Of a stretch of DNA of 20,220 bases, positions 1 to 20,220 are shown piece by piece (within the stretch, counting starts at the first letter, position 1; each line of letters begins with the position of its first letter). Location: contig JAIFLK010000258.1 of assembly GCA_020049115.1 (NCBI GenBank), positions 1 to 20,220 of the forward strand, in the 5' to 3' direction. The stretch comes from Chloroflexota bacterium (GTDB lineage Bacteria > Chloroflexota > Anaerolineae > 4572-78 > J111). The notes under the pieces were generated by a model. That model did not search any database. It worked only from the letters and a program-made list of their open reading frames with translations, and was not told the origin of the DNA. The translations under genes were made by a program, and so were the position numbers.

Positions 1-9
1 CCTTACTCC

Positions 10-1683
10 CTACTTATAAAATATCCGCAAGAAAGGGCGCATGGCTAAATTAGGGTTATCAGAAGTGGCAAAGAGTTTACCATTATTATCATAACGGTCA
101 GGCGTATAAACTGCCAAACGCATAACCGTCGCGTTATCGTTATATAGCTCAATAAACTCAGCGGTCATATCCCACCCTTTTTCAGACCCTGACGGATTAA
201 TCTGGCTAATAGGCGCAACCCAATGATTTTTGGCGGGGCGGCGTTTAACATTCTGAACAGGAACAGGGGCGTTATTCCATGTAATACTATCCTTTGACCA
301 ATCATCTTGAATGGTAAAAAGTTCAATCCAAGTAGGATTGGAGGTTGGAGTGGGTTCATCCTGTTGAAAGAGCGTAAACCAAGCCGTCTGAATCTCCTTA
401 CCTGGCGGCATGGAGTCAAGCGGAAAGGTGATGTAATATTTGGAGGCACAAGGCCATAAAACCAACCTGGTTTGGTTTTGGATGTTGACCAAAGACTCAC
501 CCGCATAATTTTTATTGCCCCATTGCGTCCAAAAGTCTAAACCTTGCCCACAATTTTGCCCCCCACCTACCACCGCGTCAATAACCATAGGTATCATCAC
601 CCCATTATCAACCCCATTTTGAATGGTCATGCTAATGACTTCCTCTCCAGGAGTAATGGCGGTGGGATTAAAAACCAACCGCCCCCACGTACTAGGCTTA
701 TCATCCACCGCCGCCAAAGGCCAATGGGTGGTCGTAATGGGTACAGTGATACCCACATTATCACGGTCATAAACCGCAACAGCCATGCGCCATTCGGTAT
801 CATTGGCAGGGCGTTCCATCAACCCTAACGCCGTAAAAGGAAGCGAGAAATTAAGCCGCCACCCTAAATCATCTTTTATATTCGTGTTAAAAACTCCCTC
901 AAAAGCAGTCCCCGTTGTAAAGGTGAAAGCCTGATTTTCTTGCCACCCCGTGCCATTGCCTTGATAAATGGCTCTAGTATTCGCATCAGGTGGGTCATTT
1001 GAGGCCGTTTGCGCCACAAATTTGTAATCATTCAAGCCAGGTTGCGCCTCATTTTGGCTATTCAAGTGCAGATAAATCGTAGCTCCATCCCATTTAGCCA
1101 AATCATTTTTAATGGGGTTAGCCTCCCGCCATAAATAACGGTCAGTAACATTTACCCACACATTTAAAGCATTGTCATCATACCCCACCCGCACATCGGT
1201 ATAATTATTCGCCTCATCAATTTTACCAAACCAGGTCATGCCCATCTCTTGCACCGCTATCGGCGTAGTCGTGAGACGAGGCAAATAAGGCGCATTGATA
1301 CGGCGGAACGGGTCAGGCGGAATAGGGGTGGCGGTAGGGATAGGCGTATCAGTGGGCGTGGCAGTGGCGGTCGCGGTCTCGGTGGCCGTTGCCGTCTCCG
1401 TCGCGGTGGCTGTCTCCGTCGGCGAAGGCGTTACGGTAGCCGTGTTGGTGGGCGAAGGAGGCATGGTGGCGGTATTAGTGGGTGAAGGCGTTGCCGTCGC
1501 GGTGCTAGTGGGCGTATTGGTTGGCACTGTATTAGGAGTGCCACTATCACTACTTATCATGGGCAAATAAACGGCTGTGCCTTGTTGCGCCCCCACTTGC
1601 ACGGGGGCAAAACTCAGCCCAATAACCACTAAAACGCCTACACCCATCGCTAAAAGCCCATGTAATTTTTGAGTATGTGTCAT
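10..1683 (-). CDS. Secreted protein with a Thr/Pro-rich linker, a CBM9/DOMON-like carbohydrate-binding-like middle domain and a C-terminal DNRLRE-like domain
   Basis: 557-aa ORF. Hydrophobic N-terminal signal peptide (LLAMGVGVLVVIGLSFAPVQVGAQQ), then ~90 aa of TPS/TNTAT repeats. The segment 'VRVGYDDNALNVWVNVTDRYLW' resembles the CBM9-like family-9 fold. The C-terminal 'DSITWNNAPVP' matches the TWNN(R/A)P signature of DNRLRE domains. Domain calls are from memory of the family motifs. Confidence 0.6.
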   Translation of the reverse strand: MTHTQKLHGLLAMGVGVLVVIGLSFAPVQVGAQQGTAVYLPMISSDSGTPNTVPTNTPTSTATATPSPTNTATMPPSPTNTATVTPSPTETATATETATATETATATATPTDTPIPTATPIPPDPFRRINAPYLPRLTTTPIAVQEMGMTWFGKIDEANNYTDVRVGYDDNALNVWVNVTDRYLWREANPIKNDLAKWDGATIYLHLNSQNEAQPGLNDYKFVAQTASNDPPDANTRAIYQGNGTGWQENQAFTFTTGTAFEGVFNTNIKDDLGWRLNFSLPFTALGLMERPANDTEWRMAVAVYDRDNVGITVPITTTHWPLAAVDDKPSTWGRLVFNPTAITPGEEVISMTIQNGVDNGVMIPMVIDAVVGGGQNCGQGLDFWTQWGNKNYAGESLVNIQNQTRLVLWPCASKYYITFPLDSMPPGKEIQTAWFTLFQQDEPTPTSNPTWIELFTIQDDWSKDSITWNNAPVPVQNVKRRPAKNHWVAPISQINPSGSEKGWDMTAEFIELYNDNATVMRLAVYTPDRYDNNGKLFATSDNPNLAMRPFLRIFYK

Positions 1684-1728
1684 AGTTTTGCTCCTAAGTA
1701 CCCAAGCAAAAGTTTTGCGGCATGTTTT

Positions 1729-1761
1729 AGCCCTTATAAGGCTTAAAGCCTTATAAGGGCT
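1729..1761. repeat. Perfect hairpin, 14-bp stem and 5-nt loop (agcccTTATAAGGc-ttaaa-gCCTTATAAgggct); member of the TTATAAGG hairpin repeat family
   Basis: Reverse complement of the left arm equals the right arm exactly. The same core recurs at 2955, 6408, 7679 and 12337. Confidence 0.8.
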
Positions 1762-1819
1762 GCCCCAGAATTTATGCTCACCTACTTATATAATATGCCA
1801 AATTGTTTCAATCGCGAAG

Positions 1820-1843
1820 TCCAACGGGTTATAACCCATTGGA
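1820..1843. promoter_or_regulatory. 24-bp near-perfect DNA palindrome TCCAACGGGTTATAACCCATTGGA, candidate operator
   Basis: 11 of 12 symmetric positions pair and the centre is TTATAA. It lies ~140 bp upstream of the 10..1683 gene start on the minus strand. TATAAT-like boxes are adjacent (ctagctataat, acttatataat). Confidence 0.3.
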
Positions 1844-1869
1844 CTCCCTCTAGCTATAATAATGCTTAA

Positions 1870-2913
1870 TTACGCTGCTAACCGTGACCCAACATCACGA
1901 AAATTGGGGTCTTCAGCATAAATTTTCTCAAACTCTTTACGGGCTTGGGCGCGCTTACCTGAAGTTTCGTAAGCAACCGCCCGCCAATAAGCTGCCTCGC
2001 GCAATAATTCAGGGCTGCGGTCTTTCTTACTTCGCAAGGCTTTAGTCAAAACCGTACTCGCCGCGTCCGCCATGTTTTTGGCTAACAACGCCCGCGCATA
2101 CATGGTAGCAATCGCCAATGTTACGTTATCTATCACTTCGACTTTGCTGGCGCGCTCAATTAGCTCATCCCAGGCTTGGGCTTCGGCGTATAACTCACAT
2201 AACGATAACGTTAACACTGGCTCAGGGGCTAATGATTCCACCTCTTCTAACAAGGCAATCGCTTCATCCATGCGCCCTTGTGTTTGATAAAGTTCCGTCA
2301 ACAATAACACGGGGGCTAACCCTTCCACTGGCACTGAGGCGGTCAGCGTGGGCGTAATGGCAATGTCAATACAGGCCCCCGCCAAATATTTCTGCATCAA
2401 CGCGCTCGGATATTCCGCGTCACTTTGCACAATACTTTCTAATAAAGGCAACGCGCGGCGTTGGTCACTACTACTGCGCTTGCTCAAAATATCTGCCGCT
2501 AATAAGGCCGCGCCAGGTTCAGTGGCAATATCCAAAAATATGCGTAAGGCTTCGTCCAGGTTATTCGCCTGATAAAACTCTAACGCCTTCGCTAACCCTT
2601 TTTCCTCCGTTGAGGCAAACATGCCAGGGCTAGGCAGGGCAGGGGCAGTTTGAGTAGCAACGGCATTATTAGCCGCAGCCTTACTATTTCCGCCGCCGCC
2701 AAATAATGTCCAAAAATTAAGGCCATAGCCCGCCCCAATTTGTTTCGTATAGCTCAAACCCGTCCCAGGAATACCCACCGTAAAACTTGTTCCCGTTGGC
2801 CCCGTATTTAACCGTAAGCCTTGCACGCCAACGCTGGCCCCCACGCCCGTTTTACTCACATTCAAACGGAAAAGTTTACCTAATGAAATTCTTTTTTGAA
2901 AACGAAACCCCAT
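1870..2913 (-). CDS. DUF4236 domain protein with C-terminal TPR-like helical repeats
   Basis: N-terminus 'MGFRFQKRISLGKLFRLNVSKTGVGASVGVQGLRLNTGPTGTSFTVGIPGTGLSY' matches the DUF4236 signature (RF.K...G.RLN.SKSG.s.SvG..G...n.G..G....GIPGTG). The remainder is Ala/Leu-rich with TPR-like periodicity (e.g. ...AYWRAVAYETSGKRAQARKEFEKIYAEDPNF). Confidence 0.65.
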   Translation of the reverse strand: MGFRFQKRISLGKLFRLNVSKTGVGASVGVQGLRLNTGPTGTSFTVGIPGTGLSYTKQIGAGYGLNFWTLFGGGGNSKAAANNAVATQTAPALPSPGMFASTEEKGLAKALEFYQANNLDEALRIFLDIATEPGAALLAADILSKRSSSDQRRALPLLESIVQSDAEYPSALMQKYLAGACIDIAITPTLTASVPVEGLAPVLLLTELYQTQGRMDEAIALLEEVESLAPEPVLTLSLCELYAEAQAWDELIERASKVEVIDNVTLAIATMYARALLAKNMADAASTVLTKALRSKKDRSPELLREAAYWRAVAYETSGKRAQARKEFEKIYAEDPNFRDVGSRLAA

Positions 2914-2928
2914 GATAATATTCCTTTA

Positions 2929-2944
2929 TATTAGTTAGTTAGTT
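2929..2944. repeat. (TTAG)4 microsatellite giving stop codons in all three frames on both strands
   Basis: ttagttagttagttag sits between the start of the DUF4236 gene and the stop of the MVP-like gene. Confidence 0.7.
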
Positions 2945-2954
2945 AGCGAGTCAG

Positions 2955-3013
2955 CGTTAAGCGAGTCAGCGATTATAAGGCTCAAAGCCTTATAATCGCT
3001 GACTCGCTTAACG
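2955..3013. repeat. Perfect 27-bp-stem palindrome (cgttaagcgagtcagcgattataaggc-tcaaa-reverse complement), a composite of the GCGAGTCAGC repeat and the TTATAAGG hairpin core
   Basis: Reverse complement of 2955-2981 equals 2987-3013. 'agcgagtcagcg' occurs twice in tandem (2944-2955, 2961-2972) and again, inverted, at 5481-5553. Confidence 0.85.
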
Positions 3014-4393
3014 TGTCTCAATGCTTAAATTAACGTCGGCGGGGGTGAAATAAAGGGTCGCATTACCCTGACTCACCGCCTCTAACGCCTCTTGTTTTCG
3101 TAAGGTATTAAAAATCGCCAGCTTATTTGGCAAAGGTAACTCCTCGCCTAACCCATTAAGGAAGGCTTGCACCTTAAACGCCTCCGCCTCACCCGCCGTC
3201 AACGCCTCCACTTGGGCATGGTCACGCCGCAAGGCCAACAGTTGCCCACGCATCTGCTCCGCCTCAATTTCACCTTTAATCTGTTTCAACTTCGTTTCAT
3301 TTTCACTCTCTTGCTTTTGTTGCCGATTGAGACGGTTGGTGGTTTCAGTGATAATTTCCTGTAATATCCGTTGCGTGGCGGCATCTTTACAGGAAATAGA
3401 GCGCACCTCCACCGCATTGAGTTGCACCCCGCGCTCGGTATAAAACGTCATATCACTTTCTAACACCGCCTGATAAATGATTAAATTGAAACTCGCCAAA
3501 AATTTCTCCAGCGTCACCTGTGACACCGATTGAATGATGGCACTGCGAGCATGGGAGCAAATATCGCCTGGCGTGTCATCGGTTTTGCTAATCATGGCCT
3601 CAAAATCCGCCACCGCCCAAAAAAAGGTAATGCCAATCGTTAATTCTACGTTATCTTGAGTCCGCGCCTCAAACTCATACCACATGAACTTCGGACGCAA
3701 ATCAAACTTGGTCAGGCGCAAATCGCGACGCTCTTTATGCAGCCCCGTTGACCAGCGCAACTCCACAATTTCGGAGTAAGGGTCAAGAAAAAAGGCACGG
3801 TCAGGGTCGGTGCCGCGCTTAATGGTATATTTCCCTGTTCTATCACGGATAATAACGACTTCGTTATCTTCCAATAAAATCCGTTGACGCACTTTTACAA
3901 TTTCTTGTTGGGCGGTTGGAATAAAAACTTGCGGTGTCGTAATTAACTCCAACTGCCCCGTATGCGTATCACGCACCATGACGGCAGTTTGTTCATCAAT
4001 GTTAATCCCATCTTCAACTTTAACGATGATTTGCTCAGTCGGTTGCACATAGATACTTTGCTCCCCTCGTTCCACCCGCACCATGCCTGTTTTTTCGTCC
4101 ATGATACGAACATATTGATGTTTTTTCAGGGGAACAGCCTGTAATTCAACATCAATTTCATCAGTTGCTGACAGAAACAATAATTTTGGCCCAATTTCAA
4201 TCCGTTTTTCACCTGTTAAAACATTAAGCACCCGTACATAATCGGTTGGCCCCAAAACAGTCGCCTTACGCCGCTTCACCCGCCAAAAGGGGCGCGCCCA
4301 ACATTGGCCAGGCCCATTCACCACCCACCGTTTGCTAAAGGCTGCAATGAGTAACTGTTCGTCATCTTTGAGAAAGTATAGCCAGGGAATCAT
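3008..4393 (-). CDS. Major vault protein (MVP) homologue, short bacterial form: ~4 MVP repeats, an SPFH-like shoulder domain and a cap-helix region
   Basis: 461-aa ORF. Repeated ~50-aa modules 'YVRVLNVLTGEKRIEIGPK', 'YVRIMDEKTGMVRVERGEQSIYVQP', 'AVMVRDTHTGQLELITTPQVFIP' and 'VVIIRDRTGKYTIKRGTDPDRAFFLDP' resemble MVP repeats. The segment 'TQDNVELTIGITFFWAVADFEAMISKTDDTPGDICSHARSAIIQSVSQVTLEKF' aligns with the eukaryotic MVP shoulder (…ADHARLQLQLAYNWHFEV…[27 protein letters not shown]…). A following E/Q/A-rich helix resembles the cap-helix. Confidence 0.65.
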   Translation of the reverse strand: MIPWLYFLKDDEQLLIAAFSKRWVVNGPGQCWARPFWRVKRRKATVLGPTDYVRVLNVLTGEKRIEIGPKLLFLSATDEIDVELQAVPLKKHQYVRIMDEKTGMVRVERGEQSIYVQPTEQIIVKVEDGINIDEQTAVMVRDTHTGQLELITTPQVFIPTAQQEIVKVRQRILLEDNEVVIIRDRTGKYTIKRGTDPDRAFFLDPYSEIVELRWSTGLHKERRDLRLTKFDLRPKFMWYEFEARTQDNVELTIGITFFWAVADFEAMISKTDDTPGDICSHARSAIIQSVSQVTLEKFLASFNLIIYQAVLESDMTFYTERGVQLNAVEVRSISCKDAATQRILQEIITETTNRLNRQQKQESENETKLKQIKGEIEAEQMRGQLLALRRDHAQVEALTAGEAEAFKVQAFLNGLGEELPLPNKLAIFNTLRKQEALEAVSQGNATLYFTPADVNLSIETR

Positions 4394-4412
4394 GCACGCT
4401 CCTTCTGAATGA

Positions 4413-5357
4413 TTATGATTGAGGCGATTGCTCAGGAAATTTCACTAGGGCGTTAAAATCAGTTAGGGTGGGAACGGTGAAAAGATGGTCACTGAGTTGG
4501 TCAAAGGTGGTGGAGTCCTTAATGCTGTTTAATTTTGCTATCAGGTAAGGGGGCAGTGGCCCAAATCTAAGTACCAATAAGCGCATGAGCAATTGTCTTT
4601 TCCCTTTAACCTCGCCAATGGCTTCGCCTATGGCCTTACCTTTCGCTTTGGCTTTAAGGGCAATACGTTCACTCCATGTTAATTCAACTTGAGCTAAATG
4701 AGTCATAATATCACTTTCTCCTACAGCTATTTTTTTACTAGGTAAATAGGTTTGGACTAGATTGACTAGATAAAGTTGGTCGGCTAATTCTAGTTCACTA
4801 TTCATCACCGATTCTAAGGCGGCTAATTTGACCGCAGCTTTCTCATGACTTGCTGATTTCATTAAGGTGGCGAGGGTAGCGGCAACGGGGTCGCCACTTA
4901 TCAGGTAATCATGGCTTGGTAAATCCCGTATGCCCACTTGCCCATAACGAAAATGAATCAATTCCTCCTCGAACAACGATTCACGATAACTTTTCCAGGC
5001 TAGGCCACCTACTTTGGGCAATAAAACCAGAGTTAAGGGTAAAATGGGCTTTTGGCGTAAAACCCGTAGTAAAGCATAATATTCAAAAAGACGTTGGGGC
5101 AAAGTAGTTTTATTTTGCTTTTCTATCTCTACATGAACAATAATGACTTCAGGTTGCCCACTAAATGTTTCGACTTCGGCCACCACATCGGGAATACGGA
5201 GGAAGGTATTAGGCAGGTTGATGATGAGTTCTCTTTCTAAAAAGATGAGGGTTTTAAAATTAAGATGAATTGCTTTTTCAGGAAAAAATAGCGTGACAAA
5301 TTCGGGTAGGAAACGATGAAAGAACTCTTTGAACAAACGGTCATGTAAGGTTGACAT
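4413..5357 (-). CDS. Rpn-family recombination-promoting nuclease / putative transposase (PD-(D/E)XK N-terminal domain plus C-terminal DUF4351)
   Basis: 'MSTLHDRLFKEFF' matches the Rpn/YhgA N-terminal HDxxFK motif. 'VIIVHVEIEKQ' is the PD-(D/E)XK core. The C-terminal 'KGKAIGEAIGEVKGKRQLLMRLLVLRFGPLP…' resembles DUF4351. The ORF track starts 14 codons further upstream at 5399; the Met at 5357 fits the family N-terminus better. Confidence 0.6.
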   Translation of the reverse strand: MSTLHDRLFKEFFHRFLPEFVTLFFPEKAIHLNFKTLIFLERELIINLPNTFLRIPDVVAEVETFSGQPEVIIVHVEIEKQNKTTLPQRLFEYYALLRVLRQKPILPLTLVLLPKVGGLAWKSYRESLFEEELIHFRYGQVGIRDLPSHDYLISGDPVAATLATLMKSASHEKAAVKLAALESVMNSELELADQLYLVNLVQTYLPSKKIAVGESDIMTHLAQVELTWSERIALKAKAKGKAIGEAIGEVKGKRQLLMRLLVLRFGPLPPYLIAKLNSIKDSTTFDQLSDHLFTVPTLTDFNALVKFPEQSPQS

Positions 5358-5480
5358 GAGAAAATTATAGCCGTAAAACCACCTAGAGACAATAAACATG
5401 GCGTTATTTTGTAAGGCAAGGGGTTAGCCTAATTTTGACATATTTTAACTATTATGGAAAATCAAGCTAAATCAAACTTT

Positions 5481-5553
5481 AATAGCGAGTCAGCGAGTCA
5501 GCTATCAGCAAAAAAGCTGACAGACTGAACGCTGACTAGCTGACTCGCTGACA
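5481..5553. repeat. Imperfect inverted repeat built from GCGAGTCAGC units (agcgagtcagcgagtcagctatcagc … gctgactagctgactcgctga)
   Basis: Direct tandem 'gcgagtcagc' on the left arm and its reverse complement on the right. It lies in the divergent intergenic region between the Rpn gene and the histidine phosphatase gene and belongs to the same family as 2944-3013. Confidence 0.7.
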
Positions 5554-5567
5554 ACTGAAGGCTAAAT

Positions 5568-6296
5568 ATGGAACTCTATCTCATTCGTCATGGTCAATCT
5601 TACAACAACGCGCTGCCCGACCAAACCCAGCGCGTGGCTGAACCACCCCTAACCGCGCTCGGCCTGCGCCAAGCGGCTGCCGTCGCGGAATATCTCGCCA
5701 CAGGAATTAATCGAGAATTTATTGTTCGTAATATTAACGCTGTTGAAATGACTCAACTCACTTACCAAAAAGGGTATGGTATTACGAAACTTTATTGCAG
5801 TGCCATGTATCGTGCCATGCAAACCGCCCAACCCATTGGACAGGCTTTAGGCTTAAACCCCGAAATCTGGCTGGATATTCATGAATATGGCGGCATTCAT
5901 TCGACCATTGATGGGGAGGAAGTGGGGCAGCCTGGCAAAAGTCGCGCCGAAATTTTGGCCGAATTTCCTAACTATATCTTACCTGACGGCGTGACCGACA
6001 AAGGGTGGTGGTTTGGCGGCCATGAAGATTGGCCGCTGTGCCATGCCCGCGCCATCCGTACCGCCCGCGCCTTGAAAGAGCGCGCCCATCTTAAGGAAAA
6101 AATCGGCCTGGTGGCGCACGGCGGCTTTATTGATGTGTTGCTGAAAGCCCTGTTCAATCAATTGCCGAGCATGAATCTTTTTTATCATCTTTACAATACC
6201 TCTATTACGCGGCTTGATTTTGACCCCGAAGGCCGTTTTATTGAGGTCATCTGCCTCAACCGTATCCACCATTTGCCACCAGAGTTGATTTCGTAA
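5568..6296 (+). CDS. Histidine phosphatase family protein (phosphoglycerate-mutase-like, branch 1)
   Basis: N-terminal 'LYLIRHGQSYNN' is the RHG catalytic motif and a second His is in 'LVAHGGF'. Length is 242 aa. The RBS 'gaagg' is upstream. Confidence 0.8.
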   Translation: MELYLIRHGQSYNNALPDQTQRVAEPPLTALGLRQAAAVAEYLATGINREFIVRNINAVEMTQLTYQKGYGITKLYCSAMYRAMQTAQPIGQALGLNPEIWLDIHEYGGIHSTIDGEEVGQPGKSRAEILAEFPNYILPDGVTDKGWWFGGHEDWPLCHARAIRTARALKERAHLKEKIGLVAHGGFIDVLLKALFNQLPSMNLFYHLYNTSITRLDFDPEGRFIEVICLNRIHHLPPELIS

Positions 6297-6304
6297 TTAT
6301 ATTA

Positions 6305-6350
6305 CAAAAAGGGTAAGTCCAGGCCATGCCTAGACTTGCCCTTTTTATTA
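6305..6350 (+). terminator. Intrinsic terminator after the histidine phosphatase gene
   Basis: Stem aagggtaagtc…gacttgccctt (one G·U pair) followed by ttttt. Confidence 0.6.
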
Positions 6351-6351
6351 T

Positions 6352-6379
6352 GGTCAATCACGCAGTTTTATGCTATAAT
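6352..6379 (+). promoter_or_regulatory. Sigma70-type promoter with extended -10 (TGcTATAAT) for the esterase gene
   Basis: TATAAT at 6374-6379 with TG at 6371-6372. A weak -35 'ggtcaa' lies ~17 bp upstream. Confidence 0.5.
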
Positions 6380-6407
6380 GGGGCATCATTTCAATGAGAG
6401 GAAAACT

Positions 6408-6441
6408 AGCCATTATAAGGTTCTGAAACCTTATAATGGCT
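6408..6441. repeat. TTATAAGG-family hairpin (agccaTTATAAGGtt-ctga-aaCCTTATAAtggct) in the 5' UTR of the esterase gene
   Basis: Perfect 15-bp arms. It sits between the extended -10 promoter and the RBS/ATG at 6455. Confidence 0.8.
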
Positions 6442-6454
6442 GAGGCAATCAGCT

Positions 6455-7471
6455 ATGAGCCAAATTGTGATAGAAACCGTTATAAGTGAACTCTTAAAAC
6501 ATAACCCCCTCGGCGACCCGCGCACCCGCCGCGTGCCAGTCTATTTACCTGATGGGTATGACGATAGCGAGGCCGATTATCCCGTAGTTTATTTATTGGC
6601 GGGTTTTACGGGGCGTGGCACGTTAATGCTCAACGACTCCGCTTTTGGCGAGACCATTCATGAACGCATGGACAGGCTCATTGCCAGTGGCCGCGTGCAG
6701 CCCATGATTTTGGTGATGCCTGATGGCTTCACCCGTTACGGCGGCAGTCAATATCTCAATTCCTCCGCCACTGGGCGATATGAAGACCATCTCGTGCAAG
6801 AGTTAGTTCCTTGGATTGACGAACGCTACCGCACCCGCGCCGAAGCGGGCTATCGCGCGATTGCGGGCAAATCCTCTGGTGGCTATGGCGCGATTGTCCA
6901 AGCCATGCGTCATCCAGAGGTGTTTGGGGCAGTGGCCTGTCATAGCGGCGACATGTATTTTGATTTTTGTTACAAGCCCGATTTTGTGAAGTTTCTTAAC
7001 GCAACGGCTCGCGCTAAATTAACTACGCCTGAAGCCTTAGCTGAATTTCTGGCCGCGTTCTATCCTAAAATGCACCCTAAGCCAAGTTACTTTTTTGACC
7101 TCATTCATACCTCTGCCATGTCGGCTTGTTACTCACCCAACCCTGACTCACCATGTGGGTTCGATTTACCCATCGACTTTGTTACAGGTGAGTTACGAAA
7201 AGAGGTGTGGCAGCGTTGGCTAGAGCATGACCCTATCACCATGTTACAAAACAATGAGCATGTCATGGCTCTGCGCGGAGCCAAGCTGGTTTATCTTGAT
7301 TGTGGCAATCAAGATGAATATGCCTTACATTATGGGGCGCGGATTTTTGCCCAACGGTTGCAGGCCTTAGGCGTGCCGCATGTTCATCAAGAGTTTGACG
7401 GTACACACCGCGACACCGAACATCGTTATGATGTTTCGTTGCAAGCTATTTCTGAGGCATTTGCGGCCTAA
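6455..7471 (+). CDS. Esterase family alpha/beta-hydrolase (PF00756 putative esterase / esterase D–enterochelin-esterase-like)
   Basis: 338-aa ORF. 'VVYLLAGFTGRG', 'LVMPDG' and the nucleophile elbow 'GKSSGGYGA' (GxSxG) are present, with a downstream 'HSGDMYFD'. The RBS 'tgagg' is 8 nt upstream. Confidence 0.7.
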   Translation: MSQIVIETVISELLKHNPLGDPRTRRVPVYLPDGYDDSEADYPVVYLLAGFTGRGTLMLNDSAFGETIHERMDRLIASGRVQPMILVMPDGFTRYGGSQYLNSSATGRYEDHLVQELVPWIDERYRTRAEAGYRAIAGKSSGGYGAIVQAMRHPEVFGAVACHSGDMYFDFCYKPDFVKFLNATARAKLTTPEALAEFLAAFYPKMHPKPSYFFDLIHTSAMSACYSPNPDSPCGFDLPIDFVTGELRKEVWQRWLEHDPITMLQNNEHVMALRGAKLVYLDCGNQDEYALHYGARIFAQRLQALGVPHVHQEFDGTHRDTEHRYDVSLQAISEAFAA

Positions 7472-7480
7472 AACCCTAAC

Positions 7481-7667
7481 GCCTAGCTGTCCTAGTACAC
7501 CGTTCATTTAATTATTAGTATATCCGAACAGACAGGAATGTCTGTTCCACCGTTGGTAGGTCAGACATTCCTGTCTGACAATGTCTGTTCCACCGTTGGT
7601 AGGTCAGACATTCCTGTCTGACCATATACTAAAAACTAAATGAACAATCCACTAGTACAGCTAGGCA
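7481..7667. mobile_element. MITE-like non-autonomous element: ~43-bp terminal inverted repeats around two tandem ~44-bp units, each carrying small palindromes
   Basis: Left end 'gcctagctgtcctagtacaccgttcatttaattattagtatat' versus the reverse complement of the right end 'gcctagctgtactagtggattgttcatttagtttttagtatat' (~80% identity). The internal unit 'aatgtctgttccaccgttggtaggtcagacattcctgtctgac' occurs twice in tandem and contains the palindromes acagaca…tgtctgt and gtcagaca…tgtctgac. Confidence 0.6.
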
Positions 7668-7678
7668 TGAGTAACTAA

Positions 7679-7716
7679 CCAGCCGTTATAAGGTTCAAAA
7701 CCTTATAACGGCTGGA
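7679..7716. repeat. TTATAAGG-family hairpin (ccagccgTTATAAGGtt-caaa-aaCCTTATAAcggctgg)
   Basis: Perfect 17-bp arms. It lies just right of the MITE-like element and upstream of the DUF4397 gene promoter. Confidence 0.8.
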
Positions 7717-7754
7717 CGCACTACGCGTTAAAATTTCAACGCAAGGGGCTAACC

Positions 7755-7783
7755 TTGTTTTTATGATGTAAAATCGCTACAAT
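7755..7783 (+). promoter_or_regulatory. Candidate sigma70 promoter for the DUF4397 gene (TTGTTT-17-TACAAT)
   Basis: -35-like 7755-7760 and -10-like 7778-7783 with a 17-bp spacer, ~45 bp upstream of the ATG at 7829. Confidence 0.4.
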
Positions 7784-7828
7784 GGTAGATAATACTATTT
7801 CATTATTTTTTGTCGGGGGTTCTTTCTA

Positions 7829-8707
7829 ATGAAGCTAACAAGTCGGTTCGTCCCATTAATATTGGCACTATTGTTCATGGTCGCCACCCAACCCTTCACC
7901 CAAGCACAAGGCGAATTGCCCTCGGTGCGGGTCGTTCACACCTCACCCGATGCGCCACCGTTTGATGTGTTAGCCAACGGCAGGTTGACCTTTCCCCAAG
8001 TGAAATATGGCACGGCTTCGGACTATCGCCCCTTTAATGCGGGCAATTATAACCTATTACGGGTATTGACGACAGGCTTAACCTCCACCGCTGTCTTAAC
8101 GATGGGCCTTGATTTGAGTTTCAATACTCATTATAGTGTCTTAATGTTAGGGCGTGCCACCAATTTGAGCGCGCTCACATTGGTCGATGACCCCATCATG
8201 CCGCCGCTAGGTCAAGCTAAATTACGTTTTGTTCATGCTGCCCCTGATGCCCCTGCCGTAGACATTGCGCTTCGAAATGGGCGAGTGCTGTTTAGTAATG
8301 TGGCTTATAAGTGGATTGGGGCTTATCAAACGGTGGCCGCGGGAACGTATGATTTAGAAATTCGTGTGGCTGGCACAACCCAAATTATTACGACAATTCC
8401 CCAGGTACAATTAAATTCCGCCACCGTCCACACCATGTTAGCCATTGGCCTATTATCAGGCCCGCAGCCAGGTCTTAACGTACTTTTGTTAAATGATGTT
8501 TCTAGTGGCTTAACCCCGCCCATGGAGTCCAAATCTTTAGATTTGACTGCGCCACATTACTATTATCACAACTACACCCCCGCCGACCTGAACCAGTATC
8601 CACCGCCCGTTTATTATCAACCCCAGGAAATACACCCCCTGAATTATTACGAAGTTGCTCCCAATTCCGCCTATCCCCCTCCGTGTCCTACCAGGCGTTG
8701 TTGGTAA
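7829..8707 (+). CDS. Secreted DUF4397 domain protein
   Basis: Signal peptide 'LILALLFMVATQPFTQAQG'. The repeats 'VRVVHTSPDAPPFDVLANG' and 'LRFVHAAPDAPAVDIALRNG' match the DUF4397 signature (VR.VHASPDAP.VDV..DG). The C-terminus is Pro/Tyr-rich. Confidence 0.65.
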   Translation: MKLTSRFVPLILALLFMVATQPFTQAQGELPSVRVVHTSPDAPPFDVLANGRLTFPQVKYGTASDYRPFNAGNYNLLRVLTTGLTSTAVLTMGLDLSFNTHYSVLMLGRATNLSALTLVDDPIMPPLGQAKLRFVHAAPDAPAVDIALRNGRVLFSNVAYKWIGAYQTVAAGTYDLEIRVAGTTQIITTIPQVQLNSATVHTMLAIGLLSGPQPGLNVLLLNDVSSGLTPPMESKSLDLTAPHYYYHNYTPADLNQYPPPVYYQPQEIHPLNYYEVAPNSAYPPPCPTRRCW

Positions 8708-8718
8708 ACTTGTTAAAT

Positions 8719-8751
8719 AGACCTCACAGGTTTTTAAAACCTGTGAGGTCT
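8719..8751. repeat. Hairpin agACCTCACAGGTTT-tta-AAACCTGTGAGGTct, a variant subfamily sharing the AGGTT…AACCT inner core
   Basis: Perfect 15-bp arms, 12 bp after the DUF4397 stop. A sister copy lies at 14671-14703. Confidence 0.75.
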
Positions 8752-8779
8752 GGTAACGTAAGTTCTATAGGAATAAACT

Positions 8780-9487
8780 ATGACCATCCCCATGTGGATG
8801 CAAGCAAATGCCTGGCGCGAGATTTTTGCTCGTGCCTTTGAAAATTGGCCTGTTCAAGTCAACATCTCCCCCGAATGGCTCATTAATCCTGAGACTCATC
8901 GGCGGCTGAAATTAGATTTATTTTACCCTGATGCTCAGATCGCGGTGCGTTTTGAGGGGATACAGCCCGAAAAGCGGAAAGCCCGCCCTAGCTTAGAGGA
9001 AGAAGAACAACAACGCGCCCGCGAGACCGCGAGAGTGGAGGTTTGCCGTGAGCATGGCGTTCATTTATTGTTACTTGATGCCGCCTCAGAGGAAATTGCG
9101 GATGAGTTCCTACAAGTAGACCTCATTTTGAGCCAAGCCCAACGCGCCCTTACCGATGTAACCTGGCAAGAAAATATCAAGACCGCCCGCTTCAAAATCG
9201 CCCAAATTGGGCGACCTTTAACCCAAATTAACTCTCTTAAAACGTATGCCGATTTATGGGAAGACCGCCAATTTCAAATGGCACTCCCTCAAGAAAATCA
9301 AAAACCTGCTGCCGCCCCCACCATTTTTACCGTGGGCATGGATGTCAATCATCAGCTATTTGGCCTCGGTACAATTTTACAAGTTGAGCCAAGTGCCTCC
9401 GATGTTATCCTCACGGTGGATTTTTTGGAAGCGGGTAAAAAGATGTTTGCGGCCAGTTTAGTGGCAGATAAATTGAATACATTGTAG
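8780..9487 (+). CDS. Hypothetical protein: N-terminal DUF559/Vsr-like restriction-endonuclease-fold motif and C-terminal UvrD-C/DUF3553-like (Tudor-like) motif
   Basis: 'LKLDLFYPDAQIAVRFEGIQPEK…RETARVEVCREHGVHLL' resembles the DUF559 pattern (D.y.P.…lAiE.DG…). The C-terminal 'FTVGMDVNHQLFGLGTILQVEPSASDVILTVDFLEAGKKMF' resembles the UvrD C-terminal / DUF3553 pattern (G.rV.H..FG.G.v…V.F…G.K.l). Both are weak motif-level matches. Confidence 0.4.
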   Translation: MTIPMWMQANAWREIFARAFENWPVQVNISPEWLINPETHRRLKLDLFYPDAQIAVRFEGIQPEKRKARPSLEEEEQQRARETARVEVCREHGVHLLLLDAASEEIADEFLQVDLILSQAQRALTDVTWQENIKTARFKIAQIGRPLTQINSLKTYADLWEDRQFQMALPQENQKPAAAPTIFTVGMDVNHQLFGLGTILQVEPSASDVILTVDFLEAGKKMFAASLVADKLNTL

Positions 9488-9508
9488 GGGCTGAAAATCT
9501 TCAGCCCC
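9487..9508 (+). terminator. GC-rich stem-loop (ggggctgaa-aatc-ttcagcccc) immediately after the 8780..9487 stop
   Basis: Perfect 9-bp stem overlapping the stop codon. The downstream U-tract is weak (ctgtttatttggtttt). Confidence 0.4.
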
Positions 9509-9566
9509 CACTGAACTGTTTATTTGGTTTTATACTGCGTACCGAATGAAAATGGCACTTTTGGCG

Positions 9567-9617
9567 TAGGAGTCCGCAATTATTTGCGGGCTGTCCGCAA
9601 AGGATTGCGGACTCCTA
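9567..9617. repeat. Palindrome gtaggagtccgcaat…attgcggactccta with a nested hairpin gcggg-ctgt-ccgc; a partial direct copy lies at 9828-9853 (gtaggagtccacaattccttgtggg)
   Basis: 14-bp perfect inverted arms. The partial copy is ~80% identical over 25 bp and sits 36 bp before the 9889 start codon. Confidence 0.6.
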
Positions 9618-9639
9618 ATCATCATAAAAGTGTAAGTCT

Positions 9640-9745
9640 CAAACGAAATGCAGTATAGTACATGGTCAGACAAGAATGTCCGACCTACCGACGGTAGAAC
9701 AGACATTCTTGTCTGTTCGGATATGCTAGAAATTAAATAAATAGT
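9640..9745. mobile_element. Degenerate single-unit copy of the 7481-7667 MITE-like element, in opposite orientation
   Basis: 'gtcagacaagaatgtccgacctaccgacggtagaacagacattcttgtctgttcggatat' is ~90% identical to the reverse complement of 7524-7583. The flank 'gctagaaattaaataaatag' resembles the reverse complement of the element-1 terminal repeat. Confidence 0.5.
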
Positions 9746-9888
9746 CCCCTACGTATAGATTTAAGTTAACAATTGTTAAGCTACTTGGCAAAATAAGCCG
9801 CTAATTATATAATAGGGGGAAATATGTAGGAGTCCACAATTCCTTGTGGGCAGTTCCCTCATAACCGCGCCTAATGGAGAAGTAAATT

Positions 9889-10980
9889 ATGTTATGGCAA
9901 AGCTACTATACCCCTGAATCGCTTGATGAAGTTTTAGACTTGCTGGCAGAACATCGTGAAAAAGGGCCTCGTTTATTGGCTGGCGGCACGGATTTAATGG
10001 TTGAAATTGAGCGTAGCCAGCAACCCCCCAAAATTGTCATTGATGTAAGTTGTATCCCTGGTTTAGATACTATTTGGCAAGATGAACAAAAAAATATCCA
10101 TTTAGGGCCATTAGCCACCCATAATCAAGTGGTTGGCTCTAAATTATGTGTCCAAAAAGCCTTCCCTCTTGCCCAAGCATGTTGGCAAGTCGGCTCACCC
10201 CAAATTCGTAATCGTGGCACGGTGGCGGGCAATATCGTAACCGCGTCGCCCGCGAATGATACCATTACGCCTCTCGTGGCTTTGGGCGCGACCCTGACCC
10301 TGAAAAGTGTGCGCGGCAGTCGCGCCGTCAAAATTGATGAATTTTTCAAAGGGGTGCGCTCAACGGTGCTAGAACCTGATGAAATGGTGGTTGATATTAG
10401 CTTTCCCGCGCTCAATGGCTACGAAATCGGCACATTTATTAAGGTTGGCTTGCGGCGCGCTCAGGCTATTTCCGTGGTAAACATTGCGGTAGTTTTGGGC
10501 ATGTTCGCCGATACCATTACTCGCGCTCGGATTGCTTTTGGTAGCGTTGCCCCAACGATTATCCGCTCTTTTGATGCGGAACGCTTTTTGAGTGGCAAAG
10601 TGATGACCCAAGAGGTCATTGACCGTGTGGGGGCGATTGCCGAGCAAACCATTTTTCCCATTAGTGATGTGCGCGGTTCCGCCGAATATCGCCGTTATAT
10701 GGTTAAAACCGTGACCCGCCATGCGCTGCAATCTCTCAGCCAAGGCACCGAGTCGGACATCTTTCCGCCCAAACCCGTTATGTTATGGGGCAAAACTAAT
10801 GGCTCATTTAAGCCGCATGAGGGTGGTTCAGTGGTGCATACGGTGGATAAAAATGAGCCGATTAGCACCACTATTAATGGTCAACCGCAGGCGATTAGCG
10901 GGGCAAATGGCAAAACCCTCCTCCGCATGTTACGCGAAAACGCGAACTTGACTGGTACGAAAGAGGGTTCGCGAACTTGA
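9889..10980 (+). pseudogene. Xanthine-dehydrogenase-family FAD-binding subunit (CoxM/XdhB-like). Its 3' end already encodes the start of the [2Fe-2S] domain; it is truncated by a frameshift from a 29-bp tandem duplication
   Basis: FAD_binding_5 motifs are present ('LLAGGTDLMVE', 'GTVAGNIVTASPANDTITPLVALGATL') and the CO-dehydrogenase flavoprotein C-terminal region is present ('RGSAEYRRYMVKTVTRHAL'). The tail '…[33 protein letters not shown]' corresponds to the N-terminus of the 2Fe-2S small subunit and then runs into SRT-stop. Confidence 0.7.
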
Positions 10981-10998
10981 CTGGTACGAAAGAGGGTT
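10941..10998 (+). repeat. Exact 29-bp tandem duplication (cgcgaacttgactggtacgaaagagggtt ×2) inside the fused FAD/[2Fe-2S] gene
   Basis: Positions 10941-10969 are identical to 10970-10998. 29 is not a multiple of 3. Deleting one copy reads through in frame as …[18 protein letters not shown]…. Confidence 0.9.
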
Positions 10999-11369
10999 GC
11001 GCCGAGGGCGAATGTGGGGCCTGTACGGTGATGTTAGATGGCATTGCAGTGGATAGCTGCCTCGTGCCAGCCCCGCGCGCCCATCAAAGTGAGATTGTTA
11101 CGATTGAAGGATTGGCGCAAGGTGAAACCCTGCATCCTGTTCAACAGGCATTTATTGATGAAGGCGCGGTGCAATGTGGTTACTGTACGCCAGGCTTTTT
11201 GATGAGTGGAGCTAATTTGATGGAAGAACGTAAACGCCCGACTCATGATGATATTAAGCAAGCCATTACGGGTAATTTGTGTCGCTGTACGGGATATTAC
11301 AAAATATTGCAAGCGTTAGAGCAATCCTGTGGCGTGGTTTCGGCCAAGCCTAGAATGAAGCATAATTAA
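10977..11369 (+). pseudogene. [2Fe-2S]-binding small-subunit (CoxS/XdhC-like) portion of the disrupted fused gene; the ORF begins at TTG and lacks its own N-terminal ~35 residues
   Basis: Plant-ferredoxin-type motif C-x4-C-x2-C-x11-C ([22 protein letters not shown]) and the second cluster CGYCTPGF…CRCTGY are present. The N-terminal β-grasp residues are encoded in the upstream ORF. Confidence 0.7.
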
Positions 11370-11406
11370 AATTTGGGTAGCTGATTTATGACTGTAAGGA
11401 GGTATT

Positions 11407-12330
11407 ATGACCACATTAACGCTAGAAATGGCTGAGACCACGAATTTAACTGAAACACCCTCTGACCCATACCTTTACGGTTGGCGACAGGTGACGCGTT
11501 ACGCGCCTGATGGGGAGATGGTGTTTGTGCTTCAGCCCTTAACCTTAGATGATATATTACACCCCCAAGAGGATGACCAACGGATGCACGCGCCTTACCA
11601 TGAACGAATTTGTCGTTATTTAGCCGATGTTTTTGCAACCTATTTAGCCCATGACCCGACTGTTCAGGTCTTTACTGATTTGCGGGTGGCGTGGAATCAT
11701 CCTTACATTGACCCGCATACACCTGATATTTCGGTGGTCTTTGGGGTGAATAATCAGGGGCAGGAATGGACTACTTTTTATGAAGCCAAAGAGGGAACGC
11801 GGCCAACTTTGGTGGTAGAAGTGACCTCACCCTCCACGCGATTGTTAGATTTGGTGGATAAGTTTGACGAGTATGAGCGCGTTGGCTTAGAGTATTACAT
11901 TATTATTGACCGTGTTAAACAGCGCAGTAATGTACAACGGCGAGTGTTAGGGTTTCATTGGACACCACAGGGTTATGAAAAGTTACCTTTGAATGAACAA
12001 GGTTGGTTGTGGTTAGAGCCTGTGCGGGTTTGGGTCACTTGGGAAGACGATGAAATAGTTTGTTATGATGAACAAGGCAAATCTATTCCTAATTATCTCG
12101 CTGTAACCCAGGCCTGGGTTGAAGCGGAGGCTAAAGCTGAGGCGGAGGCTACGGCGCGGGTTGAAGCGGAGGCTAAAGCTGAGGCGGCGGCTACGGCGCG
12201 AGTTGAAGCGGAATCTAAGGCGCATGCAGCGGAGGCCAAAGCTGAATCCGAAGTTAAAGCGCGGGTTGAACTTGAAGCCCGTTTACAACAGCTTGAAGCG
12301 GAGTTGCGCCGTTTACAAGGCAATAGTTAA
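11407..12330 (+). CDS. Uma2-family (DUF820) restriction-endonuclease-like protein with a C-terminal Ala/Glu/Lys-rich coiled-coil repeat extension
   Basis: 'RPTLVVEVTSPSTRLLDLVDKFDEYERVGLEYYIIIDR' matches the Uma2 core (P.l.vEV.SpsT…D…K…Y…Gv.EYwivD). There is a strong RBS aaggaggt 6 nt upstream. The C-terminal repeats are (VEAEAKAEAEATAR)n and end in LQQLEAELRRLQ. Confidence 0.7.
   Translation: MTTLTLEMAETTNLTETPSDPYLYGWRQVTRYAPDGEMVFVLQPLTLDDILHPQEDDQRMHAPYHERICRYLADVFATYLAHDPTVQVFTDLRVAWNHPYIDPHTPDISVVFGVNNQGQEWTTFYEAKEGTRPTLVVEVTSPSTRLLDLVDKFDEYERVGLEYYIIIDRVKQRSNVQRRVLGFHWTPQGYEKLPLNEQGWLWLEPVRVWVTWEDDEIVCYDEQGKSIPNYLAVTQAWVEAEAKAEAEATARVEAEAKAEAAATARVEAESKAHAAEAKAESEVKARVELEARLQQLEAELRRLQGNS
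12118..12290 (+). repeat. Tandem ~54-bp coding repeats (gaagcggaggctaaagctgaggcggaggctacggcgcgggtt…) encoding the Uma2 C-terminal coiled-coil
   Basis: Near-identical units are visible at 12118-12171 and 12166-12219, with degenerate units after. Confidence 0.6.
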
Positions 12331-12336
12331 ATGGTC

Positions 12337-12369
12337 AGCCCTTATAAGGTTTTGAACCTTATAAGGGCT
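12337..12369. repeat. TTATAAGG-family hairpin (agcccTTATAAGGtt-ttg-aaCCTTATAAgggct) between the Uma2 gene and the molybdopterin subunit gene
   Basis: Perfect 15-bp arms. The outer arms are identical to the 1729 copy, while the inner core is the AGGTT/AACCT variant. Confidence 0.8.
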
Positions 12370-12427
12370 TAAAGTTGTCTGTGGCGATTTTTTTGAAAAT
12401 CCTAAAATTATTTATAAGTAGGTCAAC

Positions 12428-14662
12428 ATGAGCAATCAACTCATTGGCACATCTATCAAACGAATCGATGCACGCGGCAAGGTCACAGGGGAGGCCATTT
12501 ACCCTGGTGACCGTAATTTTGGCGATGAATTGTGGCTTAAAATACTCTTCGCCCGCCGCCCCCATGCCCGCGTGGTCAAAATTAATACTAAAGCTGCCGA
12601 AACGTTGCCTGGTGTATTGGGCATTTTAACGGCCAAAGATGTCCCCGTCAATCAATATGGTTTGCAAGTCCCTGACCAACCCGTTTTATGCGGCCCTGGC
12701 TCCAATAAAAAAGGGGGCGATATTGTGCGCTTTATCGGCGACCATGTGGCGGTGGTGATTGCGGAAACGGAAGAAATTGCCACCAAAGCCCGCGATTTAA
12801 TTCGGGTGGAGTATGAGGATTTGCCCGTAGTTTATAATGCGGAATATGCCATGTCAGGGCAAGCCCCACAGTTGCACCCCAATGTGGCGAAAAATATCGC
12901 GGCTTATCAGCGTATTCGCAAAGGCGATACGGACGCGGCCTGGAATGAATGTAATATTATTATTGAAGGGACGTATCAAACACCATTTCAGGAACATGCC
13001 TATTTACAGCCCGAAGCGGGTACGGCTTACATGGACGCTGAGGGACGGATTACAGTACATTGCGCGGGGCAATGGACATGGGAAGACCAACAGCAAATCG
13101 CCCATGCTTTGGATTTGCCACCCGATAAAATTCGGGTGATTTATGATGCCATTGGTGGGGCATTTGGTGGCCGCGAAGATATGAGTGTGCAAATCGTTTT
13201 GGCTCTGGCCGTTTTGCGGATGTATCAACGGCATGGCAATCGCCGCCCCGTTAAAATTATTTGGACGCGCGAAGAGTCCATGATTGGTCACTGCAAACGT
13301 CATCCCATGCTTTTTCGCACGAAATGGGGCGCGAAACGGGACGGTAAATTGGTGGCGGCGGAGGTGGAAATTATTGCCGATGGCGGCGCGTACATGTACA
13401 CGAGTAACAAAGTGTTAGGCAATGCCGTTATGTGTTGCACGGGGCCGTATGAATTTAGCCATGTCAAAGTGGACGCGTACGCGGTTTATACCAATAATTT
13501 GGTGTCGGGCGCATTTCGCGGGTTTGGTGCGCCGCAAGCCCATTTTGTGGCGGAAATGCAAATGAATAAATTGGCCGAGAAAATGGGTAAAGACCCCGTA
13601 GAAGTACGGCTGAAAAATTTGCTCACCGTTGATTCTACGCTGTCCGTTGGCACGACTATCCCTGGCGGAGTCAGTTTGGAGAAGGTGCTGCGGGAGGCCG
13701 CTTGGCAATCTAACTGGCGCAGTCGGGTTGGCCCGCGCGGGGAGAATGACCCTGATTTTCCTGATGAGTTGCCGCGTTTAGTGAAGGGCAGTGGCGTGGC
13801 AGTGGCCTTCAAAAATATCGGCTTTAGCTTGGGCTATCAAGAAAATAGCTGGGCGGGGGTTGAATTTCATGGCGAAAGCGATATTGAGCAAGTGATTGTT
13901 AAAATTGCGGGGGCAGATGTGGGGCAGGGGCATCACACGGTCATGGCGCAAATCGCGGCTGAGGTTGCGGGGGTGGGCATGGATAAAGTGAAGGTTGAGG
14001 CTTCCGATACCGCGTTTACCGAAAGTTCTGGCAGTGCGAGTGCGTCGCGCCTCACCTTTATGGCGGGTAATGCAGTTAAAGAGGCGGCGCAATTTGCGCT
14101 CAAGAAATGGCGGTCAGAAGAGCGTCCTGCCATTGCCGAGGCCACCTGGCTTGCCCCGAAAACCACCCCCTTTGACCCACAAACGGGGCATAGTTTACCC
14201 AACTTTGCGTATGGTTATGTGGCGCAGGTGGTGGAGGTGTTGGTGGATACCGAGACGGGCAGTATTACGGTGCAACGGGTGGTTTGCGCCGATGACGTGG
14301 GCAAGGCGATTAACCCTGAGCAAATTATCGGGCAAATTGAGGGCGGGATTGTGCAGGCGCATGGGTATGCGCTGTTGGAAGATTTTCGCATGGACAAGGG
14401 GCAGGTTTTAACGCCCAATTTCACTACCTATCTTATCCCTGGGGTGTATGATATTCCGAAACAAATTGTCCCCATTATTGTGGAAGACCCACATCCCCAA
14501 GGCCCCTTTGGGGCGCGTGGCATGGCCGAAATGCCGATGATTCCATACACGCCCGCCGTCGCTGCCGCCGTATTTGATGCCATTGGTATTTGGTTTGATG
14601 AGTTTCCTTTGACCCCAGAACGGGTTTTACGGGGGCTAGGCAAGGTGCGGAGTCGGCTGTAA
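12428..14662 (+). CDS. Xanthine dehydrogenase / aldehyde oxidase family molybdopterin-binding large subunit
   Basis: 744-aa ORF. N-terminal a/b-hammerhead region 'IGTSIKRIDARGKVTGEAIYPGD'. The active-site segment 'SGAFRGFGAPQ' matches the XDH/AOX 'AFRGFGGPQ' motif rather than the CODH AYRCSFR or AYRGAGR loops. Confidence 0.8.
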   Translation: MSNQLIGTSIKRIDARGKVTGEAIYPGDRNFGDELWLKILFARRPHARVVKINTKAAETLPGVLGILTAKDVPVNQYGLQVPDQPVLCGPGSNKKGGDIVRFIGDHVAVVIAETEEIATKARDLIRVEYEDLPVVYNAEYAMSGQAPQLHPNVAKNIAAYQRIRKGDTDAAWNECNIIIEGTYQTPFQEHAYLQPEAGTAYMDAEGRITVHCAGQWTWEDQQQIAHALDLPPDKIRVIYDAIGGAFGGREDMSVQIVLALAVLRMYQRHGNRRPVKIIWTREESMIGHCKRHPMLFRTKWGAKRDGKLVAAEVEIIADGGAYMYTSNKVLGNAVMCCTGPYEFSHVKVDAYAVYTNNLVSGAFRGFGAPQAHFVAEMQMNKLAEKMGKDPVEVRLKNLLTVDSTLSVGTTIPGGVSLEKVLREAAWQSNWRSRVGPRGENDPDFPDELPRLVKGSGVAVAFKNIGFSLGYQENSWAGVEFHGESDIEQVIVKIAGADVGQGHHTVMAQIAAEVAGVGMDKVKVEASDTAFTESSGSASASRLTFMAGNAVKEAAQFALKKWRSEERPAIAEATWLAPKTTPFDPQTGHSLPNFAYGYVAQVVEVLVDTETGSITVQRVVCADDVGKAINPEQIIGQIEGGIVQAHGYALLEDFRMDKGQVLTPNFTTYLIPGVYDIPKQIVPIIVEDPHPQGPFGARGMAEMPMIPYTPAVAAAVFDAIGIWFDEFPLTPERVLRGLGKVRSRL

Positions 14663-14670
14663 GTTTAGTA

Positions 14671-14703
14671 AGACCTACAAGGTTTTAGAAACCTTGCAGG
14701 TCT
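14671..14703. terminator. Hairpin agACCTACAAGGTTT-tag-AAACCTTGCAGGTct (one A/C mismatch), 8 nt after the stop of the molybdopterin subunit and followed by T-rich sequence; sister of the 8719 hairpin
   Basis: Inverted repeat with 14/15 pairing, followed by taggtttta. Confidence 0.5.
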
Positions 14704-14728
14704 TAGGTTTTAACTGAAAGTTGCTAGT

Positions 14729-14756
14729 TTGACAAAATTAGGATTCAGGCTATAAT
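14729..14756 (+). promoter_or_regulatory. Consensus sigma70 promoter TTGACA-16-TATAAT driving tRNA-Leu
   Basis: TTGACA at 14729-14734 and TATAAT at 14751-14756 with a 16-bp spacer. The tRNA 5' end at 14770 is 13 nt downstream of the -10. Confidence 0.75.
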
Positions 14757-14769
14757 CCAATAGATATTC

Positions 14770-14850
14770 GCCTCGGTGGCGGAACGGCATACGCAGCAGG
14801 TTGAGGGCCTGTGCCCGATGGGCGTGAGAGTTCAAATCTCTCCCGAGGCA
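14770..14850 (+). tRNA. tRNA-Leu (anticodon GAG), class II with long variable arm
   Basis: Acceptor stem GCCTCGG/CCGAGGC with discriminator A. D-arm GCG(G)…CGC. Anticodon stem GCAGG/CCTGT with loop TTGAGGG. Variable arm GCCC-gat-GGGC. T-arm GAGAG-TTCAAAT-CTCTC. No CCA is encoded. Confidence 0.8.
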
Positions 14851-14866
14851 TCTATATAAAACAACG

Positions 14867-14894
14867 AACCCCCTATTACGGGGGTTTTTTGTTT
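14867..14894 (+). terminator. Intrinsic terminator after tRNA-Leu (aaCCCCC-tattac-GGGGGtttttt)
   Basis: 5-7-bp GC stem followed by T6 and gtttt. Confidence 0.75.
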
Positions 14895-14903
14895 TGCTTA
14901 AAC

Positions 14904-14937
14904 AAAAGAGGTTGACGTATTTGCGTCAACCTCTTTT
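14904..14937. terminator. Bidirectional intrinsic terminator, perfect 14-bp-stem hairpin (aaaagaggttgacg-tatttg-cgtcaacctctttt), serving the convergent 14968..18270 gene and the tRNA
   Basis: The arms are exact reverse complements, with an A-run on the 5' side and a T-run on the 3' side so each strand gets a U-tail. It lies between convergent transcription units. Confidence 0.7.
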
Positions 14938-14967
14938 AATATGAAATTAGCTACTCATTAAAAAAAA

Positions 14968-17900
14968 TTAATACGTTCTTTGGAAAGTAACCTCAAAGGA
15001 GCTATGAAAAAGCGAAATAGCATTGGTATCACCATTTTCTTCACAGGTGCGGTTGGTGGCAAAGTCTGGGGTGATATGTTCGGCAATGTCGCTCGTGCCA
15101 CCCATTACTTGCACTTGATACGTTCCTTTGAACATGGCAAAATCAATGTGACCTGCTTCAGGCTGTCCGATCAAGTTAGTTTTAGTTTCGGTTTGTGGCG
15201 TAACAAAACCATCTGGTACGGGCGACCATTGGATTTTGATGGGTAGACCATTAATGCCTTGTCCAGAGGGGTCAATTACGTGGACAAATATATGGTGCTT
15301 GCCTTTGTTTTCGCAAGGGGTCAATTCCCGAATGCTGACCAAACGGAAATCCACATTGGGCGTGGCGGTGGCTTCAGGGGTGGGGGTGTCGGTGGGCGGA
15401 CGTGGAGTGCTGGTTTGGGGGATGGGGGTTTCTGTAGGAACACCCGTTGAGGTTGGCGTGGTGGTAGGTGTATCAACCATAGTCGGGGTACTGGTTGGGG
15501 TGGTGGTATCTGTGGGAGTTGGCGTATTGGTCGGGATGGGGGTCATGGTAGAGGTACTGGTGGCGGTTGGGGTGTCGGTTGGGGTGGGGGTTGGCGTGGT
15601 GGTGGGGGTGGTCGTCTCCACAAAGGGCAATGCAGCAGCCATGCCCGCAACCGCGCCGTCATCGCGCATTTGTTCGGCTATGGTACGGTTATCTCCTGGC
15701 AATGCGCCACCATCATTGAGCGAGGCGGCTAAAACATCCATAATGGCCCAGGGGAGCATGATACCACAGAGCCAGACAACGAATAAGATAACGAAAAGTA
15801 AACGAAATTTGGCCCCAATAGTACGTTTGGCAAACCACATAGAGACGGAAGTGCGATTGGATGGAGCGGCGGTGGCAGTGGCTTGTTTTTGTAATTTTCT
15901 ATTAGAAACGGCCTGCATTTGCGGCGCGATCTGGGGTGGGCGTTGTTCGGTAGAGATTGTACGCGGTGCAGGTTTGGCTACGGTTTCTAACGGCGGCGGG
16001 GTAGGATTAGACTGAACCACTGTTTTCTCTTTAGGTCGTCGCTTTTTGGCCGCTGTAGGCGCAACTTTAGTTGGCTCGGCGGGGCGGCGGTTAGAGCGAT
16101 TAGATGTGCCGCTAGTGGGCGCGGTGGGTTTAGAGGGGTTGCGCGGCGGAACAGGTGGCGCGACTGCGGGCATGCCTTGTGTAAATTGCGAGTGAGTGTT
16201 GGCGGGCTGAAAGGCTTGGGTGTGTTGGGAGTGAACGTTGGCGGGTGTAATAGGCTGGGTATGTTGCCCATGTACTGTTGGTTTGAGGGGCTGAGTGAGT
16301 TGCGAATGATTGACTGGCCCAGTCGGGCGGAGGGGCTGGGTGTGTTGACCATGCACGGCAGACGCGCTAGGGCGAATGGGTGGCGTATAGGCCGAAGGGG
16401 GGGACATGGGAGCCATGGGTTGGGTGAATTGGGAATGGTTGGGCGAGACGGCGGGGCTAATCCGTCGTGGTGGAGCCGATTGGGGGCGTGAGGGCGGCAT
16501 GGGGTGCAACGGTACAGGCGGATTGGCGCGCACGGGTACGGGCAAATTGCTTGGGTTGACGGGCTTAAGGCGTACGGGTGGTAGAGACAGGGCATGCCCT
16601 GTCTCTACGGGTAGCCCACGTTGACCAGAAGCGTTCCGCATACGATTCATGACCTCGTCTAACCGTTCACTTAAGAGACGGCTAAAAGTCATGGCGAGCA
16701 TGGGATAACGGCTGAGAAAGCGGTCAAAGTCATTTTTGGTCAGTACCCAAACTTCACTATCTGTAACTACTTGGGCGGTGGCGGGTTGCCCTTTGCCAGA
16801 GATGAGGCCAATTTCGCCCAGAAAGTCACCTGGCTTAAAGGTTTCTAACAACATGGCCCCTTGCGGAGTTGCTACCCAATGTTCAATTTGCCCTTTAGAA
16901 ATGAAATACATTTTATCGGCAGGTTGACCCGCTTGGTAGATGACTCCGCCTGCACGATAATAATCGGGGCGTAAATAAGAGGATAATTCATCTAATTGGG
17001 CGCGGGAGAGGCCGCCTAAAATAGCAATCTTTTGTAAGTGAGTTTCTGAGGTATAATCTTCTGCCGCCTTGAATTGAGCGCGTAAGGCTTGGCTGAGGGA
17101 GGCACTGAGTTGGGGATATTTGACCAACAGGTGGTCAAAATCAGCCCGATATAAGCCCCATAAATTGGTGTCAGCAATAGAGTAGGCGGTGAAGCCGCGA
17201 GTTTTGCCCGTGAGCAGTGCGGCCTCGCCAAAATATTCACCTTCCGTTAGGCGTGCTAGCAACTTCGTGGGGCGGCCTGGGGTTTCATCAAAAGTATCAA
17301 CCACGCCAGAGTCGATAATGTACATGGCATCGCCAGGCGCGCCTTGCGGAAAGATGATTTGCCCCGCAGGAACGTGACGTAATAAGAGTAAATTTGCCAT
17401 GTCATTGAGGGCGGCCTCGTCTAAATTGGCAAACATGCCGATTTGTTTCAGAATGGAAATAGCATGGGCTTGGTCAGCCGTATCTAAGCGGGAACTTAAG
17501 TTTTGACTTAAGTTGGTTTTAATGCTAGGGGTGGTTTCTACCAAAGCGGTAAAATCAGTTGGGCTAAGTTGCCAGATGATGGTTTCGGTGGCTGCTTGGG
17601 CGGTATAGGCATGGGGCTTGTTGGATAAAACCGCCATTTCGCCAAAGGCATCGCCTGGCATCAGTTCGGTAAAATCATTATCCAATTGGCCGAGCAATCG
17701 CACAATGCCCTGGTCAATGAAGAAAATGCCCTGCGGGGCTTCTCCGTCACGGTAAATTGTGCCGTGGGGGTAATAACGGCGCGGGATTAACCGTTGGGCG
17801 ATTTGGGCTAATTCATAGGGCGATAGATTTTGTAATAATTGTACTTGACTCAATTGCATGGTTAGCTGCGGATGATAAGGCACAATGGCGCGCTCCATCG

Positions 17901-18270
17901 CTAAACTGAGCGCGAGGCCAATTTCAAAATGCTCATCAATCACCTCGGTCATGGCGGAGGTGGTTAATGCCCAGGCGGTCACATCAGTGGTGGCTTGGGC
18001 GGCCATTGCATGGCTTTGACCTAAGAAAAAATCGGCCTCGCCTAACAAACTGCCTGAGCCTAAGTTGGCTAAAATTGTGCCATCACTGGCGACCAGTTTT
18101 ACCCAGCCTTCTTTAATCAAGTAAAGGGTATCGCTATCGCTACCGATTTGAAACAATGTTTCAGCGGGGCGATAGCTTTCCAGGCGTAACCGTTTGCCAA
18201 TAGCACGTTGAGCTTCCTCGCTCAAATGGGCAAATAGCGGACTATTTTTAATAAATTCTTCTTTCATCAT
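14968..18270 (-). CDS. Large membrane protein: four tandem cyclic-nucleotide-binding domains, Pro-rich H(S/G)Q(F/H/L)TQ repeats, one transmembrane helix, a Thr/Pro-rich linker and a Cys-pair C-terminal extracytoplasmic β-domain shared with the next two genes
   Basis: 1100-aa ORF. Four cNMP-binding modules each carry the (F/L)GE(M/A/I)(A/G)L phosphate-binding-cassette-like motif ('LGEADFFLG', 'FGEMAVLSN', 'FGEAALLTG', 'LGEIGLISG'). ~7 repeats of 'VNHSQLTQPLKPT / VHGQHTQPITPAN'. TM 'FRLLFVILFVVWLCGIMLPWAIM'. Linker 'TTTPTTTPTPTPTDTPTATSTS…'. C-terminal 'PCENKGKHHIFVHVIDPSGQGINGLPIKIQW…GHIDFAMFKGTYQVQV…NRTCEENG'. Confidence 0.7.
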   Translation of the reverse strand: MMKEEFIKNSPLFAHLSEEAQRAIGKRLRLESYRPAETLFQIGSDSDTLYLIKEGWVKLVASDGTILANLGSGSLLGEADFFLGQSHAMAAQATTDVTAWALTTSAMTEVIDEHFEIGLALSLAMERAIVPYHPQLTMQLSQVQLLQNLSPYELAQIAQRLIPRRYYPHGTIYRDGEAPQGIFFIDQGIVRLLGQLDNDFTELMPGDAFGEMAVLSNKPHAYTAQAATETIIWQLSPTDFTALVETTPSIKTNLSQNLSSRLDTADQAHAISILKQIGMFANLDEAALNDMANLLLLRHVPAGQIIFPQGAPGDAMYIIDSGVVDTFDETPGRPTKLLARLTEGEYFGEAALLTGKTRGFTAYSIADTNLWGLYRADFDHLLVKYPQLSASLSQALRAQFKAAEDYTSETHLQKIAILGGLSRAQLDELSSYLRPDYYRAGGVIYQAGQPADKMYFISKGQIEHWVATPQGAMLLETFKPGDFLGEIGLISGKGQPATAQVVTDSEVWVLTKNDFDRFLSRYPMLAMTFSRLLSERLDEVMNRMRNASGQRGLPVETGHALSLPPVRLKPVNPSNLPVPVRANPPVPLHPMPPSRPQSAPPRRISPAVSPNHSQFTQPMAPMSPPSAYTPPIRPSASAVHGQHTQPLRPTGPVNHSQLTQPLKPTVHGQHTQPITPANVHSQHTQAFQPANTHSQFTQGMPAVAPPVPPRNPSKPTAPTSGTSNRSNRRPAEPTKVAPTAAKKRRPKEKTVVQSNPTPPPLETVAKPAPRTISTEQRPPQIAPQMQAVSNRKLQKQATATAAPSNRTSVSMWFAKRTIGAKFRLLFVILFVVWLCGIMLPWAIMDVLAASLNDGGALPGDNRTIAEQMRDDGAVAGMAAALPFVETTTPTTTPTPTPTDTPTATSTSTMTPIPTNTPTPTDTTTPTSTPTMVDTPTTTPTSTGVPTETPIPQTSTPRPPTDTPTPEATATPNVDFRLVSIRELTPCENKGKHHIFVHVIDPSGQGINGLPIKIQWSPVPDGFVTPQTETKTNLIGQPEAGHIDFAMFKGTYQVQVMGGTSDIAEHITPDFATNRTCEENGDTNAISLFHSSFEVTFQRTY
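16130..16620 (-). repeat. Approximate span of the Pro-rich H(S/G)Q(F/H/L)TQ-type ~11-aa coding repeats inside the 14968..18270 gene
   Basis: Repeated 'HSQFTQ', 'HGQHTQ', 'HSQLTQ', 'HSQHTQ' in the translation. The low-complexity DNA generates spurious antisense ORFs (15987..16595, 16177..16491, 16406..16624). Coordinates are estimated, not counted. Confidence 0.4.
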
Positions 18271-18306
18271 GAGACGATTAAGACTTACGCAAAAACCAAA
18301 CCTACC

Positions 18307-18385
18307 CCCCTTAATCCCCCCGAATCGGGGGGAGATTTTGCTCCCTCTCCTACATAGGAGAGGGTTGGGGTGAGGTTTTTGCTTA
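18307..18385. promoter_or_regulatory. Two adjacent GC-rich hairpins (tcccccg-aat-cggggga, ccctctcct-acat-aggagaggg) in the 123-bp spacer between the first and second tandem paralogues
   Basis: Perfect 7-bp and 9-bp stems. T-tracts follow both on the plus strand and none on the minus strand, so they are probably not terminators for the minus-strand genes. Confidence 0.35.
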
Positions 18386-18393
18386 AGTCTTGG

Positions 18394-19446
18394 TTATTTA
18401 ACTCCTTGTTGCAGCACCAGTTGCCACGCGGGCAAACTGTTCTGGCAAAGGGGTAGATTATTTAAGGTTATTTCGGGTATAGGTGGGGTAGTTTTCATAT
18501 TAACCACTTCAACCTGATAAGTTTCAGTTAATTTCATTTGAAAATCGGCATAGCCAGGCTCTATTTCGGGCTTGAAACCCGTGAATAAATGATCTTCACC
18601 ATTCGCCCAACTTACTTTAATTTCGATGCCTGGGATACCTTGACCGAGTGTATCATGAATATAAATTCTCAGCAATCCTGTGTTAAGGTTATCGCAGACT
18701 CCTTTAGAATGTTTGACTGCTAAAGGGGCGTTTAGGTTACGGGTTGGAGTGACTTTAGGGAGAAAGGAGTAGGGCGTAGGGAGTAAGGTGGAAGTAATGG
18801 TTGGACGTAAGGTGGAAGGAGTAAGGGATAGGGTGGCAGTGACCGTTGAGGAGTAGGGTAGAGGGATTAGGGTAGAAGAAGTAAGGGCTAAGGTGGCGGT
18901 CATGGTTGGGGTGGCGCGAGTGGGGGTGTTGGTGGGGCGCGGGGTTGGAGTAATAGTCGGTGTGGTGGTAGAGGTTGGCGTGGGAGTATTGGTTGCTGTG
19001 GGTGTGGTTAAGTAAGTTGACATAAGCGGTGATACTTTGCCCAGGGCTTGGGCTAATTCAACCAGTGCAGCGATGTCTCGGATGTCTCGCTCTTGATTTA
19101 TGTATGCTTCCGTAATAATAATGATGGTTTGGTTTATATTGGGGTCAGCGACGGCGGCTAATCGAGTTTGCGCCTGGTCTAGGTGATGATTATGGGCGTA
19201 GGCCAGGGCAATGAGCCGAATATAAATGGCTTTGGCTGATGGGCGCAAATCCGCAGGTGTGACTGGGAGGGGGCGAGGGTCAAGCAGCCAACCGTAGGTG
19301 AGTGATAAAGCCAAACCCACCATAAAACCAAAAAGAAAACCGCCCACCCACCAGGCACGGTCATGGGGATTTCGGCGCGGAGTGGGCTTAGACGGTTGAA
19401 CAACTTTGGACAAAGTTTGGTTTTTTAGGGTAGAAAGTAGGGGCAA
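18394..19446 (-). CDS. Membrane-anchored paralogue: short cytoplasmic N-terminus, one TM helix, extracytoplasmic helical region, Thr/Pro-rich linker and the shared Cys-pair C-terminal β-domain
   Basis: TM 'WWVGGFLFGFMVGLALSLTYGWLL'. Linker 'TTPTATNTPTPTSTTTPTITPTPRPTNTPTRATPT…'. C-terminal 'GVCDNLNTGLLRIYIHDTLGQGIPGIEIKVSW…GYADFQMKLTETYQVEV…NNLPLCQNS' aligns with the C-termini of the 14968..18270 and 19520.. genes. Confidence 0.65.
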   Translation of the reverse strand: MPLLSTLKNQTLSKVVQPSKPTPRRNPHDRAWWVGGFLFGFMVGLALSLTYGWLLDPRPLPVTPADLRPSAKAIYIRLIALAYAHNHHLDQAQTRLAAVADPNINQTIIIITEAYINQERDIRDIAALVELAQALGKVSPLMSTYLTTPTATNTPTPTSTTTPTITPTPRPTNTPTRATPTMTATLALTSSTLIPLPYSSTVTATLSLTPSTLRPTITSTLLPTPYSFLPKVTPTRNLNAPLAVKHSKGVCDNLNTGLLRIYIHDTLGQGIPGIEIKVSWANGEDHLFTGFKPEIEPGYADFQMKLTETYQVEVVNMKTTPPIPEITLNNLPLCQNSLPAWQLVLQQGVK

Positions 19447-19519
19447 TGCCTTGTGCTTGCCCCCATTGTGGGTAGGGACAAGCCCTACCCCTACTATCTA
19501 CTTTCTACCTTCTACCATT

Positions 19520-20220
19520 TTAATGAGTTTTTTGTAAGGTTAATTCGTAGGCGTAATGTCCACGACATAAGGAATTACTGCTTTTACGACGGAGGCAATC
19601 ATCCATGTCTAAACAATAGTTAGCCTCAATCAGCCATTCATTCGGAATGTCTTCATCCCAGGTGCTAAGTTTATCACTCACTTGGCTGGTGGCAGGTGCG
19701 CCTCCAACATCACTGGTCACATGGAGGGCGTAGCCATTTTTATACATGTCATATTCTAGCTTCCCTGGCCCCTTTTCACCACTCACATGGGGCGGCACGG
19801 CCTGGTCACTATCTTCAACCGTTACACCGTCTAACGGATTGCCATTAACATCAAGCACCGTTACGAAAATTTGATGTGCGCCAGGACATTGACCGTAATC
19901 AGGATTACGAACCATTTTTTGATGAGTGACCACAAAATCAAACGCGGGTTTAGGTGGCTCAGGCGTGGCCGTAGGTTCAGGGGTATTCGTGGGTGGTTGC
20001 GGGACGGGTGTATCAACGGGAACAGGGGTTTCAGTATCTTCAGGCGTGGTCGTTGCTTCAGCGGTTGCAGTCTCTGTAGGTGTGGCGGTTTCGGCGGGAA
20101 TGGGGGTATCAGTCGGCAATTGAATGGGTGTGGAGGTGTTGGTTGGGACGGGAGTCGCGGTGGCAGCAGGAGTATGGGTCGGGGCGGCGGTGGGTGTGGG
20201 TGAAGCCAACATGGCTACCA
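19520..20220 (-). CDS. Third paralogue, 5'-truncated by the window end: Thr/Pro-rich linker plus the shared C-terminal Cys-containing β-domain
   Basis: The ORF runs to the window edge, so the Met at 20212 is probably internal. Linker 'PTPTAAPTHTPAATATPVPTNTSTP…'. C-terminal 'GQCPGAHQIFVTVLDVNGNPLDGVTVED…GKLEYDMYKNGYALHV…NYCLDMDDCLRRKSSNSLCRGHY'. Confidence 0.6.
   Translation of the reverse strand, partial: VAMLASPTPTAAPTHTPAATATPVPTNTSTPIQLPTDTPIPAETATPTETATAEATTTPEDTETPVPVDTPVPQPPTNTPEPTATPEPPKPAFDFVVTHQKMVRNPDYGQCPGAHQIFVTVLDVNGNPLDGVTVEDSDQAVPPHVSGEKGPGKLEYDMYKNGYALHVTSDVGGAPATSQVSDKLSTWDEDIPNEWLIEANYCLDMDDCLRRKSSNSLCRGHYAYELTLQKTH

Follow-up and report, generated by a model that had tools for sequence, protein, structure and literature searches.

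The repeats analysed here have their closest described counterparts in the REP elements of Escherichia coli, which together with the transposase TnpA-REP (PDB 4ER8) constitute the REPtron. In that system short, extragenic hairpin palindromes of several families reach high copy number within one genome, they form BIME mosaics with other repeats, and a single HUH/Tyr transposase-like gene is flanked by repeat arrays; all these traits recur in the system described below. Nostoc punctiforme, a filamentous bacterium in which heptamer repeats abound, reportedly also contains small dispersed repeats (SDR) of 20–30 nt, often nested in other repeats, which Elhai et al. are said to have described in 2008. 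We know of no link between SDRs and REP-associated tyrosine transposases (RAYTs) and of no sequence relation between SDRs and the present hairpins; the two are likened by description. Among the RAYTs, subclass 2.4 (Quentin et al., 2018, PMC6006769) equals Group 4 (Bertels et al., 2017, PMC5581495). A "double foot" type of REP was described for this subclass, and an in-frame REP inside the RAYT gene is its unique trait (PMC6006769), while the 16-mers flanking Group 4 RAYTs have only ~14 occurrences genome-wide (PMC5581495). REPINs, in turn, consist of two inverted REPs and a spacer, usually more than 70 nt in all (Bertels and Rainey, 2011, PMC3116915).

The DNA stretch of 20,220 nt that we analysed, termed the window, belongs to an uncultured member of Anaerolineae (Chloroflexota), and an earlier note had reported seven hairpins in its intergenic spacers. 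All seven are present where they had been placed and all are intergenic, with an exception in detail at 2955-3013. In our judgement they are likely to be REP-type elements, i.e., DNA-level, non-autonomous palindromes with a fixed length of 33 nt. REP elements are a known kind of repeat, to which this 33-nt family adds a member from Anaerolineae, whereas the host of the E. coli REPtron is a proteobacterium.

The pattern TTATAAGG-N(3-12)-CCTTATAA has five matches in the window, at 1734, 2973, 6413, 7686, and 12342, and the number expected is 0 (100 dinucleotide-preserving shuffles of the window); the stem and loop sizes given here come from a scan for perfect hairpins. The copy AGCCCTTATAAGGCT-TAA-AGCCTTATAAGGGCT at 1729..1761 (15-bp stem, 3-nt loop), of which four further loci hold the identical sequence, lies between ORFs 10-1683(-) and 1870-2913(-). 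At 2955..3013 a perfect 28-bp stem nests the family 33-mer AGCGATTATAAGGCT-CAA-AGCCTTATAATCGCT (2968-3000), the outer 13 bp being extra local arms, CGTTAAGCGAGTC/GACTCGCTTAACG, outside the family 33-mer; this extended stem overlaps the stop codon of ORF 3008-4393(-), and its AGCGA..TCGCT subfamily also occurs at other loci. The copy AGCCATTATAAGGTT-CTGA-AACCTTATAATGGCT at 6408..6441 (15-bp stem, 4-nt loop) is followed 13 nt downstream by an ATG at 6455 and preceded by two other features, a distinct terminator-like hairpin with a T-run (6315-6337) and a promoter-like site (6351-6379). The AGCCG..CGGCT copy at 7679..7715, in which the 33-mer proper spans 7681-7713 and the stem is extended to 17 bp, lies within a composite repeat region (~7500-7740) with another separate terminator-like hairpin downstream (7741-7758); window positions 7580-7726 have 85–87% identity to repeats in L146 and L070. 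The last copy of this family, at 12337..12369 (15-bp stem), starts 6 nt past the stop of the Uma2 ORF 11407-12330, and its 3-nt loop, TTG, is the reverse complement of CAA. Two further hairpins belong to a sister family. The first, AGACCTCACAGGTTT-TTA-AAACCTGTGAGGTCT at 8719..8751 (15-bp stem, 3-nt loop), begins 11 nt past the stop of ORF 7829-8707 and has at least 12 further copies at other loci; the second, AGACCTACAAGGTTT-TAG-AAACCTTGCAGGTCT at 14671..14703, lies 8 nt past the stop of ORF 12428-14662, upstream of a tRNA-Leu promoter-like site. That the arms are always perfectly complementary, as had been claimed, holds for six of the seven hairpins; the 14671 copy contains one A/C mismatch. 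Folded as single-stranded DNA, the window copies reach -11 to -34 kcal/mol (-33.9 kcal/mol for the 2955-3013 copy); relative to shuffled sequences, the z-scores range from -5.4 to -15.

The suggestion of a REP-like hairpin family is borne out beyond the window. In a metagenome scan that covered ~870 kb, i.e., part of the genome, of the same organism (Middle Island Sinkhole mats), the TTATAAGG family has at least 145 distinct copies with the layout AGCC-N-TTATAAGG-Y-T / YAA (15-bp stem, 3-nt loop); the stem is perfect in 132 of the 145 unique copies (91%), and 2155 of their 2175 stem cells are Watson-Crick. The 363 unique perfect hairpins with a stem of at least 10 bp in the same 870 kb have a sharp length peak at 33 nt (148), a 15-bp stem in 140 cases and a 3-nt loop in 231. 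The boundary of the unit is sharp as well, since the bases directly outside the 33-mer ends lack complementarity among 113 copies, and 111 of them retain the end bases themselves, A at position 1 and T at position 33. Intergenic location applies to 125 of 133 copies (94%), though a crude ORF call assigns ~83% of the DNA to coding sequence, and tandem, convergent and divergent spacers all contain copies. Both families share length, stem and loop sizes, the AG...CT ends and the inner GGTT/AACC, and other 33-nt families of unrelated sequence have the same geometry. Perfect 15-bp stems and a fixed length of 33 nt distinguish these elements from the imperfect, bulged stems of E. coli REPs. They also differ in the tetranucleotide guide: the TTATAAGG family is without GT[AG]G and without a 5′ GTAG guide, the corresponding bases being ATAA, and the GTAG of the sister family is situated inside the 3′ arm and not at the foot.

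The compensatory variation of the arms, noticed previously in a few copies, was confirmed with 113 copies retrieved by a pattern that leaves positions 5/29 and 14/20 free. Each of these pairs is Watson-Crick in 112 of 113 copies, the outer being A-T in 72, T-A in 30, C-G in 9, and G-C in 1, and the inner T-A in 83, C-G in 28, and G-C in 1. Among 44 distinct sequences, 8 of the 15 stem pairs are changed on both sides, and the observed values were reached in 0 of 500 shuffles. The 20 non-Watson-Crick cells comprise 4 G·T, 7 A·C, and 9 others, with no excess of G·T. We infer selection on secondary structure from a handful of master-copy changes rather than from more than 100 independent events, and much of the stem perfection may reflect recent amplification from few perfect masters, as groups of 37, 19, and 16 identical copies occur within the TTATAAGG family.

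The earlier proposal to look for an associated RAYT led to a RAYT-like HUH/Tyr gene at L025:13339-13869, ~8.8 kb left of window position 1. Its product, P0144, is intact (216 aa), is found on 13 contigs and matches NCBIfam NF047646 ("REP-associated tyrosine transposase") with E=1.7e-12 over profile positions 9-146 of 146, the score of 47 bits being under the curated cut-off of 80; Pfam PF01797 gave no match to P0144. The sole match in a PDB sequence search was 4ER8, E. coli TnpA-REP. This structure is also the best PDB match (E=8e-8) of the AlphaFold2 model (pLDDT 89.6), followed by the IS200/IS608/ISDra2 transposases; the predicted fold is closest to TnpA-REP. Within the HUH motif N57-H58-F59-H60 and at Y146, residues N57, H58, H60, and Y146 are invariant among homologues and F59 is kept in at least 90%. 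Upstream of the gene there are four 88-nt arrays of paired sister hairpins, and downstream two hairpins; these belong to the same subfamily as the 14671 copy. Five homologues from other genomes were compared (~56–61% identity), those of Ca. Halobeggiatoa HSG11 and Chloroflexota BroJett011 and three more. Hairpins of 33 nt that share this geometry flank every one of the five; they have the form A[G/A]ACC-N5-GGTTT / loop / AAACC-N5'-GGT[C/T]T, which is also the class of the window copies 8719 and 14671. The 33-nt geometry (15-bp stem, 3-nt loop, 5′-AG...CT-3′ ends) is the cognate repeat class of one RAYT (HUH/Y1) lineage. A profile search of the ~870 kb found this one RAYT only, flanked by the sister family, and none flanked by TTATAAGG copies; some RAYT, P0144 or an unseen paralogue, would appear to mobilise, or to have mobilised, the TTATAAGG family.

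Spread would probably proceed through single-stranded DNA, in a model patterned on E. coli TnpA-REP and the IS200/IS605 transposases. The 33-mer would fold into a hairpin in single-stranded DNA, the RAYT would recognise, cut and rejoin it, and copies would thereby spread, with perfect-stem copies alone remaining substrates. This restriction would account for the fact that a variable stem position is always altered on both arms at once, and template switching, through quasi-palindrome correction, may contribute. Copies would build up in intergenic DNA, where they are tolerated, and would often occupy the apex of another palindromic repeat, which yields mosaics comparable to E. coli BIMEs; once transcribed, they would also form strong hairpins in UTRs, both 5′ and 3′, as a side effect and not a defining feature. 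In ~67 kb of near-identical contig pairs, no 33-mer was cleanly present in one contig and missing from the other; all that was seen was a 12-nt deletion in an arm. The 12337 copy with ~15 nt of flank is missing from L030, a divergent haplotype of the locus, where the absence is imprecise and lies at a recombination boundary. As a separate observation, these contig comparisons contain two cases of polymorphism of a 122-nt MITE.

About 60% of 143 copies lie within one of four recurrent host repeats (types A-D), and one may ask whether the amplified unit is rather a palindromic repeat of ~100–140 nt, with ends resembling CTAGTAC...GTACTAG or GTAGT...ACTAC, that carries the 33-mer as its apex, isolated 33-mers being remnants or recombination products between composites. 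We regard this as rather unlikely. It would accommodate the cross-pairing of 33-mer flanks (median 10 vs. 4 in control spacers, p=2e-8), the existence of chimeras such as A-left + 33-mer + C-right, and the finding that every detected arm copy of types A and B is followed by a 33-mer, no empty host being found; since all these arms carry the 33-mer, however, apex insertion and co-amplification fit the A/B hosts alike. Against it, 40% of the copies are in none of the four hosts, the sharp 33-mer boundary is identical in every context, within a single host type the same subfamilies recur and the loop is found in either orientation, and no such host surrounds the RAYT-flanking hairpins of six genomes, which are bare 33-mers. 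Moreover, the centre varies among the 15 copies of type C (GTACCCAAGCAAAAGTTTTGCGG..[centre]..CCGCAGAATTTATGCTCACC), being the 33-mer, the 16-nt palindrome AGCCCTTATAAGGGCT or an unrelated insert; the window has one such host at 1695..1790 with the 1729 hairpin at its centre, of which 1695-1784 is 94.6% identical to L151 over 92 nt. The same 16-mer in some type C hosts, and the 10-bp palindrome CCTTATAAGG in each arm of the AGCCC subfamily, could suggest double-stranded DNA sites for a dimeric protein (a global regulator, nucleoid protein or restriction-modification enzyme), each arm forming its own palindromic site and the 33-mer two adjacent ones. To this we give the smallest credence, because within-arm palindromy is broken by A at position 5 (72/113) and T at position 14 (84/113), the two arms still pair with each other in 112 of 113 copies although within-arm palindromy varies, and 33-nt families of unrelated sequence have the same geometry. 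The 16-mer itself, with 5 copies, is rare; it corresponds to a 33-mer that lacks the 17 nt separating the direct repeats CTTATAAGG, which makes it a likely slippage product.

A structured RNA motif with a role as terminator, RNA stabiliser or protein-binding site had been offered as an alternative. As the primary nature of the elements we consider such a motif under transcript selection improbable, be it a terminator without U-tract, a block to 3′-exonucleases that stabilises mRNA or a regulatory hairpin in the 5′ UTR. Copies do sit in transcribed spacers, at a median of 40 nt from the upstream stop in tandem gene pairs (51 of 80 nearer to it than to the next start), and E. coli REPs stabilise upstream mRNA. 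Three of the seven window hairpins (8719, 12337, and 14671) begin 6–11 nt past stop codons, as intrinsic (Rho-independent) terminators would. Yet a T-rich tail accompanies only one of the seven, on the strand without a gene, two copies have separate canonical terminators beside them, and, unlike such terminators, the family hairpins have an AT-rich stem and also occupy 5′ UTRs and divergent as well as convergent spacers. Relative to the sense strand, the loop occurs in both orientations (41 to 28), G·T accounts for just 4 of the 20 non-Watson-Crick cells, A-T to T-A swaps are without wobble intermediate, Rfam at gathering thresholds gave no match, and a transposase gene is flanked by sister-family arrays. 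The missing T-tract, both orientations and the lack of G·U tolerance thus argue for DNA-level REP elements over terminators or a dedicated RNA motif. It is very improbable, too, that the family is an orphan or fossil whose RAYT has been lost or never existed, and which owes its spread to a different transposase that moved it as a tiny MITE, or to recombination or gene conversion between repeats. Such an origin would agree with the cognate RAYT not being found in 870 kb, the absence of GTAG from the TTATAAGG family, the near-identical strains without clean insertion polymorphism, and the note that some genomes contain REPs without a tnpA-REP gene (PMC6006769). On the other hand, the 870 kb are only part of the genome, the exact geometry is common to the TTATAAGG family and the RAYT-flanking class, and the large number of identical copies points to recent amplification. 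Target-site duplications and terminal inverted repeats beyond the hairpin itself are lacking, for which reason the label "mini-MITE" used earlier is a misfit.

The reading as REP-type elements allows comparison with RAYT classes. By shared traits the lineage of P0144 resembles subclass 2.4/Group 4: its NHFH agrees with the HUH motif NH[IFV]H, four of the five homologues have a hairpin of the same class in frame inside the RAYT gene, and the subclass is likewise scattered over phyla, including Cyanobacteria, Bacteroidetes and the Chloroflexi class Caldilineae. It differs in the Tyr motif, YIHRNP here vs. the published consensus YIxNNP, and, compared with the repeats of Group 4, in the abundance of a single 33-mer family. 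With REPINs the family shares both-arm changes that keep pairing, the RAYT association and a population of near-identical copies with few dominant "master" sequences, but its unit is a single 33-nt hairpin, and doublets are confined to the 88-nt array units by the RAYT gene. Like subclass 2.4, the genome combines long canonical with "double-foot" REPs: the 28-nt palindrome GTAGAGACAGGGCATGCCCTGTCTCTAC, a further REP-like family, is found in the window at 16581..16608, within the 1100-aa ORF 14968-18270(-), and 12 of its 15 copies are intergenic.

The hairpins of the window form a family of REP type (REP, repetitive extragenic palindrome), a 33-nt class that is tied to one lineage of the REP-associated tyrosine transposase (RAYT) in an uncultured Anaerolineae. 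An earlier note, made from the sequence alone, had listed REP-like elements among its readings and had advised looking for a RAYT gene elsewhere in the genome; both the copy number of the family and such a gene nearby bear this reading out. The five copies with the TTATAAGG core were recovered: a search of the 20.2-kb window for TTATAAGG-N(3-12)-CCTTATAA gives five hits, and 100 dinucleotide-preserving shuffles give none. A scan for perfect hairpins reproduced the coordinates with small corrections only and placed these copies at 1729-1761, 6408-6441 and 12337-12369 (15-bp stem each), at 7679-7715 (17-bp stem) and at 2955-3013, where the unit proper (2968-3000) lies inside extra local arms and the stem reaches 28 bp. 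A sister family is represented by the perfect hairpin at 8719-8751 and by that at 14671-14703, which carries one A/C mismatch, so that the statement that the arms are always perfectly complementary holds for six of the window hairpins and fails for the last one. Every window hairpin lies between ORFs, as had been claimed, and the single-strand folding of all of them is far better than that of shuffles; as single-stranded DNA the TTATAAGG 33-mer forms a 15-bp stem of -14 to -16 kcal/mol.

The sampled sequence comes to ~870 kb in all, including ~18 kb of flanks around the window. The metagenome pattern, with the core fixed and positions 5/29 and 14/20 free, covers at least 119 loci (831 kb) from the WGS project JFJP01, to which the window contig belongs, and the JGI samples of the Middle Island Sinkhole (MIS), and the window locus recurs at 99.3-100% identity in many MIS mat metagenomes. 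Perfect hairpins with a stem of at least 10 bp number 363 (unique) in ~870 kb; their length peaks sharply at exactly 33 nt (148 of the 363), and a 15-bp stem is found in 140 and a 3-nt loop in 231 of the whole set. The consensus of the TTATAAGG family is a discrete 33-mer, AGCC-N-TTATAAGG-Y-T / YAA / A-R-CCTTATAA-N'-GGCT, whose dominant sequences are present in 37, 19 and 16 identical copies. The boundaries of this unit are sharp: 111 of 113 copies retain its terminal A (position 1) and T (position 33), and the bases directly outside it show no complementarity. With up to five substitutions allowed, the family has at least 145 unique copies in ~870 kb, 132 of them with perfect stems, and 2155 of the 2175 stem cells are Watson-Crick.

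The compensatory variation of the arms, noticed in the window copies, was confirmed across the family. Among 113 copies the outer free pair is A-T in 72, T-A in 30, C-G in 9 and G-C in 1, with one mismatch, while the inner free pair is T-A in 83, C-G in 28 and G-C in 1, with one T·G. Both-sided changes occur at 8 of the 15 stem pairs (47 cells; 44 distinct sequences), none of 500 shuffles reaches any observed measure, and slid registers collapse. This covariation goes back to perhaps a dozen changes in master copies and not to a hundred independent changes, and recent amplification may account for much of the stem perfection. The stem cells that are not Watson-Crick comprise 4 G·T, 7 A·C and 9 others, and thus give no hint of the tolerance of G·U pairs that selection at the RNA level should bring.

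The Uma2/DUF4351 genes and the origin from the MIS mat suggested a cyanobacterial host, but this was ruled out by the DNA polymerase I gene on a contig of the same population, the named best matches of which are all from Anaerolineae/Chloroflexota (at most 68% identity), and by the Mo-binding dehydrogenase subunit of the window, which is nearest to Anaerolineales (75-81%). A cyanobacterium is contradicted further by the presence of a 2-oxoglutarate dehydrogenase E1 gene and by tblastn with PsbA, RbcL and CpcB, which detected no photosystem, RuBisCO or phycocyanin genes in the 870 kb. Judged by these genes, the host of the hairpins is an uncultured Anaerolineae and not a cyanobacterium. The literature on the sequence CCTTATAAGG or the accession JFJP01 yielded nothing relevant.

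A RAYT-like gene was found by tblastn with an E. coli RAYT sequence as the query; it lies ~8.8 kb left of window position 1 (L025:13339-13869, on a retrieved contig). On this contig it encodes 176 aa, with a frameshift in an A8 run, and the intact form of 216 aa, termed P0144, is present on 13 other contigs. P0144 matches the NCBIfam profile NF047646 'REP-associated tyrosine transposase' along the full length of the profile (E=1.7e-12), with 47 bits being below the curated cut-off of 80, and has no match to Pfam PF01797. Its only PDB sequence match is 4ER8, the E. coli TnpA-REP bound to REP, which is also the nearest structure to its AlphaFold2 model (pLDDT 89.6; E=8e-8), followed by the IS200/IS608/ISDra2 transposases. 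The HUH motif (N-H-F-H) and the Tyr motif (Y-I-H-R-N-P) are conserved across homologues: N57, H58, H60 and Y146-I147-H148 are invariant in 67 of them and F59 is at least 90% conserved, and many of the 4483 P0144 homologues carry the JGI label 'REP element-mobilizing transposase RayT'. P0144 is hence predicted to be a RAYT with an HUH motif and a catalytic Tyr in a Y1 transposase fold.

Upstream of the gene lie four 88-nt units, each with two hairpins of the sister type (ACCTACAAGG.../AGACCTGCAAGGTTT...), and two more sister-type hairpins lie downstream, which is the classical layout of a REPtron, a RAYT gene with flanking REPs. The sister family therefore has its cognate flanking RAYT. In the 870 kb, which is part of the genome, no RAYT flanked by TTATAAGG 33-mers was found, nor did tblastn and the family HMM detect a second RAYT in six-frame ORFs; the peptide that would be read from a TTATAAGG 33-mer inserted in frame (S-H/L/P-Y-K-V-Q/L-N-L-I..) is absent from 120 RAYT homologues. 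The GT[AG]G guide tetranucleotide, expected at the 5′ foot of a REP hairpin, is absent from the TTATAAGG 33-mers, and REPs of subclass 2.6 and class 3 likewise lack it (PMC6006769); in the sister family GTAG or GTGA is found inside the 3′ arm. A REPIN joins two inverted REPs and a spacer in one long hairpin, whereas the dispersed TTATAAGG copies are single 33-mers, and a REPIN-like doublet is seen only in the array beside the RAYT gene, with its two hairpins per 88-nt unit. The array upstream of the gene is itself variable (contigs L164-L168 and L025), as some assemblies have four units and others two, and in L167 the GTAG of a hairpin arm marks the exact point at which the downstream sequence switches to another repeat.

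Five homologues of P0144 (~56-61% identity) were examined, from Ca. Halobeggiatoa sp. HSG11, Chloroflexota BroJett011, GCA_029940435, an ENA genome of 6.6 Mb and a JGI contig. All five have flanking 33-nt hairpins that follow the scheme A[G/A]ACC-N5-GGTTT / 3-4 nt loop / AAACC-N5'-GGT[C/T]T, and four of the five carry a 33-nt hairpin within the gene, which P0144 does not. The window copies at 8719 and 14671 are members of this RAYT-flanking class, with which the TTATAAGG family shares its length, stem and loop sizes, AG...CT ends and inner GGTT/AACC. For subclass 2.4, which corresponds to Group 4 of Bertels, the traits described are the motif NH[IFV]H, REPs inserted in frame within the gene and REPs that are long or of the 'double-foot' type (Quentin et al., PMC6006769); Group 4 was described as common in Cyanobacteria, Chlorobia and Caldilineae, with only ~14 occurrences of flanking 16-mers (Bertels et al., PMC5581495). 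The NHFH of P0144 fits this motif, whereas its Tyr motif, YIHRNP, differs from the published YIxNNP.

Hairpins with the TTATAAGG core were also found in other phyla, with at least 19 loci in genome contigs, none of these 19 from this organism. Bacteroidota MAGs contain TTATAAGG-core 33-nt hairpins with other outer arms, which hints at spread across phyla; several with arms AACTT..AAGTT are present in a Bacteroidetes MAG from Eel River mats, and several with arms AGCGT..ACGCT in a Cytophagales MAG (loci L005, L007, L008, L016, L019, L020 and L022 for the two MAGs). No RAYT was detected by tblastn near the TTATAAGG-core hairpins of Bacteroidota and other loci, within the 2-8 kb covered per locus. 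Closer to the host, Anaerolineales bacterium HSG6 (L038, of similar G+C) has other perfect 29-33-nt hairpins with CAA/TTG loops in the equivalent spacers, e.g., AGAAACCCGATTTCT-TTG-AGAAATCGGGTTTCT, and the relatives L036 and L037 (58-60% G+C) have no such hairpins there.

The alternative readings, two of which the earlier note had offered beside the REP-like one, were weighed against the position and the flanks of the copies. Intergenic placement holds for 125 of 133 copies, against ~83% coding and ~17% non-coding sequence by a crude ORF call, and the spacers with TTATAAGG copies are tandem in 80 cases, convergent in 13 and divergent in 12. An intrinsic terminator would consist of a GC-rich stem followed by a T/U tract on the transcribed strand; a T-rich tail is present in one window copy only (6408), on the strand without a gene, and this copy lies downstream of a promoter-like site, 13 nt 5′ of a start codon. 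Canonical terminator-like hairpins do adjoin the copies at 6408 and 7679, as separate structures, and the total of terminator-like sites is no higher than in shuffles. The loop occurs in both orientations relative to the sense strand (41 to 28), and Rfam 15 gave 0 matches in the window at the gathering threshold. Taken together, the location, the tail, the neighboring terminators and the Rfam result speak against reading the copies as terminators or as a dedicated RNA motif. A MITE, being derived from an IS, is expected to have terminal inverted repeats and a target-site duplication, and this reading was rejected because the flanks of 112 copies lack direct repeats; a double-stranded protein-binding palindrome in each arm (an operator) was rejected too, because palindromy within the arm is not conserved. 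Across all TTATAAGG copies the flanks show an asymmetric preference, TTTA | 33-mer | G(G/A)CC, matched at 6 or more of 8 positions by 25% of the copies outside the recurrent host repeats and by 2% of random positions, which could reflect a target site or the end of a longer element.

These host repeats are larger palindromes of four recurrent types, A-D, and ~60% of the TTATAAGG copies are situated at their centre; the 1729 copy lies inside a type C repeat and the 7679 copy inside a composite related to type A. Pairing between the two flanks of a 33-mer exceeds that in control spacers (medians of 10 and 4 cross pairs, p=2e-8). A single host-type junction may hold several 33-mer subfamilies and both loop orientations, there are chimeras in which a 33-mer links the left part of one host to the right part of another, and the centre of type C is occupied by the 33-mer, by a 16-nt palindrome (the 33-mer minus 17 nt between direct repeats) or by an unrelated insert. 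Since no 'empty' type A or B host repeat was found in ~870 kb, insertion at the hairpin apex and co-amplification with later gene conversion or loop flipping are not separable. Near-identical contig pairs (~67 kb) yielded no clean gain or loss of a 33-mer; they differ only by short tandem duplications, a single arm deletion and two insertions of a MITE. The 12337 copy is missing from the divergent haplotype L030, and this difference is imprecise and falls at the edge of a region of 84% identity. A 122-nt MITE with the ends GAGTTTATACCGATT... and ...AATCGGTATAA... and a 4-nt ATTA target duplication is polymorphic between L052 and L135 and between L086 and L137, and is active or was recently active in the same population.

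A joint reading of these data, which we consider improbable, is that the 33-mer is the minimal self-contained REP unit, inserting at apices, regenerating its own palindromy and travelling between phyla with its RAYT. On this reading the 33-mer may prefer the single-stranded apex of other extruded hairpins, giving rise to nested mosaic repeats, and palindromy may be restored by fold-back or template-switch copying of one arm, which flips the loop, and not by slow selection. Joint movement of the 33-mer and its RAYT between phyla may be considered because TTATAAGG-core 33-mers occur in Bacteroidota, and because Chloroflexota and a Beggiatoaceae genome possess the RAYT lineage together with 33-nt hairpins. 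To our knowledge, movement has not been directly observed for any REP and its mechanism is unproven; if the joint reading were true, the organism would offer a tractable system for seeing actual REP movement.

REP/RAYT systems have, as far as we know, been studied almost entirely in Proteobacteria. In the present uncultured Anaerolineae the REP class is very regular, with perfect stems and a length of exactly 33 nt; no fewer than three families reside together, the arrays that flank the RAYT gene are polymorphic, and related RAYTs in other phyla lie beside hairpins of the same geometry. Such regular geometry makes the recognition rules easy to read, with outer AG(A)CC and inner GGTT(T) conserved and the middle free but paired. 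RAYT Group 4/subclass 2.4, earlier tied to modest repeat numbers, would be extended to a genome whose repeat population reaches at least 145 copies in the ~870 kb covered. In annotation these hairpins should be masked as repeats and not described as terminators or novel RNA motifs.

Other repeats are found in the same genome. The 33-mer families include CTACAAGG, CTCACAGG and TTATAAGG, with AGTCATCAGGTGACT as a further one. A 28-nt 5′ GTAG...CTAC 3′ 'double-foot' palindrome, GTAGAGACAGGGCATGCCCTGTCTCTAC, occurs 15 times in 870 kb, in 12 cases between genes; the copy at window 16581-16608 lies in a 1100-aa cNMP-binding ORF, where it encodes ..VETGHALSL.. and looks like a REP inside coding sequence. 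Two TTATAAGG hairpins and a GTAG double-foot palindrome also occur in L169 (IMG/VR UViG_3300033518_000555), a contig from a MIS sample that is classed as viral and probably represents either a prophage or a wrongly classified fragment of the host bacterium. The hairpin families (G/A)AACAGACA..TGTCTGTTC and GGTCAGACA..TGTCTGACC, located in the window at 7526-7547, 7602-7623 and 9697-9718, have ~16 copies each in 870 kb, usually as an adjacent pair, and a ~130-nt repeat with nested hairpins (GGAGTCCGCAAT...ATTGCGGACTCC) at window 9526-9663 recurs in this organism at no fewer than 8 other loci, with 85-100% identity. The Uma2-family gene (putative PD-(D/E)XK nuclease; 11407-12330), followed by the 12337 hairpin, has the flavoprotein/Fe-S gene on one side and the Mo-binding subunit gene on the other; L036 and L038 lack it and have the latter two genes as neighbors (28 nt apart in L036), and the Uma2 region of haplotype L030 has an identity of only 84%. 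At window 10941-10998 the gene for the FAD-binding/[2Fe-2S] subunit contains a perfect tandem duplication of 29 nt, which breaks an ORF of 483 aa, whole in L001 and L002, into parts of 363 and 130 aa and is either a real frameshift allele or an assembly artefact. Window 7537-7622 is a perfect 43-nt tandem duplication (2.0 copies) over the CAGACA-type hairpins, the unit being single in other MIS contigs of the locus, and among the indels that distinguish the members of other near-identical contig pairs, short tandem duplications (22-51 nt) are the most frequent.

Follow-up and report, generated by a model that had tools for sequence, protein, structure and literature searches.

The MVP-like gene and its product

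The window (i.e. the whole stretch of DNA analysed here, 20,220 nt in length) contains a gene for a short protein resembling the major vault protein (MVP), located at 3008..4393 on the minus strand. The product comprises 461 aa (53 kDa, pI 5.6); the stop codon occupies positions 3008-3010, and a Shine-Dalgarno-like AAGGAG (4399..4404, minus strand) is situated 5 nt 5′ of the ATG. A second minus-strand gene, at 1870..2913, encodes a 347-aa protein containing matches to the Pfam DUF4236 and TPR families. It is co-directional with the MVP-like gene, from which it is separated by a spacer of 94 nt. Both ORFs were found as the sequence-only reading had given them. A third gene (4413..5399, minus strand; 328 aa) ends 19 nt upstream of the MVP-like gene.

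The MVP-like protein can be divided into five segments, all encoded on the minus strand. The N-terminal unit (aa 1-46; 4256..4393) was delimited by conservation and by the β strands of the structural model (pLDDT 84-91). In the family alignment it is a β unit that differs from the canonical repeats and contains the conserved motif IPWxYF...EQ; it is free of insertions, those of the longer aligned members all falling at query positions 82-160. It is followed by four canonical MVP-type β repeats of 43 aa (aa 47-216; 3746..4255), which were placed by a repeat HMM at aa 47-88, 88-131, 131-172 and 174-216; the earlier estimate of approximately four repeats is thus borne out, with the distinct N-terminal unit in addition. 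A linker and the shoulder (SPFH) domain occupy aa 217-337 (3383..3745), as judged from Pfam and from HMMER alignments to the shoulder region of rat MVP, the Pfam matches extending over aa 234-323 for MVP_shoulder and aa 227-366 for Band_7.

The shoulder leads into a single long helix of 77 residues (aa 338-414; 3152..3382), assigned by DSSP on the model (pLDDT 76-87). It contains 11 E, 10 A and 10 Q residues, in keeping with the cap-helix-like, E/Q/A-rich helix described previously, and was matched by HMMER to the helix region of rat MVP as far as residue 745. Conservation is strong in its first half, and T340, Q341, L344, I347, I348, E350-T352, N356, Q361 and N365 are invariant. The C-terminal segment (aa 415-461; 3011..3151), recognized by conservation, includes a second helix (421-441) and a nearly invariant YFTPxDxxLxI motif. 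This segment was predicted with low confidence in the AF2 monomer model, in which the last 30 residues have pLDDT values of 41-68 and the YFTPxD motif values of 41-55. At its extreme N-terminus the protein has an aromatic, hydrophobic sequence (IPWLYFL). No membrane anchor was detected in the protein, the maximum 19-residue hydropathy being 1.4 and located within the SPFH core, and the N-terminal sequence has neither a Cys for lipidation nor a signal-like segment.

Homology to MVP and the prokaryotic family

As a single sequence, the 461-aa protein scored above the curated Pfam cut-offs for Band_7 (32.7 bits versus 23.6), Vault_3 (29.7 versus 28.8) and MVP_shoulder (26.5 versus 25), with margins for the last two of only 1-1.5 bits. 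A phmmer search of the PDB matched MVP chains at an E value of about 1e-8, and a profile built from 75 family sequences retrieved MVP chains only, at 4e-19. The profile alignment is a single stretch, in which query residues 61-423 correspond to rat MVP 353-745, running from the repeats through the shoulder and into the cap helix. Identity to eukaryotic MVP is approximately 20%. MVP_shoulder was detected in all 75 sequences of the family alignment and Vault_3 in 52 of them.

The AF2 model of the protein (pLDDT 86.3) gave a similar picture. In Foldseek the best 12 matches were all to MVP, with E values of 1.7e-25 to 2e-19, and SPFH proteins other than MVP were found at 6e-10 or weaker; the repeat domains are present in the model. 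Pfam, PDB and Foldseek comparisons all bear out the MVP signature that the sequence-only reading had assigned. As judged from sequence comparison and the predicted structure, the product of 3008..4393 is a real, short MVP homologue.

It is apparent that this homologue does not have the eukaryotic architecture. Rat and human MVPs (PDB 4V60, 9R86, 6BP7) contain nine repeats and about 850-900 aa, compared with four canonical repeats plus an N-terminal unit and 461 aa here. Eukaryotic MVP repeats comprise roughly 50-55 aa, whereas those of the present protein comprise 43, so the geometry of the wall may differ. The MVP cap helix is roughly twice the length of the approximately 77-residue helix described above. 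TROVE, PARP and vWA proteins and Rfam families were all absent from the 20-kb window, which thus holds no counterpart of TEP1, PARP4 or vault RNA.

Like stomatin, prohibitin and flotillin, and like HflK/C, the 461-aa protein has a coiled-coil helix after its SPFH (Band 7) domain. Unlike the membrane SPFH proteins, however, it has about 220 residues of β repeats ahead of that domain; the canonical members (HflK/C, QmcA, stomatin, prohibitin, erlin, flotillin) carry an N-terminal membrane anchor where the MVP repeats are situated here, and their alignments to the 461-aa protein cover only 104-239 residues.

The nearest named relative is A9AUD4 of Herpetosiphon aurantiacus (ABX03053.1, 462 aa), which is 63% identical over residues 1-459 and has the same domain order; the 461-aa protein is, by sequence, its full-length orthologue. 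A9AUD4 is annotated as 'Band 7 protein' or 'SPFH domain-containing protein'. It was nevertheless included among bacterial putative MVP homologues, whose folding and docking in silico resemble those of MVP, as early as 2013 (Daly et al. 2013, PMC3762200), so that the novelty of the homology had been overstated. Consistent with the earlier statement, no characterized bacterial vault-like particle was found in the literature searched. Long MVP homologues of approximately 800-840 aa, with more repeats than the present protein, occur in bacteria and phages (Saprospira, Microscilla, Myxococcales, Oscillatoriales); they are known in silico only, from reports on bacteria (Sokolskyi 2019 bioRxiv 872010) and on phages (bioRxiv 2023.11.10.566534). 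Homologues from Asgard archaea have five repeats, a shoulder and a cap helix, and multimer modelling alone has led to the proposal that they form a closed cup (Nat Microbiol 2026, PMC12962969). They are likewise short and prokaryotic, but archaeal, and are likened to the 461-aa protein here by description only.

With the present protein, a large prokaryotic family in which length varies by whole repeats gains a further member. At E <= 1e-3 and with clustering at 50% identity, 1,271 representatives were obtained; the A9AUD4 orthologues of the family are annotated as 'SPFH domain-containing protein'. Lengths increase in steps of one repeat from about 460 to 714 aa, 4, 5, 6, 8 and 10 repeats corresponding to about 464, 507, 557, 630 and 714 aa, and the longest member has about 960 aa; in the longer proteins the repeat region contains insertions of 42-44 or 84-89 aa. 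The four-repeat form is the commonest among the members sampled. Among the 120 matches listed, most of the proteins of approximately 460 aa are 59-84% identical to the present one over 99-100% of its length, and the latter possesses the N-terminal unit, C-terminal YFTPxD and invariant columns conserved in the family. Members of at least 800 aa match the short-family profile at approximately 1e-115 and have the same Vault_3 and Band_7/shoulder signature, the representatives scanned being not necessarily from the species named in the papers on long MVPs. Some long members have extra domains, e.g. a PBZ zinc finger in P0311.

Genomic context and intergenic repeats

In the DUF4236-TPR protein, Pfam places DUF4236 at aa 3-56 (E 2e-18), and TPR repeats are also present. 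Its AF2 model consists of an N-domain of low confidence, a disordered linker (60-95) and a TPR solenoid (96-347) with pLDDT above 90; the best fold matches were to EccA TPR domains (E 2e-6). A weak OloA match for this protein was returned by PADLOC. A protein-database search found the family to be widespread in Anaerolineae/Chloroflexota.

The pairing of the two genes is restricted to the window organism and one relative (L076/L077), both of which belong to a single four-member clade. In that relative the MVP-like protein is 69% and the DUF4236-TPR protein 57% identical to those of the window, and the flanking sequences are otherwise different. The pair is absent beside P0006, a member of the same clade, and beside the further close relatives P0020, P0030, P0033 and P0035, i.e. 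five of the six close relatives from metagenomes lack it. The A9AUD4 locus also differs from the window in having no DUF4236-TPR gene within 10 kb. More generally, no match to the DUF4236-TPR profile lay 10 kb or less from the MVP-like gene at any of 69 species loci, and the pair is absent from all 59 of these in which the downstream DNA extends for 1.3 kb or more.

Comparable results were obtained from the side of the neighbour. Of the DUF4236-TPR orthologues examined, the closest three (identities of 62, 59 and 54%) are without an MVP-like neighbour; the context shared with one of them (L164) is that of the downstream side, with glycosyltransferase and CBM96 genes. No MVP-like neighbour was found at any of 80 more distant DUF4236 loci. 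In a metagenome scan with two DUF4236-TPR proteins, most of the returns shared only the 60-aa DUF4236 domain, and the three loci with full-length relatives (<=36% identity) did not have an MVP-like gene alongside; true orthologues were better reached through the protein-database search. Synteny is therefore not conserved in either direction, and the suggestion that the DUF4236-TPR protein is a partner or cargo does not survive the comparison: the gene is a clade-specific neighbour, outside any conserved module. The MVP-like gene itself usually stands alone, without a conserved operon partner. No neighbour family was common to more than 15 of 70 loci, and the genes surrounding it in other genomes are varied and mostly metabolic or housekeeping in nature.

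The pair had also been described as bracketed by repeats. (TTAG)4 (2931..2946) does provide stops in three frames on both strands, but it is situated within the 94-nt spacer between the MVP-like and DUF4236-TPR genes and brackets nothing. The supposed 27-bp perfect palindrome proved to be a perfect hairpin with 28-nt arms and a 3-nt loop (2955..3013), which overlaps the MVP-like stop codon and lies on the same inner side of the pair; its RNA fold has a free energy of -57.4 kcal/mol (z -10.9). An inverted-repeat search revealed a second copy of this REP-like hairpin at 1729..1761, downstream of the DUF4236-TPR gene. The core TTATAAGGyT-nnn-ArCCTTATAA recurs between genes at five positions of the window (1729, 2968, 6404, 7681 and 12337), which indicates that the hairpin is a generic repeat of this genome. 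It is missing from the equivalent spacer in L076.

An intrinsic terminator at 2955..3013 was considered and rejected, as no U tract follows the hairpin, and no terminator was called; the hairpin was consequently treated as a generic REP-like element, which may stabilize or punctuate transcripts. Scans for promoter and terminator consensus sequences around the genes gave counts not above those for shuffled sequence and for this reason were left unused. Taken together, the claims of a dedicated partner gene, of bracketing repeats and of a previously unnoticed homology do not hold.

An Rpn nuclease gene had been placed immediately upstream of the MVP-like gene. A gene is indeed present there, but its assignment is weak, the scores being 20.1 bits for TIGR01784 (cut-off 52.1) and 22.1 for DUF4351 (cut-off 25). 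It is best described as encoding a DUF4351 or weakly Rpn(YhgA)-like protein, the relatives of which are named DUF4351 or 'predicted transposase YdaD' (Caldilineaceae). A PDB sequence search with this protein yielded nothing meaningful. The gene adjoins the MVP-like gene only in this organism (same-organism contigs L072/L073). Elsewhere in the window there are a Uma2 endonuclease gene (11407-12330) and a sole tRNA gene, for tRNA-Leu (14770-14850), and Rfam detected no known RNA in the window.

Proposed assembly, rival explanations and significance

The data presented above are best explained if the 461-aa protein is a soluble, cytoplasmic, short member of the MVP branch of SPFH proteins that forms a self-assembling ring or cage, and we consider this reading probable. 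By analogy with MVP and all SPFH proteins of solved structure, neighbouring monomers would be packed against each other by their shoulder domains and by cap helices arranged in a parallel barrel. The apex would be closed by the conserved C-terminal segment, a role that would account for its conservation despite its disorder in the monomer model. The repeats would constitute a short barrel wall, the height of which is set by repeat number, and the conserved N-terminal unit is presumed to be the open rim. Two such cups may join rim to rim, as do the halves of MVP, to produce a vault-like cage, small and closed. The formation of rings, the number of subunits and the joining of two halves are all inferred by analogy, and an estimate of subunit number from the length of the cap helix was discarded as too speculative. 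The aromatic, hydrophobic N-terminus could instead be a surface for contact with the membrane or with a partner. No cargo, RNA or partner for the protein was identified.

A membrane location is at the centre of the principal rival explanation, in which the protein forms a half-cage, a single dome like those of HflK/C, stomatin and flotillin, with its N-terminal rim docked on the cytoplasmic face of the membrane. The rim would delimit a patch of membrane, and the repeats would merely be a spacer wall. All SPFH families except MVP are membrane-attached, Band_7 is the top single Pfam match, and a subpopulation of eukaryotic vaults is membrane-associated in situ (bioRxiv 10.64898/2025.12.12.693869). 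The conserved IPWxYF is, moreover, rich in interfacial aromatics, but these residues are modelled as a β strand within the first unit (pLDDT 84), and the protein has no transmembrane or strongly hydrophobic segment (maximum 1.4) and no N-terminal Cys for lipidation. The MVP repeats are reported to stand in for the membrane anchor of other SPFH proteins (bioRxiv 10.64898/2025.12.12.693869), and the fold matches are far stronger to MVP than to the membrane proteins. This explanation is accordingly regarded as rather unlikely.

The remaining alternatives derive from the neighbouring genes. A two-gene module, in which an MVP-like shell would be served by a DUF4236-TPR adaptor or cargo in the manner of TEP1 and PARP4 in vaults, could be read from the co-directional arrangement, the short spacer and the recurrence of the pair in L076/L077 amid otherwise different flanks, as well as from the nature of TPR domains as protein-binding scaffolds, with the EccA TPR domain as the best fold match. 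It is, however, largely refuted by the synteny at MVP-like loci (0 of 69, and the five close relatives named above) and at DUF4236 loci, and the -57 kcal/mol hairpin and all-frame stops are situated between the two genes; such a module is very improbable. Less credible still is a role in a mobile element or in defence against phages, with the gene encoding an SPFH-type effector or scaffold that is carried together with the Rpn-like and Uma2-type nucleases. The proximity of the Rpn-like/DUF4351 gene, the Uma2 gene and the existence of phage-encoded MVPs (bioRxiv 2023.11.10.566534) are in its favour, but the Rpn-like neighbour is confined to this organism, and the loci sampled show no systematic enrichment of family members in defence islands or prophages. 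PADLOC, run on the three genes, found no defence match for the MVP-like or Rpn-like protein. GC content reveals no island boundary around the MVP-like gene, and its varied contexts in other genomes are also at odds with such a role. The family alignment yielded no relatives among IMG/VR viral contigs; as that scan relies on a pair of peptide patterns, it may fail to detect phage MVPs that are distant.

Vaults belong to the largest particles of eukaryotes, with a function and an origin that are not yet clear. A simple system open to genetic tests would be available in bacterial relatives, of which the four-repeat form, soluble and of 53 kDa, lends itself best to expression and imaging; the 63%-identical orthologue is present in H. 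aurantiacus DSM 785, which is in culture. That lengths form a series of whole repeats, with four at one end and at least ten at the other, suggests an inbuilt ruler setting the height of a cage, which would be of interest to protein-cage engineers. A bolder version of the cage reading can be advanced only tentatively, namely that the protein forms a natural 'mini-vault', a closed, two-half cytoplasmic cage whose height is tuned by its 43-aa repeats (four to at least ten), with the DUF4236-TPR protein as a local adaptor. If this is true, the latter could have been recruited locally in this small Chloroflexota clade, and mini-vaults would constitute a class of prokaryotic nanocompartment apart from encapsulins and microcompartments and could represent the state ancestral to the eukaryotic vault.

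Homology of the 461-aa protein to the major vault protein

Four genes are arranged head to tail on the minus strand of the window: a gene for a 328-aa protein (4413..5399), the major vault protein (MVP)-like gene (3008..4393, 461 aa), the DUF4236-TPR gene (1870..2913, 347 aa) and a gene for a 557-aa Pro/Thr-rich protein in which CBM96 and CBM9 domains were identified with Pfam (10..1683). The MVP-like gene starts 19 nt past the stop codon of the upstream gene, with a ribosome-binding site (AAGGAG) 5 nt ahead of its ATG, and a spacer of 94 nt separates it from the DUF4236-TPR gene.

Single-sequence Pfam searches with the 461-aa product identified Band_7 (32.7 bits, cut-off 23.6), Vault_3 (29.7 bits, cut-off 28.8) and MVP_shoulder (26.5 bits, cut-off 25), all of which exceed their cut-offs by small margins. 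When relatives were aligned, Pfam detected MVP_shoulder in 75 of 75, Vault_3 in 52 and Band_7 in 51; at the level of sequence, the predicted MVP signal is consistent throughout this family. A phmmer search of all PDB sequences with the 461-aa protein matched MVP chains at an E value of approximately 1e-8. The profile built from the 75 sequences matched MVP chains only (E 4e-19), with a single unbroken alignment of query residues 61-423 to rat MVP 353-745, a region which we take to comprise repeat 7, then the shoulder, and to extend into the cap helix.

The AlphaFold2 model derived from the family alignment is confident: its mean pLDDT is 86.3, and 225 of its residues reach 90 or more. It consists of beta strands to approximately residue 214, an alpha/beta domain (225-335), a single long helix (338-414) and a second helix (421-441). 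In Foldseek comparisons with the PDB, the top twelve matches were MVP entries (E 1.7e-25 to 2e-19), the best SPFH protein other than MVP was HflK/C (6e-10), and the MVP R1-R7 fragment was matched at 2e-9. The sequence-only reading had proposed a short bacterial MVP homologue and had named an SPFH-only protein without MVP repeats as the alternative. The latter does not hold. The observation of an MVP homologue is correct and well above chance, and its interpretation as homology is right.

Self-alignment and a repeat HMM (43 positions, trained on 240 family repeats) delimit four canonical repeats, at aa 47-88, 88-131, 131-172 and 174-216; the repeat consensus of the family is TLDDNEYVRVRDTLTGELRLERGEQLFFLAPTEEIVEVLEGIN. 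Residues 1-46 form a separate conserved beta unit, unlike the repeats, in which an IPWxYF...EQ motif is nearly invariant. E, A and Q are abundant in the helix at 338-414, whose first half shows high conservation. The last 15 residues, which contain a nearly invariant YFTPxDxxLxI motif, have a pLDDT of only 41-55 in the monomer model; a segment that is conserved yet unfolded in the monomer would be expected if it became ordered only in an oligomer. No hydrophobic segment was found in the protein (53 kDa, pI 5.6), the highest 19-residue hydropathy being 1.4, within the SPFH core.

Distribution and repeat number of the family

A word-indexed search yielded 483 relatives. The best 120 of these are mostly 460-476 aa long, with 59-66% identity over the full length; their named members derive from Anaerolineae, Herpetosiphonaceae, Chloroflexales, Ardenticatenales and filamentous cyanobacteria, and they are annotated as 'SPFH domain-containing protein' or 'HflC'. 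The 71 MVP-like loci obtained from a scan of one genome per species include cultured Herpetosiphon species and additionally cover Riflebacteria/Ozemobacteraceae, Cloacimonadota, Elusimicrobia, Muiribacteriota and others. When 1.84 billion representatives were searched exhaustively with the profile, 1,271 proteins passed E <= 1e-3, of which 729 passed 1e-10 and 287 passed 1e-30; family lengths range from approximately 460 to 960 aa. A 3381-aa relative, P0313, has its MVP-like region at residues 166-617, an indication that fusion of the module into far larger proteins occurs at times.

Compared with the query, longer members contain an extra 42-44 or 84-89 aa inserted within the repeat region, and none in the N-terminal unit. 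In a query-biased sample of 200 full-length members, repeat counts of 4, 5, 6, 8 and 10 correspond to lengths of approximately 464, 507, 557, 630 and 714 aa, and the four-repeat form clearly predominates (121/200). Representatives of approximately 790-840 aa match the short-family profile (E 1e-116 to 1e-141) and carry Vault_3 and Band_7. PARP4 is a component of eukaryotic vaults, and PDB entry 9mxj, found in the Foldseek matches, is a human vault cage with bound ADP-ribose. For these reasons, the N-terminal PBZ (poly-ADP-ribose-binding) zinc finger (PF10283, E 2.5e-11) of a long MVP-like relative, P0311 (841 aa), is worthy of note.

The orthologue in Herpetosiphon aurantiacus DSM 785 (63% identity) is identical in sequence to UniRef100_A9AUD4 / ABX03053.1 (462 aa). 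A9AUD4 was included in 2013 among bacterial 'putative MVP homologs', with an MVP-like fold obtained by I-TASSER and docking by RosettaDock, and its Band 7 annotation was remarked on (Daly, Sutherland-Smith and Penny 2013, PMC3762200). Later in silico work dealt with long bacterial MVPs and phage MVPs (bioRxiv 872010; bioRxiv 2023.11.10.566534) and with Asgard MVPs, which have five repeats and for which a 10-mer cup was modelled (2026, PMC12962969). Proteins of this kind are therefore known in silico, and the 461-aa protein is an additional member rather than a novelty. Experimental work on prokaryotic MVP-like proteins was not found in the literature searched, and as far as that literature shows, the earlier claim that bacterial vault-like particles are uncharacterised still holds.

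Genomic context of the MVP-like gene

The DUF4236-TPR gene had been suggested to encode a partner or cargo. Its 347-aa product has a DUF4236 domain at aa 3-56 (Pfam, E 2e-18) that is modelled with low confidence, a disordered linker (60-95) and a confident TPR solenoid (96-347) that includes a beta hairpin (181-195). In fold comparisons it came closest to the TPR domains of mycobacterial EccA proteins (E 2e-6). The family is well conserved (approximately 340-350 aa), and its named members are mostly from Anaerolineae and other Chloroflexota. The gene pair recurs in two contigs of one relative, L076 and L077, with 69% (MVP-like) and 57% (DUF4236-TPR) identity to the window, and the remaining flanks differ. 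In a neighbour-joining tree the window protein forms one small clade with P0002, P0006 and P0017, and the gene downstream of P0006 encodes an Era-type GTPase instead. Four further relatives (P0020, P0030, P0033 and P0035) have unrelated neighbours. No DUF4236-TPR gene was detected by phmmer and the family profile within 10 kb in any of the 69 species loci with a full MVP-like gene, 59 of which include 1.3 kb or more of sequence downstream. Clustering of neighbours revealed no family common to more than 15 loci; the existing clusters are restricted to subsets, for example in Riflebacteria/Ozemobacter or unclassified MAGs. Conversely, no MVP-like neighbour was found for the closest DUF4236-TPR orthologues examined (62, 59 and 54% identity), and 80 further DUF4236 loci likewise lacked an MVP-like gene over a distance of 6 kb.

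Because the pair is confined to one clade and absent from the other loci examined, the adjacency is clade-specific and not a conserved module; it is most simply ascribed to inheritance, and the synteny data argue against the proposed partnership. The contig of one of those closest orthologues, L164, shares its downstream side with L076 (a glycosyltransferase) and with the window (the CBM96 protein). The glycosyltransferase gene is kept downstream of the DUF4236-TPR gene in L076 (6898-10805) and L164 (5001-11029). Such a context gives a hint that the DUF4236-TPR gene is connected to cell-envelope or polysaccharide functions rather than to the MVP-like gene. The window's minus-strand ORFs 10-1683, 14968-18270 and 18394-20212 encode long Pro/Thr-rich linkers, visible as GGTGGnGTn-type DNA repeats (families D1 and D2); the 1,100-aa product of 14968-18270 has four cNMP-binding domains.

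The 94-nt spacer contains (TTAG)4 (2931-2946) and a perfect hairpin (2955-3013) with 28-nt arms and a 3-nt loop, which overlaps the stop codon of the MVP-like gene and has a fold energy of -57.4 kcal/mol (z -10.9 versus shuffles). It is not followed by a U tract, the terminator scan made no call there, and it is absent from the equivalent spacer of L076. Its core, TTATAAGGyT-nnn-ArCCTTATAA, extended by variable GC-rich arms, occurs at 1729, 2968, 6404, 7681 and 12337; all five copies, within 20 kb, are intergenic and near a gene end, and no matches were seen in shuffled sequence. The core is a generic REP-like element of this genome. As one copy follows the MVP-like gene and one the DUF4236-TPR gene, the copies separate genes and do not bracket the pair, as had been supposed. 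Short GCGAGTCAGC-type direct and inverted repeats were observed in two intergenic regions, flanking the hairpin after the MVP-like gene (2946-2970) and in the divergent promoter region between 5399 and 5568 (5483-5552).

Upstream, a gene is present as reported, but its designation as an Rpn nuclease is weak: similarity of the 328-aa protein to the Rpn family and to DUF4351 is sub-threshold only. Proteins related to it come mostly from Caldilineaceae and are named 'DUF4351 domain-containing', which also points to a Caldilineae-like Chloroflexota source for the window. The gene adjoins the MVP-like gene in no contigs other than those of this organism.

Elsewhere in the window, two 82-nt inverted repeats (7503-7584 and 9660-9741; 88% complementary, 2,075 nt apart) enclose genes for a DUF4397 protein (7829-8707) and a PcrA/UvrD tudor domain protein (8780-9487), and could delimit a small mobile or invertible segment. 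Perfect tandem duplications of 43 bp and 29 bp occur at 7537-7622 and 10941-10998, the latter exactly at the junction of a CO/xanthine-dehydrogenase flavoprotein-like gene (9889-10980) and a [2Fe-2S] subunit gene (10977-11369).

Proposed assembly

The domain architecture, the absence of an anchor, the modularity in whole repeats and the usually stand-alone position of the gene are established by these analyses. Solved SPFH-plus-helix proteins form a ring-shaped dome in every case; in MVP, the repeats lengthen the dome to a barrel, and two halves meet via their N-terminal repeats (bioRxiv 10.64898/2025.12.12.693869). By analogy, 461-aa monomers would stand side by side through shoulder-domain contacts and a barrel of cap helices, with the apex closed by the conserved C-terminal motif, a short wall built from the four repeats and the conserved N-terminal unit as the rim. 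It is fairly probable, on these structural parallels, that the protein forms such a ring or cup. That two cups would join to give a closed vault-like cage is a tentative and rather doubtful extension of the analogy; docking of the rim on a membrane, in place of closure, is improbable. The family of these putative ring- or cup-forming proteins is large, length-modular and represented in a cultured organism.

Follow-up and report, generated by a model that had tools for sequence, protein, structure and literature searches.

Bacterial MITEs that derive from IS630/Tc1-mariner elements and show TA duplication are exemplified by Correia/NEMIS of Neisseria and by RUP of S. pneumoniae. In Nostoc, small dispersed hairpin repeats were reportedly found by Elhai et al. 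2008 nested in minitransposons and in short tandem repeats. [quoted passage not shown] Known RAYTs (REP-associated tyrosine transposases) cleave at dinucleotides selected by the GTAG guide, the cleavage sites being CT or CA, and little is understood so far of how REPs spread (PMC8266576). In A. variabilis and H. neapolitanus, REP dimers have been described within long palindromes (PMC3733652).

The window analysed here (the whole stretch of 20,220 nucleotides from contig JAIFLK010000258.1 of a Chloroflexota bacterium) carries two inverted copies of an element that belongs to these known kinds, MITE and REP, as a new member; in genomic terms it is plain "junk" whose architecture is instructive. 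Copy 1 is one member of a ~115-bp non-autonomous, TA-inserting MITE family that is probably moved in trans by a DDE transposase of IS630/Tc1-mariner type. The element is small and has no ORF, and its arms of 30-31 nt extend to its ends, as is typical of a MITE. It fits the family consensus GTGGATTGTTCAyTTAATT..TATATCC-[REP1 doublet]-CATrTACyAAAAACTAAATGAACArTCCAC and consists of the following parts.

7495..7652, plus strand: copy 1, A-type MITE of 158 bp (115 bp minus the internal duplication), composed of left arm, REP1 doublet and right arm
7495..7525, plus strand: left arm (terminal inverted repeat), 31 nt
7623..7652, plus strand: right arm (terminal inverted repeat), 30 nt
7493..7494, no strand: left TA of the duplicated target dinucleotide, assigned by family-wide TA flanks and paralogous empty sites
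7653..7654, no strand: right TA of the duplicated target dinucleotide, assigned in the same way
7481..7492, no strand: left flank gcctagctgtcc, complementary to 7655-7666, a local target palindrome outside the element
7655..7666, no strand: right flank gtacagctaggc, partner of 7481-7492, outside the element
7526..7551, minus strand: inverted copy of REP1, the minus strand reading GGTGG-AA-CAGACATTCCTGTCTG-TT-C, with the GT[AG]G head directly 5' of the stem
7555..7579, plus strand: forward copy of REP1, GGTAG-GT-CAGACATTCCTGTCTG-AC
7580..7622, plus strand: exact repeat of the 43-bp unit 7537-7579, forming an internal tandem duplication (100% identity)

The original prediction, made from the letters of the sequence, gave the element terminal inverted repeats of ~43 bp. 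The inverted arms do exist, and with the flank included those of the flagged repeat span 7476-7523 and 7624-7671 (48 nt, 81% complementary), but the outer 12 bp on each side (7481-7492 and 7655-7666) are local flank. The outer gcctagctgt repeat was considered as the true end of the element and rejected: it is missing from the other family copies, whose flanks are unrelated. The tandem repeat also stands, as two exact copies at 7537-7622, with a unit of 43 bp and not of 44 bp. This duplication is a recent private variant. It is missing in six metagenome contigs otherwise near-identical to copy 1, and comparable internal partial duplications are seen in 16 of the 68 family readings; slippage between repeated TGTCTG half-sites is its likely cause. 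Elsewhere in the window, a duplication with a 29-bp unit lies at 10941-10998. The right-hand REP hairpin is rated terminator-like only through this duplication. Copy 1 folds as one long hairpin (z = -9.3), and its single-unit form, folded as single-stranded DNA, reaches -30.8 kcal/mol against a shuffle mean of -8.2 (z = -9.1). The 22-mer core has 2 matches in the window with 0.00 expected. The element starts 22 nt past the stop codon of an esterase gene.

The two palindromes noticed originally, acagaca-ggaa-tgtctgt and gtcagaca-ttcc-tgtctgac, are present and are in fact the two halves of a REP doublet (7526-7551 and 7555-7579), with the GTAG heads directed inward and GTT between them. The core consists of two GTAG/GTGG-headed REP hairpins (CAGACATTCyTGTCTG) paired as a doublet, the kind of substrate on which RAYT (HUH tyrosine) transposases act. 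The head is found in the window as GGTAG followed by GTCAGACA... and, on the other strand, as GGTGG followed by AACAGACA...; over 184 occurrences of REP1 its composition is G94/T89/A76+G19/G93 percent. A REP stem was expected to be fully paired and 7-20 bp long with a loop of 2-5 nt, and REP1 forms a perfect helix of 8-9 bp containing CAGACA/TGTCTG with a 4-nt loop (TTCC/TTCT). The two variable stem positions beside the core show covariation with their pairing partners in 97-98% of the 184 occurrences. REP1 is dispersed over at least 98 genome loci, the locus of the window not being among those listed, and over 94 metagenome stretches. Inverted doublets are seen among these occurrences, and the 16-nt core is almost the same in at least 10 phylum-level groups. 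A full-text search of the literature with this core in both orientations returned no paper. In seven of seven loci, all from other phyla, REP1 adjoins a RAYT gene on both sides, and the proteins encoded pass the cut-offs of Pfam Y1_Tnp and NCBIfam REP_Tyr_transpos (NF047646). Neither the window nor ~780 kb of source-like contigs yielded a RAYT of this REP1 clade; the only RAYT in those ~780 kb (L155) is flanked by a different REP.

The MITE-like character of the element was borne out by a metagenome scan that gave 94 stretches, a sample chosen by the core pattern and hence biased. The copy-number test set with the original prediction came out positive: the A-type family occupies 43 distinct orientation-collapsed insertion sites elsewhere, with unrelated flanks and a modal length of 115 bp, as a multi-copy MITE does, and it is abundant in an uncultured Chloroflexota lineage, probably of the class Anaerolineae. 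The subfamily of copy 1 is also present in the contigs JFJP010112xx-118xx and Ga0316608-12. Six other sites are ~99-100% identical to copy 1 (117-nt query including 2 extra flank bases), which together with the nested insertions described below indicates recent mobility. TA is found at both ends in 63 of 68 strand readings. A preference for CTAG is evident, as 72% of readings have C at -3 and 65% have G at +3, and C-TA...TA-G occurs in 27 of 63 sites as compared with ~6% expected. For A, B and D types, removal of the element together with one TA gives an intact paralogous sequence; in L161 a B-type element becomes whole again once the A-type element and one TA are deleted, and over the junction it then shows 100% identity to L145. 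Such nested insertions are built-in empty-site controls. Insertion of the A-type family takes place at TA, with a preference for CTAG, and leaves the TA duplicated. Both features agree with a MITE derived from IS630/Tc1-mariner. TA duplication with CTAG target preference is reported to be characteristic of the IS630 family (Tenzen and Ohtsubo 1991; ISfinder).

The same kind of core is carried by four arm families (A, B, D and E), whose duplication signatures are TA, TA, 3 bp and 8 bp. The REP doublet is the sole feature common to all four; one arm type is found with different REP doublets, and one doublet type in different arms. The duplications of the sister families with the same core, a variable one of 3 bp (TTA, TAA or TAT) or perfect ones of 8 bp, are hallmarks of staggered-cut DDE transposition and thus argue for DDE-type mobilisation. 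Arms without a REP core were not seen in the core-biased sample. Since every one of the four arm families contains REP doublets and coreless arms were unseen, the core rather than the arms could be what the mobilising enzyme recognises. A transposase gene with matching ends was not found in ~780 kb of related contigs, and the sampled loci, a small and biased set, held neither arm pairs more than 260 bp apart nor repeated transposase-like ORFs. The arm consensus gave no match to viral contigs, nor did a distant BLAST search with the 187-bp element to plasmids. HIP1 (GCGATCGC) occurs 0 times in the window, which is thus without this common cyanobacterial signature.

Copy 2 had been predicted as a single inverted unit at 9666-9725 with ~90% identity. 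An inverted second copy does exist, but it is a full, degenerate member of the family with ~87% identity, spanning 9511-9749. Its parts and the neighbouring REP2 sequences are given below.

9511..9749, minus strand: copy 2, A-type MITE, older, with degenerate ends, split by a nested B-type element; REP1 doublet at 9664-9718
9533..9655, plus strand: B-type MITE inserted into the arm of copy 2, with arms TACTGCGTACCGAATGAAAATGGCACTTTT and AAAAGTGTAAGTCTCAAACGAAATGCAGTA around a REP2 doublet
9566..9618, no strand: doublet of REP2 whose heads point outward, made of GTAGGAGTCCGCAAT-TATT-TGCGGGCT and an inverted partner; arms of 23 nt, 91% complementary
9826..9852, plus strand: single REP2 copy GTAGGAGTCCACAATTCCTTGTGGGCA with a compensatory G-to-A and C-to-T stem change

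Copy 2 without 9532-9655 aligns colinearly with copy 1 (106 nt, 87%); the inverted match of 7503-7584 to 9660-9741 covers 82 nt at 88%, and the arm at 9719-9749 was recovered by an arm search. The nested B-type MITE, which folds at -34.3 kcal/mol (z = -8.3), is surrounded by a duplicated TA (9531-9532 and 9656-9657), and its deletion together with one TA restores a junction that matches uninterrupted A-type arms at 92-94%. Copy 2 is an older, independent insertion that later received a B-type MITE with a different REP doublet. This doublet type is also found elsewhere within B-type and E-type arms. The gtaggagtccgcaat palindrome reported originally for the spacer is confirmed at 9566-9580 and 9604-9618, with a further single copy at 9826-9840; shuffles expect 0.03 matches. 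A conserved promoter, TTGGCA-17-TATAAT, lies at 9785-9813, downstream of copy 2.

The two inverted copies do bracket the DUF4397 gene and a gene for a protein of 235 aa, as had been stated, and this arrangement gave rise to the idea that they are the ends of a composite transposon which mobilised or rearranged the intervening 2-kb segment as a unit. Several observations make this extremely improbable. The order of the 235-aa gene and the following xanthine-dehydrogenase genes is kept in three relatives, so that copy 2 lies inside a conserved gene pair. In the closest relative (L204, 87% protein identity) the orthologous spacer is 125 bp long, retains the promoter and is free of elements, lacking both copy 2 and the single REP2 at 9826-9852; the comparison of the locus with this relative therefore speaks, together with the conserved gene order that spans copy 2, against a mobile 2-kb unit. 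The copies are only ~87% alike, one of them degenerate and with a nested insertion, each has TA flanks of its own, and family members reside at many unrelated intergenic sites. Among the 120 listed homologs of the 235-aa protein, those for which an organism is named, a minority, all come from Anaerolineae or Chloroflexota. The copies thus do not behave as ends that move the genes between them. The second bracketed gene had been called endonuclease-like; no endonuclease domain was found in it, the only match being to the PcrA/UvrD tudor domain.

A stronger competitor of the DDE-driven MITE, although still an unlikely one, is a REPIN/BIME-like element in which the whole hairpin is moved as single-stranded DNA by a RAYT (Y1 HUH transposase). 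The enzyme would recognise the REP core and cut at the TA that lies at the foot of the long hairpin, without any true target duplication; the TA on each side could be left by single-strand insertion 3' of TA of an element that itself ends in TA. Such a mechanism would suit the bona fide GTAG/GTGG-headed doublet, the RAYT flanked by REP1 in 7/7 loci, the doublet as the one trait that the A, B, D and E arms have in common and the folding of the element into a single long hairpin (z ~ -9). It also has precedents in the dinucleotide cleavage guided by GTAG (PMC8266576) and in the REP dimers reported inside long palindromes (PMC3733652). However, the 3-bp variable and 8-bp perfect duplications of the sister families are not produced by Y1 transposition, and for this reason mobilisation by a RAYT alone was downgraded. 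Moreover, the arms are symmetric through their final base, the target is the palindromic CTAG, known RAYT sites are CT or CA and not TA (PMC8266576), and the ~780 kb of contigs yielded no REP1-type RAYT, L155 being flanked by a different REP. The elements might alternatively act now mainly as host structural signals maintained by selection and not by continuing transposition, for instance as hairpins at transcript ends, as stabilisers of mRNA or as binding sites of proteins, roles of the kind proposed for REPs. Their position immediately past the 3' ends of genes and ahead of the promoter that follows (copy 1 lies 22 nt after the esterase stop, and TTGGCA-17-TATAAT follows copy 2) and the high stability of the hairpins agree with this idea, as does the terminator-like right-hand REP hairpin, although the latter owes this rating only to the duplication. 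The recent mobility seen in the six ~99-100% identical sites and in the nested insertions, as well as the orthologous spacer of L204, which keeps the promoter without the elements, render it improbable. A search of the whole window for known structured RNAs with Rfam at gathering thresholds gave no match, and a known structured RNA is rejected on this ground.

In the preferred explanation a DDE transposase of IS630/Tc1-mariner type would act on the A-type MITE in trans, its gene residing at another genomic location. There was probably a single entry of the REP doublet into the apex of the arm palindrome, after which doublet and arms would have been amplified as one. A more general scheme may be suggested tentatively, in which REP doublets are interchangeable cores of at least 4 MITE arm families, homing to the single-stranded hairpin apex and then being spread by DDE transposition, so that two enzymes act as a relay. 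If this is true, the relay could explain the persistence of one REP core (CAGACATTCyTGTCTG), shared with at least 10 other phylum-level groups, in a Chloroflexota lineage whose sampled contigs (~780 kb) did not yield its RAYT. The locus illustrates cleanly how two classes of small mobile DNA, REP doublets (HUH/RAYT) and MITE arms with DDE-type duplications, are combined, and should the modularity hold genome-wide, it offers a way to test target choice by REP doublets. The repeats of the window are selfish insertions in intergenic spacers, neither a regulatory RNA nor a gene-mobilising transposon, and they account for the frequent contig breaks in this organism.

The element resembles Correia/NEMIS and RUP in its size of ~100-160 bp, the lack of coding capacity, terminal inverted repeats that reach the ends, a high number of copies and an intergenic position, as well as in TA duplication with CTAG preference, nested insertions and hairpin folding. 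It differs from them in having as its interior not a remnant of a parent IS but a REP doublet, on which a different class of transposase acts; neither a parent IS nor its transposase was found here in ~780 kb of related contigs. With the small dispersed repeats of Nostoc it shares very small hairpin repeats inside MITE-like elements, whereas the phylum and the sequences are different, and a link to a RAYT clade and matched target duplications are demonstrated here. As compared with REP/BIME/REPIN systems, i.e. GTAG-tagged palindromic repeats with RAYT (TnpA-REP) (PMC3733652; PMC3116915; PMC6006769), the head, the stem of 8-9 bp and the 4-nt loop are the same, and the embedding is similar to that of the REP dimers in the long palindromes of A. 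variabilis and H. neapolitanus (PMC3733652). The likeness extends to inverted doublets able to fold into one hairpin, to the multi-copy, extragenic occurrence and to the REPtron, with REP1 on both sides of RAYT in all seven loci; in contrast to these systems, the contigs sampled from the source lineage (~780 kb) yielded no cognate RAYT. The doublet here lies nearly always within ~30-bp arms with target-site duplications, while REPINs are not known to make such duplications. Finally, REP families are usually specific to a species or genus, whereas the 16-nt core of the present one is spread over at least 10 phylum-level groups.

The arms of copy 1, the element under study, are:
7476–7523 and 7624–7671, inverted arms, 48 nt, 81% complementary

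The tandem duplication predicted inside these arms is exact (7537–7622), its unit being 43 bp long and not 44 bp, and the small palindromes described for the repeat are present in the window sequence. The inverted second copy exists as well (88% identity over 82 nt, 7503–7584 versus 9660–9741), its originally given extent of 9666–9725 being too short. The window contains two occurrences of the 22-mer core and three of the gtaggagtccgcaat motif, with 0.00 and 0.03 expected from shuffles, respectively. As ssDNA the single-unit form adopts a single long hairpin structure of −30.8 kcal/mol (shuffle mean −8.2; z = −9.1), and the element with the duplication reaches −40.4 kcal/mol (z = −9.3). Comparison of the window with Rfam gave zero family matches.

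The metagenome scan for the inward-facing doublet pattern returned 94 stretches, mostly on JFJP01 and Ga0316608-12 contigs; most of these doublet copies carry the same arms as copy 1 (A-type arms). The family consensus is TA / GTGGATTGTTCAyTTAATTwyTAGTATATCC - doublet - CATrTACyAAAAACTAAATGAACArTCCAC / TA, and the flanks of the copies are mutually unrelated. With the two orientations collapsed the scan gives 43 distinct insertion sites, a copy number that supports a mobile element, and the MITE reading of the original prediction is right. Six of the 43 sites are about 99–100% identical to copy 1 and the remaining ones 84–92%; the modal length of A-type elements is 115 bp. TA borders the element at either end in 63 of 68 strand readings, with C before the left TA in 72% and G after the right TA in 65% of readings (C-TA...TA-G in 27 of 63 sites). 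Since the flanks differ between family copies and the borders are TA, the element is bounded by 7495–7652. The arms stand as terminal repeats; the outer gcctagctgt stretch taken for the element end (gcctagctgtcc / gtacagctaggc) is local flank, by chance palindromic around CTAG. Short tandem octamer repeats (AGTCAGCG, AGCGAGTC, GCTGACTA) are located at 2931–2972 and 5484–5563 of the window. Similar gctgac repeats with CTAG border several MITE insertions (e.g. in loci L133 and L138) and may be preferred MITE targets.

The families insert into each other, which provides paralogous empty sites, and the target duplication is real. Removal of the A-type element and one TA from locus L161 leaves an intact B-type element whose sequence over the junction matches the L145 copy at 100%. 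Removal of 9532–9655 from the window gives a 92–94% match to uninterrupted A-type arms across the junction (dozens of loci) and makes copy 2 colinear with copy 1 (87% over 106 nt); removal of D-type elements has a similar outcome. The other arm families built around this doublet differ in their duplications: B-type arms have a TA duplication, E-type arms perfect 8-bp duplications and D-type arms a 3-bp duplication, matched within a copy and variable between copies (TTA, TAA or TAT).

The TA duplication with CTAG preference, the symmetry of the arms to the last base and the unambiguous duplications of the sister families make it rather probable that A-type elements are mobilised by a DDE-type enzyme of the IS630/Tc1-mariner kind. 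A cognate transposase with matching ends, which the original prediction proposed to seek, was not found in about 780 kb of related contigs, which counts against this reading. Mobilisation by RAYT (REP-associated tyrosine transposase) would agree with the REP core common to all arm families, but it is unlikely given the variable matched duplications of the sister families. These are a signature of staggered cuts (DDE), while single-strand Y1 transposition (IS200/IS605) makes none (PMC8266576).

Six metagenome contigs represent the same locus as the window. Over the 2.5 kb compared, their sole differences from it are the lack of the 43-bp unit, an indel of 3 bp at 9618 (TGG, extra in 6/6 contigs just after the doublet of REP2, a different REP) and three SNPs. 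Of the 68 family readings, 16 contain partial internal duplications, which are 21 to 95 bp long and vary in their junctions. The 43-bp duplication in the window probably arose by slippage between the four CAGACA/TGTCTG half-sites, or it may be an assembly artefact.

Homologs of the 235-aa protein encoded between the two copies are all from Anaerolineae or Chloroflexota where an organism is named (a minority of the 120 listed), and in three relatives the gene is directly followed by xanthine-dehydrogenase genes. The comparison with an element-free locus suggested earlier could be made: the closest relative (87% identity at the protein level) has a spacer of 125 bp, the window one of 401 bp. The shorter spacer retains both the terminator-like hairpin and the promoter region (TTGGCA-17-TATAAT), whereas copy 2, its nested B-type element and the single REP2 are all missing from it. 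Since the gene order is kept in relatives and the closest one has a short element-free spacer, copy 2 is an insertion between two genes of a conserved pair. The same order and spacer refute the proposal that the 2-kb gene segment was mobilised as a unit, and a composite transposon of copies 1 and 2 is ruled out by the position of copy 2 inside this pair. Downstream, an exact 29-bp tandem duplication (10941–10998) breaks up the gene for the FAD/Fe-S subunit of xanthine dehydrogenase, leaving two ORFs (363 and 130 aa); the gene is intact (483 aa) in the six metagenome contigs, and the duplication may represent either a recent frameshift or an artefact of assembly. A Uma2 gene (putative restriction endonuclease fold, 11407–12330) lies between two xanthine-dehydrogenase subunit genes that are adjacent in relatives L205 and L206. 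It contains a 42-bp tandem repeat (2.3 copies, 96%, 12116–12212), and its product in contig L100 is one repeat unit shorter (293 versus 307 aa).

The core of the MITE is a REP doublet. Its central palindromes, on the appropriate strands, are GGTGG-AA-CAGACATTCCTGTCTG-TT and GGTAG-GT-CAGACATTCCTGTCTG-AC, each with an 8–9 bp stem, a 4-nt loop and, immediately 5' of the stem, a GT[AG]G head. This architecture is that of the published REP definition (PMC6006769), and the inward-facing heads correspond to the "TT dimer" of Di Nocera et al. (PMC3733652). A scan with GAACAGACANGAATGTCTGTTC (one genome per species) gave at least 98 loci. Matches listed include Caldilinea, Ignavibacteria, Zixibacteria, Latescibacterota, Planctomycetota, Pyrinomonadaceae, Spirochaetia, Binatia, Bacteroidetes, Dadabacteria and others, many of them at contig ends. 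Over 184 occurrences in the loci listed, the head of this repeat (REP1) has G in 94%, T in 89%, A in 76% or G in 19%, and G in 93%; the two variable positions beside the core are complementary to their partners in 97–98% (AA/TT, GT/AC, GA/TC, CA/TG).

ORF clustering across the GAACAGACANGAATGTCTGTTC loci listed revealed a Y1_Tnp protein family. REP1 is present on both sides of the Y1_Tnp gene in L054, and in L056 a REP1 doublet and a third copy directly follow the stop codon. The L056 protein scores 92.3 bits (cut-off 80) with the NCBIfam equivalog "REP-associated tyrosine transposase". Its homologs are 50–81% identical, the named ones being from Zixibacteria, Ignavibacteriae, KSB1, Tepidisphaeraceae and Pirellulales. 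GGT[AG]G-nn-CAGACATTCyTGTCTG-nn lies at most 150 bp from the gene on both sides in 5/5 homolog loci examined. REP1 is therefore the cognate repeat of one RAYT clade (7/7 examined loci). REP families are usually species- or genus-specific. The 16-nt core CAGACATTCyTGTCTG is near-invariant over at least 10 phylum-level groups, while the RAYTs paired with it share just 50–81% identity, which suggests strong co-constraint or horizontal spread.

No RAYT of the REP1 clade was found in about 780 kb of related contigs; the sole RAYT there (L155, 99.1 bits, NCBIfam REP_Tyr_transpos) is bordered by a different REP. GGAGTCCAAATCTTTAGATTTG is repeated on both sides of the L155 RAYT gene (L155 3900–5100), which by eye adjoins a cas1-like ORF. 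The coding sequence of the DUF4397 gene in the window also contains GGAGTCCAAATCTTTAGATTTG (8524–8545), translated there as ESKSLDL; this looks like an intragenic REP insertion.

Palindromes of the type GCCnTTATAAGGyT...ARCCTTATAAnGGC or AGACCTnnnAGGTTTT...AAACCTnnnAGGTCT in the window are:
1726–1760, palindrome
2975–3003, palindrome
6410–6443, palindrome
7680–7715, palindrome
8719–8751, palindrome
12336–12370, palindrome
14671–14704, palindrome

They follow almost every gene of the window, have no GTAG head and may be terminators or another repeat family. Sites 6405–6446, 8715–8752, 12336–12374 and 14671–14704 recur in metagenome loci, and similar palindromes are present in the Caldilinea MAG. 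Intergenic regions 18277–18391 and 19437–19494 (26–34 recurrences in metagenome loci) contain palindromes of the type GTAGGGG...CCCCTAC, suggestive of a further REP family with GTAG heads.

The core enclosed by E-type arms is a GGAGTCCAAAGCC... doublet, a doublet of REP2 or of REP1, or another palindrome. B-type arms carry REP2 doublets in the source-like metagenome (window included) and REP1 doublets in the Caldilinea MAG. Judged from these combinations, arms and cores appear to be modular; core-less arms were not seen in this sample, itself selected by the core pattern. The feature is real and mobile, and its wider interest is limited to the way in which REP cores and MITE arms combine as modules. 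Its kinds, MITE and REP, are known ones and the family is previously undescribed; REP dimers within long palindromes were noted earlier in three species by Di Nocera et al. (PMC3733652).

Follow-up and report, generated by a model that had tools for sequence, protein, structure and literature searches.

Organization of the locus

The window analysed here, by which we mean the entire 20,220-nt stretch of contig JAIFLK010000258.1, carries on its forward strand an interrupted gene (positions 9889 to 11369) for a subunit in which an FAD-binding flavoprotein is fused to two [2Fe-2S] domains; its native form comprises 1452 nt and encodes 483 amino acids. It is followed by a Uma2-family gene identified by Pfam (11407 to 12330, forward strand) and by the intact gene of the partner molybdopterin-binding subunit (12428 to 14662, forward strand), whose 744-aa product matches the Pfam families Ald_Xan_dh_C, MoCoBD_1 and MoCoBD_2. 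A promoter-like site, TTGGCA-17-TATAAT, lies on the same strand at 9785 to 9813, about 75 nt 5' of the ATG; with 11 of 12 positions matching it is purely a consensus match, and the total number of promoter-like sites in the region does not exceed the shuffled expectation.

The interruption coincides with an exact tandem duplication of 29 bp. By direct string comparison, copy 1 (10941 to 10969, forward strand) and copy 2 (10970 to 10998, forward strand) are identical, as had been stated in the preliminary description of this DNA, each reading CGCGAACTTGACTGGTACGAAAGAGGGTT; TRF likewise reports a period of 29 with 2.0 copies and 100% matches. The second copy is treated here as the extra one, as it is missing from all 12 related contigs described below. 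The edges of the repeat are sharp: position 10940 is an A where the unit ends in T, and position 10999 is a G where the unit begins with C. Since both flanking bases mismatch the unit, there are exactly 2.0 copies and the junction between them, GAGGGTT/CGCGAAC, has no microhomology. By our own arithmetic, an exact 29-nt tandem copy would be expected in 20 kb about 20,000 x 4^-29 times, or ~7e-14, and the duplication is therefore not a product of chance. A scan of all 20,220 bases for exact tandem repeats with unit lengths of 10-199 nt returned only two, namely this one and a second with a 43-bp unit at 7537-7622, which is equally beyond chance.

Read from the ATG at 9889, the second copy is out of frame and leads to a TGA at 10978-10980, which terminates an upstream ORF of 363 aa (9889 to 10980, forward strand) directly after the residues SRT. 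This ORF contains the entire flavoprotein part, the linker and approximately 36 residues from the start of Fer2 (β1-β2-α1), and includes no cysteine ligand. The downstream ORF of 130 aa (10977 to 11369, forward strand) starts at a TTG that overlaps the upstream stop codon (TTGA, 10977-10980) and is preceded by GAGGG 10 nt 5' of it; all eight cysteine ligands of both [2Fe-2S] clusters are encoded there, and the N-terminal β1-β2-α1 of the ferredoxin fold is lacking. The earlier claims that the upstream ORF holds a ferredoxin-like start before its stop, and that the downstream ORF restarts at TTG without an N-terminus of its own, thus hold. In silico deletion of one 29-bp copy yields a continuous ORF, in agreement with the in-frame fusion that had been predicted, with a length of 483 aa against the former estimate of ~490. 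According to Pfam and a structural model, the break falls inside the Fer2 fold, between α1 (residues 344-351) and the first cysteine ligand, C361. The AlphaFold2 model, built from 40 homologues, has a mean pLDDT of 66 with residues 178-294 below 50, and was used only for the secondary structure of Fer2, whose N-terminus consists of strands at 325-329 and 332-336 and a helix at 344-351. If the split is real, it most likely inactivates the electron-transfer subunit.

The repaired subunit and its predicted enzyme

The repaired 483-aa protein contains four Pfam domains in the order FAD_binding_5 (PF00941, residues 5-174, E-value 2e-45), CO_deh_flav_C (PF03450, 185-282, 1e-23), Fer2 (PF00111, 328-377) and Fer2_2 (PF01799, 395-467). 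Eight cysteines, C361, C366, C369, C381, C420, C423, C455 and C457, are conserved without exception in 40 homologues. The neighbouring molybdenum subunit shows the hammerhead, MoCoBD_1 and MoCoBD_2 domains in Pfam. With the FAD-binding and flavoprotein C-terminal domains, two [2Fe-2S] domains and a partner molybdenum subunit all present, the locus belongs to the xanthine oxidase/aerobic CO dehydrogenase family. The native gene encodes a single chain composed of a CoxM/XdhB-like flavoprotein module, a linker of ~40 residues and a CoxS/XdhC-like two-cluster [2Fe-2S] module. By homology to this family, the subunit would pair with the 744-aa molybdopterin subunit in an alpha-beta type arrangement to form a hydroxylase or dehydrogenase of the XDH family, in which electrons would pass from molybdenum through FeS-I and FeS-II to FAD.

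The substrate is not transferable from any curated family. The best NCBIfam relative of the molybdenum subunit is PucD (541 bits, curated cut-off 784); the flavoprotein half has glyceraldehyde dehydrogenase beta and XdhB as its top matches (XdhB_XDHase 194 bits, cut-off 310), and the FeS half matches XdhC_XDHase best (181 bits, cut-off 217). As all these scores lie under the curated cut-offs, none of the three is an equivalog. The nearest solved molybdenum subunits are those of nicotinate dehydrogenase and 4-hydroxybenzoyl-CoA reductase (alpha), and the C-terminal G-A-x-G/E-x-x-E segment aligns with the latter. Rfam gave zero matches within the window, and hence no riboswitch offers a clue to the substrate. 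Form I aerobic CO dehydrogenase was considered and rejected, with TIGR02416 scoring 213.5 bits against a cut-off of 991 and NF040766 scoring 260 against 950. The label 'carbon-monoxide dehydrogenase medium subunit' that JGI attaches to homologues is a generic name.

Distribution of the fused architecture

The fusion of FAD to FeS modules in a single chain is the standard, widespread form of this subunit in Anaerolineae and Chloroflexota, and it is already catalogued. The 120 best database hits to the repaired protein are all 446-508 aa long, with 67-74% identity over 91-100% coverage, and all four Pfam domains are found in 119 of them, the remaining one lacking only the Fer2 call. Named hits among these 120 are either 'FAD binding domain-containing protein' from Anaerolineae/Chloroflexota or carry the JGI label mentioned above. 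When residues 240-402 alone were searched against 1.84 billion cluster representatives (50%-identity clusters), approximately 90 of the best 150 representatives, by our own count, aligned in one stretch over the flavoprotein C-terminus, the linker and Fer2. The lowest identity among those junction-spanning representatives within the best 150 was 36%, and ~45 of the ~90 are complete proteins, 454-546 aa in length, whose junction occupies residues ~240-400. Because such hits fall into many 50%-identity clusters, the architecture is old and diverse as well as already catalogued. The novelty implied by the preliminary description is therefore not borne out, as the architecture is widespread and annotated by domain and by name in public databases.

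Members of the Anaerolineae/Chloroflexota family, for example P0007 from Anaerolineales bacterium HSG6 and P0116 from Anaerolineae MAGs, share the identical four-domain order at a length of ~470-490 aa, with 67-74% identity over 97-100% of the length and a single-copy LTGTKEGC...C...C motif. The duplicated unit encodes LTGTKEGC, a segment that homologues have in one copy and with hardly any variation. A gene for a molybdenum subunit of 745-757 aa comes next in this family, and in three Chloroflexota loci it was located 131-165 nt 3' of a fused gene encoding 479-487 aa, whereas in the population to which the window belongs the two are separated by a Uma2 gene. Compared with this family, the 29-bp break is a feature of the one contig studied here. 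No split orthologues with a native stop and a complete, independent Fer2 N-terminus at this position were found, and the expected continuous single-copy orthologues were recovered both from the 12 near-identical contigs and from more distant Chloroflexota, where the fused proteins measure 466-508 aa.

The fusion differs from both well-studied arrangements of these modules. E. coli XdhB (FAD) and XdhC (FeS), and B. subtilis PucC and PucE with PucD, are separate polypeptides, unlike the 483-aa chain, even though E. coli XdhB/XdhC and B. subtilis PucD are the best NCBIfam equivalog matches to the repaired halves and to the molybdenum subunit, respectively. The E. coli gene order, FAD and then FeS, is the order of the fusion. 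The separate-subunit type (CoxM/CoxS, XdhB/XdhC, PucC/PucE) can be discarded, as the native gene is a single ORF and the break in the window lies within Fer2 rather than between modules. The other arrangement is represented by Rhodobacter capsulatus XdhA (PDB 1JRO chain A), which, together with eukaryotic XDH/AOX, is the best PDB sequence match (E 3.5e-53). In XdhA, and in the N-terminal part of the eukaryotic enzymes, FeS and FAD modules are likewise fused and have a molybdenum module as partner, but FeS comes first and FAD second in both, and 1JRO_A and the eukaryotic enzymes match in two separate stretches. An XdhA-type small subunit was rejected on this order and on TIGR02963, which reaches 320.8 bits against a cut-off of 467, also in two stretches. 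Thus the preliminary description was right that the domains come in the opposite order to the XdhA type, as is seen in the Pfam, NCBIfam and PDB matches, and that the native gene is unlike separate CoxM/CoxS genes, one 483-aa ORF being present in all 12 related contigs. None of the PDB chains matched has the FAD-then-FeS order, the fusion family having no solved structure, and a limited literature search found no published characterization of it.

Related contigs and the source population

Exact-sequence look-ups identified 12 contigs from 12 other samples or assemblies that cover the 29-bp site (L001-L012), of which seven are from JGI, three from ENA and two from Logan, whose contigs are assemblies of SRA runs. 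They share the gene order of the window at 98.5-100% nucleotide identity, and every one of them has a single 29-bp copy and an intact 483-aa ORF, so that the earlier proposal that the relevant gene is a fusion is borne out. The translation equals the repaired window ORF exactly in nine of the 12, and three are identical to the repaired gene at the nucleotide level across all 1452 nt. Variant codons among the intact alleles comprise 46 synonymous and 7 non-synonymous cases, which indicates purifying selection on the fused ORF. Beyond the break, the FeS part and the molybdenum subunit of the window match intact alleles exactly, and no further decay is visible.

Relative to every contig covering the respective site, the differences private to the window consist of the two duplications and of SNPs at 3674, 4028, 4030 and 4031; the 3-bp deletion that the window shows after 9618 recurs in L005, one of ten contigs covering that site. 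The private SNPs denote a slightly distinct strain or sample, in which real private mutations are possible, and this observation counts against a technical origin of the duplications. The 43-bp duplication (2 x 43 bp, 7537 to 7622, no strand assigned, junction 7579/7580), detected by TRF and by the string scan, is intergenic and private to this contig, and each of the nine other contigs spanning this site has a single copy. The unit of this duplication is located centrally in a dispersed palindromic element, which recurs in inverted orientation (88%) at 9660-9741. The 43-bp duplication lies 3.4 kb upstream of the 29-bp duplication, and the two have in common exactly 2.0 copies, zero junction microhomology and zero divergence between copies. 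Comparable private duplications relative to the window are absent from ~130 kb of other related contigs.

Labels on its proteins show the window to be a complete 20,220-bp contig of NCBI WGS record JFJP01, which IMG also includes. Another JGI contig, MIS_1004946 (L013), is 99.98% identical to window positions 12331-18297 and is the basis for linking the window to the Middle Island Sinkhole. Assemblies of the mats from this site employed IDBA-UD, Velvet and 454 data, and 20 split 'partial genes' were merged (Grim et al. 2021, PMC8651085). The 58-nt double unit was unmatched in the metagenome_contigs and genome_contigs collections, and a 41-nt control common to both alleles was equally unmatched there, which places this population outside both collections. 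The 363-aa and 130-aa products, along with a window-private 461-aa variant, had no other exact record in an index that apparently does not hold the window contig.

Every contig of this population that extends into the interval carries the Uma2 gene, which is absent from orthologous loci in Chloroflexota, where the enzyme genes are adjacent. Copy number of a 42-bp array within the Uma2 gene varies in the population, giving proteins of 293, 300, 307 and 321 aa; repeat copy number truly varies at this locus, so slippage-type events do occur, which is a second point against a technical origin. A cyanobacterial source, prompted by Uma2, DUF4351 and heptamer repeats, was rejected on the basis of the best named relatives, which are from Anaerolineae/Chloroflexota. 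For the fused gene and a neighbouring esterase alike, these relatives have 67-78% identity. As the esterase shares this affiliation, the contig can be assigned to an Anaerolineae-like organism, and the fused gene looks vertically inherited.

Origin of the duplication

The 29-bp duplication is private to one metagenome contig, and we infer an artefactual origin: we favour, with some confidence, an artefact of contig joining over a recent mutation. Two overlapping sequence ends may have been abutted during contig building with the overlap left un-collapsed, and the 43-bp duplication would have arisen likewise, at another un-collapsed join. Several lines of evidence argue for this explanation. 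First, the same contig contains a second private exact duplication, and that one is in non-coding DNA, while ~130 kb of related contigs hold no such private duplications. Second, the junctions are blunt, as from a blunt join, and the copies have not diverged; replication slippage usually would not give exactly 2.0 copies with zero-microhomology junctions. Third, the differences shown by the window, 4 SNPs to 3 indels, are indel-heavy and error-like. Fourth, both duplication sites are fragile in assembly. In L008 a strain SNP (position 10977) falls inside the 29-bp unit, and the FeS-coding region is where two other assemblies are broken; the Logan contigs L009 and L010 end inside the second copy of the palindromic element, at window position 9712. 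Finally, the sequence downstream of the break has not decayed. The exact duplication is confined to a single assembly among sequences that are otherwise near-identical, and the two duplications resemble the un-collapsed join overlaps of draft and metagenome assemblies in being exact, two-copy, blunt, restricted to one assembly, repeated and situated at fragile sites. They differ from each other in length, 29 and 43, so that one fixed k-mer overlap does not fit both.

A real and very recent loss of function in a minor strain is a tenable though distinctly less probable explanation, in which a de novo 29-bp duplication shifted the frame of the fused gene and the 43-bp event was independent and neutral. 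The private SNPs, found in no other contig, point to a distinct haplotype, the Uma2 array attests to real variation of repeat copy number in the population, the hairpin-rich 43-bp site could promote real rearrangement, and exact copies lacking secondary decay suit a recent event. However, two exact duplications of at least 29 bp within 3.4 kb, set against ~4 SNPs in 20 kb, constitute an improbable mutational spectrum, and neither junction has microhomology. In addition, none of 12 other samples yielded an assembly with the two-copy allele, and purifying selection acts on the gene in the population.

It is far less probable that both blunt, exact duplications are real products of a process active in one strain, such as fill-in and end-joining of staggered double-strand breaks. 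Were both duplications real, the xdh-like gene would be switched OFF in a manner that allows precise reversion, and the TTGA overlap might still permit two fragments to be made from it.

A reversible on/off contingency locus, raised as an option in the preliminary description, is very improbable. One-copy ON and two-copy OFF alleles would coexist and interconvert by slippage; precise reversion of a perfect tandem duplication is possible in principle, and both allelic states are represented in public data. Copy number varying in the population would mark such a locus, yet all 12 other contigs have exactly one copy, so that two copies are confined to one of 13 assemblies, and three or more occur in none. 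The unit is not a pre-existing repeat tract, and more distant orthologues keep a single, nearly invariant LTGTKEGC. Moreover, the similar private duplication nearby in non-coding DNA indicates nothing specific to this gene and points to a technical or non-specific origin, which leaves the switch unsupported.

The least credible proposal is a tolerated real split, in which 363-aa FAD and 130-aa FeS proteins are both translated and complement each other as fragments of an active three-subunit enzyme: the TTGA stop/start overlap at 10977-10980 with GAGGG 10 nt upstream, the retention of all eight cysteine ligands in the downstream ORF and the separate FAD and FeS subunits that are the norm in many family members would suit it, but the break interrupts the ferredoxin fold itself, between α1 and the first cysteine ligand, instead of separating domains, and no homologues are split at this point.

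Implications

If the duplication is indeed an un-collapsed contig join, it is most likely not a property of the organism at all. The finding is an ordinary one: a common fused subunit gene, annotated already, in a broken and probably mis-assembled copy. Its main value is in quality control, as the contig is annotated in NCBI and IMG with two truncated proteins (363 and 130 aa) in place of one 483-aa subunit, and such split calls skew gene-family and pseudogene statistics. The organism itself almost certainly makes one 483-aa subunit. In a wider context, this FAD-to-FeS fused subunit is circularly permuted relative to the well-studied XdhA arrangement and is abundant in Chloroflexota; independently of this window, which adds no discovery in that respect, the permuted fusion family may merit biochemical study.

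The gene order around the molybdoenzyme in this population differs from that in more distant Chloroflexota. A Uma2-family gene (11407-12330), encoding a putative restriction endonuclease fold, separates the fused FAD/FeS gene from the Mo-subunit gene in the window, and its insertion was seen in every contig of the same population that reaches the interval between the enzyme genes, whereas the two enzyme genes are adjacent in the relatives L017, L019 and L020. The C-terminus of the Uma2 protein contains an in-frame, Ala/Glu-rich array of 42-bp repeats (12116-12212), whose copy number differs between contigs to give proteins of 293, 300, 307 and 321 aa. This copy-number variation among contigs is real. 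Several assemblies break at the array, with L001 ending at 12336, and L013 (the JGI contig MIS_1004946) and L014 starting at 12331 and 12336, respectively.

Differences between strains are grouped in short patches (8468-8551, 10114-10485, 10509-10878 and 12171-12270), each found in one or two contigs, and those inside the fused FAD/FeS gene are nearly all synonymous. These clustered patches look like recombination tracts that originated from a more divergent lineage. Elsewhere, the window and L001 share a 90-bp segment (1697-1786) that L003 lacks; it falls in the gap between two ORFs whose ends are at 1683 and 1870.

A second exact tandem duplication, of 2 x 43 bp (7537-7622), forms the middle part of a palindromic intergenic element (7476-7671) and is private to the window contig, being single-copy in all nine related contigs that span this position. 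This element has the hairpins GAACAGACAGGAATGTCTGTTC and GTCAGACATTCCTGTCTGAC and is flanked by an imperfect inverted repeat of 48 nt. A dispersed palindromic element of ~82 nt was identified in two mutually inverted copies (7503-7584 and 9660-9741) that are 88% complementary. Between them lie the DUF4397 gene at 7829-8707 and, at 8780-9487, an ORF with a tudor domain; the Logan contigs L009 and L010 both break within the copy at 9660-9741. The ~82-nt element may belong to a MITE/REP-like class of repeats in this genome. The 400-nt leader 5' of the fused gene carries, at 9566-9617 and 9826-9869, a second family of small palindromic repeats, GTAGGAGTCCGCAAT...ATTGCGGACTCCTA, whose hairpin has a shorter form in the related contig L005. 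A TGG following position 9618 is missing from the window and present in nine of ten related contigs.

Among the other genes, a 461-aa ORF on the reverse strand (3008-4393) matches SPFH/Band 7, Major Vault Protein repeat (Vault_3) and MVP shoulder domains, and is a bacterial vault-shoulder-like protein; it is adjoined by a DUF4236/TPR protein. The 1100-aa protein encoded on the reverse strand at 14968-18270 has four cyclic-nucleotide-binding domains and no further recognised domain. Several intergenic regions (2931-2972, 5484-5563, 18756-18876 and 19491-19515) carry short tandem repeats whose units are 4-15 nt long. These are reminiscent of the short tandemly repeated sequences found in filamentous cyanobacteria; despite this likeness, the gene content of the window points to Anaerolineae.

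Follow-up and report, generated by a model that had tools for sequence, protein, structure and literature searches.

An intact, tailed Uma2-family gene inserted between dehydrogenase subunit genes in a lineage of Chloroflexota

The Uma2 gene and its tailed subfamily

The window (the whole stretch of 20,220 nucleotides that was analysed) contains an intact gene of the Uma2 family, which lies between the genes for two subunits of an enzyme of the xanthine dehydrogenase family. The features of the locus are listed below.

9785-9813, + strand: promoter-like site TTGGCA-17-TATAAT, matching at 11/12 positions (consensus scan)
9889-11369, + strand: fusion gene for the FAD-binding and [2Fe-2S] parts (FAD/Fe-S gene), xanthine-dehydrogenase family (Pfam FAD_binding_5, CO_deh_flav_C, Fer2_2, Fer2)
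10941-10998, + strand: perfect 29-bp tandem duplication (CGCGAACTTGACTGGTACGAAAGAGGGTT twice; Tandem Repeats Finder period 29, 2.0 copies, 100% match)
11397-11404, + strand: Shine-Dalgarno site AAGGAGGT of the Uma2 gene, 2 nt 5' of the ATG (direct sequence reading)
11407-12330, + strand: Uma2 open reading frame, intact, 307 aa (Pfam PF05685)
11407-12114, + strand: Uma2 nuclease core, aa 1-236, with the N-terminal YGWR / PLTLxDxLHP region and the PD-(D/E)XK core (D107, E138, D148, K152)
12115-12330, + strand: C-terminal tail, aa 237-307 and stop codon, rich in Ala, Glu, Lys and Arg, one long helix in the AlphaFold2 model
12116-12212, + strand: 42-bp tandem repeat, 2.3 copies (Tandem Repeats Finder score 180, 96% matches)
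12265-12318, + strand: terminal leucine-zipper-like motif VELEARLQQLEAELRRLQ, aa 287-304, with Leu at the a/d heptad positions
12337-12369, no strand assigned: perfect palindrome (hairpin) of the TTATAAGG intergenic repeat family, 15-nt arms AGCCCTTATAAGGTT and AACCTTATAAGGGCT, 3-nt loop
12428-14662, + strand: gene for the molybdopterin-binding (Moco) subunit, intact, 744 aa (Pfam Ald_Xan_dh_C, MoCoBD_1 and MoCoBD_2, strong scores)

An earlier sequence-only reading of this DNA had placed a Uma2 gene with a strong Shine-Dalgarno site between the dehydrogenase subunit genes, and the annotation agrees with it on both points. The gene is flanked by the stop codon of the FAD/Fe-S gene at 11369 and the start codon of the Moco gene at 12428, with spacers of 37 nt on the 5' side (11370-11406) and 97 nt on the 3' side (12331-12427). 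The 307-aa protein matched PF05685 over aa 63-196 (score 67.3 bits, cutoff 27, E=1.6e-18), and no NCBIfam model matched it. A single-sequence search of the PDB gave a glycoside hydrolase as the sole match; this identity was spurious, and the profile search reached Uma2 structures instead (9y1l at 2.6e-8 and 6okh at 1.8e-5). The AlphaFold2 model of all 307 aa had a mean pLDDT of 89.4. Its top four Foldseek matches in the PDB were 6okh, 9y1l, 3ot2 and 1wdj, all of them DUF820/Uma2 proteins, followed by BsaXI and lambda exonuclease. The predicted fold of the protein is thus restriction-endonuclease-like, of the PD-(D/E)XK type.

Alignment of 33 homologues showed that P106, E138 (within EVTSPS), D148 and K152 are invariant, and that D107 is at least 90% conserved. 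The active site is a PD...E-x-x...K variant (D107, E138 and K152), in which the Lys is shifted to the following helix; this PD-EXX-K variant with a migrated Lys is a feature of the COG4636 family (PMC551604). The protein might be a Mg2+-dependent DNA endonuclease; no biochemical activity of any Uma2 protein was reported in the literature found. Compared with the homologue in locus L003, dN/dS was about 0.15 in the core and 0.24 in the tail, and these values are only approximate because dS is about 1.2, near saturation. The open reading frame at 11407-12330 is an intact member of a distinct Uma2/COG4636 subfamily, and it is under purifying selection.

The C-terminal tail had been described as unusual for the family and as built of 18-aa repeats encoded by 54 bp of DNA; neither description held. 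A tail of 20-134 aa (median 54 aa) is present in all 120 of the closest homologues listed, and it is a signature of this Uma2 subfamily. Tandem Repeats Finder gave a 42-bp (14-aa) unit in 2.3 copies instead, encoding VEAEAKAEAEATAR and VEAEAKAEAAATAR, together with a weak sub-period of 18 bp (not 18 aa; 67% matches). Over all homologue tails the periodicity also peaked at a lag of 14 residues, which corresponds to two heptads. The helix was predicted by AlphaFold2 to span residues 230-305, with block pLDDT values of 90-96 across residues 241-300. An LExEL-type terminal motif was found about 12 aa from the C-terminus in 111 of the 120 homologues; its consensus in the alignment is RLRxLEAELRRLRG, also written RLxxLEAELRRL[RQ]G. 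The Uma2 protein was matched by 307 clusters (50% identity) at E<=1e-30, and most of the top matches align through the tail. The subfamily architecture therefore consists of the N-terminal YGWR region, the nuclease core, a helical stalk of variable length that is rich in Ala, Glu, Arg and Lys and has a 14-residue period, and the terminal zipper-like motif. The L003 homologue lacks a segment corresponding to 12154-12213, and the cluster representative P0001 differs from the window protein at one residue, in repeat 1. Two copies of the protein may pair through the zipper at the C-terminus, and the stalk would serve as a spacer whose length varies. The helical tail is not described in the Uma2 literature found, and the word 'coiled' is absent from PMC551604. 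Some homologues carry the name 'colicin import membrane protein', which looks like a composition artefact of the Ala/Glu-rich tail.

Insertion into the operon and the state of the dehydrogenase genes

The locus was compared with those of relatives. In 23 of the 26 close-relative loci, whose Moco subunits are 74-79% identical, the gap between the FAD/Fe-S and Moco genes is only -7 to 188 bp, and the two genes are also adjacent in distant loci (such as L024, L025, L058, L064, L078, L081 and L082). No orthologue of the window Uma2 gene occurs at this junction in any of the 26 close-relative loci, nor in the approximately 160 loci outside L001 and L002. The gene is a presence/absence polymorphism at a conserved site, with flanking genes conserved at 66-79%. 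Its closest homologues (63% and 55% identical) and those of lower identity sit in unrelated neighbourhoods with no conserved partner. The insertion is common to three assemblies (the window, L001 and L002), in which the flanking genes are intact save for the duplication in the window. The earlier proposal that the gene was inserted into the operon, along with its prediction that relatives would have the subunit genes adjacent without it, is therefore supported; conservation of the gene at this site across divergent relatives, which would have pointed to an ancestral arrangement, was sought and not found. These results show that the Uma2 gene is a lineage-specific insertion in the short subunit spacer of an uncultured Chloroflexota bacterium from the Caldilineaceae/Anaerolineales group, and that adjacency of the subunit genes is ancestral. 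The intergenic DNA is not alignable with that of the relatives, because Moco identity reached 79% at most among the closest relatives in the genome and metagenome contig scans. The insert has neither terminal repeats nor a mobility gene.

The gene could also be an ancestral and functional member of the operon that was lost in the relatives. It is on the same strand as its neighbours, has short spacers and its own Shine-Dalgarno site, and Uma2 genes recur beside the dehydrogenase operon in four other lineages. However, those operon-adjacent genes are not orthologues of it, homologues are found in many unrelated contexts, and both the absence from 26 close-relative loci and the adjacency of the subunit genes in distant loci speak against loss. 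Ancestral membership is thus extremely improbable.

The FAD/Fe-S gene of the window is split into two open reading frames (9889-10980 and 10977-11369), so that the frameshift noticed earlier is real in this sequence. It is caused by the 29-bp duplication, within the first ferredoxin ([2Fe-2S]) domain. From this lesion together with the position of the Uma2 gene it had been suggested that the whole dehydrogenase locus is decaying, with the Uma2 insertion and the frameshift both symptoms of operon loss; the parting of the subunit genes by a foreign gene and a hairpin would be in line with such decay. The comparison with the other assemblies does not support it. The sole lesion is one perfect 29-bp duplication, which is absent in L001 and L002, two other assemblies of the same population that encode the same Uma2 protein and an intact FAD/Fe-S gene of 483 aa. 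The duplication is also the sole difference between the window and L002 over 2.8 kb, which are otherwise 100% identical. The Moco gene is full length with all domains strongly scoring (99.7% identical to that of L002, and 74-79% to those of Caldilineaceae/Anaerolineales relatives), three assemblies have the insertion together with flanking genes that are otherwise intact, and the Uma2 gene itself has a dN/dS of about 0.15. Decay of the locus is accordingly very unlikely, and the dehydrogenase operon is interrupted, not degraded. The duplication may have arisen very recently in one unrelated event, or it may be a variant of the assembly.

The flanking genes hold FAD-binding, two [2Fe-2S] and Moco-binding domains according to Pfam. 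No substrate-level assignment of the dehydrogenase could be made, since all NCBIfam matches of the xanthine dehydrogenase type were below the curated cutoffs (for example, pucD at 540.7 vs 783.65). The promoter-like site at 9785-9813 is likely the start of the transcription unit that now holds the Uma2 gene, as judged from its consensus match. The consensus scan found no promoter-like site on the + strand between the Uma2 stop codon and the Moco start codon (12331-12427). These consensus scans suggest that the Uma2 gene would be transcribed with the dehydrogenase operon. The terminator scan called no intrinsic terminator at 12337-12369, where the hairpin has no U-tract, its stem is A+T-rich at the centre, and TTAAAGTTG follows. 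The Moco gene is probably still read through, because the hairpin is not a canonical terminator. A terminator-like site at 14866-14887 was considered as the operon terminator and rejected; it follows a tRNA-Leu gene instead.

Hairpins, other Uma2 genes and the nature of the insertion

The sequence-only reading had a hairpin element directly after the Uma2 gene, and a perfect palindrome with 15-nt arms does begin 6 nt past the stop codon. The 106-nt stretch that includes it (12325-12430) has a folding energy of -29.5 kcal/mol (z=-3.5). The TTATAAGG word occurs 14 times in the window vs 0.95 expected, and none of 100 shuffled sequences reached 14. Five such hairpins are found in the 20-kb window, all of them intergenic; four of the five do not adjoin any Uma2 gene, so the hairpin type is not specific to Uma2. 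Neither the hairpin nor anything else in the window matched an Rfam family. The junctions between the FAD/Fe-S and Moco genes in relatives bear palindromes of their own, and the hairpin of the window is one of a family of intergenic palindromes specific to its species.

The one available locus with a related Uma2 gene, L003, has the same hairpin type just past the stop codon, and the DNA similarity between the window and L003 starts at the Shine-Dalgarno site and extends to the end of the hairpin. Because dS between the two is about 1.2, a neutral flank would be unrecognisable; it is therefore more probable that the hairpin is maintained separately as a repeat than that it travels with the Uma2 gene as one module. 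Hairpins lie beside the Uma2 genes of the window, L003, L004 and L088. They were also considered, as hairpins or cruciforms, for a general target or partner of Uma2 genes, and this was rejected, with the genes in L085 and L087 having none.

Outside L001 and L002, only four Uma2 open reading frames were found in the approximately 160 dehydrogenase-centred loci (about 1.46 Mb), and all four abut the Moco gene. The one in L020 lies at the same FAD/Fe-S-Moco junction and is a different Uma2 gene, 27% identical to that of the window. Those in L005 and L157 are 44 nt and 101 nt past the Moco stop codon, respectively, and that in L143 is convergent with the Moco gene at a distance of 16 nt. The genes downstream of the L005 Uma2 gene are not conserved among relatives, as judged from synteny comparison. 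The same junction holds toxin-antitoxin pairs in L007 and L030 (DUF433+DUF5615 and PIN+Phd).

These observations might indicate a targeted, homing-like insertion, in which Uma2 nucleases would recognise the borders of the Moco gene, cut empty alleles and be copied in by repair. The chance that four of four Uma2 genes abut the Moco gene is about 0.003-0.013, a rough estimate from about 7-11 intergenic slots per locus; the toxin-antitoxin cassettes at the junction in L007 and L030 and the palindromes in the spacers of relatives also favour targeting. However, the flanks were scanned by HMM, which may miss divergent Uma2 genes, and an operon that is not essential and has long structured spacers may simply tolerate insertions. 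The four genes belong to different subfamilies and differ in position relative to the hairpin, which makes one shared recognition site unlikely. Other members of the window subfamily occur in unrelated contexts, some without a nearby hairpin (L085 and L087), and the searches found no allele that has an empty site and nearly identical flanks. Targeted insertion is thus unlikely on the whole. A bolder version, in which selfish Uma2 genes, directed to a structure or a site, would have colonised palindrome-bearing borders of the Moco gene in this one operon repeatedly and independently, with the stalk and zipper of the tail spacing two dimer heads, is slightly more doubtful again. If true, a family whose role has been in question since 2005 would for the first time have a concrete target and a mechanism of insertion.

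The gene might instead encode a stand-alone anti-phage defence nuclease that lies in a metabolic operon by chance. Four PADLOC 'PDC-S03' candidate-defence models matched the protein (best E=1.3e-11, in a model library that has no curated cutoff), and a restriction-barrier role was among the options raised for the family in PMC551604. Nevertheless, the PDC models are unvalidated candidates and the matched region (aa 63-177) is confined to the generic Uma2 core, and the Uma2 protein of L020 has no PADLOC match. The neighbours are metabolic or housekeeping genes in every locus examined, with no defence island and no methyltransferase or partner gene beside Uma2. Such a defensive role has a low probability, comparable to that of targeted insertion.

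The selfish nature of the Uma2/COG4636 family was already proposed in 2005 (PMC551604), and Makarova et al. 2009 classed Uma2 as a likely solo toxin (PMC2701414). Neither the 37-nt nor the 97-nt spacer of the window gene contains an open reading frame for an adjacent cognate antitoxin. Of the genome itself, the 20-kb window is the part covered; L003, from the same sample series, has the homologue of 63% identity and shares the hairpin families of the window, and L087 has two Uma2 copies within 3 kb. There is no direct sign of recent mobility, because no near-identical copy was found elsewhere, tblastn searches of plasmid and phage collections gave no match, and 2.9 million viral contigs gave just five weak partial matches. 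In common with other COG4636 members, the Uma2 gene would act as a solo nuclease gene of a selfish or 'solo-toxin' type. Genes of this kind may multiply into dispersed paralogues and come to rest in intergenic sites that tolerate them, with no role in the dehydrogenase. Taken together, the locus is probably best explained by an intact, tailed selfish-type Uma2 gene that forms a lineage-specific insertion and is co-transcribed with the operon, and by an upstream duplication unrelated to it.

Comparison with known systems and significance

The locus provides a clean before/after comparison, with the junction empty in 23 relatives and filled here, and a second, unrelated Uma2 gene is also shown at the same junction in another lineage. 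A widespread tailed Uma2 subfamily (307 clusters) with a conserved C-terminal motif has been defined. These are useful handles for experiments on the spread of Uma2 genes and on their cleavage targets; for the annotation of this genome the outcome is mundane.

Free-standing homing endonuclease genes between conserved genes, such as seg/mob of phage T4, are comparable in several respects: a nuclease gene that carries a ribosome-binding site of its own lies in the spacer of two conserved, co-transcribed genes, and one lineage has it while its relatives do not. The Uma2 fold, however, is unlike GIY-YIG/HNH, the Uma2 gene is chromosomal in a bacterium and not in a phage, and no near-identical Uma2 gene is found at this site in other hosts (that of L020 is only 27% identical). 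The type II toxin-antitoxin cassettes of L007 and L030 are likewise small selfish-type cassettes at the same operon junction; whereas the window Uma2 gene, with its spacers of 37 and 97 nt, has no adjacent antitoxin open reading frame. The hairpin resembles REP-like palindromes, being a short perfect palindrome in many copies between co-directional genes, organism-specific and with relatives having their own versions; it differs from them in that its family is not in Rfam and the window shows no RAYT-type transposase.

The closest likeness is to the Uma2/COG4636/DUF820 family of Feder & Bujnicki 2005 (PMC551604; structures 1wdj, 3ot2, 6okh and 9y1l), with which the protein shares the above-threshold Pfam match, the fold and the active-site variant. 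As in that family, the gene is a solo gene without a conserved neighbour; such genes are dispersed, and are seen as selfish or solo-toxin-like. The window protein is about 120 aa longer than the solved chains (150-190 aa), to which it adds the N-terminal YGWR / PLTLxDxLHP region, the variable helical stalk and the terminal LEAELRRLRG. The family is very large, accounting for as many as 2% of genes in certain cyanobacteria (PMC551604); whereas the named matches of the window protein are mainly from Chloroflexota and Poribacteria, not cyanobacteria. Suspicions that the family is selfish are long-standing, and the window Uma2 gene is an ordinary case of it, with nothing abnormal about its tail or locus.

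The Uma2 gene at the dehydrogenase locus

The sequence-only reading had placed a Uma2 gene, with a Shine-Dalgarno site and a following hairpin, between two subunit genes of a xanthine-dehydrogenase-family enzyme, and all of these features were recovered:

11407-12330, + strand: Uma2 ORF (307 aa), the single long ORF within 11370-12427
11397-11404, + strand: Shine-Dalgarno site AAGGAGGT, 2 nt from the Uma2 ATG
12337-12369: perfect palindrome with 15-nt arms (AGCCCTTATAAGGTT/AACCTTATAAGGGCT) and a 3-nt loop, 6 nt past the Uma2 stop

The stop codon of the gene for the fused FAD-binding and [2Fe-2S] subunit (FAD/Fe-S gene) is at 11367-11369, and the gene of the molybdopterin-binding subunit (Moco gene) starts at 12428; the spacers flanking the Uma2 gene are 37 and 97 nt. 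Relatives of the Moco subunit were collected with their surrounding loci from species-representative genomes (80 loci) and metagenomes (80 loci). All named loci belong to Chloroflexota, and the best are from Caldilineaceae/Anaerolineales MAGs with 74-79% identity. Of the 26 close loci holding both the FAD/Fe-S and the Moco gene, some of which may represent the same populations, 23 have a gap of -7 to 188 bp between the two; the exceptions are L019 (265 bp, without an ORF), L007 (a DUF433 + DUF5615 pair) and L020. The two subunit genes are adjacent in distant loci as well. The closest homologues of the Uma2 protein are encoded in unrelated neighbourhoods, as are the more distant ones, and no conserved partner gene was found in the neighbourhoods compared. 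The earlier proposal of an insertion thus holds, since an orthologue of the window's Uma2 gene was sought at the junction in relatives and was found in none of the 26 close loci. The insertion is lineage-specific. In a large distant group of Anaerolineales (50-61% Moco identity), a DUF6909 gene is conserved between the FAD/Fe-S and Moco genes (for example, L030 2399-4135, ~580 aa, E=6e-230), and its product may be an unrecognised component of the dehydrogenase system.

The inserted gene is under purifying selection. Compared with the 63%-identical homologue of locus L003, the core has a dN/dS of 0.15 and the tail one of 0.24 (dS about 1.2), and therefore the gene is functional and not a relic. 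The dehydrogenase locus had also been read as decaying. A 29-bp perfect tandem duplication (10941-10998) frameshifts the FAD/Fe-S gene and splits its first ferredoxin domain between the ORFs 9889-10980 and 10977-11369. The duplication is absent from the metagenome contigs L001 (ENA) and L002 (JGI) of the window's own population, which encode exactly the same Uma2 protein at the same position and have the intact 483-aa FAD/Fe-S fusion (FAD_binding_5, CO_deh_flav_C, Fer2, Fer2_2); the window and L002 are identical across 2.8 kb apart from the 29 extra bases. The Moco gene of the window is complete. The lone duplication does not bear out decay; it could reflect a single, very recent event or a strain difference, or a variant or artefact of assembly.

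A consensus scan placed the best promoter-like site at 9785-9813, upstream of the FAD/Fe-S gene, and revealed none in the + strand of the spacer from the Uma2 stop to the Moco start. No U-tract follows the hairpin at 12337-12369, and the terminator scan made no call there. The simplest reading of these consensus scans would be that the Uma2 gene is carried on the transcript of the operon. The window also contains:

10-1683, - strand: large ORF with CBM96/CBM9 matches
1870-2913, - strand: DUF4236 + TPR protein, adjoining the next gene
3008-4393, - strand: 461-aa protein with SPFH/Band_7, major-vault-protein shoulder and Vault_3 repeat matches
4413-5399, - strand: 328-aa protein with a weak C-terminal DUF4351 match (22.1 bits, below the cutoff of 25)
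14729-14756: promoter-like site of the tRNA-Leu(GAG) gene (12/12 consensus)
14770-14850: tRNA-Leu(GAG) gene, just downstream of the Moco gene
14866-14887: terminator-like hairpin behind the tRNA gene
14968-18270, - strand: 1100-aa protein with four cyclic-nucleotide-binding domains
18394-19446 and 19520-20212, - strand: large ORFs

Long Pro/Thr-rich linkers are found in the ORFs 10-1683, 14968-18270, 18394-19446 and 19520-20212, and the products of the last three seem to end in similar domains of ~100 aa that lack a Pfam match. The gene of the 328-aa protein precedes an A+T-rich stretch (GC 0.37 at 5001-5500).

Nuclease core and C-terminal tail of the Uma2 protein

The protein belongs to the Uma2 family (PF05685; 67.3 bits, E=1.6e-18, aa 63-196), and a profile built from 33 homologues matched the solved Uma2 structures 9y1l (E=2.6e-8) and 6okh (1.8e-5). 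In the AlphaFold2 model (mean pLDDT 89.4), residues 25-220 form an alpha/beta core and residues 230-305 a single helix. The Foldseek search against the PDB was headed by the DUF820/Uma2 structures 6okh, 9y1l, 3ot2 and 1wdj; a restriction enzyme and lambda exonuclease came next. The catalytic residues are intact: P106, E138, D148 and K152 are invariant in the alignment, and D107 is at least 90% conserved. Feder and Bujnicki (PMC551604) described this active-site variant, 'PD-EXX-K' with the lysine migrated, for COG4636.

The C-terminal tail had been thought unusual and built of 18-aa repeats. Tandem Repeats Finder detected a period of 42 bp at 12116-12212 (2.3 copies, 96% matches) and a weak sub-period of 18 bp (67% matches); the repeat unit of the protein is therefore 14 aa (VEAEAKAEAEATAR / VEAEAKAEAAATAR) and not 18 aa. 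The tail itself proved normal for the subfamily, as all 120 homologues listed are extended at the C-terminus by a stretch of 20-134 aa (median 54) in which Ala, Glu, Arg, Lys and Gln are abundant. Over all tails, the self-similarity of residues is highest at lag 14 (0.317). An LExEL-type motif lies ~12 residues from the C-terminal end in 111 of the 120 homologues listed; its alignment consensus is RLRxLEAELRRLRG, whose leucines, in our reading of the sequence, would occupy the a/d positions of a heptad. An exhaustive search gave 307 clusters at E<=1e-30, and the majority of the top cluster representatives align through the tail. The 42-bp repeats are absent from the L003 homologue, and one residue of repeat 1 differs between the window's protein and the cluster representative P0001; therefore, the repeats are fluid in number and sequence and the terminal motif is fixed. 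Some sources name these tailed proteins 'colicin import membrane protein', which we take as a composition artefact.

In this subfamily, a nuclease head is followed by a variable-length stalk, with a conserved zipper at the end. The protein is a putative Mg2+-dependent endonuclease, two copies of which might pair via the zipper, so that two nuclease heads would be joined. The conserved stalk-plus-zipper tail could merit follow-up.

Palindromes around the gene

The 106-nt region 12325-12430, which includes the palindrome, folds with -29.5 kcal/mol (z=-3.5). The word TTATAAGG occurs 14 times in the window (0.95 expected) and forms five hairpins, at 1729-1761, 2955-3013, 6408-6441, 7679-7715 and 12337-12369, all intergenic and between co-directional genes. 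This palindrome family has no Rfam match. Among 84 loci compared, the exact CCTTATAAGG core was found only in L001 and L002, from the window's own organism; L003 bears a variant hairpin of the family. Palindromes are unusually abundant in the intergenic regions of the window's genome, and further palindrome or repeat families in the window are:

2941-3013 and 5484-5552: AGCGAGTCAGCG repeats
7529-7623 and 9667-9715: GTCAGACATTCCTGTCTGAC family, including a perfect 43-bp tandem repeat (7537-7622)
8719-8751: AGACCTCACAGGTTTT hairpin, of a second family common to the window and L003, where it lies upstream of the Uma2 homologue
9567-9617: TAGGAGTCCGCAAT hairpin

Seven relatives (L005, L006, L008, L011, L016, L022 and L023) have their own unrelated palindromes in the short spacer between the FAD/Fe-S and Moco genes, each strong and species-specific. 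A hairpin at the junction therefore seems normal, with a genome-specific sequence. A hairpin of the window's type (AGCCCTTATAGGG...) likewise lies behind the Uma2 gene of L003, and pairwise DNA similarity with the window starts at the Shine-Dalgarno site and ends with the hairpin. A neutral flank would be lost at dS ~1.2, and therefore the hairpin is either under selection or part of a separately spreading repeat family. No hairpin was found near the Uma2 subfamily members of L085 and L087.

Recurrent cassettes and the lifestyle of the family

Other cassettes also lie at the borders of the Moco gene. The Uma2 gene of L020 (Caldilinea aerophila MAG DYPX01000208.1, 3951-4997; Pfam E=4e-14) is at the same junction and is a different gene: its product shares only 27% identity with the window's protein and has N-terminal MEGLP(T/I) repeats and a C-terminal tail of QERQRAE repeats. 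The stop codon of the L020 gene directly adjoins the Moco ATG, and a hairpin lies upstream of this gene and not downstream. An iterated HMM survey of all six-frame ORFs in ~160 loci (about 1.46 Mb), which may miss divergent family members, yielded just three Uma2 genes besides those of L020 and the window's population. Each is above Pfam's threshold and abuts the Moco gene:

L005 7280-8134: same strand as the Moco gene, 44 nt past its stop
L157 6340-7050: same strand as the Moco gene, 101 nt past its stop
L143 6246-6845, - strand: convergent with the Moco gene, 16 nt away

By our rough estimate, the chance of four out of four beside the Moco gene is 0.003-0.013, given ~7-11 intergenic slots per locus, and the recurrence is suggestive only; it may merely be that insertions are tolerated in a non-essential operon whose spacers are long and structured. 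Toxin-antitoxin-type pairs also occur between the FAD/Fe-S and Moco genes, in L007 (4295-4941; DUF433 + DUF5615/Mut7-C) and L030 (4153-4935; PIN_3 + PhdYeFM). That Uma2 and toxin-antitoxin cassettes reached the Moco gene's borders repeatedly and independently could also merit follow-up.

A defence role is possible, as the protein matches the PADLOC candidate models PDC-S03 (E=1e-11); however, these models are unvalidated, the match is confined to the generic core, and the gene context is no defence island. Plasmid, phage and viral-contig searches gave no sign of carriage by such elements. The Roseiflexaceae MAG locus L087 has two tailed Uma2 paralogues (2451-3554 and 5001-6005) less than 3 kb apart, which is consistent with local proliferation of the family. 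A selfish lifestyle with horizontal transfer, proliferation and homing-like recombination was proposed for COG4636 (PMC551604); Uma2 was also classed as a 'likely solo toxin' (PMC2701414). One or the other probably applies to the window's gene. In its behaviour, this Uma2/COG4636 gene fits earlier views of the family, and it is a new representative of a kind already known.

Follow-up and report, generated by a model that had tools for sequence, protein, structure and literature searches.

A conserved Chloroflexota gene cluster encoding single-pass membrane proteins with an unnamed extracytoplasmic domain, joined in one member to four cyclic-nucleotide-binding domains

Gene content, order, and membrane topology of the cluster

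The window, which is the entire 20,220-nucleotide stretch of Chloroflexota DNA that was analyzed, terminates in three successive minus-strand open reading frames designated G4, G3, and G2 (Table 1). A sequence-only reading had described these as tandem paralogues with a shared C-terminal domain, and BLASTP bore this out: the domain of ~120–130 aa in G4 matched those of G3 (E 2e-8) and G2 (E 4e-8). The description of a three-gene set proved too narrow as the cluster is cut by the window end, with three of its four genes inside, and a fourth paralogue of 394 aa, G1, starts just past position 20220. On the source contig (L016) and in relatives the G1–G4 products are 394, 355, 350, and 1100 aa, respectively. 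The contig gene calls agree with the 350-aa G3, and full-length G2 is located at 7684-8751 on L016. The cluster was seen in at least seven related Anaerolineales/Caldilineaceae genomes besides the source contig, and the gene order of L016 recurs in L001, L005, L006, L007, L008, L010, and L011. Orthologues of G4 occur in at least 10 Chloroflexota genomes, and seven metagenome contigs carry an identical protein. A tRNA-Leu and an Amidase_3 gene are the upstream neighbors on L016, and within the window's own genome the cluster has no linked cyclase, sigma factor or other output gene. The architecture of the cluster is real and previously undescribed; its function is one that we infer.

The spacer between G3 and G4 was predicted to be unusually stable as RNA (-61.6 kcal/mol, z = -7.1), with two GC hairpins inside an outer stem. 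Comparable stability was found for L001 and L010, but not for L008 and L005. The folding model suggests a possible role for the spacer in intercistronic processing or attenuation.

The G1–G4 proteins are all single-pass with an N-in/C-out orientation, and the C-terminal domain is extracytoplasmic on a long Thr/Pro-rich stalk. This placement, which matches the original proposal, is based on the topology together with relatives that bear export signals: an SRRxALK Tat signal is present in 19 and a Sec signal in one, and ~60 possess a transmembrane (TM)-linker-domain form. A common topology had been suggested for the three window genes; the TM helices of G4 and G3 are within the window, but that of G2 is beyond its end. 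The cytoplasmic part described for each protein is nearly absent from the small paralogues G1–G3 (5–30 aa); these have an additional helical ectodomain of ~95 aa that follows the TM helix and precedes the linker.

Table 1. Positions of the cluster features in the window.
Feature	Residues	Positions	Strand	Basis
G4, 1100 aa	1-1100	14968..18270	-	ORF, Pfam
G4 C-terminal domain	973-1100	14971..15354	-	
G4 Thr/Pro stalk	887-972	15355..15612	-	
G4 juxtamembrane segment, extracytoplasmic	851-886	15613..15720	-	
G4 single TM helix	~822-850	15721..15807	-	
G4 basic Pro-rich low-complexity cytoplasmic region	546-805	15856..16635	-	
G4 CNB4	406-545	16636..17055	-	
G4 CNB3	271-400	17071..17460	-	
G4 CNB2	137-262	17485..17862	-	
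G4 CNB1	1-126	17893..18270	-	
G3-G4 intergenic spacer		18271..18393	-	RNA folding
G3, 350 aa		18394..19446	-	ORF
G3 C-terminal domain		18397..18726	-	
G3 Thr/Pro linker		18727..19011	-	
G3 helical ectodomain	56-145	19012..19281	-	
G3 TM helix, preceded by a short tail	~31-55	19282..19356	-	
G2, 3' part of 355-aa paralogue, cut by window end		19520..20220+	-	ORF
G2 C-terminal domain		19523..19918	-	
G2 acidic/Thr/Pro linker		19919..20220	-	

The shared C-terminal domain and its partners

Pfam and NCBIfam contain no model for the C-terminal domain, and there was no Pfam match even at E<=1, in agreement with the view that it belongs to no named family. The family HMM matched the three window domains with E values of 2.7e-52, 4.7e-25, and 3.2e-23. 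A β-sandwich of the carboxypeptidase-regulatory or transthyretin-like type had been proposed, and two approaches substantiated this: the domain core aligned with CarboxypepD_reg repeats across profile columns 25-88 (hhalign 96.2%, E 2e-9), and AF2 predicted a prealbumin-like sandwich with a pLDDT of 95.6. Foldseek, one of the searches recommended for the domain, gave no match at E<=1e-3 against the PDB (best query-normalized TM-score, TMq, 0.45). Where the profile matched giant repeat proteins over part of its length, the matched segments were CarboxypepD_reg/Big_1 repeats. Profile comparison and modeling together place the domain as an unnamed, extended branch of the CarboxypepD_reg/prealbumin-like β-sandwich superfamily.

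The domain is found once per protein and, in 78 of 88 representatives, at its very C-terminal end. A conserved Cys pair and the majority of the invariant polar residues (E, N, H, N, H, S) lie in N- and C-terminal extensions specific to the family. Of 119 non-redundant domains, 105 keep both cysteines, which were correctly singled out at the start, and 112 of the 119 have an even number of Cys. The co-conservation suggests that the pair forms a disulfide that would staple the two extensions. The G4 domain displays the full family signature, R-x-L-T-P-C-E-N-x-G-K-H-H ... D-F-A-M-F-K-G-x-Y ... C ... S-L-F-H-x-S-F-E-V-x-F. The G2 domain has an insertion of ~20 aa and four cysteines. The G3 domain has the Cys pair, and both it and its L008 orthologue are without the His-His and N-S-L-x-H motifs of the family.

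The strongly conserved polar positions are E15, N16, H20, N107, H111, and S113, and D28 also is invariant or near-invariant. The conservation of the first six would also suit a metal site or a catalytic site. Accommodation of these residues mostly within the family-specific extensions, the high identity among distant subfamilies (43–50%), and their consistent absence from G3 orthologues, which is pseudo-enzyme-like, could denote that the domain is a small enzyme outside the cytoplasm or binds metal, with a site assembled from the Glu, Asn, His, and Ser residues of the extensions. However, this is very improbable: similarity to catalytic families was not found, and the domain commonly is added to proteins with catalytic domains of their own, as binding modules are. 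Moreover, the prealbumin-like fold class typically is non-catalytic, and the motifs of the exception, HIUase, are missing here.

A search of other genomes, as had been advised, allowed partner domains to be listed among 67 representatives. The commonest was cNMP_binding (20), followed by GH5 (7), GH42 (5), and GH39, zf-HC2, and SAF (3 each); LysM and SH3_3 (2 each) and Amidase_2 and PG_binding_1 (1 each) were rarer. The appending of the domain to GH5/GH39/GH42-like barrels, to LysM/SH3/amidase/PG_binding domains, and to the ectodomain of an ECF anti-sigma factor points to a surface ligand-binding module for which, by analogy, the ligand most likely would be a glycan or a cell-envelope polymer. 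The idea of glycan binding derives solely from guilt by association and fold class.

The same fusions to enzymes and anti-sigma factors better suit a sensor or binding module than a purely structural role, in which the proteins would be stalked adhesins or anchors for a filament sheath or cell wall, the domain would act like the CnaB/pilin stalk domains that it resembles, and the part played by the cyclic-nucleotide-binding (CNB) array would be limited to tuning assembly or localization. The long Thr/Pro-rich stalks, the several paralogues per genome (the MAG of L007 also has a 241-aa form, L024), and the Amidase_3 gene on L016 are compatible with such a role. Nevertheless, it is unlikely as there is no conserved Lys for an isopeptide bond, the solitary domain does not form a repeat array, and the invariant polar cluster points to a specific site for binding or catalysis.

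The CNB array and linkers of G4

The G4 protein comprises, in order, four CNB domains, a basic Pro-rich disordered region, a TM helix, a juxtamembrane segment, a Thr/Pro stalk, and the C-terminal domain. The four cNMP_binding stretches (Pfam, E 1.1e-76), single TM helix, and Thr/Pro linker are as originally described. The CNB domains of PKA-R and PKG were the top PDB matches to the array. Compared with the canonical cNMP phosphate-binding-cassette motif (PMC2246266), the CNB3 cassette FGEAALLTGKTRGFTA is canonical, and its Arg and Glu are present in 22 and 23 of 24 orthologues, respectively. In place of the cassette Arg, CNB1 has His (Tyr in most orthologues), CNB2 has His (conserved in 18 of 24 orthologues), and CNB4 has Gln (His, Arg or Gln in orthologues). 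CNB3, which alone among the four has the canonical phosphate-binding Arg, is likely to be the true cNMP site of G4. As the other three domains are without this residue, it may be that the array responds to a signal different from cNMP.

The disordered region contains 21% Pro, 11% K+R, and 2% D+E. Six H[SG]Q[FLH]TQ repeats lie within this region at aa 612-699 (nt 16174-16437), not the seven HSQFTQP-type repeats counted previously, and the number varies, with two in the L008 orthologue. The only hydrophobic segment in G4 is preceded by the basic flank WFAKRTIGAKFR, which indicates N-in/C-out topology. The juxtamembrane segment has the motif GALPGD.R...Q.R.DGA...LPFVET, and the stalk is 42% Thr and 24% Pro. 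Positional identity across G4 orthologues is 25% in the disordered region, 55% in the TM helix, and 66% in both the juxtamembrane segment and C-terminal domain. Low-complexity sequence separates the TM helix from the CNB array by ~270 residues and from the surface domain by ~90, which disfavors direct conformational coupling between the two and weakens the earlier suggestion that cAMP/cGMP sensing is coupled to a cell-surface domain.

Proposed function and relation to known systems

The relative P0130, which consists of zf-HC2, SAF, the C-terminal domain, and a GH-like region, is encoded directly after an ECF sigma gene, at a distance of 4 nt, and is a genuine ECF anti-sigma factor with the C-terminal domain in its ectodomain. 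An ECF sigma gene (Sigma70_r2 + r4_2) also is located divergently 260–400 bp upstream of G1 in L001, L005, L007, L010, and L011. The earlier likening of the architecture to an anti-sigma factor that lacks an anti-sigma domain was apt: zf-HC2 is present in relatives such as P0130, whereas no anti-sigma domain is recognizable in G1–G4. If G4, and perhaps G1–G3, hold or control an ECF sigma factor, an extracytoplasmic signal would lead to regulated proteolysis and release of the sigma factor, with modulation by cNMP from inside. The divergent sigma genes, bona fide zf-HC2 members of the family, the position of P0130 right after a sigma gene, the single-pass N-in/C-out topology, and the well-conserved TM and juxtamembrane segments of G4 accord with this scheme. 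It is nonetheless quite unlikely, given the missing anti-sigma domain, the scant cytoplasmic residues of G1–G3, and the absence of a sigma gene beside the cluster in L006, L008, and the genome of the window. Furthermore, anti-sigma genes normally are co-transcribed with the cognate sigma gene and are not divergent from it.

The overall reading that is preferred, tentatively and at slightly less than an even chance, is of a surface ligand-binding domain in a four-protein membrane assembly with G4 as cNMP receptor. G1–G4 would form a putative hetero-oligomeric surface assembly in which G3 may be a degenerate, non-binding subunit. From its sequence, G4 is predicted to be a cNMP receptor that is tethered to the membrane and has no enzymatic output. 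As long disordered linkers flank the TM helix on both sides, any communication between the exterior and the CNB array would run through clustering, partner recruitment or regulated proteolysis instead of rigid allostery, and the conserved TM and juxtamembrane segments could be a contact or cleavage site.

The core of the C-terminal domain is homologous to the CarboxypepD_reg (PF13620)/prealbumin-like superfamily, which includes the transthyretin-like domain of carboxypeptidase D, CnaB, SdrD_B, and Big_1-type repeats. Unlike CarboxypepD_reg, it adds an N-terminal strand, a short Cys-bearing helix, and a C-terminal extension of ~40 aa, has the conserved Cys pair and polar cluster, and is single and C-terminal; no solved structure matched the whole domain in the Foldseek search. 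Apicomplexan PKG has four CNB domains, one of which is degenerate. The G4 array resembles this protein and PKA regulatory subunits in its partly non-canonical CNB tandem, but three of its four domains are non-canonical, there is no kinase or other effector domain, and the protein is membrane-anchored with an extracellular domain. RsgI proteins of Clostridium thermocellum are polysaccharide-sensing anti-sigma factors with single-pass N-in/C-out topology and a carbohydrate-binding or GH-like sensor as C-terminal extracellular module (PMC10328401). Similarly, the present family includes some true ECF anti-sigma factors whose ectodomains are GH-like. In contrast to RsgI, the window proteins are without an anti-sigma domain, an RsgI periplasmic autoproteolysis domain or a co-transcribed sigma gene, and G4 has a 4xCNB array as its cytoplasmic part. 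Like the Pycsar CNB-TM and CNB-TIR antiphage effectors, G4 joins CNB domains to a membrane segment, and PADLOC models match its CNB region only. Unlike these effectors, G4 has no adjoining cyclase, bears a large extracellular domain, and belongs to a conserved cluster on the chromosome whose other three paralogues have no CNB domain.

The four-gene cluster and its surroundings

The sequence-only reading had proposed that three consecutive minus-strand genes share a C-terminal domain, and this held in open reading frame, BLASTP and family HMM analyses. The last ~120-150 residues of G4, the product of the longest gene, matched those of G3 with an E-value of 2e-8 and those of G2 with an E-value of 4e-8 in BLASTP, and the family HMM detected the three window products with E-values of 2.7e-52, 4.7e-25, and 3.2e-23. 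As there is no in-frame stop between the first ATG of G2 and the window end, this gene is cut by the window. The longer source contig, L016 (window position = 28271 - L016 position), reaches beyond the window and carries the complete unit of four same-strand genes, G1 to G4, which encode proteins of 394, 355, 350, and 1100 aa, with spacers of 66, 73, and 123 nt in order. The cluster is flanked on the 5' side by tRNA-Leu(CAA) (L016 6151-6232) and an Amidase_3 gene, and on the 3' side by a convergent tRNA-Leu(GAG) gene and a bidirectional terminator. An identical G4 was found on seven metagenome contigs by exact look-up, and orthologues were detected in Anaerolineales, Anaerolineae, and Caldilineaceae MAGs when one genome of each GTDB species was scanned. 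Gene order in related loci was read with the family HMM on six-frame translations. In seven of these (L001, L005, L006, L007, L008, L010, and L011) three domain-bearing ORFs of ~340-420 aa are followed by a CNB protein of ~1050-1130 aa. Thus, both the paralogy of these genes and their order are conserved features and not the product of local duplication.

Coordinates of the cluster genes and of other features of the window
Feature	Position	Strand	Description
G4	14968-18270	-	ORF, 1100 aa
G3-G4 spacer	18271-18393	-	123 nt
G3	18394-19446	-	ORF, 350 aa
G2	19520-20212 from first ATG	-	ORF, cut by window end
Terminator hairpin	14866-14887		bidirectional, common to tRNA-Leu(GAG) and convergent G4
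tRNA-Leu(GAG)	14770-14850	+	
Promoter match	14729-14756		perfect TTGACA-16-TATAAT, upstream of tRNA-Leu(GAG)
Xanthine-dehydrogenase/CO-dehydrogenase-type cluster	9889-14662	+	FAD, 2Fe-2S, and molybdopterin subunits
Uma2-family putative endonuclease gene	11407-12330		between small- and large-subunit genes of the xanthine-dehydrogenase-type cluster
DUF4351 protein gene	4413-5399		neighbor of MVP-like gene
MVP-like protein gene	3008-4393	-	bacterial, 461 aa; Pfam Vault_3, MVP_shoulder, SPFH/Band_7
DUF4236-TPR protein gene	1870-2913		neighbor of MVP-like gene
CBM96 protein gene	10-1683	-	557 aa; CBM96 and weak CBM9-like matches; from sequence, probably secreted and carbohydrate-binding

The neighborhoods of the cluster vary. 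In L001-L013 the G4 orthologues are followed by genes for a Trm112-like 84-aa protein, Peptidase_MA_2, PCMT (divergent), and a GT2 glycosyltransferase (for example, L008 12999-17235). The window has tRNA-Leu and the xanthine-dehydrogenase-like cluster at that position, and the four products were rejected as members of the system because their genes are absent from the window. L001, L005, L007, L010, and L011 have an ECF sigma gene in divergent orientation 260-400 bp upstream of G1 and, further upstream, a gene for a response-regulator/Roadblock-LC7 protein (for example, L005 5452-6072 and 3196-4113, minus strand); neither gene occupies that position in L016, L006, or L008.

The RNA of the G3-G4 spacer is predicted to fold with an energy of -61.6 kcal/mol (z = -7.1 vs. 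shuffled sequences) as an outer stem around two GC-rich hairpins. The equivalent spacers are unusually stable in L001 (z -5.4) and L010 (z -3.3), not in L008 and L005, and the spacer sequence is not conserved among relatives. The hairpin in the G2-G3 spacer was no more stable than shuffled sequence. The structured G3-G4 spacer could set the expression ratio of G1-G3 to G4.

The C-terminal domain and its family

The only Pfam matches in the three window proteins were four cNMP_binding stretches in G4 (E 1.1e-76); the C-terminal domain gave no match even at E<=1, including to PF13620 CarboxypepD_reg, nor did an NCBIfam scan of the three proteins match it. Word-indexed searches recovered 252 relatives, all labeled 'hypothetical' and with named sources confined to Chloroflexi, Anaerolineae, or Caldilineae, and no Pfam domain covered the corresponding region in any of the 252. 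For Pfam and NCBIfam, scanned with the three proteins, the earlier view that the domain belongs to no named family therefore stands. Matches of the domain profile to PDB sequences were at chance level only. Roughly 100 clusters of the family at 50% identity were observed.

An AF2 model of the domain, built from a 48-sequence alignment, was of high confidence (pLDDT 95.6, pTM 0.88) and contains a seven-stranded prealbumin-like β-sandwich core. Foldseek gave no PDB match at E<=1e-3, the best TM-score normalized to the query being 0.45. Alignment of the domain profile with CarboxypepD_reg repeats using hhalign gave a probability of 96.2% and an E-value of 2.1e-9 over columns 25-88, and exhaustive HMM searching yielded incomplete matches, several per protein, in giant CarboxypepD_reg/Big_1 repeat proteins. 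Thus, the core is a divergent CarboxypepD_reg-type sandwich, as had been guessed from the sequence. CarboxypepD_reg was not among the families returned on the domain itself at E<=1e-3 for 67 relatives, and in 10 members scanned singly the CarboxypepD_reg matches sit on separate domains. The core is flanked by an N-terminal extension that consists of a strand and short helix (R-x-L-T-P-C-E-N-x-G-x-H) and by a C-terminal extension of ~40 residues (C ... N-S-L-x-H-x-S-x-x-V-x-F), which together hold most columns conserved at >=75% and one Cys each. The Cys pair claimed for the shared domain is indeed conserved, with both residues in 105 of 119 non-redundant domains and an even Cys count in 112 of 119; the disulfide that these residues may form is suggested by this pattern. 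It is also possible that the conserved polar cluster of the domain is an enzymatic or metal-binding site.

Among 1.84 billion cluster representatives searched exhaustively, 1201 matched at E<=1e-3, of which 189 also passed E<=1e-10. Among the best 150 of the 1201 the full domain is present in 88, ending within three residues of the C-terminus in 78 and lying internally in 10. As 78/88 carry the domain at their very C-terminus, a C-terminal sorting signal was considered, but was rejected as the main explanation because most carriers already are anchored N-terminally and the domain is internal in the other 10/88. Partner domains were assessed by Pfam on 67 longer members. The most frequent was cNMP_binding (20 members), followed by CarboxypepD_reg as separate domains (10), GH5 'Cellulase' (7), GH42 (5), GH39, SAF, and zf-HC2 (3 each), LysM, SH3_3, and Dockerin_1 (2 each), and Amidase_2, PG_binding_1, FG-GAP_3, and FG-GAP (1 each). 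GH10-like matches also occur among domain-carrying relatives, and no GH domain is present in G1-G4. Most CNB-bearing relatives have the same four-CNB layout as G4. In the relative P0130 the order is zf-HC2, SAF, C-terminal-type domain, and GH-like barrel; as its gene is located 4 nt downstream of an ECF sigma gene, the two form a true sigma/anti-sigma pair.

Architecture of the four proteins

G4 possesses a single hydrophobic segment (aa ~822-850) preceded by the basic flank WFAKRTIGAKFR, from which an N-in/C-out topology follows. Relatives carry the same domain behind a twin-arginine signal, SRRxALK (19 proteins), a Sec signal (P0069), or, in an abundant ~243-aa form, an N-terminal TM anchor and Thr/Pro linker. 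The topology of G4 and these signal-bearing and anchored forms together place the domain outside the cytoplasm, as first proposed. At the two loci examined, L022 (6001-8418) and L024 (6001-8552), the gene for the ~243-aa protein is divergent from a primary rpoD-like sigma-70 gene and is directly followed by that for a Thr/Pro-rich protein of 542-604 aa without a Pfam match; the MAG of L024 also has the four-gene cluster (L007).

The cytoplasmic side of G4 comprises four CNB domains (aa 1-545) and a basic, low-complexity region (aa 546-805; 21% Pro, 11% K+R, 2% D+E). The Pro-rich repeats reported in this region are present, numbering six of the form H[SG]Q[FLH]TQ rather than seven. The extracytoplasmic part of G4 is made up of a juxtamembrane segment of ~35 aa, a stalk of ~85 aa rich in Thr (42%) and Pro (24%), and the C-terminal domain. 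Among 11 orthologues, positional identity was 55-60% in the CNB domains, 25% in the Pro-rich region, 55% in the TM helix, and 66% both in the juxtamembrane segment (GALPGD.R...Q.R.DGA...LPFVET) and in the C-terminal domain. G1-G3 have only 5-30 cytoplasmic residues. Their TM helix is followed by a common ~95-aa helical ectodomain, modeled as a five-helix bundle (pLDDT 85.6) that matched generic helical repeats only, then by an acidic/Thr/Pro linker and the C-terminal domain. The full family signature of this domain is present in G4. In G3 and its orthologue in L008 the Cys pair is retained and the His-His and N-S-L-x-H motifs are missing; G1 and G2 retain one His and an N-S-L-C-x-G-H motif, contain four Cys, and are longer by an insertion of ~20 aa. 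Differences fixed in this way in a conserved operon would be as expected of non-equivalent subunits of one assembly.

The canonical phosphate-binding cassette, FGE[LIV]AL..x[PV]R[ANQV] (also written FGE[LIV]AL...R[ST]A), binds the cyclic phosphate through its Arg (PMC2246266). Among the four CNB domains of G4, CNB1 to CNB4 in order, this cassette is found in CNB3 only, with the Arg in 22 and the Glu in 23 of 24 orthologues and representatives. The same position is His in 18/24 in CNB2, Tyr, His, or Arg in CNB1, and His, Gln, or Arg in CNB4. The best PDB matches of the array were PKA-R and apicomplexan PKG, the latter also with four CNB domains. On the basis of the cassette pattern and these matches, one bona fide cNMP site per G4 chain is expected; CNB1, CNB2, and CNB4 may be structural or bind other ligands.

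Possible function and comparison with known systems

The C-terminal domain most likely is a surface binding module for glycan or an envelope polymer, and G4 would be a membrane-tethered putative cNMP receptor without enzymatic output that probably works together with G1-G3. The CNB array is ~270 disordered residues away from the TM helix, and the surface domain stands off the TM region on a stalk of ~85 residues, which makes rigid transmembrane allostery implausible; a link could realistically be made by clustering, by recruitment of partners, or by regulated proteolysis of the conserved TM/juxtamembrane segment. An unrecognized bacterial transmembrane signaling assembly can be envisaged in which the new domain of four stalked paralogues senses an envelope or environmental glycan and, via clustering or TM/juxtamembrane proteolysis, controls a tethered 4xCNB array, where inputs from cNMP (CNB3) and possibly from further ligands (His-substituted CNB2) would be integrated; taken as a whole, this scheme is speculative and rather unlikely. 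If true, the 'effector' of this cNMP receptor would be a cell-surface module and not an enzyme, channel, or DNA-binding domain. A purely structural role of the cluster proteins as adhesin or anchor is possible.

Sediments, hot springs, and wastewater harbor abundant Chloroflexota of the Anaerolineae/Caldilineae type. To our knowledge, the envelope biology and signaling of these bacteria are almost unstudied. The C-terminal domain is a compact, confidently folding family without a name in any database that marks many of their surface proteins, including true anti-sigma factors, GH-like proteins, and the ~243-aa family, whose gene adjoins rpoD at the two loci examined. The 4xCNB-TM-ectodomain protein accounts for 20/67 family representatives and is a putative cNMP receptor without a recognizable output domain; its output, once worked out, would be a new mode for bacterial cyclic-nucleotide signaling. 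The fold and superfamily of the domain are already known. What the searched databases and literature do not describe is the extended family with its putative disulfide and strictly terminal placement, the cluster of four genes, and the 4xCNB-TM-ectodomain architecture, for which literature searches gave no description.

The domain shares its sandwich core and profile homology with the CarboxypepD_reg/prealbumin-like superfamily, but falls below the family-level threshold of PF13620. Transthyretin/5-hydroxyisourate hydrolase has a C-terminal Y-R-G-S motif and a His/Arg active site; the window domains lack this ending and terminate in ...FQRTY, ...QQGVK, and ...LQKTH. The CnaB isopeptide domain was rejected because no Lys column is conserved at >=75% in 119 non-redundant domains, and the likeness to CnaB is in fold only. 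G4 shares the CNB fold (PF00027) with other cNMP receptors. Membership of Pycsar was rejected as PADLOC matches were confined to the CNB region and no cyclase is encoded among the neighbors.

The cluster proteins resemble ECF anti-sigma factors in their single-pass N-in/C-out topology and extracytoplasmic predicted sensor domain. A role as anti-sigma-like regulators would fit the ECF sigma gene that is divergent from G1 in five related loci, but is weakened by the lack of matches to zf-HC2, RskA, or RsgI_N in G1-G4 or the L008 orthologues and by the absence of a sigma gene beside the cluster on L016 and in L006 and L008. RsgI anti-sigma factors use carbohydrate-binding or GH-like modules as sensors (PMC10328401), which the partner pattern of the domain family, including P0130, resembles. 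As in carbohydrate-binding modules, the β-sandwich is appended to GH domains in domain-carrying relatives; if it binds glycan, the C-terminal domain would constitute a new family of such modules.
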